Source: the human T2T-CHM13v2.0 reference genome, Homo sapiens. Taken from it: a DNA stretch of 64,000 nucleotides. A model generated the notes under the pieces. The model was not told the origin of the DNA, made no database searches, and worked only from the letters and a program-made list of their open reading frames with translations. Below are positions 1 through 64,000 of the stretch, piece after piece. Position 1 is the stretch's first letter. Each line of letters begins with the position of its first letter. The stretch covers positions 992,001 to 1,056,000 of the forward strand of contig CP068257.2 of the NCBI GenBank assembly GCA_009914755.4, read 5' to 3'. Both the position numbers and the translations under genes were made by a program.

Positions 1-2325
1 TACAGGGTGTTTTGTGAACTATCCCTGCAATGGTCACCCAGGTGATGTACCACTTGTCAACGCTCTGCCTACAGGGGCATTGCGAGATATGTCTGCACTG
101 ATCACCTAGGTCAAGTAACTCTTTTATAAGCTCTGCCAACAGTGGCATTCTGACATATCTCTGCACTGATCACCCAGGTGACGTAACTCTTTTCTAGGAT
201 CTGCTTACAGGGTGCTTGGTGACATATCCCTGCAATGATCACCCAGGTGATGTACCACTTGTCAAGGCTCTGCCTACAGGGACATTGCGTTTTATCTCTG
301 CACTGATCACCTAGGTCATGTAACTCTTTTCTAGGCTCTGCCTATAGTGGCATTGTGACATATCTCTGCCCTGATCATCCAAGTGATGTAACTATTGTCT
401 AGGATCTGCCTAAAGGGACTTTGTGACATAACTCTGCACTGATCATCCAGGTGATGGGGCTTTTGTCTAGGCTCTCCTAAGGAGGCATTGTGACATATTT
501 TTGCACTGATCACCCAGGTGATGGACTCCTGTCTTGGATCTGCCTATGGGGGCATTGTGACATATCTCTGCACTGATCACACAGGTGATGTAACTGTTGT
601 ATAAGCTCTGCCTACAGGAGAATTGTGAGAGATCTCCCCACTTATCACTCAATTGATGTAACTATTGTCTAGGGTTTGCCTAAAGGGGGCTTTGTGACAT
701 ACCTTTTCACTGGTCACCCAGGTGATGTAACTCATCTAAGTTCTGCCTACAGAAGCTTTCTGAGATATCGCTGCACTGATCACTTAGGTGATGTAACACT
801 TTTATAAGCACTGCCTACAGGGAATTTTGACAAATCTCTGCACTGATAACGTAGGTGATGTAACTCTTTTCTAGGATCTGCCTACAGGGTGCTTTGTGAC
901 ATATCCCTGCAATGATCACCCAGGTGATGTACCACTTCTCAAGGCTCTGCCTACAGGGACATTGCGAAGTATCTCTGCACTGATCTCCGAGGTCATGTAA
1001 CTCTTGTCCACTCTCTGCCTATAGGGGGCATTGTGAAATATCTCTGCACTGATCACCCAGGTGTTGGGACTCTTCTCTATACTCTGCCTATAGGGGAATT
1101 TGTGACATACCTCTGCACTCATCACCCACGTGATGGAAGACTTGTCTGGTCTCTGTCTATGGTGGCATTGTGTCAAATATCTGCACTGATCACCCAGGTG
1201 ATTTAACTCTTGTCTAGGCTCTGTCTACAGGGATTTGTGTGACATATCACTGCACTGATCACCTAGATGATGTAAGCCTTGTTTAGGTTTGCCTACAGAA
1301 GGCTTTGTGACATATCTATGCACTGATCTCTGAGGTGATGCTACTCTTGTCTAGGCACTGCCTACAGGGGACATTGGTACATATCTCTGCACTGATCACC
1401 CAGGTGATGGACACTTGTCTTAGATCTGCCTACATGGACATTGTGACACATCTCTGAACTGATCAACCAAGTGATGAAATTCTTGTCTAGGCTCTGCCTT
1501 CAGGGCCTTTGTGACACATCTCTGCACTGATCACCCTGGGGAGGGAACTCTTGTCTACGCTCTGCCTACAGGAGGCTTTATGACTTTTACCTGCACTGAT
1601 AACCCAGGTGATGTAACACTTGTCTAGGCTCTGCCTACACGGGAATTCTCACATATCTCTGTACTGATCACCCGGGTGATGTAATTCCTTTCTAGGTTCA
1701 GCCTACAGGAGCGTTTTGACATATCTCTGCACTGATCACCCAGATGATGTAACCCTTGTCTAAGCTCTGCCTACAGGGGCATTGTGACAGATCTCTCCAC
1801 TGCTCACCCAGGTGATGTAACAATTGTCTGGGCTTTGCCTACAGGGGGCTTTGTGATATACATTTCCACTGATCAAACAGGTGATGTAACCCTTGTCAAG
1901 GTTCTGCTTACAGGGGCTTTGTGACATATCTCTACACTGATCACCCCAGGGAGGAAACACTTGTCTACTCTATGTCTACAGGAGACTTTACGACTTATCC
2001 CTGCACTGATCACTAGGTGATGTAACACTTGTCTAGGATCTGTCTGCACGGGAATTTTCACATATCGCTACATTGATCACCTAAGTGATGTAACCCTTGT
2101 TTACGTTCAGCCTACTGGGGATTTCTGACATAACTATGCACTGATCAACGAGTTGATGTATATCATTTCCAGGCTTTTGGTACAGGGGACATTGTGATGT
2201 ATCTCTGCACTGATCACCCAAATGATGCAAACCTTCTCTAGGCTCCGCACGGAGGAGGCATTGTGACATATTTCTGTACTGATCATCCAGGAGATTTAAC
2301 TATTCTCCAGGCTTTGACTAAAGAG
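1..2325. repeat. Beta-satellite array (68-bp Sau3A/GATC monomers), orientation A (monomer reads gatcacccaggtgatgtaac...ctgcact on the + strand). The last ~1.15 kb is the conserved proximal-flank monomer series P1-P17 preceding a D4Z4-like unit.
   Basis: Visible 68-bp periodicity: gatcacccag gtgatgtaac tcttgtctag gctctgccta caggggcatt gtgacatatc tctgcact = 68 bp, repeated head to tail with 10-25% divergence. AT-rich; GATC at each monomer start. Confidence 0.9.
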
Positions 2326-3025
2326 CTTCGGAAGGTGTTGCGAGAGCCTCAGCTGGAATTTCACGGATGGACAAGGGCACAGAGAGGCCAGCGGACTCCC
2401 TTGCACGTCAGCCCGAGCACGCAATGAACGCAGGTCTAACCAGGAGTCCGGCAAAGACGGCTAGAGGTCTGCGTTCCGCCGCCAGCCTCTCCATGGTGGC
2501 AGCTGGGAGGCTGCAGGGGCACGGAAGGGCCAGCGACGGTGGTGTGGAGGCACAGAGGAGGCGAGCTGCCGGAGGGGTGTCAGGCCTGGACGCTGCGTGG
2601 GCCCAGTGTTTTGCAGGATGTGGGTCTCCACCCAGCCCAGGGGAAGATTCATTTTCCTTGGGTGGGTGGTGGGGTTGGTGAGGGTGTGGTCAGGCGGGGG
2701 TGGGTTGCTGGAAAGGCATGATAACTCTGTCCAGCTGCTCCCAAAGCTCAGGCGGCTGCCCGCAAACCCGCGCGTGCGCAGTGGGCGGCCCACCTGCTGG
2801 TACCTGGCCCGGAACTGGTATCCCCGGGATGCCCAGGAAAGAATGGCAGTTCTCAGCTGTGTGTAGTCCCTCACCGGGCCTGGACCAAGAAGGCAGGAAT
2901 CCCAGGCCGGTCAGTCCAGTGAAGGGGGCGTGGGGAAGACACGCCCCTCCATAGCCAGCCAGGTGTTCCCTGCGATATAGAGGCCACCGCCCTGCCCCGA
3001 CCCGACCCCGTCCCAACCCCGCGTC

Positions 3026-4465
<1,440 letters not shown>

Positions 4466-5090
4466 TCATGAATGGTGGTGAGCCCTGGGACAGCCCGCCC
4501 CACCCCGGAATGGTCCCAGGGCATCGAGGTCTGTGGCCGGGGGGTGGTGTGATGGGGTGGGAGGGCGTGGTGATGGTGGTGGTGGGGCCGGAGAGACGAA
4601 GAGGAAGGGGGCAGGGGGGAAGGGGTGAGGGGGGCGCGTTTCACGGGCTGGCTCTCCGGACCTCTCCAGGAATCCCTCGGGAAATGGAAGCCGCTCTCTG
4701 GGCTCCCACGCGTCTTCAGCAGGGAGAAACCGGCCTGGGAGTGTGGAGGCGAGTGTGGAACTGAACCTCTGTGGGAGTCTTGAGTGTTCCAGGCCCTCTC
4801 TCCGTGAAGGAGGCAGTGCCTGTGGGTGTCTCCGTTGCTGGGACAGTCTGACACACGCAGGCATGTGGCTCTCATTCATTTCCACGTAGGAGACCAGAGC
4901 GAGAACCCAGAGAGAAGATGTCTCCCCGGCGTGATGGTCTGACGATGGATTCCCGTGTGCGGCAACATGGGGAGTCTGCAGTGTGGACGGTTTGGAAACT
5001 GGCAAGGAGAGCGAAAGCACCCCGCCGGTCTTCCACCATTCCCTGCATGTTTCCCGGTGCCGGCAGAGCTCTGGGAGCAAAGAGTCAGCC

Positions 5091-8000
5091 TGAAACATCT
5101 CTGAACGGATCAACAAAGTGATGTAAGTCTTGTCTAGACTCTGCCTACAGGGGCTTTGTGATGTATCTCTGCACTGATCACCCAGGTGATGGGACACTTG
5201 TCTAGGCTCTGCCTATGACGGCATTGTGACATATCTCTACACTGACCACCAAGGTGATGTGAGTCTTTTGTTGGATCTGCCTCTGGGGGCATTGTGATAT
5301 ATTTCTGCACTGATCATCCAGGTGATGGGACTCTAGTCTAGGCTGGGTGTATGGGGCTTTGTGACATACCTTTGCACGGACCACCCAGGTGATGTAACTC
5401 ATCTAAGTTCTGCCTACAGGAGCTTTGTGACATATCTCTGCACTGATCACTTAGGTGATGTAACACTTTTATAAGCACTGCCTACAGGGAATTTTGACAA
5501 ATCTCTGCACTGATCACCTAGGTGATGTAACTCTTGTCCGCCCTCTGCCCAAAGGGGCATTGTGAAATATCTCTTAACTGATCACTCAGGTGATTCAACT
5601 CCTGTGTAGGATCTGCCTACAGCAGCGTTTTCACATATCCCTGAAATGATGACAAAGGTGATGTAACTCTTGCCTAGGCTTTGCCTACAGGGCACATTGT
5701 GACATATCTCTGCACTGATCACCCAGGTGATGCAATTCTTCTCTATGCTCTGCCTACAGGGGACATTGTGACATATCACTTCACTGATCACCCAGGTGAT
5801 GCAGCTCTTCTCTATGCTCTGCCTCCAGGGGTCATTGTGATATACCTCTTCACTGATCACCCAGGTGATGTAACTCTTGTCTAGGTTCTGCTTACAAGGG
5901 GTATTGTGACATATCTCTGCACTGATCACCTAAGTGATGTAACACTTGTGTAGGCTATGCCTACAGGGGCATTTAGACATATCTCTGCACTGTTAACCGA
6001 GGTGATGTAACTCTTGTCTAGGCTGTGCCCACAGGGTGATTGAGACATATCTCTGCACTGATCCCGAGGTTATCCAACTCTTGCTTGGTCTCTGCCTACT
6101 GGGGATATTGTGACATATCTCTGCACTGATCTCCCAGGTGCAGTAACTTTATTCTAGGCTCTGGCTACACTGCATTGTGACATATCACTGCACTGATCAT
6201 CCAAGTGATATAACTCTTGTCTAGTCTCTGCATACAGGATTCTTGTGACATATCTCTGCACTGATCACCCAGGTGATGTAACTGTTGTATAAGCCCTGCC
6301 TACAGGGGAATTATGAGAGATCTCGCCACTGATCACCGAAGTGATGTAACTATCGTCAAGGCTTTGCCTACAGGGGGCTTTGTGACATACCTTTGCACTG
6401 ATCACCCAGGTGATGTAGCTCATCTAAGTTCTGCCTACAGGAGCTTTGTGACATATCTCTGCACTGATCCCTTAGGTGATGTAATATTTTTATAAGCACT
6501 GCTACCGGGAATTTTGAAAAATCTCTGCACAGAACACCTAGGTGATGTAACTCTTGTCTACCCTCTGCCCAAAGGGGGCATTGTGAAATATCTCTGCACT
6601 GATCCACTAGGTGATGTAACTAGTGTCTATGCTCTGCCTACAGGGGCGTTTTCACATATCCCTGAACTGATGACAAAGGTGATGTAACTCTTGCCTAGGT
6701 TTTGCCTACAGGGCAAATTGTGACATATCTCTGCACTGATAACCCAGGTGATGCAACTCTTGTCTAGGATCTGCCTACAGCAGAATTTTCACATATCCCT
6801 GAACTGATGACAAAGGTGATGGAACTCTTGCCTAGGCTTTGCCTACAGGGGAAATTGTGACATATCTCTGCACTGATAACCCAGGTGATGCAACTCTTCT
6901 CTATGCTCTGCCTACAGGGGACATTGTGACATATCTCTGCACTGATAACCCAGGTGATGTAACTCTTGTCTAGGCTCTGATTACAGGGGGTATTGGGACA
7001 TATCTCTGCACTGATCACCTAAGTGATGTAACACTTGTGTAGGCTATGCCTACAGGGGCATTTTGACATATCTCTGCACTGTTAACCGAGGTGATGTAAC
7101 TCTTCTCAAGGCTGTCCCCACAGTGGGATTGAGACATATCTCTGCACTGATCCCGAGGTGATCCAACTCTTGCCTGGTCTCTGCCTACTGGGGACATTGT
7201 GACATATCTCTGCACTGATCTCCCAGGTGCAGTAACTTTAGTCTAGGCACTGGCTACATGGCATTGTGACATATCACTGCACTGATCACCCAGGTGTTAT
7301 AACTCTTGCCTAAGCTCTGCCTACAGGGTTCCTGTGACATATCTCTGCACTGATCATCCAGGTGATATAACTCTTCTTTAGGATCTGCCTACAGGGTGCT
7401 TTATGACATATCCCTGCAAAGATCACCCAGGTGATATACCCCTTGTCAAGGCTCTGCCTACAGGGGCATTGCGATGTATCTCTGCACTGATCACCTAGGT
7501 CATGTAACTCTTGTCTAGGCTCTGCCTACAGTGGCATTGTGACATATCTCTTCACTGATTACCCACGAGATGTAACTCTTTTCTAGGATCTGCCTACAGG
7601 GTGCTTGGTGACATATCCCTGCAATGATCAACCAGGTGATGTACCACTTGTCAAGGATCTGCCTACAGGGACATTGCAATGTATCTCTGCACTGATCACC
7701 TAGGTCCTGTAACTCTTTTCTAGGCTCTGCCTACAGTGGCATTGTGACATATCTCTGCACTGATCATCCAAGTGATGTAACTCTTGTCTAGGATCTGCCT
7801 AAAGGGACTTTGTGACATAACTCTGCACTGATCATCCAAGTGATGGGGCTTTTGTCTAGGCTCTGCCTAAGGGGGCATTGTGACATATTTCTGAACTGAT
7901 CAACCAGGTGACGGACTCTTGTCTTGGATCTGCCTATGGGGGCATTGTGACATATCTCTGCACTGATCACCCAGGTGATGCAAGTGTTGTATAAGCTGTG

Positions 8001-9720
8001 CCTACAGGGAAATTGTGAGAGATCTCTCCACTGACCATCCAAGTGATGTAACTATTGTCTAGGCTTTGCCTACATGGGGCTTTGTGACATACCTTTGAAC
8101 TGATCACACAGGTGATATAACTCATCTAAGTTCTGCCTACAGGAGTTTTGTGATATATCTCTGCACTGATCACCCAGGTGATGTAACTTTTGTCTAGGCT
8201 CCACCTACAAGGAGTATTGTGACGTATCTCTGCACTGATCACTCATGTGATGTAACTGTTGTCTAGGCTCCACCTACAGGGTGTATTGTGGCGTATCTCT
8301 GCAGTGATCGCGCTGGTGATGTAACATTTATCCAGGTGCTGCCTACTGGGGAGCTTTGACATAGCTCTGCACAGATCACCTAGGTTATGTAACCCTTGTC
8401 GACTCTCTGCCTACAGGGGGCATTGTGAAATATCTTTGCACTGATCACCCGTGTGATGGGACTCTTCTCTATACTCTGCCTATAGGGGGATTTGTGACAT
8501 ATCTGTGCACTGATCACCCAGGTGATGGAAGTCTTGTCTAGGCTCTGTCTATGGGAGCATTATGTCAAATATCTGCACTGATCACCCAGGTGATGTAACT
8601 CTTGTCTAGGCTCTGTCTACAGGGATTTTTGTGACATATCACTGCACTGATCACCTAGGTGGTGTAAGCCTTGTATGGGCGTTGCCTACAGAAGGCTTTG
8701 TGGCATATCTATGCTCTGATCTGTGAGGTGATGCATCTCATGCCTAGGCACTGCCTACAGGGGACATTGGTACATATCTCTGCACTGATCACCCAGGTGA
8801 TGGACCCTTGACTTAGATCTGCCTACATGGACATTGTGACACATCTCTGAACTGATCAACCATGTGATGAAACTCTTGTCTAGGATCTGACTACAGGGAC
8901 TTTGTGACACATCTCTGCACTGATCACTCTGGGGAGGGAACTCTTTTCTATGCTCTGCCTTCAGGAGGCTTTACGACTTATAACTGCACTGATAACCTAG
9001 GTGATGTAATACTTGTCTAGACTCTGCCTACACTGGAATTCTCACATATCTCTGCAATGATCACCCAGTTGATGTAACTCCTGTCTAGGTTCAGCCTACA
9101 GGAGCGTTTTGACATATGTCTGCACTGATCACCCAGGTGATGTAACCCTTGTCTAAGCTGTGCCTACAGGGGCATTGTGACAGATCTCTCCACTGCTCAC
9201 CCAGGTGATGTAACAATTATCTTGGCTTTGCCTACAGGGGGCTTTCTGATATACATTTCCACTGATGAAACAGGTGATGTAACCTTTGTCAAAGTTCTGC
9301 TTACAGGGGCTTTGTGACATATCTCTGTACTGATCACCCCAGGGTGGAACCACTTTTCTGCACTCCGCCTACAGGAGGCTTTACGACTTATCCCTGCACT
9401 GATCACTAGGTGATGTAATACTTGTCTAAGCTCTGTCTACAAGGGAATTTTCACATATCTCTATACTGATCACCTAAGTGATGTAACCCTTGTCTAGGTT
9501 CAGCCTACTGGGGATTTCTGACATACCTATGCACTGATCACTGAGGTGATGTAAATCATTTCCAGGCTTTCTGTACGGGGGACATTGTGATATATCTCTG
9601 CACTTATCACCCAAATGATGCAAATGTTTTCTAGACTCCACAGGGAGAGGGCATTGTGACATATTTCTGAACGGATCATCTAGGAAGATGTAACTATTCT
9701 CCAGGCTTTGACTAAAGAGC
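5091..9720. repeat. Beta-satellite array, orientation A, about 68 monomers. Begins with distal-flank monomers D1 onward and ends with proximal-flank monomers P1-P17.
   Basis: 68-bp periodicity. The same monomer variants, in the same order, follow and precede each D4Z4-like unit. Examples: gatgggacacttgtctaggctctgcctatg at 5190; cactgctcacccaggtgatgtaacaatt at 9190. Confidence 0.9.
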
Positions 9721-10419
9721 ATCGGAAGGTGTTGGGAGAGCCTCAGCCGGAACTTCATGGATGGACAAGGGCACAGAGAGGCCAGCGGGCTCCCTTGCAC
9801 ATCAGCCGGGGTGCCCAATGAGCGCAGGTCTAGCCAGGAAGCCGGCAAAGAGAGCTAGAGGTCTGCGTTCTGCCGCCAGGTGCTCCATGGTGGCAGCTGG
9901 GAGGCTGCAGGGGTACGGGCGGGTCGGCGACAGTAGCGTGGAGGCGCAGAGGAGGCAAGCCACTGAGGGGTGACAGGCCTGGACGCTGCGCGGGCCCGGT
10001 GTTTCATGGGATGGGGGTCTCCACCTATCCCAGTGGAGGACTCATTTCCTGGGGGTGTGGGGTAGGGTTTGGGTGGGGGTGGTCAGCCGTGGGTGGGTTG
10101 GTGGAAAAGCATGAGAGCTCTGTCTGGGCTGCTCCCACAGCACAGGCGGCTGCCCGCAAAGCCGCGCGTGCACAGTAGGCGGCACACATGCTGGTACCTG
10201 TGCCGGCTCTGGGATCCCCGTGATGCCCAGGAAAGAATGGCAGTTCTCCACTGTGAGGAGCCTCTAACCCGGCCTAGACCTAGAAGGCAGGAATCCCAGG
10301 GCGGTCAGCCCGGTGGAGGGAGCGTGGGGAAGACACGCCCCTCCATACTCAGCCAGGTGTTCCCCGTGAAAGAGAGGCCACCGCCCTACCCAGACCCGAC
10401 CACGACCCCACCCTGCGTC

Positions 10420-11858
<1,439 letters not shown>

Positions 11859-12480
11859 TCATGAATGGCGGTGGGCCTTGGGACAGCCCGCCCCACACCG
11901 GTAGGTTCCCAGGGCTTAGAGGCCTGCGGCCGGGGATGGTTTCGTGGAGGGGGGGAGGGCGTGGTGATGGTGGTCGTGGGGTCAGAGAGACGAAAGGAAG
12001 GGGGCGATGGGGAAGGGGTAACGGTGCCGCGTTTCGGGGGCTGGATCTCCGGACCTTTCCAGGAATCCCGCGGGAACTGGAAGCCACTCTCTGGGCACCC
12101 ACGCATCATCAGCAGGGAGAAACCGGCTTGGGACGGTGGAGGGGAGTGTGGAACTGAACCTCCAATGCAGTCTTGAGTGTTCCAGGCCCTCTCTCCGTGA
12201 AGAAGAGTTCCTGTTGGTGTCACCGTTACCGGGACAGTCTCACACGCCCAGGCTTGTGGCTCTCGTTCATTTCCGTGCAGGAGACCAGAGTGAGATCCCA
12301 GAGAGAAGATGCAACCCGGCGTGATGGCCTGATGATGGATTCCCGTGTGTGACAACATGGGGAGTCTGCAGTGTGGCCGGTTTGGAAACTGGGAAGGAGA
12401 GCGAAGGCACCGTGCCGGTCTTCCACCCTTCCCTGCATGTTTCCGGGTGCCCGCATAGCTCCGGCAGCAAACAGTCAGCA

Positions 12481-15400
12481 TGACACATCTCTGAACTGAT
12501 CAACAAAGTGATGTAACAATCGTCTAGGCTCTAACAACAGGGGCTTTGTGACATATCTCTGCACTGATCACCCAGGTGATGGGACTTTTGTTTAGGCTCT
12601 GCCTATGGTGACATTGTGACATAGTTCTGCACTGATCACACAGGTGATGGGACACTTGTCTAGGCTCTGTGTATGGGGGCTTTGTGACATATCTCTATAC
12701 TGATCCCCCAGGTGATGTAACGCTTGACTAGGCTCTGCCTACGGGGCATAGTGACATATCACTGCATTGATCACCGAGGTGATGTAACTCTTGTCCAGGC
12801 TCTGCCTATAGGGGGCCTTGTGACATATCTCTGCACTGATCATCTCGGTGATGTAACTCTTGCTTACGCTCTGCCTGCAGGGGCATTGTGAAATATGTCT
12901 GCACTGATCACCCAGGTGATGGGACTCTTCTCTAGGCTCTGCCTACTCGGGGCATTGTCACATATTTCTGCACTGATCACCCAGGTGACGGACACTTGTC
13001 TTGGATTTGCCTATGGGGGCATTGTGACATATCTCTGCACTGATCACCCAGGTGATGTAACTCTGGTCTAAGCTCTGCCTAAATGGACATTGTGACAGAT
13101 CTCTGCAATGATCACTCAGGTGATATAACAATTGTCTAGGCTCTGCTTAAAGGGGCCTTGTCACATATCTCTGCACTGATCACCCAGGTGATGTAACACT
13201 TGTCTAGGCTCTGCTTACAGGGGGTATTGTGACATATCTCTGCACTGATCACCTAAGTGATGTAACACTTGTGTAGGCTCTGCCTACAGGGGCATTTTGA
13301 CATTTCTCTGCACTGTTAACCGAGGTGATGTAACCCTTGTCTAGGCTGTGCCCACAGGGTGATTGAGACATATCTCTGCACTGATCCCGAGGTGATCCAA
13401 CTCTTGCCTGGTCTCTGTCTACTGGGGACATTGTGATATATCTCTGCACTGATCTCCCAAGTGCTGTAACTTTACTCTAGGCTCTGGCTACACGGCATTG
13501 TGACATATCACTGCACTGATCACCCAGGTGATATAACTCTTGTCTAGGCTCTGCCTACAGGGGGCTTGTGACATATATCTGCACTGATCACCCAGGTGAT
13601 ATAACTCTCGTCTAGGCTCTGCCTACAGGGTGCTTTGTGACATGTCCCTGCACTGATCACCCAGGTGATGGGACTCTTGTCTAGGCTCTGCCAAAAGTGA
13701 CATTGTGACATATCTCTGCACTGATCACCCAGGTGATGTAACTCTTTCCTAGGATCTGCTTACAGGGTACTTTGAGACATATCCCTGCAATGATCACCCA
13801 GGTGATGTACCACTTGTCAAGGCTCTGCCTACAGGTACATTGCGAAGAATTTCTGCAATGATCACCTAGGTCATGTAACTGATTGATGTAACTATTGTCT
13901 AGGATCTGCCTAAAGGGACTTTGTGACATAACTCTGCACTGATCATCCAGGTGATGGGGCTTTTGTCTAGGCTCTGCCTAAGGGGCATTGTGACATATTT
14001 CTGCACTGATAACCCAGGTGACGGATTCCTGTCTTGGATCTACCTATGGGAGCATTGTGACATATCTCTGCACTGATCACACAGGTGATGTAACTGTTGT
14101 ATAAGTTCTGCCTACAGGGGAATTGTGAGAGATCTCGCCACTGATCACTCAATTGATGTAACTATTGTCTAGGCTTTGCCTAAAGGTGGCTTTCTGACAT
14201 ACCTTTTCACTGATCACCCAGGTGATGTAATTCTTCTAAGTTCTGCCTACAGGAGCTTTCGGACATATCTCTGCACTGATCACTTAGGTGATGTAACACT
14301 TTTATAAGCACTGCCTACAGGGAATTTTGACAAATCTCCACACTGATAACCTAGGTGATGTAACTCTTTTCTAGGATCTGCCTACAGGGTGCTTTGTGAC
14401 ATATCCCTGCAATGATCACCCAGGTGATGTACCACTTGTCAAGGCTCTGCCTACAGGGACATTGTGATGTATCTCTGCACTGATCACCTAGGTCATGTAA
14501 CTCTTGTCTAGGCTCTGCCTACAGTGGCATTGTGACATATCTCTGCACTGATCATCCACGTAATGTAACAGTTGTATAAGCTCTGCCTACAGGGGAATTG
14601 TGAGAGATCTCTCCACTGATCACGCAAGTGATGTAACTATTGTCTAGGCTTTGCCTACAGGGGGCTTTGTGACGTACCTTTGCACTGATCACCCAGGTGA
14701 CGTAACTCATGTAAGTTCTGCCTACAGGAGCTTTTTGACATATCTCTGTACTGATCACTTACGTGTTGTGACACTTTTATAAGCACTGCCTACAGGGAAT
14801 TTTGACAAATCTCTGCACTGATCACCTAGGTGATGTAACTCTTGTCTACACTCTGCCCAAAGGGGGCATTGTGAAATATCTCTGCACTGATCACCCACGT
14901 GATTCAACTCTTGTCTAGGATCTGCCTACAGGGGGTATTGTGAGATATCTCCTCACTGATCAACTAGGTGATGTAAATATTGTCTAGGCTCTGCGTACAG
15001 GGGCATTTTCACATATCCCTGTACTGATGACAAAGGTGATGTAACCCTTGCCTGGGCATTGCCTACAGGGGATGTTGTGACATAAGTCTGCACTGATCAC
15101 CCAGGTGATGCACCTGTTCTCTATGCTCTGCCTACAGAGGACATTGTGACATATCTCTGCACTGATCACCCAGGTGATGTCACTTTTCTCAAGGATATGT
15201 CTACAGGGACATTGTGACACGTCACTGCACTGATCACACAGCTGATGTAACTACTGTGTAGGCTCTGGCTACAGGGGGCTTGTGACACATCTCTGCACTG
15301 ATCACCCAGGTGATGTAACCTTTGTCTAGGCTCTGCCAAAAGAGGGCATTATGACATAACTCTGCACTGATCACCCAGGTGATGGGACTCCTGTCTAGGC

Positions 15401-18400
15401 TAAGCCTACAGGGGCATTGTGACATATCTCTGCAGTGATCACGCAGGTGATATAACTGTTGTCTATATCTGCCTACTGGCGGCATTGTGGCATATTTCTG
15501 CACTGATCACCCAGGTGATGGACTCTTGTCTTGGATCTGCCTATGGGGGCATAGTGACACGTCTCTGCAGTGATCACTCATGTGATGTAACGCTTGTCTA
15601 AGCTGCGTCTAAAGGGGAGTTGTGACAGATATCTCCACTGATTACCCAGGTGATGTAACAAACAAATTTCCGCGATTTCTCTACAGGGCCTTTGTGACAT
15701 ATCTTTGCACTGATAACCCTGGAGATGTAACTCTTGTCTAGGCTCGGCCTACAGGGGCTGTGTGACATATTTCTGCACTGATCACCCAGGTTATGTAACT
15801 CTTGTCTATGCTCCACCTACAGGTGGTATTGTGACGTATCTCTGCACTTCTCACACAGGTGATGTAACTCTTGTCTAGGCTCCACCTACAGGGTGTATTG
15901 TGACATATCTCTGCACTGATCACCCATGTGATGTAATATTTATCTAGGCTCTGCCTACTGGGGCGTTTTGACATAGCTCTGCACAGATCACCTGGGTTAT
16001 GTAACTCTTGTCCACTCTCTGCCTATAGGGGGCATTGTGAAATATCTCTGCACTGATCACCCAGGTGATGGGACTCTTCTCTATACTCTGCCTATAGGGG
16101 GATTTGTGACATATATCTGCACGGATCACCCAGGTGATGGAAGTCTTGTCTAGGCTCTGTCTATGGGGTCATTGTGTCAAATATCTGCACTGATCACCCA
16201 GGTGATGTAACTCTTCTCTAGGCTCTGTATACAGGGATTTTTGTGACGTATCACTGCCCTGATCACCTAGGTGATGTAAGCCTTGTATGGGCTTTGCGTA
16301 CAGAAGGCTTTGTGACATATCTATGCACTGATCTCTGAGGTGATGCAACTCTTGTCTAGTCACTGCCTACAGAGGACATTGGTACATATCTCTGCAGTGA
16401 TCACCCAGGTGATGGACTCTTGTCTTAGATCTGCCTACATGGACATTTTGACACATCTCTGACCTGATCAACCAAGTGATGAAACTCTTGCCTAGGCTCT
16501 GCCTAAATGGGCTTTGTGACACATCTCTGAACTGTTCACCCTGGGGAGGGAACTCTAGTCTACGCTTTGCCTACAGGGGGCATTGTGAAATATCTCTGCA
16601 CTGATCACCCAGGTGATGGGACTCTTCTTTATACTCTGCCTATAGGGGGATTTGTGACATATATCTGCACGGATCACCCAGGTGATGGAAGTCTTGTCTA
16701 GGCTCTGTCTATGGGAGCATTATGTCAAATATCTGCACTGATCACCCAGGTGATGTAACTCTTGTCTAGGCTCTGTCTACAGGGATTTTTCTGACACATC
16801 ACTGCCCTGATCACCTAGGTGATGTAAGCCGTGTATGGGCTTTGCGTACAGAAGGCTTTGTGACATATCTATGCACTGATCTCTGAGGTGATGCAACTCT
16901 TGTCTAGTCACTGCCTACAGAGGACATTGGTACATATCTCTGCAGTGATCACCCAGGTGATGGACTCTTGTCTTAGATCTGCCTACATGGACATTTTGAC
17001 ACATCTCTGACCTGATCAACCAAGTGATGAAACTCTTGCCTAGGCTCTGCCTAAATGGGCTTTGTGACACATCTCTGAACTGTTCACCCTGGGGAGGGAA
17101 CTCTAGTCTACGCTCTGCCTACAGGAGGCTTTTTGAGTTATACCTGTACTGATCATCTAGGTGATGTAACACTGGTCTAGAGTCTCCCTTCACCGGAATC
17201 CTCACATATCTCTGCACTGATCATCCAGTTGATGTAACTCATTTCTAGATTCAGACTACAGGAGTGTTTTGACATATCTCTGCACTGATCAACCAGTTGA
17301 TGTAACCCTTGACTAAGCTCTGCCTACAGGGGCATTGTGGCAGATCTCTCCACTGCTCACCCAGGTGATGTAACAATTGTCTGGGCTTTGCCTACAGGGG
17401 GCTTTGTGATATACATTTCCACTGATCAAACAGGTGATGTAACCCTTGGCAAATTTCTGCTTACAGGGGTATTGTGAAATAACTCTGCACTGATCAACTA
17501 GGGGATGTAACTCTTGTCTAGGCTCTCCCTACATGGGTGTTTTCACATATCCCTGAACTGATGAGAAAGATGATGTAACTCTTGCCTAGGCTTTGCCTAC
17601 AGGGGATATTGTGACATATCTCTGCACTGATCTCCCAGGTGATGCAACTCTACTCTATGCTCTGCCTACAGGGGACATAGTGACATATCTCTGCACTGAT
17701 CACCCAGGTGATGGGACTTTTGTCTAGGCTCTGCCTATGGGTGCATTGTGACATATCTCTACACTGATCACCCTGGTGATGTAACTCTTGTGTTGGATCT
17801 GCCTATGGGGGCATTGTGACATATTTCTGCACTGATCACCCAAGTGATGGGACTCTTATCTAGGCTCTGTGTATGGGTGCTTTGTGACATATGTCTGCAC
17901 TGATCACCAAGGTGATGTAACGCTAGACTAGGCTCTGCCTACGAGGCATAGTGACAATCACTGCATTGATCACCGAGGTGATGTAACGCTTGTCCAGGCT
18001 CTGCCTATACGGTGCCTTGTGACATATCTCTGCACTGATCATGGAGGTAATGTAACTCTTGCTTGTGCTCTGCCTGCAGGGCAGAGATATTGTCAAATAT
18101 TTCTGCAATGATCACCCAGGTGATGGGACTCTTTTCTAGGCTCTGCCTACTGGGGGCATTGTCACATGTTTCTGCACTGATCACCCAGGTGACGGACTCT
18201 TGTCTTGGATTTGCCTATGGGGGCATTGTGACATATCTCTGCACTGATCACCCAGGTGATGTAACTCTGGTCCAAGATCTGCCTAGAGGGGCATTGTGAC
18301 AGATCTCTGCACTGATCACTCAGGTGATGCAACTCTTGTCTATGCTCTGCTCATAAGGGCCTTGCACATATCTCTGCACTGATCACGCAGGTGATGTAAC

Positions 18401-21400
18401 TGTTGTCTAGGCCCTGCTTACAAAGGGTATTGTGACATATCTCTGCACTGATCACCTAAGTGATGTAACACTTGTGTAGGCTCTCCCTACAGGGGCATTC
18501 TAACATATCTCTGCATTGTTAACCGAGGTGATGTAACCCTTGTCTAGGCTGTGCCCACAGGGGTATTGAGACATATCTCTGCACTGATCCCGAGGTGATC
18601 CAACTCTTTCCTGGTGTCTGCCTACTGGGGATATTGTGAAATGTCTCTGCACTGATCTCCCAGGTGCTGTAACCTTAGTCTAGGCTCCAGCTACACGGCA
18701 TTGTGACATATCACTGCACTGATCACCCACGTGATATAACTCTTGTCTAGGCTCTGCCTACAGGGGCTTGTGAAATATCTCTGCACTGATCACCCAGGTG
18801 ATATAACTCTTCTCTAGGATCTGCCTACAGGGTGCTTTGTGACATATCGCTGCAATGATCACCCAGGTGATATACCACTTGTCAAGGCTCTGCCTACAGG
18901 GGCGTTGCGATGTATCTCTGCACTGATAACCTAGGACATGTAACGCTTGTCTAGGCTCTGCCTACAGTGCCATTGGGACTTATCTCAGCAATGATCATCC
19001 AAGTGATGTATCTCTTGTCTAGGATCTGCCTAAAGGGACTTTGTGACATAACTCTGCACTGATCATCCAGGTGATGGGGCTTTTGTCTAGGCTCTGCCTA
19101 AGGGGGCATTGTGACATATTTCTGCATTGATCACCCAGGTGACAGACAATTGTCTTTGATTTGCCTATGGGGGCATTGTTACATATCTCTGCACTGATCA
19201 CCCAGGTGATGTAACAGTTGTATAAGCTCTGCCTACAGGGGAATTGTGAGAGATCTCGCCACTGATCACCCAAGTGATGTAACTATTGTCTAGGCTTTGC
19301 CTACATGGGGCTTTGTGACATACCTTTGCACTGATCACCCAGGTGACGTAACTCATCTAAGTTCTGCCTACAGGAGCTTTGTGACATATTTCTGCACTGA
19401 TCACTTAGGTGATGTAACACTTTAATAAGCATTGCCTACAGGGAATTTTGACAAATCTCCACACTGATCACCTAGGTGATGTAACTCTTGTCTACCCTCC
19501 GCCCAAAGGGGGCATTGTGAAATATCTCTGCACTGATCACCCAGGTGATTCAACTCTTGTCTAGGATCTGCCTACATGGGTTATTGTGAAATATCTCTGC
19601 AAGGATGAACTAGGTGATGTTACTCTTGTCTAGGCTCTGCCTACAGGGGCGTTTTCACATATCCCTGAACTGATGACAAAGGTGATGTAACTCTTGCCTG
19701 GGCTTTGCCTACAGGGGACATTGTGACATATCTCTGCACTAATCACCCAGGTGATGCAACTCTTCTCTATGCTCTGTCTACAGGGGACATTGTGACATAT
19801 CTCTTAACTGATCACCCAGGTGATGCAACTCTTCTCTAAGCTCTGCCTACAGGGTGCACTGTGACGTGTCTCTGCACTGATCACCCAGATGATGTAACTC
19901 TTTTCTAGACTCTGCCTACGGAAGGCGTTGTAACATCACTCTGCACGGATCACCCGGGTTATGTAACTCTTGTCTAGGCTCTGCCTTTGGGGGCATTGTG
20001 ACTTATCTCTGCACTGATAACGCAGGAGATGTGACACTTGTCTAAGCTCTGCTGAGAGGCACATTGGGACATGTCCCTGCAGTGATTGCTGAGGTGATCT
20101 AAAAGTTGTCTAGGCTTTACCTACAGTGGGATTTATGACATATCTCTGCACTGATCACCCAGGTGATGTAACTCTTTTCTAGGCTCTGCTAACAGGGGCC
20201 TTTTCACATATCACTGCACTGATCACCGAGATGATGTAACTCTTGTATAGGTTTCGCCGACTGGGGGCATTGAGACATATCTCTGTGCTGATCACCGAGG
20301 TGATGTAACTCTTGTCTGGGATCTGCTTACAGGGGTCATTGTGACATATCTCTTCCCTGATCACCCAGGTGATGTAACGCTTGTCTAGGCTCTGCCTCCT
20401 GGAAATATTGTGACATATCTCCGCAGTGATCACTCAGGTGATGTCACTTTTGTGAAGGATATGGCTACAGGGACATTGTGACATGTCTCTGCACTGATCA
20501 CACAGCTGATGTAATTCTTGTCTAGGCTCTGGCTACAGGGGGCTTATGACACATCCCTAAACTGATCACCCAGGTAATGTAACCATAGTCTAGGCTCTGC
20601 CAAAAGGGGGCATTGTGACATAACTCTGCACTGATCACCCAGGTGATGGGACTCTTGTCTAGGCTCTGCCTACAGGGGCATTGTGACATATCTCTGCACT
20701 GATCAAGCGGGTGATGTAACTCTTGTCTATATCTGCCTACTGGCGGCATTGTGGCATATTTGTGCACTGATCACCCAGATGATGGACTCTTGTCTTGGAT
20801 CTGCCTATGGGGGCATCATGACATATCTCTGCACTGATCACTCATGTGATGTAATGCTTGTCTAAGCTGCGCCTAAAGGGGAAATGGAACAGATATCTCC
20901 ACTGACCACCCAGGTGAGGTAACAATTTTCTGGGATTGTCTACAGGGGGCTTTGTGACATATATTTGCACTGATCACCCAGGAGATGTGACTCTTGTCTA
21001 GGCTCGGCCTACAGGGGCTTTGTGACATATTTCTGCACTGATCACCTAGGTGATGTAACTCTTGTCTAGGCTCCAACTACAGGAGGTATTGTGACGTATC
21101 TCTGCACTGATCACACAGGTGATGTAACTCTTGTCTAGGCTCCACTTACAGGGTGTATTGAGACGTATCGCTACACTGATCACCCAGGTGATGTAACATT
21201 TATCTAGGCTCTGCCTACTGGGGCGTTTTGACATAGCTCTGCACAGATCACATAGGTTATGTAACTCTTGTCCACTCTCTGCCTACAGGGGGCATTGTGA
21301 AATATCTCTGCACTGATCACCCAGGTGATGGGACTCTTCTCTATACTCTGCCTAGAGGTGGATTTGTGACATATCTCTGCACTGATCACCCAGGTGATGG

Positions 21401-22591
21401 AAGTCTTGCCTAGGCTCTGTCTATGGGGGCATTGTATCAAATATCTGCACTGATCCCCCAGGTGTTGTAACTCTTGTCTAGGCTCTGTCTACAGGGATTT
21501 TTGTGACATATCACTGCACTCATCACCTAGGTGATGTAAGGCTTGTATGGGCTTTGCCTACAGAAGGCTTTGTGACATATCTATGCACTGACCTCTGAGG
21601 TGATGCAACTCTTGTCTAGGCACTGCCTACAGGAGACATTGGTACATCTCTCTGCACTGATCACCCAGGTGATGGCCTCTTGTCTTATATCTGCTTACAT
21701 GGACATTGTGGCACATCTCTGAACAGATCGAGCAAGTGATGAAACTCTTGTCTAGGCTCTGCCTACGGGGGCTTTGAGTACACATCTCTGTACTGATCAC
21801 CCTGGGGAGGGAACTCTTGTCTACTCTCTGCCTACAAGAGGCTTTATGACTTATACCTACACTGGTAACCTATGTGATGTAACACTTGTCTAGGCTCTGT
21901 CTACACGGGAATTCTCACATGTCTCTGCACTGATCACCCGGGTGATGGAACTCCTGTCTAGGTTCAGCCTACAGGAGGGTTTTGACATATCTCTGCACTG
22001 ATCATCCAGGTGATGTAACCCTTTTCTAAGCTCTGCCTCCAGGGGCATTGTGACAGATCTCTCCACTGCTCAACCAGGTGATGTAACAATTGTCTGGACT
22101 TTGCTTACAGGGGGCTTTGTGATATAAAATTCTAGTGATCAAACAGGTGATGTAACCCTTGTCAAGGTTCTGCTTACAGGGGCTTTGTGACATACCTCTG
22201 CACTGATCACCCCAGGGAGGAAACATTTGTCTACACTCTGACTACAGGGGGCTTTAGGACTTATCCCTGCACTGATCACTAGGTGATGGAACACTTGTCT
22301 AGGCTCTGTCTACATGGGAATTTTCACATATATCTACACTGATCACCTAAGTGATGTAACCCTTGTCTAGGTTCAGCCTATTGGGGATTTCTGACATACC
22401 TATGCACTGATCACCGAGGTGATGTAAATCATTTCCAGGCTTTTTGTACAGGGGACATTGTGATATATCTCTGCACTGATCACCCAAATGATGCAAATAT
22501 TCTCTAGGCTCCGCAGGGAGGGGGCATTGTGATATATTTCTGAACTGATCATCCAGGAGATGTAACTATTCTCCAGGCTTTGAGTGAAGAG
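12481..22591. repeat. Beta-satellite array, orientation A, about 10.1 kb (roughly a double-length interval). Contains a 542-bp tandem duplication and a unit-less flank junction.
   Basis: 68-bp periodicity throughout. Distal-flank signature at 12570-12900; proximal-flank series P1-P17 at 21430-22591. Confidence 0.9.
16020..17105. repeat. Tandem duplication of an 8-monomer (~542 bp) beta-satellite block. Copy 1 is about 16020-16563 and copy 2 about 16563-17105; near-identical.
   Basis: The string ctgcctacagggggcattgtgaaatatctctgcactgatcacccaggtgatgggactcttct.tatactctgcctatagggggatttgtgacatatatctgcacggatcacccaggtgatggaagtcttgtctaggctctgtctatggg recurs at ~16025 and ~16565, and the following ~480 bp are also near-identical. 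Confidence 0.75.
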
Positions 22592-23943
22592 CGTTGGAAG
22601 GTGTTGGGAGAGCCTCAGCCGGAATTTCACGGATGGACAGGGGCACAGAGGGGCCAGCAGGCTCCCTTGCACATTAGCCGGGGTGCTCAATGAGCGCAGG
22701 TCTAGCCAGGAGGCCAGCAAATAGAGCTATAGGTCTGCGTTCTGATGCCAGGTGCTCCATGGTTGCAGCTGGGGGGCTACAGGGGCACGGGCCGGCCGGC
22801 GACGGTGGCGCTGAGGCGCAGAGGAGGCGAGCCGCTAGAGAGGTGTCAGGCCTGCACGGTGTGCGGGCCCATTGTTTTGCGGGACGGGGGTCTACACCCA
22901 GCCCAGGTGGGGATGTATTTTCTCAAGTGGGGCCACCGGGCCAAGGTGTGCTTGCGCCACCCACGTCCCAGGGTAGTCATTGTTGGGGCCGCGGCCGGGG
23001 TCCCCAGGTTGCCAGGGCGGCATGGGAACCCCAAGCCGGGGCAGCTCCACCTCGCCAGCCTGCGACCCCGGAGGTCTCCGTGCGGCAGGGGCAGATGTAA
23101 GGCATGCCGGTGCCCTCCAAGGCGCTCCAGGAGCCGGAGCACTCATCTGCACTCCCCTCCGGCCTGCTGCTGGATGAGCTCCTTGCGGGCCCAGAGATTT
23201 TGCAGCAGGTGCAACTCTCCTAGAATCGGAGGCCCCGGGTGAGCTGGAGGCCTTCTAAGGGGTCGCCTCGCTGGAAGCACCCCTCAGCGAGGAAGAATAC
23301 CGGGCTCTGCTGGAGGAGCTTTAGGACGCGGGGATGGGAAGGGGTCGGGTCGGGGCAGGGCATTGGCCTCTCTTTCACGGGGAACACCTGGCTGGCTACG
23401 GAGGAGCGTGTCTTCCACCCGCCCCATCCCCCGGGCTGACCGGCCTGGGATTCCTGACTTCTTGGTCTAGGCCCGGTGAGAGACTCCACAGAGCGTAGAA
23501 CTGCCATTCTTTCCTGGGCATCCCAGGGATCCCCGAGCGGGCCCAGGTACCAACAGGTGGGCCGCCTACTACACACGCGCGGGTTTGCAGGCAGCCGCCT
23601 GGGCTGTGGGAGCAGCCCGGGCTGAGCTCTCATGCCTTTCCACCACCCCACCCCCGCCTGACCACACCTTCCCCACCCCCACCCCCCACCCCCGGGAAAT
23701 GCGTCCTCCCCTGGGCTGGGTGGAGACCCCCGTACCGCGAAACACCGGGCCTGCGCAGCGTCCAGGCCTGACAACCCTCCGGCGGCTCTCCTCCTCTGTG
23801 CCTCTGGGCCACCGTCGCCGGCCAGCCTGTGCCCCTGCAGCCTCTCAGCTGCCACCATGGAGCGCCTGGCGGTGGAACGGAGACATATAGCTCTCTTTGC
23901 CGGCCTCCTGGCTAGACCTGCGCTCATTGTGCACCCTGGCTGT
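22592..23943. repeat. D4Z4-like block 3, a composite. 22592-22930 is LSau-like sequence in the standard (minus-unit) orientation. 22931-23943 is an inverted partial unit (DUX4 C-terminal fragment on the + strand, 3' flank, and reversed LSau-like sequence).
   Basis: 22592-22930 is collinear with 2326-2665 of unit 1. From 22931 the + strand encodes the DUX4 C-terminus, and 23325-23943 is the reverse complement of the LSau-like region (compare 2700-3020). Confidence 0.8.
22931..23324 (+). pseudogene. DUX4-like C-terminal fragment (roughly aa 285 to the stop) on the plus strand, with an internal stop and a frameshift.
   Basis: ORF 22690..23100(+) reads ...[53 protein letters not shown] then stop. 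Downstream in shifting frames: [34 protein letters not shown] and [11 protein letters not shown] (tag at 23322-23324). Confidence 0.75.
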
Positions 23944-26900
23944 CGTGGTGTTGTTGCATCACCAGGGTGATCCGTGGAGATATCTGTCACAATTCCCCTT
24001 CAGGCACAGCTATGACAAGCGTTACATCACATGAGTGATCAGTGCAGAGATATGTCACTATGACCCCATAGGCAGATACAAGACAAGAGTCCATCACCTG
24101 GGTGATCAGTGCAGAAATATGCCACAGTGACACCAGTAGGCAGATATAGACAAGACTTACATCACCTGGGTTATCACTGCAGAGATATGTCACAATGCCC
24201 CTGTAGGCAGAGCCTAGAGACAAGTCCCATCACCTGGGTGATCAGTGCAGAGTTATGTCACAATGCCTCCTTTTGGCAGAGCCTAGACAAGGGTTGCATC
24301 ACCTGGGTGATTAGTGCAGAGATGTGTCACAAGCCCCCTGTAGCCAGAGCCTAGACAAGAGTTACATCAGCTGTGTGATCAGTGCAGTGACATGTCACAA
24401 TGTCCCTGTAGCCATTTCCTAGACAAAAGTGACATCACCTGGGTGATCAGTGCGGAGATACGTCACAATGTCTCCAGTAGGCAGAGCCTAGACAAGCGTT
24501 ACATCACCTGGGTGATCAGGGCAGAGATATGTCACAATGCCCCTGTAAGCATATCCCAGACAAGAGTTGCATCACCTCGGTGATCAGTGCAGAGATATGT
24601 CTCAATGCCCCCTGTCGGCGAAGCCTATACTAGAGTTACATCATCTCGGTGATCAGTGCAGTGATTTGTCAAAATGCTCCTGTAGGCAGAGCCTAGACAA
24701 GAGTTAAATCACCTGGGTAAGCAGTGCATAGATATGTCATAAATCCCACTGTAGGCAGAGCCTAGACAAGTTTTACATCACCTCAGTGATCAGTGCAGAG
24801 ATATGTCCTAATGTTCCTCTAGGCAGAGCTTAGACAAGAGTCACATCTCTTGGGTGATCAGTGCAGAAATAAGTCACAATACCCCCATAGGCAGAGCCTA
24901 GACAACAGTTACATAACCCGAGTGATCCCTGCAGTGTGATGTCAAAACGACCTCTGTAGGCAGAGACTAGAAAAGGGTTACATCACCTGGGTGATCAGTG
25001 AAGAGATATGTCAAAATGCCCCCTGTAGGCAGAGCATAGAGAAGAGTTGCATCACCTGTGTGATCAGTGCAGAGATATGTCACAACGTCCCCTGTAGGCA
25101 AAGCCTAGGCAACAGTTACATCACCTTTGTCATCAGTTCAGGGATATTTTGAAACGCCCCTGTAGGCAGATTCTAGACAAGAGTTACTTCACCTAGTGGA
25201 TCAGTGCAGAGATATTTCACAATACCCCCTGTGGGCAGATCCTAGACAAGAGCTGAATCAACTGGGTGATCAGTGCAGAGATATTTCACAATGCCCCCTT
25301 TGGGCAGAGGGTAGACAAGAGTAACATCCCCTAGGGATCAGTGCAGAGATTTGTCAAAATTCCCTGTAGGCAGTGCTTATAAAAGTGTTACATCACCTAA
25401 GTGATCAGTGCAAATATATGTCACAAAGCTCCTGTTGGCAGAACTTAGATGAGTTACATCAACTGGGTGATCAGTGCAAAGGTATGTCACAACGCCCCGT
25501 CTAGGTAAAGCCTAGACAATAGTTACATCACTTGAGTGATCAGTGGTGAGATCTCTCACTATTCCCCTGTTAGTAGAGCTTACACAACAGTTACATCACC
25601 TGGGTGATCAGTGCAGAGATATCTCACAATGCCCCCATAGGCAGATCCAAGACAAGAGTCCGTCACCTGGGTGATCAGTGCAGAAATATATCACAATGCC
25701 CTCTTAGGCAGAGCCTAGACAAAAGCCCCATCACTTGGATGATCAGTGTAGAGTTATGTCACAAAGTCCCTTTAGGCAGATCCTAGACAAGAGTTACATC
25801 ACTTGGATGATCAGTGCAGAGATATGTCACTGTGCCACTGTAGGCAGAGCCTAGACAAGAGTTACGTGACCTAGGTGATCAGTGCAGAGATACATCACAA
25901 TGTCCCTGTAGGCAGAGCCTTGACAAGTGGTACATCACCTGGGTGATCATTGCAGGGATATGTCACAAAACACCCTGTAGGTAGATTGTAGATAAGAGTT
26001 ACATCACCTGGGTGATCAGTGCAGTGACATGTCACAATGCCACTGTAGGCAGAGCCTAGACAAGAGTTATATCACCTCGATGATAAATACAGTCATATGT
26101 CACAATGCCGTGTAGCCAGAGCCTAGACTAAAGTTGCAGCACCTGAGAAATCAGTGCAGAGATATGTCACAATCTCCCCAGTAGGCAGAGACCAGGCAAG
26201 ATTTGGATCACCAAGGAATCAGTGCAGAGATGTGTCTCAATCCCCCTCTGGGCAAAACTTAGACAAGAGTTACATCACCTCAGTTAACAGTGCAGAGATA
26301 TGTCAAAATGCCCCTGTAGGCAGAGCCTACAGAAGTGTTACATCACTTAGGTGATCAGTGCAGAAATATGTCACAATACCCCCTATAAACAGAGCCTAGA
26401 CAAGAGTTACATCACCTGGGTGATCAGTGCAGAGGTATGTGACAAGGCCCCTTTAAGCAGAGCCTGGAAAACAGTTACATCACCTGAGTGATCAGTGCAG
26501 AGATCTGTCACCATGCCCCTTTAGGCAGAGCTTAGACCAGAGTTACATCACCTGGGTGATCAGGGCAGAGATATCTCAAAATGCCCCTATAGGCAAATAC
26601 AATAAACAATAATGTCACCTGGGTGATCGGTGCAAACATATGTGACAATGCCCCCAGTAGGCAGAGCCTAGAGAAGAGTCCCATCACCTGGGTGATCAGT
26701 GCAGAGATATTTCACAATGCCCCTGCAGGCAGAGCATAAGCAAGAGTTACATCACCTAGATGATCAGTGCAGAGATATGTCACAAAGCCCCCTATACGCA
26801 GAGCATGGAGAAGAGTTACATCACCTTGGTGATCTCTGCAGTGATATGTCCCTATGCCCTGTAGGTAAAGCCTAGTCAAGCATTACATCACCTGGGTAAT

Positions 26901-27317
26901 CAGTGCAGAGATATGTCACAAAGCCCCCATACACAGAGCCTAGACAAGAGTCCCATCACCTGGATGATCAGTGTAGAAATATGTCACAATGCCCCCATAG
27001 GCAGATCCAACACGAGAGTTACATCACCTGGGTGATCAGTGTAGAGATATGTCACAATGCCCCCATAGGCAGAGCCTAGACAAAAGTCCCATCACCTGGG
27101 TGATCAGTGTAGAGATATGTCACAATGCCCCCATAGGCAGAGCCTAGACAAAAGTCCCATCACCTGGGTGATCAGTGTAGAGATATGTCACAATGCCCCC
27201 ATAGGCAGAGCCTAGACAAAAGTCCCATCACCTGGGTGATCAGTGCAGAGATATGTCACAAAGCCCCTGTAGGCAGAGCCTAGACAAGAGTTACATCACT
27301 TTGTTGATCAGTTCAGA
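23944..27317. repeat. Beta-satellite array in the inverted orientation B (monomer reads agtgcagagatatgtcacaatgcccc...gttacatcacctgggtgatc on +), about 3.4 kb. Its right end is the reversed distal-flank series.
   Basis: The same 68-bp family as a reverse complement, e.g. 24140-24210 gttatcactgcagagatatgtcacaatgcccctgtaggcagagcctagagacaag...cacctgggtgatcagtgcagag. Confidence 0.9.
27053..27256. repeat. Three consecutive identical 68-bp monomers (a triplicated copy of distal-flank monomer D1, reversed).
   Basis: cacaatgcccccataggcagagcctagacaaaagtcccatcacctgggtgatcagtgtagagatatgt is repeated three times without a mismatch, while neighbouring monomers differ by 10-25%. Confidence 0.8.
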
Positions 27318-30833
<3,516 letters not shown>

Positions 30834-31460
30834 TCATGAATGGCGGTGAGCCCTGGGACAGCCCGCCCACCCCAGAATGGTCCCAGAGCTTCGAGGCCTG
30901 CTGCCGGGGGGTGGTGGTTTAGGTTGGGAGGGTGTGGTGATGGTGGTGGTGGGGACGGAGAGACAAAGAGGAAGGGGGCGAGGGGGAAGGGGTGAGGGGG
31001 GCGCGTTTCGCGGGCTGGCTCTCCAGACATCTCCAGGAACCCCTCGGGAACTGGAAGCCGCTCTCTAGGCTCCCAAGCATCTTCAGCAGGGAGAAACCGG
31101 CCTGGGATGGTGGAAGGGAGTGTGGAACTGAACCTCTGTGGGAGTCTTGAGTGTTCCAGGCCCTCCCTCTGCGAAGGAGGCAGTGCCTGTGGGTGTTGCC
31201 GTTGCTGGGACAGTCTCACACACGCAGGCGTGTGGCTCTCATTCATTTCCACGTAGGAGACCAGAGCGAGAGCCCAGAAAGAAGGTGCCTCCACGGCGTG
31301 ATGGCCTGACGATGGATTCCCATGTGCGGCAACATGGGGAGTCTGCAGTTTGGCCGATTTGGAAACGCAAAGAGAGCGAAGGCACCATGGCAGTCTTCCA
31401 CCTTTCCCTGAATGTTTCCGGGTGCCTGCAGTGCTCCGGGAGCAAACAGTCAGCAGGACA

Positions 31461-34400
31461 TATATCTCAAATGATCAACAAAGTGATGTAACTCTTGTCT
31501 AGGCTCTGCCTACAGGGGCTTTGTGACATATCTCTGCCCTTATCACCCACCTGATGGGACTTTGTGTAGGCTCTGCCTATGGGGACATTGTGACATATCT
31601 CTACACTGACCACCCAGGTGATGTAACTCTTGTGTTGGATCTACCTATCGGGGCATTGTGACATGTTTCTGCACTGATCACCCAGGTGATGTAATGCTTG
31701 ACTAGGCTCTGCCTACGGGGCATAGTGACATATCACTGCATTGATCACCGAGGTGATGTAACTCTTCTCCAGGCTCTGCCTATAGGGGGCCTTGTGACAT
31801 ATCTCTGCACTGATCATCTAGGTGATGTAACTCTTGCTTATGCTCTGCCTGCAGGGGCATTGTGAAATATCTCTGCACTGATCACCCAGGTGATGGGACT
31901 CTTCCCTAGGCTCTGCCTACTGTGGGCATTGTCACATATTTCTGCACTGATCACCCAGGTGACGGACTCTTGTCTTGGATATGCCTATTGGGACATTGTG
32001 ACAGATCTCTGCACTGATCACTCAGGTGATGTAACTATTGTCTAGGCTCTGCTGAATGGGGCCTTATCACATATCTCTGCACTGATCTCCCAGGTGATGT
32101 AACTCTTGTCTAGGCTCTGCTTACATGGGGTATTGTGACATAGCTCTGCACTGATCACCTAAGTGATATAACACCTGTGTAGGCTCTGCCTACAGGGGCA
32201 TTTTGATATATTTCTGCACTGTTAACCGAGGTGATGTAACTCTTGTCTAGGCTGTGCCCACAGGGGGATTGAGACATATCTCTGCACTGATCCCAAGGTG
32301 ATCCAACTCTTGCCTGGTCTCTGCCTACTGGGGACATTGTGACTTATCTCTGCACTAATCTCCCAGGTGCTGTAACTTTAGTCTAGGCTCTGGATACACA
32401 GCATCGTGACATATCACTGCACTGATCACCCAGGAGATATAACACTTATCTAGGCTCTGCCTACAGGGGGCTACTGACATATCTCTTCACTGATCACCCA
32501 GGTGATATAACTCTTCTCTAGGATCTGCCTACATGGTTCTTTGTGACATATTCCTGCAATGATCACCCAGGTGATATACCACTTTTCAAGGCTCTGCCTA
32601 CAGGGGCATTGTGACATAACTCTGCACTGATCACCCAGGTGATGGGACTTTGTCTAGGCTCTGCCAACAGTGGCATTGTGACATATCTCTGCACTGATCA
32701 CCCAGGTGATGCAACTGTTGTAGAAGTTCTGCCTACAGGGGAATTGTGAGAGATCTCACCACTGATCACCCAAGTGATGTATCTATTGTCTAGGCTTTGC
32801 CTACAGGAGGCTTTGTGACATACCTTCACACTGATCACCCAGGTGATGTAACGCATCTAAGTTCTGCCTACAGGAGCTTTGTGACTTATCTCTGCACTGA
32901 TCACTTAGGTGATGTAACATTTTTATAAGCACTGCCTACAGGGAATTTTGACAAATCTCTGCACTGATCACCTAGGTGATGTAACTCTTGTCTACCCTCT
33001 GCTCAAAGGGGGCATTGTGAAATATCTCTGCACTGATCACCCACTGATTCAACTCTTGTCCAGGATCTGCCTACAGGGGGCATTGTGAAATATCTCTGCA
33101 CTGATCAACTAGGTGATGTAACTGTTTTCTAGGCTCTGCCTACAGGGACATTCTGACATATCTCTGCACTGATCACCCAGGTGATGCAACTTTTCTCTAT
33201 TCTCTGCCTACAGGGGGCATTGTGACATATCTCTGCACTGAACCCCGGGGTTATGTAACTCTTGTCTAGGCTCTGCCTATGGGGGCATTGTGACTTATCT
33301 CTGCACTGATCACCCAGGAGTTGTGACTCTTGTCTAAGCTCTGCCTAGAGGGACATTGGGACATATCTCTGCACTGATGTCTGAGGTGATGTAAAACTTG
33401 TCTAGGCTTTGCCTACAGTGGGATTTATGACATATCACTGCACTGATCACCGAGATGATGTAACTCTTGTATAGGCTGCGCCGACAGGGAGCACTGAGAC
33501 ATATGCCTGCACTGATCACGAAGGTGATGCATCTCTTGTCTGGGATCTGCTTACAGGGGCACTGTGACATATCTCTGCCCTGATCACCCAGGTGATGTAA
33601 CTCTTGTTTAATCTCTGCCTACTGGAGACATTGTGACATATCTCCGCACTAATCACCCAGGTGATGTCACTTTTATCAAGGATATGGCTACAGGGACACT
33701 GTGACATGTCACTGCACTGATCACACAGCTGATGTAACTCTTGCCTAGGCTCTGGATACAGGGGGCTTGTGACACATGTCTGTACTGATCAACCAAGTGA
33801 TGAAACTCTTCTCTAGGCTCTGCCTACGGGGGCTTTGTGACACATCTCTGCACTGATCACTCTGGGGAAGAAACTCTTGTCTACACTCTGCTTAGAGGAG
33901 GCTTTATGACTTATAACTGCACTGATAACCTAGGTGATGTAACACTTGTCTAGGCTCTGCCTACACGGGAATTCACACATATCTCTGCACTGATAACCCA
34001 GGTGATGTAACTCTGGTCTAGGTTCTGCTTACAGGGGTTATTGTGACATATCTATGCACTGATCACCTAAGTGGTGTAACACTTGTGTAGGCTCTGCCTA
34101 CAGGGGCATTTTGACATATCCCTGCACTGTTAACCGAGGTGATGTAACTCTTGTCTAGGTTGTGCCCACAGGGGGATTGAGACATATCTCTGCACTGATC
34201 CCGAGGTGATCCAACTTTTGCCTGGTCTCTGCCTACTGGGGACATTGTGACATATCTCTGCACTGATCTCCCAGGTGAGGTATGTTTAGTCTAGACTCCG
34301 GCTACACGGCATTGTGACATATCACTGCACTGATCACCCAGGTCATATAACTCTTGTATAGGCTCTGAAGACAGGGGGCTTGTGACATATCTATCTCTGC

Positions 34401-37400
34401 ACTGATCACCCAGGTGATATGAGTCTTCTCAAGGATCTGCATACAGGGTTCTTTGTGACATATCCCTGCAATGATCACCCAGGTGATATAACAAACTTCA
34501 AGGCTCTGCCTACAGGGGCATTGCGACGTATCTCTACACTGATCACGTAGGTCATGAAACTCTTGTCTAGGTTCTGCCTACAGTGGCATTGTGACATATC
34601 TCTGCACTGATCACCCAGGTGATGTAACTCTTTTCTACGATCTGCCTACAGGTTGCTTTGTGACATATCGCTGTAATGATCACCAAGGTTATGTACCACT
34701 TGTCAAGGCTCTGCCTACAGGGACATTGCCATGTATCTCTGCACTGATCACCTAGGTCATGAAACTCTTGTCTAGGCTCTGCCTACAGTGGCATTGTGAC
34801 ATATCTCTGCACTGATCATCCTAGTGATGTAAATCTTGTCTAGGATCTGCCTAAAGGGTGCTTTGTGACATAATTCTACACTGATCATCCAGGTGATGGT
34901 ACCTTTGTCTAGGCTCTGCCTAAGGGGGCATTGTGACATATTTCTGCACTGATCACCCAGGTGACGGACTCTTGTCTTGGATCTGCCTATGGGGTCATTG
35001 TGACATATCTCTGCACTGATCTCCCAGGTGATGTAACTGTTGTAGAAGTTCTTCCTACAGGTGAATTGTGAGAGATCTCGCCACTGATCACCCAAGAGAT
35101 GTAACTACTGTCTAGGCTTTGCCTGCAGGGGTCTTTGTGACATACCTTTGCACTGATCAGCCAGGTGATGTAACTCATCTAAGTTCTGCCTACAGGAGCT
35201 TTGTGACATATCTCAGCACTGATCACATAGGTGATGTAACACTTTTATAAGCACTGTCTACAGGGAATTTTGACAAATCTCTGTACTGATCACCTAGGTG
35301 ATGTAACTCTTGTCTACCCTCTGCCCAAAGGGGGCATTGTGAAATATCTCTGCACTGATCAATCAGGTGATTCAACTCTTGTCTAGGTTCTGCCTACAGG
35401 GGGTATGTTGAAATATCTCTGCACTGGTCAACTAGGTGATGTAACTCTTGTCTAGGCTCTGCCTACAGGGGCGTTTTCACATATCCCTGAACTGAAGACA
35501 AAGGTGATGTAACTCTTGCCTAGGCTTTGCCTACAGGGGACATTGTGACATACCTCTGCACTGATCACCCAGGTGATGCATCTCTTCTCTGTGCTCTGCC
35601 TACAGGGGACATTGTGACATATCTCTTAACTGATCACCCAGGTGATGCAACTCTTCTCTATGCTCTGCATACAGAGGGCATTGTGACATATCTGTGCACT
35701 GATCACGTAGGTGATGTAACACTTTTCTAGTCTCTGCCTACAGAGGGCGTTGTGACATCACTCTGCACGGATCACCCGGGTTACGTAACTCTTGTCTAGG
35801 CTCTGCCTATGGGGGCATTGTGACTTATCTCTGCAGTGATCACCCAGGACATGTTACTCTTGTCTAAGCTCTGCCTAGAGGGACATTGGGACATGTCTCT
35901 GCACTGATCGCTGAGGTGATGTAAAACTTGTCTAGGCTTTGCCTAAAGTGGGATTTATGACATATCTCTGCACAGATCACCCAGGTGATGTAACTCTTTT
36001 CTGGGCTCTGCCTACAGGGGCATTTTCACATATCACTGGACTGATCACCGGGATGATGTAAATCTTGTATAGGCTTTGCTGACAGGGGGCATTGAGACAT
36101 ATCTCTGCACTGATCCCGAGGTGATCCAACTATTGCCTGGTCTCTCCCTACAGGGGACATTGTGACATATCTCTGCCCTGATCTCCCAGGTGATGTAACG
36201 CTTGTCTAAGCTCTGCCTACTGGAGACATTGTGACATATCTCCACAGTGATCACCCAGGTGATGTCACTTTTCTCAAGGATAAGGCTACAGGGACATTGT
36301 GACATGTCACTGCACTGATCACACAGCTGATGTAACTCTTGCCTAGGCTCTGGCTACAGGGTGCTTGTGACACATCTCTACACTGATCACCCAGGTGATG
36401 TAACCCTTGTCTAGGCTCTGCCAAAAGGGGCCATTGTGACATAACTCTGCACTGATCATCCAGGTGATGGGACCCTTGTCTAGGCTCTGCCTACAGAGGC
36501 ATTGTGGCTTATCTCTGCAGTGATCAGGCAGGTGATGTAACTCTTGTCTATATCTGCCTACTGGCGGCATTGTGGCATACTTCTGCACTGATCACCCAGG
36601 TGATGGACTCTTGTCTTCGATCTGCCTATGTGGGCATAGTGATATATCTCTGCACTGATCACTCAAGTGATGTAACGCTTGTCTAAACTGCGCCTAAAGG
36701 GGAATTGTGACAGATATCTCCACTGATCACCCAGGTGATGTAACTCTTGTCTAGGCTCTGCTTACAGGGGGTATTTTGATATATCTCTGCTTTGGTCCCC
36801 TAAGTGATGTAACAATTGTGTAGGCTCTGCCTACGGGGCATTTTGACTTATCTCTGCACTGTTAACCGAGGTGATGTAACTGTTGTCTAGGCTGTGCCCA
36901 CAGGGGTATTGGGACATATATCTGCACTGAATCCTAGGTAATCCAACTCTTGCCTGGTCTCTGCCTACTTGGGACATTGTGACATATCTCTGCACTGATC
37001 TCCCAGGTGCTGCAACTTTAGTCTAGGCTCTGGCTACACGGCATTGTGACATATCTCTGCACTTATCACCCAGGTGATATAACTCTTCTCTAGGCTCTGC
37101 CTACAGTGGCATTGTGACATATCTCTGCACTGATCACCCAGGTTTGTAACTCTTTTCTAGGATCTGACTACAGGGTGCTTTGTGACATATCCCTGCAATG
37201 ATCACCCAGGCAATGTACCACTTGTCAAGGCTCTGCCTACAGGGACATTGCGATGTATCACTGCACTGATCACCTAGGTCATGTAACTTTTGTCTAGGCT
37301 CTGCCTACAGTGGCATTGTGACATATCTCTGCACTGATCATCCCAGTGATGTAACTCTTGTCTAGGATCTGCCTAAAGGGACTTTGTGACATAACTCTAC

Positions 37401-39427
37401 ACTGATCATCAAGGTGATGGGGCTTTTGTCCAGGCTCTGCCTAAGGGGGCATTGTGACATATTTCTGCACTGATCACCCAGGAGATTTGACTCTTGTCTA
37501 AGCTCTGCCTAGAGGGACATTGGGACACATCTCTACACTGATCGCTGAGATGATGTAAAACTTTTCTAGGCTTTGCCTACAGTGGGATTTATGACATATG
37601 TCTGCACTCATTACCCAGGTGATGTAACTCTTGTCTAGGCTCTGCTTACAGGGGGTATTGTGAGATATCTCTGCACTGATCACCCAGATGATGTAACTCT
37701 TGTCTAGGCCCTGCCTACAGGAGCATTTTAACAAATCACTGCACTGATCACCGAGAAGATGTAACTCTTGTATAGGCTTCGCCGAAAGGTGGCATTGAGA
37801 CATATCTCTGCACTGATCACGAGGTGATGCAAGACTTGTCTGGATCTCGTTACACGGGACATTGTGACATGTCTCTGCCCTGATCACCCAGGTGATGTAA
37901 CTCTTGTCTAGGCTCGGCCTACAGGGGCTTTGTGACATATTTCTGCACTGATCACCCAGGTGATGTAACTCTTGTTTTGGCTCTGTCTACAGAGTCTTTG
38001 TGACATATCTCTGCACTGATCCCCCAGGTGATGTAACATTTATCTAGCCTCTGCCTACAGGGGCGTTTTGAGATAGCTCTGCACAGATCACCTAGGTTTT
38101 GTAACTCTTGTCCACTCTCTGCCTACAGGGGGCATTGTGAAATATTTCTGCACTGATCACCCAGGTGATGGGACTCTTCTCTATACTCTGCCTAGAGGGG
38201 GATTTCTGACATATCTCTGCTCTGATCTCCCAGGTGATGGAAGTCTTGTCTAGGCTCTGTATATGGGGGCATTATGTCAAATATCTGCACTGATCACCAG
38301 GTGATGTAACTCTTGTCTAGGCTCTGTCTACAGGGATTTTTGTGACATATCACTGCACTTTTCACCAAGGTGATGTAAGCCTTGTATGGGATTTGCGTAT
38401 AGAAAACTTTCTGACATATCTATGCACTGATCTCTGAGGTGATGCAACTCTTCTCTAGGCACGGCCTACAGGGGACGTTGGTGTATCTCTCTGCACTGAA
38501 CACCCAGGTGATGGGCTCTTGTCTTAGATCTGACTACATGGTCATTGTGACACACCTCTGAACTGATCAACCAAGTGATGAAACTCTTCTAGGCTCTGCC
38601 TACAGGAGCTTTGTGACACATCTCTGCACTGATCACACTGTTGAGGGAACTCTTGTCTACACTCTGCCTACAGGAGGCTTTATGACTTATACCTGCACTG
38701 ATAACCGAGGTGATGTAACACTTGTCTAGATTCTGCCTACATGGGAATTCTTACATATCTCCGCACTGATCACCCGGGTGATGGAACTCCTGTCTATGTT
38801 CAGCCTACAGGAGGGTTTTGACATATCTCTGCACTGATCACCCAGGTGATGTAACCCTTGTATAAGCTCTGCCTGCAGGCGCATTGTGACAGACCTCTCC
38901 ACTGCTCAACCAGGTGATATAACACGTTTCTGGGCTTTGCCTACAGGGGGCTTTGTGATATACATTTCCACTGATCAAACAGGTGATGTAAAGCTTGTCA
39001 AGGTTCTGCTTACAGGGGTTTTGTGACATATCTCTGCACTGATCACCACAGGGAGGAAACACTTCTCTACACTCTGCCTACAGGAGGCTTTACGACTTAC
39101 CCCTCCACTGATCACTAGGTGATGTAACACTTGTCTAGGCTCTGTCTTTACCGGAATTTTCACATATCTCTACACTGATCACCTAAGTGATGTAACCCTT
39201 GTCTAGGTTCAGCCTACTGGAGATTTCTGACATACCTATGCACTGATCACCGAGGTGATGTAAATCATTTCCATGCTTTTTGTACAGGGGACATTGTGAA
39301 ATATCTCTGCACTGATCACCCAAATGATGCAAATCTTCTCTAGACTCCACAGGGAGGGGGAATTGTGACATATTTCTGAAATGATCATCCAGGAGATGTA
39401 AGTATTCTCCAGGCTTTGACTAAAGAG
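31461..39427. repeat. Beta-satellite array, orientation A, about 8.0 kb.
   Basis: 68-bp periodicity. Distal-flank signature at 31540-31900; proximal-flank series P1-P17 at 38280-39427. Confidence 0.9.
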
Positions 39428-40082
39428 CGTCAGAAGGTGTTGGGAGAGTCTCAGCCAGAATCTCACAGACGGACAAGGGCAGAGAGAGGCCAGCAGGATC
39501 CCTTGCATGTCAGCCGCTAGAGGTCTGCGTTCTGCCGCCAGGCGCTCCATTGTGGCAGCTGGGAAGCTGCAGGGACACGGGCGGGCCGGCGATGGTGGCG
39601 CGGAGGCACAGAGGAGGCGAGCTGCCAGAGGGGTGTCAGGGCTGGATGCTGCGCGGGCCCGGTGTTTCGCGGGACGGGGGTCTCCACCCAGCCCAGGGGA
39701 GGACGCATTTACCGGAGATGGGGGTTGGGGGTGGGGACGGGGTGGTCAGGCGTGGGTGGGGTGGTAGAAAGGCATGAGAGCTTTGCCCGGTTTTCTCCCA
39801 CAGCCCAGGCGGCTGCCGGCAAACCCGTGTGTGCCCAGTAGGTGGCCCACCTGCTGGTATCTGGGCCGGCTCTGGGATCCCCGGGATGCCCAGGAAAGAA
39901 TGGCAGTTCTGCGCTGTGTGGAGTCTCTCACCGGGCCTAGACGTAGAAGGCAGGAATCCCATGCCTGTCAGCCCGGTGGACGGGGTGGGGGGAAGACATG
40001 CCCATCCATAGCCAGCCAAGTATTCCCCGCGAAAGAGAGGCCACCGCCCTCCCCCGACCCTACCCCGTCCCACCCTTGCGTC

Positions 40083-41490
<1,408 letters not shown>

Positions 41491-42140
41491 CCTGCAGGCA
41501 GGCAGGCTCCACCCCTTCATGAATGGCGGTGAGCCCTAGGACAGCCCGCCCCACCCCGGAAGTGTCCCAGGGCATCGAGGCCTGCGGTTGGGGGTTGGTG
41601 GGTTGGGGGGGGACGGCGTGGTGATGGTGGTTGTGTGGCCGGAGAGACGAAGAGGAAGGGGGCGAGGGGGAAGGGGTGAGGGGCGCGCGTTTCGGTGACT
41701 GGCTCTCCGGACCTCTCCAGGAATCCCGCGGGAACTGGAAGCCGCTCTCTGGGTTCCCACTCATCTTCAGCAGGGAGAAACCGGCCTGGGAGTGTGGAGG
41801 TGAGTGTGGAACTGAACCTCCATGTGAGTCTTGAGAGTTCCAGGACCTCTCTGCGTGAAGGAGGCAGTGCCTGTGAATGTCGCCACTGCTGGGACAGTCT
41901 CACACGCATAGGGGTGTGGCTCTCGTTCATTTCCACGTAGGAGACCAGAGCGAGACCCCAGAGAGAAGATGCCTCCCCGGCGTGATGGTCTGACAATGGA
42001 TTCCCGTGTGCGGCAACATGGGGAGTCTGCAGTGTGGCCGGTTTGGAAACTGGCAAGGAGAGCGAAGGCACCATGGGTGTCTTCACCCCTTTCCTGCATG
42101 TTTCCGGGTGCCCTCAGAGCTCCAGGAGCAAACAGCCAGC

Positions 42141-45100
42141 ATGACACATCTCTGAACTGATCAACAAAGTGATGGAACACTTGTCTAGGCTCTGCCTACA
42201 GGGGCTTTGTGACATATCTCTGCACTGATCACCCAGGTGATGGGACTTTTGTCTAAGCTCTGCCTATGGGACATTGCGACATATCTCTACACTGATCACC
42301 CAGGTGATGTAACTCTTGTCTAGGCTCCACCTTCAGGGGTTTTGTGACGTATCTTTGCACTGATCACCCAGGTGACGTAACATTTATCTCAGCTCCGCCT
42401 ACAGGGGGTTTTGACATAGCTCTGCACAGATCACCTAGTTTATGTAACCCTTGTCCAGTCTCTTCCTACAGGGGGCATTGTGAAATATCTCTGCACTGAT
42501 CACCCAGGTGATGGGACTCTTCTATATACTCTGCCTAGAAGGGGATTTGTGACATATCTCTGCACTGGTTACCCAGGTGATGGAAGTCTTGTCTAGGCTC
42601 TGTCTTTGGGGGCATTGTGTCAAATTTCTGAACTGATCACCCAGGTGATGGAATCTTGTCTTTGATCTGACTACATGGAGATGGTGACACTTCTCTGAAC
42701 TGATCAACCAAGTGACGAAACTCTTGTCTAGGCTCTGCCTATAGGGGCTCTGTGACACATCTCTGCACTGATCACCCAGGTGATGCAACTCTTCTCTATG
42801 TTCTGCCTACAGGGGTCATTGTGATATATCCCTACACTGATTACCCAGGTGATGTAACTCTTTTCTAGGTTCTGCCTACAGAGGGCTTTGTGACAACCCT
42901 CTGCACGGATCACCTGGGTTATGTAACTCTTGTCTAGGCTCTTCCTATGGGGGCAGTGTGACTTATCTCTGCACTGATTACCCAGGAGATGTGACTCTTG
43001 TCTAAGCTCTGCCTAGAGGCACATTGGGACATATCTCTGCACTGATCGCTGAGGTGATGTAAAAATTGTCTAGGCTTTGCCTATAGTGGGATTTATGACA
43101 TATCTCTGCACTGATCACCCAGGTGATGTAACTCTTGTCAAGGCTCTGCTTACAGGGGATATTGTGAGATATCTCTGCAATGATCACCCAGGTGAAGTAA
43201 CTCTTGTCTAGGCTCTGCTTACAGGGGATATTGTGAGATGTCACAGCACTGGTCACCCAGGTGATGTAACTCTTGTCTAGGCTCTGCCTACAGGGGCGTT
43301 TTAACATATCACTGCACTGATCATGGAGATGATGTAACTCTTGTATAGGCTTTGCCGACTGGGGGCAATGAGACATATCTCGGCACTGATCACCGAGGTG
43401 ATGCAACTCTTGTCTGGGATCTGCTTACAGGGGGCATTGTGACATATATCTGCCCTGATCACCCAGGTGATGTAACCCTTCTCTATGCTCTTCCTACTAG
43501 AGACACTGTGACATATCTCCGCACTGATCACCCAGGTGATGTAACTTTTGTCAAGGATATGGCTACAGGGACATTGTGACATGTCACTGCACTGATCACA
43601 CAGCTGATGTAACTCTTCTCCAGGCTCTGGCTACAGGGGGCTTGTGACACACCTCTGCAATGATCACCCAGGTGATGTCACCCTTGTCTAGGCTCTGCCA
43701 AAAGGGGGCATTATGACATAATTCTGCACTGATCACCCAGGTGATGGGACTCGTCTCTAGGCTCTGCCTACAGGGGCATTGTGACATATCTCTGCAGTGA
43801 TCACGCAGGTGATGTAACTCTTGTCTATATCTGCCTACTGGCGGCATTGTGGCATATTTCTGCACTGATCAACCAGGTGATGGACTCTTGTCTTGGATGT
43901 GCTTATGGGGGCATAGTGACATATCTCTGCACTGATCACTCATGTGATGTAACGCTTGTCTAAGCTGTGCCTAAAGGGGAATTCTGACAGATATCTCCAC
44001 TGATGACCCAGGTGATGTATCAATTTTCTGGGATCTGTCTAGAGGGGACTTTGTGACATATCTTTGCACTGGTCACCCAGGAGATGTAACTCTTGTCTAG
44101 GCTCGGCCTACAGGGGCTTTGTGACATATTTCTGTACTGATCACCCAGGTGATGTAACACTTGTCTTGGCTCCACTTACTGGGGGTATTGTGATATAACC
44201 CTTCTCTAGGATCTGCCTGCAGAGTTCTTTGTGACATATCCCTGCAATGATCACCCAGGTGATATACCACTTGTCATGGCTCTGCCTACAGGGGCATTGC
44301 GATATATCTCTGCCCTGATCACCTAGGTCATGTAACTCTTGTCTACGCTCTGCCTACAGTGGCATTGTGACATATCTCTACACTGATCATCCAGGTGATG
44401 TAACTCTTCTCTAGGATCTGCCTACAGGGTGCTTTGTGACACATCCCTGCAATGATCACCCAGGGGATGTACCACTCGTCAAGGCTCTGCCTACAGCGAC
44501 ATTGGGATGTGTCTCTGCACTGATCACCTAGGTCATGTAAATCTTGTCTAGGCTCTTCCTACTGTGGCATTGTGACATATCTCTGCAATGATCATCCAAG
44601 TGATGTAACTGTTGTCTAGTTTCTGCCTAAAGGGTCTTTGTGACATATCTCTGCACTGATCGTCCAGGTGATGGGGCTTTTGTCTAGGCTCTGCCTAAGG
44701 GGGCATTATGACATATTTCTGCACTGATAACCAGGTGACGGACTCTTGTCTTGGATCTGCCGATGGGGGCATTGTGACATATCTCTGCACTGATCACCCA
44801 GGTAATGTAACTGTTGTAGAAGTTCTGCCTACAGTGGAATTGTGAGAGATCTCGCCACTGATCACCCAAGTGATGTAACTATTGTCTAGGCTTTGCCTAC
44901 AGGGGGCTTTGTGACATACTTTTGCACTGATCACCCAGGTGACGTAACTCATCTAAGTTCTGCCTACAGGAGCTTTGTGACATATCTCTGCACTGATCGC
45001 TTAGGTGATGTAACACTTTTATAAGCATTGCCAACAGGGAATTTTGACAAATGTCTGCACTGATCACCTAGGTGATGTAACTCTTGTCTACCCTCTGCCC

Positions 45101-48100
45101 AAAGGGAGCATTGTGAAATATCTCTGCACTGATCACCCAGGAGATTCAACCCTTGTCTAGGATCTGCCTACAGGGGGTATTGTGAAATATCTCTGCACTG
45201 ATCAACTAGGTGATGTAACTCTTGTCGACTCTCTGCTTACAGGGGCGTTTTCACATATCCCTGAACTGATGACAAAGGTGATGTAAGTTTTGCCTAGGCT
45301 TTGCCTACAGGGAACATAGTGACATATCTCTGCACTTATCACCCAGGTGATGCAACTCTTCTCTATGCTCTGCCTACAGGAGATATTGTGACATGTCTCT
45401 CCACTGATCACCCAGGTGATGCAACTCTTCTCTATACTCTGCCTACTGGAGACATTGTGACATATCTCTGCACTGATCACTCAGGTGATGTAACAATTTT
45501 CTAGTCTCTGCCTACAGAGGGCGTTGGGACATTATTCTGCACGGACCATCCGGATTATATAACTCTTGTTTAGGCTCTGCCAATGGGGGCATTGTGACTT
45601 ATCTCTGCCCTGATCACACAGGAGATGTGACTGTTTTCTAAGCTTTGCCTAGAGGAACATTGGGACATATCCCTGCACTGATCGCTGAGGTGATGTAAAA
45701 GTTGTCTAGGCTTTGCCTACAGTGGGATTTATGACATATCTCTGCACTGATCACCCAGGTGATGTAACTCTTGTATAGGCTCTGCTTACAGGGGGTATTG
45801 TGAGATATCTCTGCACTGATCACCCAGGTGATGTAACTCTTGTCTAGGCTCTGCCTACAGGGGCATTGTGACATATCTCTGCAGTGATCACGCCCGTGAT
45901 GTAACTCTTGTCTATATCTGCCTACTGGCGGCATTGTGGCATATTTCTGCACTGATCACCCAGGTGATGGACTCTTGTCTTGGATCTGACTATGGGGGTA
46001 TAGTGAAATATCTCTGCACTGATTACTCATGTGATGTAACGCTTGTCTAAGCTGCGCCTAAAGGGGTTAATTGTGACAGATATCGCCACTGATCACCCAG
46101 GTGATGTAAGAATTTTCTGGGATGTGTCTATATTGGGCTTTGTGACATATCTTTGCACTGATCACCCAGGAGATGTAACTCTTTTCTAGGCTCCGCCTAC
46201 AGGGGCTTTGTGACATATTTCTGCACTGATCACCCAGGTGATGTAGCTTGTTTAGGCTCTGCCTACAGGGGCTTTGTGACATATCACTGCACTGATCACC
46301 CAGGTGATATAACTCTTGTCTAGGCTCCACCTACAGGGCGTATTGTGATGTATCTCTGCGCTGATCACCCAGGTGATGTAACATTTATCTAGGCCCTGCC
46401 TACAGGGGCATTTTGACATAGCTCTGCACAGATCAACTAGGTTATGTAACTCTTGTCCACTCTCTGCCTACAGGGGGCATTGTGAATTATCTCTGCACTG
46501 ATCATCCAGGTGATGGGACTCTTCTCTATACTCTGCCTAGAGGGGGAGTTGTGACATATCTCTGCACTGATCACCCAGGAGATGGAAGTCTTGTCTAGGC
46601 TCTGTCTATTGGGTCATTGTATCAAATATCTACACTGATCACCCAGGTGATGTAACTCTTGTGTTGGATCTGCCTATGGGGGCATTGTGACATATTTCTG
46701 CACTGATCAGCCAGGTGATGGGGCCCTTGTCTAGGCTCTGTTTACGGGGGCTTTGTGACATATCTCTGCACTGATCACCCAGGTGATGTAACGATTGACT
46801 AGGCTCTACCTATGGTGCATAGTGACATATCATTGTATTGATCGCCGAGGTGATGTAACTCTTATCCAGGCTCTGCCTATATGGGGCCTTGTGACATATA
46901 TCTGCACTGATCTTCTAGGTGATGTAACTCTTGCTTATTCTCTGCCTGCAGGGGCATTGTGGAATATCTCTGCACTGATCACCCAGGTGATGGGACTCTT
47001 CTCTATACTCTGCCTAGAGGGGGATTTGTGACATATCTCTGTACTGATCAACCAGGTGATTGAAGTCTTGTCTAGGCTCTGTGTATGTGGGCATTGGGTC
47101 ATATATCTGCACTGATCACCCAGGTGATGTAACTCTTTTCTACGCTCTGTCTAGAGTGATTTTTGTGACATATCACTGCACTCATCACCTAGGTGATGTA
47201 AGCCTCGTATGGGCTTTGCCTACAGAAGGCTTTGTGACATATCTATGCACTGATCTCTGAGGTGATGCAACTCATGTCTAGGCACTGCCTACAGGGGACA
47301 TTGGTACATATCTCTGCACTGATCACCCAGGTGATGGACTCTTGTCTTAGATCTGCCTACAAGGACATGGTGACACGTCTGTGAACTGATCAACCAAGTG
47401 ATGAAACTCTTGTCTAGGCTCTGCCTACGGTGGCTTTGTGACACATCTCTGCACTGATCACCCTGGAGAGGAAACTCTTGTCTACACTCTGCCTACAGGA
47501 GGTTTTATGACTTATACCTGCACTGATAACCTAGGGGATGTAACACTTGTCTAGGCTCTGTCTACACGGGAATTCTCACATATCTCTGCACTGATCACCC
47601 AGGTGATGTAACTCTGGTCTAGGTTCTGCTTACAGGGGATATTGTCACATATCTCTGCACTGATCACCTTAGTGATGTAACTCTTGTGTAGGCTCTGCCT
47701 ACAGGGGAATTTTGACATATCCCTGCACTGTTTAACCGAGGTGATGTAACTCTTGTCTAGGCTGTGCCCACAGGGGCATTGAGACAAATCTCTGAATTGA
47801 TCCCTAGGTGATCCAACTCTTGCCTGGTCTCTGCCTACTGGGGACAATGTGACATATCTCTGCACTGATCTACCAGGTGCTGTAACTTTAGTATAGGCTA
47901 CAGCTACATAGCATTGAGTCATAACACTGCACTGATCACCCAGGTGATGTAACTCATGTCTAGGCTCTGCCTACAGGTGGCTTGTGACATATCTCTGCAC
48001 TAATCACCCAGGTGATATAACTCTTCTCTAGGATCTGCCTACAGGGTGCTTTGTGACATATCCCTGCAATGATCATTCAGGTGATATACCACTTCTCAAG

Positions 48101-51100
48101 GCTCTGCCTACAGGGGCATTGCGATGTATCTCTGCCCTGATCGCCTAGGTCATGTAACTGTTGTCTATGATCTGCCTACAGTGGCATTGTGACATATCTC
48201 TGCACAGATCACCCAGGTGTTGTAAATCTTTTCTAGGATCTCCTACAGGGTGCTTTGTGACACATCGCTGCAATGATCACCCAGGTGATTTACCTCTTGT
48301 CAAGTCTCTGCCTACAGGGACATTGCGATGTATTTCTGCACTGATCACCTAGGTCATGTAACTCTTGTCTAGGCTCTGCCTACAGTGGCATTGTGACATA
48401 TCTCTTCACTGATCACCCAGGAGATGTGACTCTTGTCTAAGCTCTGCCTAGAGGGACATTGGGACATATCTCTGCACTGATCGCTGAGGTGGTGTAAAAG
48501 TTGTTTAGGCTTTGCCTACAGTGGGATTTATGACATATCTCTGCACTGATCACCCAGGTGATGTAACTCTTATCTAGGCTCTGCTTACAGGGGGCATCGT
48601 GAGATATCTCTGCACTGATCACGCAGGTACTGTAACTCTTGTCTAGGCTCTGCTACAGGGGCATTTTAATATATCACTGCACTGATCACTGAGATGATGC
48701 AACTACTCTCTGAGATCTGCTTACAGGGCGCATTGTGACATATCTCTGCACTGATCACCCAGGTGATATAACTGTTGTATAAGCTCTGCCTATAGGGGAA
48801 TTGTGAGAGATATCGCCACTGATCACTCAATTGATGTAACTATTGTCTTGGCTTTGCCTAAAGGGGGCTTTGTGACATACCTTTGTACTGATCACCCAGG
48901 TGATGTAAGTCATCTAATTTCTGCCTACAGGAGCTTTGTGACATATCTCAGCACAGATCTCTTAGGTGATGTAACACTTTTTAAGCACTTCCTACAGGGA
49001 ATTATTACAAATCTCTGCACTGATCACCTAGGTGATGTAACTATTTTCTAGGATCTGCCTACAGGGTGCTTTGTGACATAACCCTGCACTGATCACCCAG
49101 GTGATATACCTTTTGTCAAGGCTCTGCCTACAGGGACATTGCGATGTATCTCTGCATTGATCACCTAGGTCATGTAACTCTTGTCTAGGCTCTGCCTACA
49201 GTGGCATTGTGACATAACTCTGCACTGCTCGTCCAGGTGATGGGGCTTTTGTCTAGGCTCTTCCTAAGGGGGCATTGTGACATGTTTCTGCACTGATCAC
49301 CCAGGTGACGGACTCTTGTCTTGGATCTGCCAATGGGGGCATTGTGATATAACTCTGCACTGTTCACCCAGGTGATGTAACGGATTTATAAGCTCTGCCT
49401 ACAGGGGAATTGGGAGAGATCTCGCCACTGATAACCCAAATGATGTATCTATTGTCTAGCCTTTGCCTACAGGGGGCTTTGTGACATACCTTTGCACTGA
49501 TCACCCAGGTGATGTAACTCTTGTCTAGGCTCTGCCTATAGAGGGCTTGTGACATATCTCCCCAGTGATCACGCAGGTGATGTAACTCTTGTCTATATCT
49601 GCCTACTGTCGGCATTGTAGCATATTTCTGCAATGATCACCGAGGTGATGGACTCTTGTATTGGATCTGCCTATGGGGGTATAGTGACATATCTCAGCAC
49701 TGATCACTCATGTGATGTAACGTTTGTTTAAGCTGCTACTGAAGAGGAATTGTGACAGATAACTCCACTGATCACCCAGGTGAAGTAACAATTTTCTGGG
49801 ATTTGTTTAGAGGGGGCTTTGTGACATATATTTGCACTGATCACACAGGAGACGTAACTCTTGTCTAGGCTCGGCCTACAGGTGCTTTGTGACATATTTC
49901 TGCACTGATCACCCAGGTGATGTAACACTTGTTTAGGCTCTGCCTACAGGGACTTTGTGACGTATCTCTGCACTGATCACCCAGGTGATGTAACTCTTGT
50001 CTAGGCTCCACTTACAGGGGCTATTGTGACGTATATCTGCACTGATCACCCAGTTGATGTAACGTTTATCTAGGCTCTGCCAACAGGGGAGTTTTGACAT
50101 AGCTCTGCACAGATCACCTAGGTTATGTAACTCTTGTCCACTCTCTGCCTACAGGGGGCATTGTGAAATATATCTGCACTGATCACCTAGGTGATGGGAC
50201 TCTTCTTTATACTCTGCCTAGAGGGGGATTTGTGACATATCTCTGCAATGATCACCCGGGTGATGGGACTCTTCTGTATACTCTGCCTGGAGGGGGATTT
50301 GTGACATATCTCTGCACTGATGACCCAGGTGATGGAAGACTTGTCTAGGCTCTGTCTATGGGGGCATTGTGTCAAATATCTGCACTGATCACCCAGGTGA
50401 TGTAACTCTTGTCTAGGCTCTTTCTACAGGGATTTTTGTGACATATCACTGCACTGGTCACCTAGGTGATGTAAGCCTTGTATGGGCTTTGCGTACAGAA
50501 GGCTTTGTGATATATCTATGCACTGATCTCTGAGATGATGCAACTCTTGTCTAGGCACTGCCAACAGGGGACATTGGTACATATCTCTGCACTGATCACC
50601 CAGGTGATGGACTCTTGTCTTAGATCTGCCTACATGGATATTGTGACACACCTCTGAACTGATTAACCAAGTGATGAACCTCTTGTCTATGCTCTGCCTA
50701 CAGGGGCTTTGTGATACATCTCTGCACTGATTACTCTGGGGAGGAAACTCTTGTCTACGCTCTGCCTACAGGAGTCTTTATGACTTATACCTGCACTGAT
50801 AACCTATGTGATGTAACATTTGTCTAGGTTCTGCCTACACGGGAATTCTCAAAAATGTCTGCACTGGTCACCCAGGTGATGTAACTCCTGTCTAGGTTCA
50901 GCCTACAGAAGCGTTTTGACATATCTCTGCACTGATCACCCAGGTGATGTAACACTTGTCTAAGCTCTGCCTACAGGGGCATTGTGACAGATCTCTCCAC
51001 TGCTCACCCAGGTGATATAATATTTGTCTGGGTTTTGCCTACAGGGGGCTTTGGGATATACATTTCCACTGATCAAACAGGTGATGTAACCCTTGTCAAG

Positions 51101-51526
51101 GTTCTGCTTACAGGGGCTTTGAGACATATCTCTGCACTGATCACCCCTGAGAGGAAACACTTGTCTACACTCTGCCTACAGAAGGTTTTATGACTTATCC
51201 CTGCACTGATCACTATGTGATGTAACACTTGTCTAGGCTCTGTCAACACGGGAATTTTCACATATCTCTACACTGATCACCTAAGTGATGTAACCCTTGT
51301 CTAGGTTCAGCCTACTGGGGATTTCTGACATACTTATGCACTGGTCACTGAGGTGATGTAAATCATTTCCAGGCTTTTTGTACAGGGGACATTGTGACAT
51401 ATCTCTGCACTGATCACACAAATGATGCAAATCTTCTCTTGGCTCTGCAGGGATGGGGTATTGTGACATATTTCTGAACAGATCATCCAGGAGATGTAAC
51501 TATTCTCCAGGCTTTGACTAAAGAGC
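42141..51526. repeat. Beta-satellite array, orientation A, about 9.4 kb (a double-length interval). Contains a clean unit-less P0/D1 hybrid junction near 46636.
   Basis: 68-bp periodicity. Distal-flank monomers at 42240-42500; proximal-flank series at 50370-51526. Confidence 0.9.
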
Positions 51527-52222
51527 GTCGGAAGGTGTTGGGAGAGCCTCAGCTGGAAATTCACAGAGGGACAAGGGCACAGAGAGGCCAGCGGGCTCCC
51601 TTGCACGTCAGCCGGGGTGCGCAATGAGCGCAGGTCTAGCCAGGAGGATGGCAAGGAGAGCTAGAGGTCTGCGTTCCGCTGGCAGGCGCTCCATGGTGGC
51701 AACTGGGAGGCTGCCGGGGCATGGGCGGGTTGGCGACGGTGGCGCGGAGGCGCAGAAGAGGCGACCCACCAGAGGGCTGTCAGGCCTGGATGCTGCGCGG
51801 GCCCGGAGTTTCACGGGACAGGGGTCTCCTCCCAGCCAAGGGGAGGACACATTTTCCGGGGGTGGGGTTTGGGGTGGGGGTGTGGTCAAGCGGGGGTGGG
51901 GTGGTGGAAAGACATGAGAGCTCTGCACGGGCTGCTCCCACAGCCCAGGTGGCTGCCCGCAAACCCGCACCTGTGCAGTAGGCGGCCCACATGCTGGTAC
52001 CTGGTCAGGCTCTGGAATCCCCAGGATGCCCAGGAAAGAATGGCAGTTCTCTGCTGTGTGGAGCCTCTCACCGGGCCTAGACATAGAAGGCAGGAATCCT
52101 AGGTCAGTCAGCCCGGTGGAGGGGGCGGGGAGAGGGCACGCCCCTCCATAGCCATCCAGGTGTTCCCGGCGAAATAGAGGCCACCGCCCTGCCCCGACCC
52201 GATACCTTCCCAACCCTGCGTC

Positions 52223-53891
<1,669 letters not shown>

Positions 53892-54265
53892 TCAGCAGGG
53901 AGAAACCGGCCTGGGAGGGTGGAGGAGAGTGTGGAACTGAACCTCCGTGGGAGTCTTGAGTGTTCCAGGCCCTCTCTCCGTGAAGGAGGCCGTGCCTGTT
54001 GGTGTCTCCGTTGCCAGGACAGTCTCACACACGCAGGCGTGTGGCTCTCGTTCATTTCCACGTAGGAAACCAGAGCGAGATCCCAGAGAGAAGATGCCTC
54101 CCCGGCGTGATGACCTGATGATGGATTCCCGTGTGCGGCAACATGGGTAGTCTGCAGTGTGGCCAGTGTGGAAACTGGCAAGGAGAGCGAAGGCACCATG
54201 CCGGTCTTCCCCCCTGCCCTGCATGTTTCCGGGTACCCGTAGAGCTCCGGGAGCAAAGAGTCAGC

Positions 54266-57200
54266 ATGACACATCTCTGAACTGATCAACAAAGTGATGT
54301 AACACTTGTCTAGGCTCTGCCTACATCGGCTTTGTGACATATCTCTGCACTGATCACCCAGGTAATGGGACTCTTGTCTAGGCTGTGTGTATGGGGGCTT
54401 TGTGACATATCTCTGCACTGATCACCCAGGTAATGGGGCTCTTGTCTAGGCTGTGTGTATGGGGGCTTTGTGACATATCTCTGCACTGATCACCCAGGTG
54501 ATGTAACGCTTGACTAGGCTCTGCCTACGGGGCATAGTGACATATCACTGCATTGATCACTGAGGTGATGTAACTCTTGTCCAGGCTCTGCCTATAGGGG
54601 GCCTTGTGACATATCTCTGGACTGATCATCTAGGTGATGTAACTGTTGCTTATGCTCTGCCTGCAGGGACATTGTGAAATATCTCTGCACTGATCCCCTA
54701 GGTGATGGGACACCTCTCTAGGCTCTGCCTACTGGGGGCATTGTCACATATTTTTGCACTGATCACCCAGGTGATGGACTCTTGTCTTGGATTTGCCTAG
54801 GGGGTCATTGTGACATATCACTGCACTGATCACCCAGGTGATGTAACCCTGGTTTAAGCTCTGCCTAAAGGGGCATTGTGACAGATCTCTGCACTGATCA
54901 CTCAGGTGATGTAACTATTGCCTAGGCTCTGCTTAAAGAGGCCTTGTCACTTATCTCTACACTGATCACCCAGGTGATGTAACTATTGTCTAGGATCTGC
55001 TTTCAGGGGGTATTGTGACATATCTCTGCATGGATCACCTAAGTGTTGTAACACTTGTGTAGGCTCTGCCTACAGGGGCATTTTGACATATCTCTGCACT
55101 GTTAAAAGAGGTGATGTAACTCTTGTCTAGGCTGTGCACATAGGGGGATTGAGATATATCTCTGCACTGTTCCCGAGGTGATCCAACTCTTGCCTGGTCT
55201 CTGCCTACTGGGAAAATTGTGACATATATCTGCACTGATCTCCCAGGTGCTGTAAATTTAGTCCAGGCTCTGGCTACATGGCATGGTGACATATCACTGC
55301 ACTGATCACCCTGCTGATATAACTCTTCTCTAGGATCTGCCTACAGGGTACTTTGTGACATATCCCTGCAATGGTCACCCAGGTGATATACCACTTGTCA
55401 AGGCTCTGCCTACAGGGACATTGCGATGTATCTCTGCACTGACAACCTAGGTCATATAACTCTTGTCTAGGATCTGCCTACAGTGGCATTGTGACATATC
55501 TCTGCACTGATCATCCAAGTGATGTAACATTTGTCTAGGATCTGCCTAAAGGGACTTTGTGACATAACTCTCCACTGATTATCCAGGTGATTGGGCTTTT
55601 GTCAAGGCTCTGTCTAAGGGGGCCTTGTGACATATTTCTGCACTGATCACACACGTGACGGACTCTTGTCTTGGATCTGCCTGTGGGGGCATTGTGACAA
55701 ATCTCTGCACTGATCACTCAGGTGTTGTAACTGTTGTATAACCTCTGCCTACAGGGGAATTGTGAGAGATCTCGCCACTTATCAACCAAGTGATGTAACG
55801 ATAGTCTAGGCTTTCCCTACAGGGTGCTTTGTGACATACCTTTGTACTGATCATCCAGCTGATGTAACTCATCTAAGTTCTGCCTCCAGGAGCTTTGTGA
55901 CATATCTCTGCACTGATCACTTATGCGATGTAACAGTTTTATAAGCACTGCCTACAGGGAATTTTGACAAATCTCTGCACTGATCACCTAGGTGATGTAA
56001 CTCTTGTCTACCCACTGTGCAAAGGGGTCATTGTGAAATATCTCTGCACTGAACACCCACGTGATTCAACTCTTGTTTAGGATCTGCCTACAGGGGGTAT
56101 TGTGAAATATATCTGCACTGATCAACTAGGTGATGTAACTCTTGTCTAGGCTCTGCCCTCAGGGGCATTTTCACATATCACTGAACTGATGACAAAGGTG
56201 ATGTAACACTTGCCTAGGCTTTGCCTACAGGGGCATTGTGACATACCTCTGCACTGATCACTCAGGTGATGCAACTCTTCTCTATGTTCTGCCTACAGGG
56301 GGCATTGTGACATATCTCTGCACTGATCACCCAGGTGATGTAACTCTTCTCTAGTCTCTGCCTACAGAAGGCGTTGTGACATCACTCTGCACGGATCACC
56401 CGTGTTATGTAACTCTTGTCTAGGCTCTGCCTACCGGGGCATTGTGACTTATCTCTGCACTGATCACCCAGGAGATGTGACTCTTTTCTAAGCTATGCCT
56501 AGAGGGACATTGGGACATATCTCTTCACTGATCGCTGACGTGATGTAAAACTTGTCTTGGATTTGCCTACAGTGGGATTTATGACATATCTCTGCACTGA
56601 TCACCCAGGTGATGTAACTCTTGTCTATGCTCTGCTTACAGGGCGTATTGTGAGATATCTCTGCACTGATCACCCAGTTTATGTAACTCTTCTCTAGGCT
56701 CTGCCTATAGGGGCATTTTCACATATCACTGCACTGATCAACGAGATTATGTAACTTTTGTATAGGCTTTGCTGACAGGGGGCATTGAGACATATCTCTG
56801 CACTGATCACTGAGGTGATGCAACTCTTCTCTGGGATCTGCTTACAGGGGGCATTGTGACATATCTCTTCCTTGATCATCCAGGTGATGTAACTCTTGTC
56901 TAGGCTCAGCCTACTCGAGGAATTGTGAGATATCTCCGCACTGATCACCCAGGTGATGTCACTTTTTTCAAGGATATGGCTACAGGGACATTGTGACGTG
57001 TCACTGCACTGATCACACAGCTGATGTAACACTTGTCTAGGCTCTGGCTACAGAGGGCTTGTGACATATCTCTGCACTGATAACCCAGGTAATGTAACAT
57101 TTATCCAGCCTCTGCCTACAGGGGCGTTTTGACATAGCTCTGCACAGATCACCTAGGTTATGTAACTCCTGTCCACTCTCTGCCTACAGGGGTCATTGCA

Positions 57201-58490
57201 AAATATCTCTGCTCTGATCACCCAGGTGATGGGACTCTTCTCTATACTCTGCCTAGAGGGGGATTTGCGACATGTATCTGCACTGATCACCCAGGTGATG
57301 GAAGTCTTGTCTAGGGTCTGTCTATGGGGACATTGTGTCAAATATCTGCACTGATCACCCAGGTGATGTAACTCTTGTCTAGGCTCTGTCTACCGGGATT
57401 TTTGTGACATATCACTGCACTGATCACCTAGGTGATGTAAGTCTTGTATTGTCTTTGCCTACAGAGTGCTTTGTGATATATCTATGCACTGATCTCTGAG
57501 GTGATGCAGCTCTTGTCTAGGCACTGCCTACAGGGGACATTGGCACATCTCTCTGCACTGATCACCCAGGTGATGGACTCTTGTCTTAGATCTGCCTACA
57601 TGGTCTTTGTGACACATCTGTGAACTGATCAACCCAGTGATGAAACTCTTGTCTAGGCTCTGCCTACAGGGGCTTTGTGACACATCTCTGCACTAATTGC
57701 CCTGGAGAGGGAACTCTTGTCTAGGCTCTGCTTACAGGAGGCTTTATGACTTTTACCTGCACTGATTACCTAGGTGATGTAACACTTGTGTAGACTCTGC
57801 CTACACTGGAATTCTCACATATCTCTGCACTGATCACCCGGGTGATGTAACTCCTTTCTAGGTTCAGCCTACAGGAGTGTTTTGATATATCTCTGCACTG
57901 ATCACCCAGGTGATGTAACACTTGTCTAAGCTCTGCCTACATGGGCATTGTGACAGATCTCTCCACTGCTCACCCAGGTGATGTAACAATTCTCTGGGAT
58001 TTGCCTACAAGGGGCTTTGGGATATACATTTCCACTGATCAAACAGGTGATGTAACCCTTGTCAAGGTTCTGCTTACAGGGGCTTTGAGACATATCTCTG
58101 CACTGATCACCCCTGAGAGGAAACACTTGTCTACACTCTGCCTACAGAAGGCTTTACGACTTATCCCTGCACTGATCACTAGGTGATGTAACACTTGTCT
58201 AGGCTCTGTCTACACGGGAATTTTCACATATGTCTACACTGATCACCTAAGTGATGTAATCCTTGTCTAGGTTTAGCCTACTGGGGATTTCTGACATACC
58301 TATGCACTGATCACCGAGGTGATGTAAATCATTTCCAGGCTTTTTGTACAGGGGACATTGTGATATATCTCTGCACTGATCACCCAAGTGATGCAAATCT
58401 TCTCTAGCCTCCGCAGGGAGGGGGCATTGTGACATATTTCTGAACTGACCATCCAGGAGATGTAACTATTCTCCCGGCTTTGACTAATGA
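54266..58490. repeat. Beta-satellite array, orientation A, about 4.2 kb (about 62 monomers). Starts with duplicated D1-like monomers (54340-54460) and ends with P1-P17.
   Basis: 68-bp periodicity; proximal-flank series 57340-58490. Confidence 0.9.
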
Positions 58491-59191
58491 GCGTTGGAAG
58501 GTGTTGGGAGAGCCTCAGTCGGAATTTCACGGACGGACAAGGGCACAGAGAGGCCAGCGGGCTCCCTTGCACGTCAGCCGGGGTGCGCAATGAGCGCAGG
58601 TCTAGCCAGGAGGCTGGCAAAGAGAGCTAGAGGTCTGCGTTCCGTTGCCAGGCGCTCCATGGTGGCAGCTGGGAGGCTACAGGGGCACGGGCGGGCTGGC
58701 GATGGTGACGCAGAGGCGCAGAGGAGGTGAGCTGCCGGAAGGGTGTCATGCCTGGATGCTGCGTGGACCCGATGTTTCACGGGACGGTGGTCTCCACCCA
58801 GGCCAGGGGAGGACGCATTTTCCGGGGGTGGGGGGTGGGGGTGGGAAGGGTGTTGTCAGGAGTGGGAGGGGTGTTGGAAAGGCAAGAGAGCTCTGCCCGG
58901 GCTGCTCCCAAAGCCCAGGTGGCTGCCCGCAAACCCGCGTGTGCGCAGAAGGTGGCCCAACTGCTGGTACCTGGGCCGGCTCTGGGATCCCTGGGTTGTC
59001 CACGAAAGAATGGCAGTTCTCCGCTGTGTGGAGCCTCTCATCAGGCCTACACCTAGAAGGCAGGACTCACAGCCCGGTCAGCCCGGTGGAGAGGGCAGTG
59101 GAACACACGCCCCTCCATAGCCAGCCAGGTGTTCCCCGCGAAAGAGAGGCCACCGCCATGCCCCGACACGACCCCATCCCAACCCCGCGTC

Positions 59192-61215
<2,024 letters not shown>

Positions 61216-61245
61216 TCAGAGCTCCAGGAGCAAACAGTCAGCATG

Positions 61246-64000
61246 ACACATCTCTGAACTGATCAACAAAGTAATGTAACTCTTGTCTAGGCTCTGCCTA
61301 CAGGGGCTTTGTGACATATCTCTGCAGTGATCACCCAGGTGATGGGACCTTTGTCTAGGCTCTGCCTATGGGGGCATTGTGACATATCTCTACACTGATC
61401 ACCAAGGTGATGCAACTCTTGTGTTGGATCTGCCTATGGGGGCATTGTGACATATTTCTGCACTGATCACCCAGGTGATGGGACATTTGTCTAGGCTCCG
61501 TGTATGGGGGCTTTGCGACATATCTGATCACTGATCACCCAGGTGATGTAACCCTTGACTAGGCCCTCCCTACGGGGCATAGTGACATATCACTGTATTG
61601 ATCACTGAGGTGATGTAACTCTTGTCCAGGCTCTCCCTCTAGGGGGCCTAGTGACATATTTCTGCACTGATCATCTAGGTGATGTAACTCCCTCTGACAC
61701 TCTACCTGCAGGGGCACTGTGAAATATCTCTGCACTGATCATCCAGGTGATGGGACTCTTCTCTAGGCTTTGCCTACTGTGGGCATTGTCACATATTTCT
61801 GCACTGATCACCCAGGTGACGGACTCTTGTCTTGTATTTGCCTATGGGGACATTGTGACATATCTCTGCACTGATCACCCACGTGATGTAACTCTGGTCT
61901 AAGCTCTGCCTAAAGGGGCATTGTGAGAGATCTCTGCACTGATCACTCAGGTGATGTAACTATTGTCTAGGCTCTGCTTAAAGGGGCCTTGTCACATATC
62001 TGTTAACTGATCACCCAGGTGTTGTAACCCTTGCCTAGGCTCTGCCTACAGGAGCTTTGTGACATATCTCTGCACTGATCACTTAGGTGATGTGACACTT
62101 TTATAAGCAGTGCCTACAGGGAATTTTGACAAATCTCTGCACTGATCACTTAGGTGATGTAATTCTTGTCTACCCTCTGCCCAAAGGGGGCATTGTGAAA
62201 TGTCTCTGCTCTGATCACCCAGGTGATTCAACTCCTGTCTAGGATCTGCCTACAGGAGAATTGTGAAATATCTCTGTACTGATCAACTAGGTGATGTAAC
62301 TCTTGTCAAGGCTCTGCCTACAAGGGCGTTTTCACATATCCCTGAACTGATAACAAAGGTGATGTAACGCCTACAGGGGACATTGTGATATATAGCTGCA
62401 CTGATAACCCAGGTGATGCAACTCTTCTCTATGCTCTGCCTACAGGGGACATTGTGTCATATCTCTGCACTGATCACCCAGGTGATGCAACTCTTCTCTA
62501 TGCTCTGCCTACAGGGGACATTGTGACATATCTCTGCACTGATCGCTGAGATGATTTAAAACGTGTCTAGGCTTTGCCTACAGTGGGATTTATGACATTT
62601 CTCTGCACTGGTCACCGATGTGATGTAACTCTTCTCTAGGCTCTGCTTAAAGGGGCTATTGTGAGATATCTCTGCACTGATCACCCAGGTGATGTAACTC
62701 TTGTCTAGGCTATGCCTACAGGTGCATTTTCACATATCACTGCACTGATCACCGAGATTATGTAACTCTTGTAAAGGCTTTGCCAACAAGGGGCATTGAG
62801 ACATGTCTCTGCACTGATTACCGAGGTGATGCAACTCTGGTCTGGTATCTGCCTACAGGGGGCATTGTGACATATCTTTGCCCGGAACACCCAGATGATG
62901 TAACTCTTGTCTAGGCTCTACCTACAGGAGGCATTGTGACATATCTCCGCACTGATCACCCAGGTGATGTCATTTTATCAAGGATATGGCTACAGCGATA
63001 TTGTGACATCTCACTGCACTGATCACACAGGTGATGTAACATTATCTAGGCTCTGCCTACCGTGGCGTTTTGACATAGCTCTGCACAGATCACCTAGGTT
63101 ATGTAACTCTTGTCCACTCTCTGCCTACAGGGGGCATTGTGAAATATCTCTGCACGGATCACCCAGGTGATGGGACTCTTCTCTATACTCTGCCTAGAGG
63201 GGAATTTGTGACATATCTCTGCACTGATCAACCAGGTGATGGAAGTCTTGTCTAGGCTCTGTCTATGGGGACATTGTGTCAAATATCTGCACTGATCACC
63301 CAGGTAATGTAACTCTTTCCTAGACTCTGTCTACAGGGATTTTTGTGACATATCACTGCACTGATCACCTAGGTGATGTAAGCCTTGTATGAGCTTTGCC
63401 TACAGAAGGCTTTGTGACATATCTATGCACTGATCTCTGAGGTGATGCAACTCTTGTCTAGGCACTGCCTACATTGGACATTGGTACATATCTCTGCACT
63501 GATCACCCAGGTGATGGACTCTTGTCTTAGATCTGCCTACATGGACATAGTGACACATCTCTGAACTGATCAACCAAGTGATGAAACTATTGTCTAGGCT
63601 CTGCCTACAAGGGCTTTGTGACACATCTCTGCACTGATCACCCTGCTGATGTAAGTCTGGTCTAAGGTCTGCCTAAAGGGGCATTGTGACAGATCTCTGC
63701 ACTGATCACTCCGGTGATGTAACTATTGTCTAAGCTCTGCTTTAAGGGGCTTTGTCACATATCTCTGCACTGATAACCCAGGTGATGTAACACTTCTCTA
63801 CGCTCTGCTTACAGGGAGTATTGTGTCTTATCTCTGCACTGATCACCTAAGTGATATAACTATTGTGTAGGCTCTGCCTACAGGGGCATTTTGACATATC
63901 TCTGCACTGTTAACCGAGGTAATGTAACTCTTGTCTAGGCTGTGCCCACAGGGGGATTGAGACATATCTCTGCCCTGATCCCGAGGTGATCCAACTCTTG
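61246..64000. repeat. Beta-satellite array, orientation A, running to the window edge. The proximal-flank monomer P1 appears at about 63280, so a further D4Z4-like unit is predicted about 400 bp beyond the window end.
   Basis: 68-bp periodicity. Distal-flank monomers at 61340-61700; gtcaaatatctgcactgatcacccaggtaatgtaactc at 63280. Confidence 0.85.

What the first reader, a model, noticed from the sequence alone, without database searches (positions are those of the whole stretch)
1..64000. Composite higher-order repeat: a D4Z4-like/DUX4-like unit fixed at one position in a beta-satellite higher-order repeat
The same diverged series of about 17 beta-satellite monomers (P1-P17, about 1.15 kb) precedes every D4Z4-like unit (1170, 8570, 21430, 38280, 50370, 57340 and, unit-less, 16180/16730 and 63280). 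The same D1-D4 series follows each unit (5190, 12570, 31540, 42240, 54360, 61340). So a D4Z4-like unit plus about 62-68 monomers amplified together as a period of about 7.0-7.4 kb (unit 1 to 2 is 7.4 kb; unit 7 to 8 is 7.0 kb). This is the beta-satellite/3.3-kb-repeat organisation known from acrocentric short arms and other heterochromatic sites, not the 4q35/10q26 tandem D4Z4 array. The units are dense CpG islands inside AT-rich satellite and would be expected to be heavily methylated and heterochromatic. No prokaryotic or defence-system content is present.
Basis: partly seen in the sequence, partly recalled or inferred. Interest (0 to 1): 0.5.

Follow-up and report, generated by a model that had tools for sequence, protein, structure and literature searches.

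The report
Known beta-satellite / D4Z4-like composite array

Summary
All 64,000 bases are either 68-bp beta satellite (653 monomers) or one of seven GC-rich blocks of about 2.76 kb. The blocks carry a DUX4-family double homeobox on the minus strand.

- **Junctions:** the beta-satellite/unit junction is base-for-base the same on the D side in 7 of 7 copies. It is the same on the P side in 6 of 6 forward copies.
- **Ordered flanks:** about 20 ordered monomer variants precede each unit, at 0.856 identity in register against 0.75 out of register (z about 29). At least 4 follow it.
- **Divergence:** units are about 86% identical in every pair and P flanks about 91%. A five-fold excess of CpG transitions explains the gap.
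- **Not a regular higher-order repeat:** spacings are 7.39, 12.87, 12.10 and 6.97 kb. There are unit-less deletion junctions with different breakpoints and a 6.25-kb inverted segment (22922-29170).
- **Coding state:** only unit 6 keeps an intact ORF. It is 170 aa and DUX1/DUX5-like.

This matches the published LSAU-BETA / LSAU-BSAT composite (Hoyt, Altemose, Butterfield). Verdict: real, correctly interpreted, already known, low interest.

The parts
12..2327 (+). Beta-satellite block, 34 monomers. Module A is at 12-1030 and the P series at 825-2327.
   Evidence: TRF period 68. Monomer segmentation and module runs.
2328..5089 (-). Unit 1. A D4Z4-like element with a DUX4-like pseudogene on the minus strand, roughly 4372 to 3092, with 4 stop codons in the homeodomain region.
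5090..9720 (+). Beta-satellite spacer of 68 monomers, used as the reference series R1-R68. R49-R68 is the P series (8217-9720).
9721..12477 (-). Unit 2. DUX4-like pseudogene with 3 stops.
12478..22585 (+). Beta-satellite spacer of about 149 monomers. In order it holds: a D series; a partial P series with a local 548-bp duplication (16003-16618 against 16551-17166, 95.8%); a unit-less P|D junction; the D and A modules; and a complete P series at 21089-22585.
17472..17745 (+). Unit-less junction. The P series, reaching about monomers P62-65, is joined to the start of the D series. The unit and about 3-6 P monomers are missing.
   Evidence: Runs 160-177 against 532-549, 176-190 against 613-627, and 177-195 against 552-570. 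Index map.
22586..22922 (-). Unit 3. Only the first about 330 bp next to the P side remain, cut off by the inversion breakpoint at 22922.
   Evidence: query 1-457 aligns to 22466-22922.
22922..29170 (.). Inverted 6.25-kb segment with three parts: a unit fragment at 22922-23947; 50 beta-satellite monomers in reverse orientation at 23948-27325 (D and A modules, no P series); and a unit fragment at 27326-29170.
   Evidence: Minus-strand alignments. TRF gives the reverse-complement consensus over 23953-27320. AT skew changes sign over 24001-29000.
28014..29498 (+). A 494-codon open frame in the inverted unit. It is DUX4-like for about 380 aa and has GTG where DUX4 has its ATG. At about 29170 it runs across the inversion breakpoint into antisense unit sequence.
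29171..31452 (-). Unit 4. It lacks the first about 500 bp of the P side. DUX4-like pseudogene with 5 stops.
31453..39429 (+). Beta-satellite spacer of 117 monomers. It holds module duplications and a P56-58|R28-13-14 deletion junction near 33770-33970. The P series is at 37930-39429.
39430..42138 (-). Unit 5. DUX4-like pseudogene with a frameshift and stops.
42139..51527 (+). Beta-satellite spacer of 137 monomers. It holds a unit-less P49-51|D3-4 junction (about 46411-46620), a unit-less P50-58 copy (46753-47846), and a complete P series at 50024-51527.
51528..54263 (-). Unit 6. The only unit that has near-identical relatives (98.9-99.3% DNA identity) among the human-derived contigs fetched.
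52962..53474 (-). Intact 170-aa double-homeodomain ORF of DUX1/DUX5 type.
   Evidence: Translation. Pfam. 98-99% identical to P0001 and P0002, whose cluster holds human DUX5 Q96PT3. The exact protein occurs on human gut metagenome contigs.
54264..58493 (+). Beta-satellite spacer of about 62 monomers in the order D, A, P. This is the most compact full period in the window. The P series is at 56991-58493.
58494..61240 (-). Unit 7. DUX4-like pseudogene with 1 stop.
61241..64000 (+). Beta-satellite block with a D series and then a P series starting at 62934. The window ends before the next unit would begin.
   Evidence: 894-1848 aligns to 63001-63955. Also.

Best explanation
This is a stretch of the human LSAU-beta-satellite composite satellite, made of divergent, 5'-truncated D4Z4-like (D4Z4-pLAM type) units interspersed with 68-bp beta satellite.

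**Shown:**
- An ancestral composite repeat was amplified as one piece. It consisted of one 2.76-kb D4Z4-like element, an ordered series of beta-satellite variants on its DUX-upstream side (D, then module A), and about 20 ordered variants on its DUX-downstream side (P).
- Every copy therefore shares the same two junctions and the same ordered flanks.

**Inferred:**
- Amplification was an old burst by unequal crossing-over. All unit pairs are about equally diverged (86%), as are all P flanks (91%), so there has been no recent homogenisation inside this window.
- The array was later reshaped in three ways. Unequal exchange between flanking monomers removed units, leaving solo P|D junctions with different breakpoints. 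Modules were duplicated. A 6.25-kb segment with both breakpoints inside units was inverted.
- The units are methylated heterochromatin. Their CpGs decay by deamination, which is why they diverge faster than their flanks and why six of seven DUX reading frames are broken.
- The likeliest site is an acrocentric short arm or a pericentromeric transition region. No specific function beyond heterochromatin need be invoked.
For: - The 68-bp satellite and the GC-rich units together cover 100% of the window.
- Units align to each other over their full length at 85-89%.
- DUX4 family: two homeodomains, DUX4 as the top PDB match, and a DUX5-type ORF in unit 6.
- Junctions are identical.
- Ordered flanks: in-register identity 0.856 against 0.75 out of register, z = 29.
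- 92% of monomers lie in ordered runs of at least 9 monomers that recur in the window. Shuffled monomer order gives 0-5%.
- Distances are star-like: units 0.857-0.868, P flanks 0.906-0.919.
- CpG transitions are 12.9% per cell against 2.5% at non-CpG positions.
- Unit-less junctions have different breakpoints.
- At least 120 contigs, several named as human-associated metagenomes, carry the exact D-side junction 34-mer.
- Literature: the LSAU-BETA composite occurs on 16 chromosomes, with 80-95% within-array identity in centromere transition regions. Beta-composite arrays and many inversion breakpoints are described. There are 319 copies of a 5'-truncated 3.1-kb D4Z4-pLAM, interspersed with BSAT in both orientations and 81-94% methylated.
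Against: - No human reference genome or Dfam library was available, so the LSau and pLAM content and the chromosomal location are not shown directly.
- The unit is 2.76 kb, not the 3.1 kb reported. The difference could be explained if the pLAM part is counted here as the last, diverged P monomers.
- Only unit 6 has near-identical relatives among the fetched contigs. Whether the whole window is duplicated elsewhere is unknown.
- Methylation is inferred, not measured.
Confidence: 0.9

Rival explanations
1. D4Z4-like elements inserted independently and repeatedly into an existing beta-satellite array, for example through a target-site preference. On this view the shared flanks reflect the target, not co-amplification.
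For: Unit-less P|D junctions exist, for example at about 17472-17745. They could be read as empty sites.
Against: - Both junctions are identical to the base in all intact copies.
- Collinearity runs for 20 or more monomers on one side and up to 41 on the other.
- Whole periods align end to end at 86%.
- The unit-less junctions have different breakpoints (P62-65|D1-2, P51|D3, P58|R28). This fits secondary deletions, not one ancestral empty site.
Confidence: 0.03
2. A regular, actively homogenising higher-order repeat with a 7.0-7.4 kb period, like an active alpha-satellite higher-order repeat.
For: Two adjacent unit pairs are 7389 and 6966 bp apart and align over 5.3-6.4 kb.
Against: - The other clean spacings are 12.87 and 12.10 kb.
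- Spacers hold 62 to 149 monomers and are mosaics of modules.
- Copies are only 86-91% identical, with star-like distances.
- The two short spacers are not collinear with each other through their middle.
Confidence: 0.08
3. The irregularities (the inversion at 22922-29170 and the unit-less copies) are assembly artefacts in a collapsed repeat.
For: Satellite arrays are hard to assemble. One fetched short-read contig (L039) shows a different spacing of about 4.5 kb between two units, which may itself be a misassembly.
Against: - Copies differ by 9-14%, so reads place uniquely.
- The inverted arms are as diverged from other copies as any pair (86%).
- Inversions are reported as common in these arrays.
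Confidence: 0.03
4. The window comes from a non-human ape, not from human.
For: DUX1-like proteins are annotated in chimpanzee, bonobo and macaques. No reference genome was searched.
Against: - The exact 170-aa protein of unit 6 is on contigs from human gut metagenomes, and those contigs are 98.9-99.3% identical in DNA.
- The nearest named protein is human DUX5, against 70-78% identity for named ape and monkey proteins.
Confidence: 0.06

Closest known systems
LSAU-BETA / LSAU-BSAT composite repeat of T2T-CHM13 (Hoyt et al., 10.1101/2021.07.12.451456), called 'beta-composite arrays' by Altemose et al. (10.1101/2021.07.12.452052)
   Same: - 68-bp beta satellite is interspersed with LSau/D4Z4-like elements that overlap DUX4-type genes.
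- Within-array identity here (86-91%) falls in the 80-95% range reported for centromere-transition arrays.
- Inversions occur inside the array.
   Different: Nothing substantive. The monomer-level description given here is finer detail, not a different kind of thing. That detail is a fixed P series of 20 monomers, the D and A modules, and solo junctions with different breakpoints.
Divergent 5'-truncated D4Z4-pLAM repeats: 319 copies in CHM13 on acrocentric short arms and pericentric chr1 (Butterfield et al. 2023, PMC10620044)
   Same: - Truncated D4Z4-like units carry diverged DUX4 ORFs.
- They are interspersed with beta satellite in both orientations.
- A pLAM-like side abuts the satellite.
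- High methylation is expected.
   Different: Between its satellite edges the unit measures 2.76 kb, against the reported roughly 3.1 kb. The roughly 0.35 kb difference may be pLAM sequence that I counted as the last P monomers. This was not tested against a reference.
D4Z4 macrosatellite at 4q35/10q26 with the 4qA distal end (D4Z4 - pLAM - 6.2 kb beta satellite)
   Same: - The same DUX4-family double homeobox ORF.
- The same order of DUX ORF, downstream sequence, then beta satellite as at the 4qA distal end.
   Different: - Units are not head to tail.
- GC is 65% against 71%, and CpG/GpC is 0.59-0.67 against 0.8.
- There is no intact 424-aa ORF.
- There is no ATTAAA or AATAAA downstream.
DUX1 / DUX5 genes of dispersed 3.3-kb repeats (Ding 1998 and Beckers 2001, as cited in PMC12376486)
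   Same: Unit 6 encodes a 170-aa two-homeodomain protein. It is 96% identical to DUX5 over 189 aa and 1 residue different from database protein P0122.
   Different: The DUX5 upstream start (MPAEVHG...) is absent here, so the ORF has the 170-aa length I recall for DUX1. Expression is unknown.

Membership tests
LSAU-beta-satellite composite repeat | Tandem beta-satellite monomers of about 68 bp containing a Sau3A (GATC) site | tested here: met
   TRF gives period 68 and a consensus containing TGATCACCCAGGTGATG. There are 653 monomers, mostly 67-69 bp.
LSAU-beta-satellite composite repeat | GC-rich LSau/D4Z4-like elements interspersed within the beta satellite | tested here: met
   Seven GC-rich blocks (64-65% GC) lie between satellite blocks. 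DUX4-family homeoboxes are inside them. LSau sequence as such was not compared, because no reference was available.
LSAU-beta-satellite composite repeat | Within-array identity of 80-95% for arrays in centromere transition regions (Hoyt et al.) | tested here: met
   Units 85.7-86.8%, P flanks 90.6-91.9%. Literature figure.
LSAU-beta-satellite composite repeat | Location on acrocentric short arms or pericentromeric regions of human chromosomes | not testable with these tools
   No human genome collection was available. The only hint is that a DUX5 cluster member sits on a 101,161,492-bp record, which I recall as the length of CHM13 chr14.
LSAU-beta-satellite composite repeat | Uniformly high CpG methylation | not testable with these tools
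   Indirect evidence only. CpG transitions are 12.9% against 2.5% elsewhere. The literature reports 81-94% methylation.
5'-truncated D4Z4-pLAM unit (about 3.1 kb) | D4Z4 lacking about 0.9 kb at the 5' KpnI side, joined to pLAM (DUX4 exon 3 / poly(A) signal region) | tested here: inconclusive
   - The unit is 2.76 kb.
- About 700 bp lie upstream of the DUX ORF and about 760 bp downstream.
- The first P monomers resemble my recollection of the pLAM poly(A) signal region. One search is consistent with that recollection but does not print the sequence.
- No reference sequence was aligned.
D4Z4 macrosatellite array (4q35/10q26) | Head-to-tail tandem array of 3.3-kb units | tested here: not met
   Units are about 2.76 kb and are separated by 4.2-10.1 kb of beta satellite.
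D4Z4 macrosatellite array (4q35/10q26) | Intact DUX4 ORF (424 aa from my memory), 71% GC, CpG/GpC about 0.8 | tested here: not met
   No intact full-length ORF exists in any unit. GC is 64-66% and CpG/GpC 0.59-0.67.
DUX4-family double homeobox genes (DUX1/DUX5 type) | Two paired-class homeodomains in one ORF, closely related to DUX4/DUX5 | tested here: met
   This holds for unit 6 only. Pfam Homeodomain matches twice, E = 1e-33. DUX4 structure 5z6z matches at E = 8e-79. Identity to DUX5 is 96%. The other units have stops or frameshifts.
Regular higher-order repeat (as in active alpha satellite) | Constant period and near-identical (95% or more) copies | tested here: not met
   Clean spacings are 7389, 12873, 12098 and 6966 bp. 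Copy identity is 86-91%. Spacers are mosaics.

The most novel reading that the evidence does not exclude
The poly(A) signal that makes the 4qA allele permissive for FSHD (ATTAAA in DUX4 exon 3 / pLAM) may be a mutated beta-satellite monomer boundary.

In all six intact P-side junctions here, the satellite monomers next to the unit read CAGAAATAT-GTCACA-ATGCCcCCTCC on the DUX strand (ATCACA in unit 3). This is plain beta-satellite consensus. It sits where, as I recall the pLAM sequence, 4qA reads ...ATATTAAAATGCCCCCTCCCTGTGG.

If this is right, this composite preserves the ancestral, non-permissive state, and the disease-relevant signal is an exapted piece of satellite. The reading rests on my memory of the pLAM sequence. 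One search is consistent with it (adenines at protospacer positions 4-7 and a TGG PAM) but does not print the sequence. The idea may already be implicit in existing repeat annotation.
Probability: 0.3. Interest if true: 0.3.

Novelty: already known. Interest (0 to 1): 0.08.

Why it matters
It matters little as a discovery. The composite of beta satellite and D4Z4-like (LSau) elements has been known since the 1990s and was catalogued genome-wide in T2T-CHM13.

The practical value is as a check: the first-stage reader correctly recognised the repeat architecture and the DUX4 relationship from raw sequence alone.

Three details may help people studying these arrays or designing D4Z4/pLAM-targeted assays, for which such paralogues are the main off-targets:
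- the fixed junctions and the 20-monomer P series;
- the solo junctions with different breakpoints;
- the CpG-driven faster decay of the units.

Tried and rejected
- **Anchor-motif segmentation.** A 20-nt anchor motif allowing up to 4 errors found only 59 forward-strand and 11 reverse-strand sites (70 in all), because monomers are only about 77% alike. I replaced it with a wrap-around alignment to the consensus.
- **Rfam.** No match in the window.
- **Placing the locus.** The look-up of encoding contigs for P0002, DUX5 (P0135) and the window's own 170-aa protein returned only short metagenome contigs of 1.4-2.6 kb. The chromosome therefore could not be determined.
- **Unit versus flank distances.** The correlation is r = 0.63, p = 0.05 over 10 non-independent pairs. 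Distances are star-like and differ by less than 1.5%, so this says little.
- **Contig L039.** This 11-kb contig shows two units only about 1.75 kb of satellite apart. I did not use it as evidence for another period, because short-read metagenome assemblies of repeats can be chimeric.
- **First upstream register test.** It wrongly included the inverted partial copy, and its index for unit 7 was off by one monomer, which lowered the averages. The inverted copy was dropped for the repeat test, and unit 7's offset was corrected only at the DNA level.
- **Independent insertion and regular higher-order repeat.** Both were considered and rejected (see the rival explanations).

Full report
**What is in the window**

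Tandem Repeats Finder reports 68-bp repeats (74-78% matches) over every stretch outside seven GC-rich blocks. The array at 23953-27320 has the reverse-complement consensus. GC content alternates between about 46-48% and about 64-68%. Blocks above 56% GC lie at 2283-5227, 9667-12593, 22550-24078, 27306-31496, 39381-42267, 51472-54403 and 58397-61343.

A wrap-around alignment to the 68-mer consensus cut the satellite into 653 usable monomers, mostly 67-69 bp. Their mean pairwise identity is 0.772. Satellite plus GC-rich units account for all 64,000 bases. Rfam finds nothing.

**The units**

With unit 1 and its flanks (2200-5300) as query, full-length matches at 85-87% identity occur at 9593-12690, 39302-42347, 51400-54476 and 58366-61453. 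Partial matches, some on the minus strand, lie between 22466 and 31664. Between the satellite edges a unit measures 2709-2762 bp.

The minus strand carries a DUX4-type reading frame.
- In unit 1 the ORF at 4007-4393 has a homeodomain (Pfam E = 4e-11). The ORF at 3092-3829 reads like what I recall of the DUX4 C-terminal half; it has no Pfam match.
- Unit 6 has an intact 170-aa ORF (53474 to 52962) with two homeodomains (Pfam E = 1e-33).
- The best solved-structure matches for this ORF and for the unit 4-inverted frame are DUX4 double-homeodomain chains (5z6z, E about 1e-78).
- In the large protein collection the nearest relatives are 98-99% identical, and one of those clusters contains human DUX5, Q96PT3. 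Named ape and monkey 'DUX1-like' proteins are only 70-78% identical.
- tblastn with DUX5 shows stops or frameshifts in units 1, 2, 4, 5 and 7.
- The inverted unit has an open frame that lacks the ATG (GTG instead). It is cut by the inversion at about 29170.

So 'D4Z4-like/DUX4-like' is correct. The gene lies on the minus strand, and six of the seven copies are pseudogenes.

**Species**

The exact 170-aa protein of unit 6 is encoded on contigs from human gut metagenomes. Those contigs and their relatives are 97.7-99.3% identical in DNA to unit 6 but only about 85% identical to the other units. I conclude that the window is human. A non-human ape origin is unlikely but not formally excluded.

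For the six forward units I compared the monomers upstream position by position.
- Over 20 monomers the in-register identity is 0.856.
- After sliding the register by 1-8 monomers it is 0.743-0.761.
- Random monomer pairs give 0.772 with SD 0.003 for samples of the same size, so z = 29.

Downstream, the first four monomers match in register in all seven copies (0.89, 0.90, 0.84, 0.83). In many pairs the match runs on for 12-41 monomers.

The junctions themselves are the same.
- The D-side junction aligns at 92% mean column identity across seven copies, including the inverted one (A2).
- The P-side junction is shared by the six forward copies (A1).
- The 34-mer across the D-side junction is found six times in the window (zero expected by chance). 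It is also found exactly in at least 120 metagenome contigs, several of them named as human gut or skin samples.

Whole periods align end to end: 1-6417 against 7390-13809 at 86.0%, 40-6131 against 56196-62284 at 85.5%, and 49811-55101 against 56777-62077 at 86.1%.

**Corrections**

1. The inverted partial copy at 22922-23947 lacks the P series and about 77 bp of the unit end.
2. The P series at 63280 is not unit-less. The unit would start near 64435, beyond the window.
3. A further unit-less P copy at 46756-47776 was missed.
4. The satellite here is 47% GC, not AT-rich, although it is very CpG-poor (observed/expected 0.16).
5. The units are 65% GC with CpG observed/expected of 0.54-0.60. This is borderline for the usual island criterion. 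It is lower than 4q35 D4Z4, which has 71% GC and CpG/GpC 0.8; here CpG/GpC is 0.59-0.67.

**Is it a higher-order repeat?**

Order among monomers is strong. 92% of monomers lie in runs of at least 9 ordered monomers that recur elsewhere in the window. After shuffling monomer order the figure is 0-5%.

The organisation is a mosaic, not a constant period.
- Unit spacings are 7389, 12873, 12098 and 6966 bp, with the rearranged region between units 3 and 4 in the middle.
- Spacers hold 62, 68, 117, 137 and 149 monomers.
- Mapped onto the unit 1-unit 2 spacer as reference, each spacer begins with the D series. It contains one or more copies of a module I call A (about 15-36 monomers: 12-1030, 7401-8285, 18634-21088, 34453-36908, 44229-46000, 55149-56509, and inverted 24880-26172). 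It ends with the P series, R49-R68.
- The long spacers contain remnants of periods that have lost their unit. These are P up to about 62-65 joined to D1-2 near 17472-17745, P49-51 joined to D3-4 near 46411-46620, and P50-58 joined to R28-13-14 near 47436 and again near 33770-33970.

Because these solo junctions have different breakpoints, I read them as secondary deletions by unequal exchange between satellite monomers. They are not ancestral empty sites. The P58|R28 junction occurs twice, which shows that a deleted period was itself duplicated.

**Rearrangement**

The segment 22922-29170 is inverted. Both breakpoints lie inside units. Forward unit position 457 is joined to reverse position 1230. 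Reverse position 1028 is joined to forward position 623. The enclosed satellite (23948-27325) is in reverse orientation. The inverted arms are as diverged from other copies as any pair, at about 86%.

**Age and decay**

All pairs of complete units are 85.7-86.8% identical. All pairs of 1370-bp P flanks are 90.6-91.9% identical. The distances are star-like, so I infer one old amplification followed by independent decay, without recent homogenisation in this window.

The units diverge faster than their flanks because of their CpGs. At consensus CpG positions, 12.9% of cells carry a transition. At other positions the figure is 2.5%, while transversion-type changes are about equal (3.6% against 3.3%).

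**Comparison with what is known**

- Hoyt et al. describe an LSAU-BETA composite on 16 chromosomes. It includes D4Z4 and LSAU subunits and overlaps DUX4 genes. Arrays in centromere transition regions share 80-95% identity.
[quoted passage not shown] - Butterfield et al. count 319 copies of a 5'-truncated, roughly 3.1-kb D4Z4-pLAM sequence. These lie mainly in LSAU-BSAT regions of the acrocentric chromosomes and pericentric chr1, interspersed with BSAT in both orientations. They are about 90% identical to 4q D4Z4 and 81-94% methylated.
- Kim et al. summarise that beta-satellite repeats adjoin LSau 3.3-kb (D4Z4-like) repeats on all acrocentrics and on chromosomes 1, 3, 4, 9, 10 and Y.
- DUX1 and the other DUX genes of dispersed 3.3-kb repeats were described in 1998-2001, as cited.

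Every feature of this window fits that family. It is not the 4q35/10q26 array.

**Limits**

No human reference genome or repeat library could be searched. The chromosome, the LSau and pLAM content and the methylation state are therefore inferred. The unit here is 2.76 kb against the published roughly 3.1 kb. The difference would be explained if the pLAM part corresponds to the last, most diverged P monomers, which I have not shown.

**Verdict**

The thing is an already described kind of human satellite, so interest is low.

Noticed in passing
window 52962-53474 (-), unit 6 at 51528-54263: Unit 6 is the only unit with an intact double-homeodomain ORF (170 aa, DUX1/DUX5 type). It is also the only one with near-identical relatives (98.9-99.3% DNA identity) among the fetched human-derived contigs; the other units reach at most about 93%. 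It is nevertheless as diverged from its neighbours (86%) as they are from each other. This suggests that this unit type was separately amplified or homogenised elsewhere in the genome.
   Followed up: partly
window 2240-2330 (-), and the equivalent P-side junctions of units 2, 3, 5, 6 and 7: On the DUX strand, the satellite monomers next to the unit read CAGAAATAT-GTCACA-ATGCC.CCTCC (ATCACA in unit 3). This resembles my recollection of the 4qA pLAM poly(A) signal region (..ATATTAAAATGCCCCCTCCCTGTGG). No AATAAA or ATTAAA lies in the last 300 bp of any unit or in the 400 bp of satellite downstream of it on the DUX strand. These copies therefore lack the FSHD-permissive poly(A) signal.
   Followed up: partly
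window 28014-29498 (+): A 494-codon open frame in the inverted unit is DUX4-like for about 380 aa without a stop. It has GTG at the DUX4 start position. It reads through the inversion breakpoint at about 29170 into antisense sequence of the neighbouring unit.
   Followed up: partly
window 22922 and 29170: Both inversion breakpoints are fold-back-like joins inside units. Forward position 457 is joined to reverse 1230, and reverse 1028 to forward 623. Undoing the inversion would still leave a roughly 570-bp gap and a roughly 600-bp duplication. I did not analyse microhomology at the joins.
   Followed up: no
window 16003-17166: A young local duplication of 8 monomers (548 bp) lies inside the unit-less P series. 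16003-16618 matches 16551-17166 at 95.8%, much higher than any other intra-window match.
   Followed up: no
locus L039 (11,087-bp metagenome contig), about 3360-10677: Two D4Z4-like units are separated by only about 1.75 kb (about 26 monomers) of beta satellite. This gives a period of about 4.5 kb, different from any in the window. It could be a genuine shorter variant of the composite or a short-read misassembly.
   Followed up: no
window 33631-34997 and 47232-48596: The same deletion junction (P56-58 joined to the R28-13-14-31 module) occurs in two different spacers, within a shared run of 20 monomers at 0.873 identity. A unit-less period was therefore itself copied.
   Followed up: partly

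What the first reader, a model, noticed from the sequence alone, without database searches (positions are those of the whole stretch)
46560..46760. Unit-less junction 2: a clean P0/D1 hybrid monomer, the footprint of unequal crossover that removed a whole D4Z4-like unit
At about 46636 the monomer that normally precedes P1 (...gggtcattgtatcaaatatctacact) is followed directly by D2, D3 and D4 (gatcacccaggtgatgtaactcttgtgttggatctgcctatgggggcattgtgacatatttctgcact / gatcagccaggtgatggggcccttgtctaggctctgtttacggggg... / ...gtaacgattgactaggctctacctatggtgcatagtgacatatcattgtatt). This is exactly what recombination between monomer P0 and monomer D1 would leave. Such an exchange deletes P1-P17, the 2.8-kb unit and D1, about 4.1 kb. 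The site lies near the midpoint of the double-length 9.4-kb beta-satellite interval between units 6 and 7, where a unit is expected by periodicity. It shows that the array loses DUX4-like units by intra-satellite exchange while keeping the higher-order repeat phase.
Basis: seen in the sequence. Interest (0 to 1): 0.5.

Follow-up and report, generated by a model that had tools for sequence, protein, structure and literature searches.

The report
Unit-skipping joint in beta-satellite/DUX4-like array
In a diverged array of 68-bp beta-satellite monomers interspersed with DUX4-like (D4Z4/LSau) units, the satellite that normally runs into a unit is joined directly to the satellite that normally follows one; this is a real but ordinary recombination scar, one of many in the array.

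Summary
The upstream 137 bp are 88-94% identical to P19-P18 elsewhere. The downstream 340 bp are 88-91% identical to six other D flanks, against 72-76% to what normally follows P18. The joint lies 48% of the way along the 9,367-bp interval.

- The "hybrid monomer" rests on one diagnostic base (A at 46632).
- The D series stops after five monomers. At 46977 the sequence returns to P19-P11, and at 47593 it switches to D11-D17, so there are three joints within 1 kb.
- The window holds at least 33 private joints, 11 of them in this interval. No strict higher-order phase exists to be "kept".

An out-of-register exchange between P18 and D2 that removed about 4.0 kb, including one unit, is the most economical reading (about 0.5). 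A short converted or inserted patch, or an intra-interval duplication, cannot be excluded.

This is a known array type (LSau/beta-satellite composite) and a known mechanism. Interest is low.

The parts
42159..51525 (+). Double-length beta-satellite interval (I5, 138 monomers) between two DUX4-like units (39426-42158 and 51526-54283)
   Evidence: Monomer HMM segmentation and gaps; unit boundaries by self-BLAST; TRF period 68
46160..46636 (+). Seven monomers of types P24..P18, the run that normally continues as P17..P1 into a unit
   Evidence: Best colinear hits are all P24-P18 runs in I2 (two places), I5 right flank, I4, I1, I6 and I7, at 0.86-0.92, z 3.9-6.4; per-monomer table
46569..46636 (+). 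Junction monomer. It has a P18 body, with P18-specific bases up to 46628. Its last diagnostic base, A at 46632, is of D2 type.
   Evidence: Comparison with 10 other P18 and 8 D2 copies; MAFFT alignment column 133
46629..46662 (+). Breakpoint window of the P18|D2b joint. P17 and D2b share their first 26 nt, so the window is 34 nt. It narrows to 46629-46631 if the A at 46632 was inherited from D2.
   Evidence: Type consensuses; BLAST alignments from the P side end at 46660-46662 and those from the D side start at 46633-46634
46637..46976 (+). Five monomers of types D2b, D3, D4, D5, D6, the series that normally follows a unit
   Evidence: 88-91% identity to six D flanks against 72-76% to P17-P13; block scan z 4.6-6.2; alignments
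46949..47005 (+). Breakpoint window of the second joint (D6|P19). D6 tail plus D7 head is identical in consensus to P20 tail plus P19 head over 57 nt.
   Evidence: Type consensuses; this joint occurs nowhere else in the window
46977..47592 (+). Nine monomers of types P19..P11, a second copy of the proximal-flank series
   Evidence: 0.88-0.92 identity to nine P19-P11 runs, z 5.6-6.8
47593..48138 (+). Monomers of types D11..D17, reached through a third joint (P11|D11 at 47592/47593). That joint also occurs at 33855-34128 in interval I4.
   Evidence: Block scan 0.84-0.90 to nine D11-D17 modules; junction block 0.934 (z 6.4) to I4 33855-34128

Best explanation
The window is a diverged LSau/beta-satellite composite array. 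Single ~2.77-kb DUX4-like (D4Z4-type) units are separated by blocks of 68-bp beta-satellite. The monomers next to a unit have recognisable position-specific types: P26..P1 before a unit and D1..D17 after it.

At 46636/46637 a homologous exchange joined the two flanks. It was in register at the 68-bp level but out of register at the level of the period. It occurred between a P18 monomer and a D2 monomer; the two types are 87% alike, and their following monomers P17 and D2b share their first 26 nt. The exchange left out P17-P1, one unit, D1 and D2, about 4.0 kb. That fused two neighbouring periods into the 9.4-kb interval.

The joint is old. The monomers on either side differ by 6-12% from all their counterparts. 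The same stretch was reworked by at least one more exchange: D6|P19 at 46949-47005, inside a 57-nt tract identical between the D6-D7 and P20-P19 consensuses. It also carries an older joint, P11|D11, that is shared with interval I4.

Shown: the joints, their register and the homology tracts at the breakpoints. Inferred: that the event was a deletion which removed a unit, and the order of the events.
For: - Flank identities on each side of the joint and block-scan z-scores.
- Column-by-column switch in the alignment.
- One D2-type base at the 3' end of the P18 monomer.
- D2 versus P18 consensus identity of 87%, the highest value in the D2 row. P17 and D2b heads are identical for 26 nt.
- The joint lies at 48% of the interval.
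- The right half has ordinary period order after the joint.
- The halves of I5 are each other's best match over only 10-16% of their length, at ~90% identity, the same as to any other interval. This argues against a recent intra-interval duplication.
- Five of seven D2b/D3-D6 runs directly follow a unit, and six of ten P19-P11 runs continue down to a unit (partial at 22583). The unit-less state is therefore the minority, derived-looking state.
- Other unit-skipping joints exist with different breakpoints: P13|D9 at 63635/6, and P7|three monomers|D2 at 17491-17697.
- Unequal exchange is demonstrably active in this array: a 548-bp tandem duplication at 96.5% identity with ~270 bp identical.
Against: - The D series lasts only five monomers. 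The sequence then resumes at P19, so P24-P11 is continuous apart from a 477-bp insert.
- Hybrid status of the junction monomer rests on one base.
- Private joints are frequent: 33 among 623 tested adjacencies, 11 of them in this interval. A joint near the midpoint is therefore not very improbable.
- Restoring the skipped segment gives periods of ~8.4 and ~7.8 kb, against 7.0-7.4 kb for the two complete periods.
- Interval I4 is long without any such joint.
- No allele with the unit could be examined.
Confidence: 0.5

Rival explanations
1. Short patch. The stretch 46160-47592 was a continuous P24-P11 run. A seven-monomer block (D2b-D6 plus a second P19-P18, 477 bp) was placed into it by gene conversion or a double exchange with a D flank. 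No unit was lost at 46636. The unit-less P-to-D transition of this interval would then be the older P11|D11 joint at 47592/47593.
For: Relative to the P flanks of I0, I1, I2, I4, I5-right, I6 and the internal P run of I7, the region is colinear except for a 476-477-bp offset. Both ends of the patch lie in tracts shared by donor and recipient types: 26-34 nt at the left and 57 nt at the right. I7 62954-64000 shows a P23-P13 run flowing into D9-D13 without any such patch.
Against: It needs a donor that already carried one of the two joints, and neither joint occurs anywhere else in the window. The best D-flank match is only 91%, so there is no recent donor in view. The two P18 copies are only 84% alike, so there was no recent local duplication.
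Confidence: 0.25
2. Intra-interval unequal exchange. P18 of one chromatid paired with D2 of the same interval on the sister or homologue. This duplicated the satellite interior (D2b...P18) and lengthened the interval without touching any unit. It gives the same P18|D2b joint.
For: The topology is identical to that of the deletion product. D-to-P joints, which would be the reciprocal kind of product, exist: D2|P23 at 42293/4 and D3|P24 near 5380. Satellite-only tandem duplication is documented in I2.
Against: The two halves of I5 have different module orders. They are each other's best match on only 696 of 4,478 bp and 461 of 4,889 bp, at ~90% identity, no closer than to other intervals. The joint is private to I5, so the halves should be closest relatives if it arose this way.
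Confidence: 0.15
3. Assembly artefact. A mis-join or collapse in a repetitive region created a chimeric junction.
For: Satellite arrays are error-prone in assemblies. No read data could be inspected.
Against: Copies in this array differ by 8-14%, which is easy for long reads to tell apart. Both sides of the joint carry private substitutions and match no other copy in the window above 94%. The joint is exactly in monomer register inside a short shared tract, as expected of homologous exchange.
Confidence: 0.04

Closest known systems
LSau/beta-satellite composite arrays of human-type genomes. These are the 'beta-composite arrays' of Altemose et al., bioRxiv 10.1101/2021.07.12.452052; the 'LSAU-BETA composite' of Hoyt et al., bioRxiv 10.1101/2021.07.12.451456; and the LSAU-BSAT regions with divergent, 5'-truncated D4Z4 copies in Butterfield et al., PMC10620044.
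   Same: The window has 68-bp beta-satellite blocks interspersed with single D4Z4-like units carrying DUX4-like homeoboxes. Units occur in both orientations, with an inversion. Within-array unit identity is ~86%, inside the 80-95% reported for such composites in centromere transition regions.
   Different: Nothing essential. The chromosome and species of the window could not be determined with the collections available. The papers read describe the arrays at the level of annotation, not at the level of monomer-type joints.
Unequal crossing-over or out-of-register homologous exchange in tandem repeats. This is the textbook model of satellite evolution (own knowledge: Smith 1976). D4Z4 array contraction at 4q35 is the disease-relevant analogue.
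   Same: The joint is in register at the monomer level. The breakpoint lies inside a short tract shared by the two partners. The flanks are colinear with two non-adjacent parts of the period. Young tandem duplications occur in the same array.
   Different: At 4q35 the exchange is between whole 3.3-kb units in a homogeneous array. Here the partners are 68-bp satellite monomers lying on either side of a unit in an old, diverged array, so the unit is lost as a passenger. Deletion as against conversion or duplication is inferred, not shown.
Gene-conversion patches in satellite or segmentally duplicated DNA
   Same: A short (340-477 bp) block of foreign type is bounded on both sides by sequence of the recipient series, with shared tracts at both ends.
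   Different: No close donor is present in the window; the best match is 91%. P19-P18 is repeated on both sides of the block, which simple conversion does not produce.

Membership tests
LSau/beta-satellite composite array | Tandem ~68-bp beta-satellite (Sau3A) monomers | tested here: met
   TRF period 68 over 42169-51520; 650 near-full-length monomer matches, each starting with GATC
LSau/beta-satellite composite array | Interspersed D4Z4/LSau-type units with DUX4-like double homeobox | tested here: met
   Units of 2.73-2.78 kb, 85.5-86.5% identical to each other. ORF 52962-53885 (minus strand) has two Pfam Homeodomain matches and aligns to human DUX4 residues 1-152, PDB 5z6z, E 8.7e-78.
LSau/beta-satellite composite array | Location on acrocentric short arms, the chromosome 1 pericentromere or similar | not testable with these tools
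   No eukaryotic genome collection was available
Unequal-crossover deletion joint | Joint in register with the repeat, with flanks colinear with two non-adjacent parts of the canonical period | tested here: met
   Monomer starts at 46569, 46637 and 46705; flank identities; block scans
Unequal-crossover deletion joint | Hybrid repeat unit at the breakpoint, with diagnostic bases switching from one parent type to the other | tested here: inconclusive
   There is only one D2-type base (A at 46632) after the last P18-type base (46628). The next 30 nt are shared by both parents.
Unequal-crossover deletion joint | Colinearity with the distal partner continues well beyond the joint | tested here: not met
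   The D series ends after five monomers. 46977-47592 is P19-P11, and D types resume only at D11.
Unequal-crossover deletion joint | Existence of the undeleted allele or of the reciprocal product | not testable with these tools
   There is no access to other haplotypes. No D2|P17 reciprocal joint occurs in the window.
Gene-conversion patch | A near-identical donor elsewhere | tested here: not met
   Best match of 46637-46976 in the window is 91% (I3). Donors outside the window were not testable.
Strict higher-order repeat (fixed period and phase) | Constant period and constant monomer order between units | tested here: not met
   Intervals are 49, 62, 68, 117, 138 and 148 monomers long. Interior order differs between intervals. 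There are 33 private joints.

The most novel reading that the evidence does not exclude
Unit loss in these composite arrays is recurrent and is steered by old paralogies among the flanking satellite monomers. Candidate pairs are P18~D2, P20-P19~D6-D7 and P13~D1. Repeated exchanges between the two flanks of a unit would then progressively strip DUX4-like units and turn a composite array into plain beta-satellite. The several unit-skipping joints in this one window would be snapshots of that decay: P18|D2b, P13|D9, P11|D11 (twice) and P7|...|D2.
Probability: 0.3. Interest if true: 0.3.

Novelty: new member of a known kind. Interest (0 to 1): 0.15.

Why it matters
This is a worked example of how copy number of DUX4-like units can change in the divergent LSau/beta-satellite arrays. 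The unit is lost as a passenger of exchange between flanking 68-bp monomers, not by unit-to-unit exchange as at 4q35. It adds detail to a known picture (composite arrays, unequal exchange in satellites). It opens no new question. Its practical use is as a set of monomer-type markers (P26-P1, D1-D17) and joint coordinates that could be scored across pangenome assemblies.

Tried and rejected
- Chance resemblance was rejected. The six best of 605 five-monomer blocks are the six D flanks, and there is a clear gap to the next hit.
- Recent local tandem duplication of a seven-monomer block was rejected. At offset 477 only P19 (96%) and P18 (84%) match.
- Recent duplication of the whole satellite interior is disfavoured. 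The halves are no closer to each other than to other intervals.
- A special relationship with the other internal D run in I2 ("junction 1") was rejected. Block identity is 0.885, lower than to I3 and to the I2 D flank. That joint has a different structure: P7, three interior monomers, then D2.
- A hidden structured RNA or other annotated element was not found. Rfam gave no match in the whole window at gathering thresholds.
- A strict higher-order repeat was looked for with TRF. TRF reported periods 68 and 137, plus one local 110-bp row at 44083-44282. Nothing longer was found up to its 500-bp limit.
- A literature search found the array type, but no monomer-level joint analysis in the four papers whose text I searched.
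- I did not use the large protein or contig collections. They hold no suitable genomic context for a primate satellite array and could not change the verdict.

Full report
What the window is. The sequence alternates between ~46-47% GC satellite and ~65% GC blocks. Self-BLAST with one GC-rich block finds copies at 2284-5047, 9686-12437, 39516-42075, 51484-54223 and 58450-61200. They are 85.5-86.1% identical to the query block. Rearranged and inverted pieces lie at 22.5-24.0 kb and 27.4-31.4 kb. A profile built from local monomers tiles the rest with 650 near-full-length 68-bp monomers, each starting with GATC. The non-satellite gaps it leaves are 2330-5107, 9725-12497, 22583-23952, 27310-31472, 39426-42158, 51526-54283 and 58498-61260. 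TRF reports period 68, unbroken from 44190 to 51520. One unit keeps an ORF on the minus strand (52962-53885). That ORF has two Pfam homeodomains and aligns to residues 1-152 of human DUX4 (PDB 5z6z, E 8.7e-78).

This is therefore the known LSau/beta-satellite composite. [quoted passage not shown] Hoyt et al. report 80-95% within-array identity for LSAU composites in centromere transition regions (bioRxiv 10.1101/2021.07.12.451456). Butterfield et al. describe divergent, mostly 5'-truncated D4Z4 copies in LSAU-BSAT regions (PMC10620044).

Position-specific monomer types. Monomers next to units are recognisable by position. Counting back from a unit, P21-P2 are the same types in all six proximal flanks. 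Counting on from a unit, D1-D10 and then D11-D17 recur in most distal flanks. Different types are 60-96% alike in consensus, mostly 70-90%, whereas copies of one type are 88-99% alike. The types can therefore be told apart.

The observation. Monomers 46160-46636 are P24..P18, and 46637-46976 are D2b, D3, D4, D5, D6. By global alignment, 46500-46636 is 88-94% identical to P19-P18 at eight other places. It is 76-84% identical to the D1-D2 monomers that normally precede D2b/D3. The stretch 46637-46976 is 88-91% identical to six D flanks and 72-76% to P17-P13, which is what follows P18 everywhere else. Among all 605 colinear five-monomer blocks in the window (mean identity 0.752, sd 0.027), the six best hits are exactly the six D flanks (0.874-0.918). 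The next hit is 0.824. The MAFFT alignment shows the switch column by column. The joint is in monomer register. It lies 4,478 bp into the 9,367-bp interval 42159-51525. The skipped segment measures 4,044 bp in a complete period (57353-61396).

The breakpoint. The junction monomer 46569-46636 carries P18-specific bases up to 46628 (GGAAGTC, TGTCTAT, TCAAATATCT). At 46632 it has A (TCTACACT), as in 7 of 8 D2 copies, where all 10 other P18 copies have G. The next 30 nt are common to both parents, because P17 and D2b share their first 26 nt. The first D2b-specific base is at 46663. The breakpoint window is thus 46629-46662. It narrows to 46629-46631 if the single A is taken as inherited. "Hybrid monomer" is a fair description, but it rests on one base.

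The D series ends after D6. The stretch 46977-47592 is P19-P11 (0.88-0.92 to nine other P19-P11 runs, z 5.6-6.8). The stretch 47593-48138 is D11-D17. There are therefore three joints in 1 kb.
- P18|D2b. This joint occurs nowhere else in the window.
- D6|P19. This joint is also unique to this site. It lies within 46949-47005, where D6 tail plus D7 head and P20 tail plus P19 head are identical in consensus over 57 nt.
- P11|D11 at 47592/47593. This joint is also present at 33855-34128 in interval I4 (0.934, z 6.4), so it is older than the other two.

Relative to every other P flank, 46160-47592 is a continuous P24-P11 run with a 476-477-bp (seven-monomer) insert. This explains the paired BLAST alignments with offsets differing by 476 bp.

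Context.
- D-to-P joints, which are interior deletions, occur at 42293/4 (D2|P23) and near 5380 (D3|P24).
- A formal count tested 623 adjacent monomer pairs. It finds 33 whose two sides are each recognisable in at least two other places while the joint itself occurs nowhere else. Eleven of these are in I5.
- Interval lengths are 49, 62, 68, 117, 138 and 148 monomers, and interior module order differs between intervals. There is no strict higher-order phase.
- One long interval (I4) has no D2-D6 run.
- Exchange is still active. An eight-monomer tandem duplication at 16054-17149 is 96.5% identical, with ~270 bp identical. Three D2 monomers in I3 are identical.

Mechanism and rivals. A P-to-D joint can arise in three ways.
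(i) Exchange between P18 of one period and D2 of the next, deleting ~4.0 kb with the unit.
(ii) Exchange between P18 and D2 of the same interval, duplicating the satellite interior.
(iii) Conversion or double exchange that places a short D block into a P run.

Against (ii): the halves of I5 differ in module order. They are each other's best match on only 696 of 4,478 bp and 461 of 4,889 bp, at ~90% identity, no closer than to other intervals.

Against (iii): it needs a donor already carrying one of the two private joints. The closest D flank in view is 91%.

For (i):
- The joint is near the midpoint of the interval.
- The right half has ordinary period order.
- Five of seven D2b/D3-D6 runs directly follow a unit, and six of ten P19-P11 runs continue down to a unit.
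- D2 and P18 are 87% alike, the highest value in the D2 row.
- Several other unit-skipping joints exist.

I rate (i) about 0.5, (iii) 0.25, (ii) 0.15 and artefact 0.04. All flanking monomers differ by 6-12% from their counterparts, so the event is old under any model. One conclusion holds whichever reading is right. The interval contains a transition from proximal-flank to distal-flank satellite without a unit somewhere within 46.6-47.6 kb, at P18|D2b or at P11|D11.

Verdict. The joint is real and statistically secure. The array type and the mechanism are both known. No other haplotype could be examined, so deletion remains inferred. Interest is low.

Noticed in passing
window 22550-31472: There is an inverted segment. 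A partial unit lies on the plus strand (22550-32 to 22832). Unit pieces lie on the minus strand (23947-22922, 27863-27370, 29168-27897). A 49-monomer beta-satellite block is inverted (23953-27309). A plus-strand unit part follows (29219-31410). This matches the many inversion breakpoints reported for beta-satellite arrays.
   Followed up: partly
window 16054-17149: A young eight-monomer (548-bp) tandem duplication of P20-P13 types. It is 96.5% identical overall, with about 270 bp identical, so it is far younger than the joint under study.
   Followed up: yes
window 27038-27241 (minus strand) and 54352-54487: Three identical copies of the D2 monomer sit next to an inverted unit. A 99% identical pair of D3 monomers sits next to another unit. 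Both are very recent single-monomer duplications in the distal flank.
   Followed up: partly
window 63635/63636: A clean P13|D9 joint. A P23-P13 run flows into D9-D13 without P12-P1, a unit or D1-D8. This is another unit-skipping joint with a different breakpoint.
   Followed up: partly
P14-P7 is followed by three interior-type monomers, and then by D2, D2b, D3-D17.
   Followed up: partly
window 42159-42769: The distal flank of the unit left of the interval is itself a mosaic: D1 D2 | P23 P21 P20 P19 P18 | P14 P13 | interior types. This amounts to three private joints within 0.6 kb.
   Followed up: partly
window 33787-34128: Interval I4 carries P13 P12 P11 | D11 D12..., the same joint as at 47592/47593. 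Here it is preceded by P23/P22 types, so this joint predates a duplication that spread it.
   Followed up: partly
window 44139-44249: The 68-bp phase breaks here (monomers of 51 and 59 bp). TRF splits the array at about 44180.
   Followed up: no
monomer types, whole window: Some position-specific types show old paralogies: D1~P13 96%, D9~P9 94%, P26~P9 94%, P11~P5 93%, P12~P6 90%, P25~P8 90%, D6~P20 90%. These hint at older satellite duplications (shifts of 6 and 17 monomers) beneath the present flanks.
   Followed up: partly
window 52962-53885 (minus strand): Among the three units checked (39426-61260), only this one keeps an ORF covering both DUX4 homeodomains, and it stops about 170 residues after the DUX4-type start (MALLTALDD...). 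The other two have only unrelated or fragmentary ORFs. The copies look like pseudogenes.
   Followed up: partly
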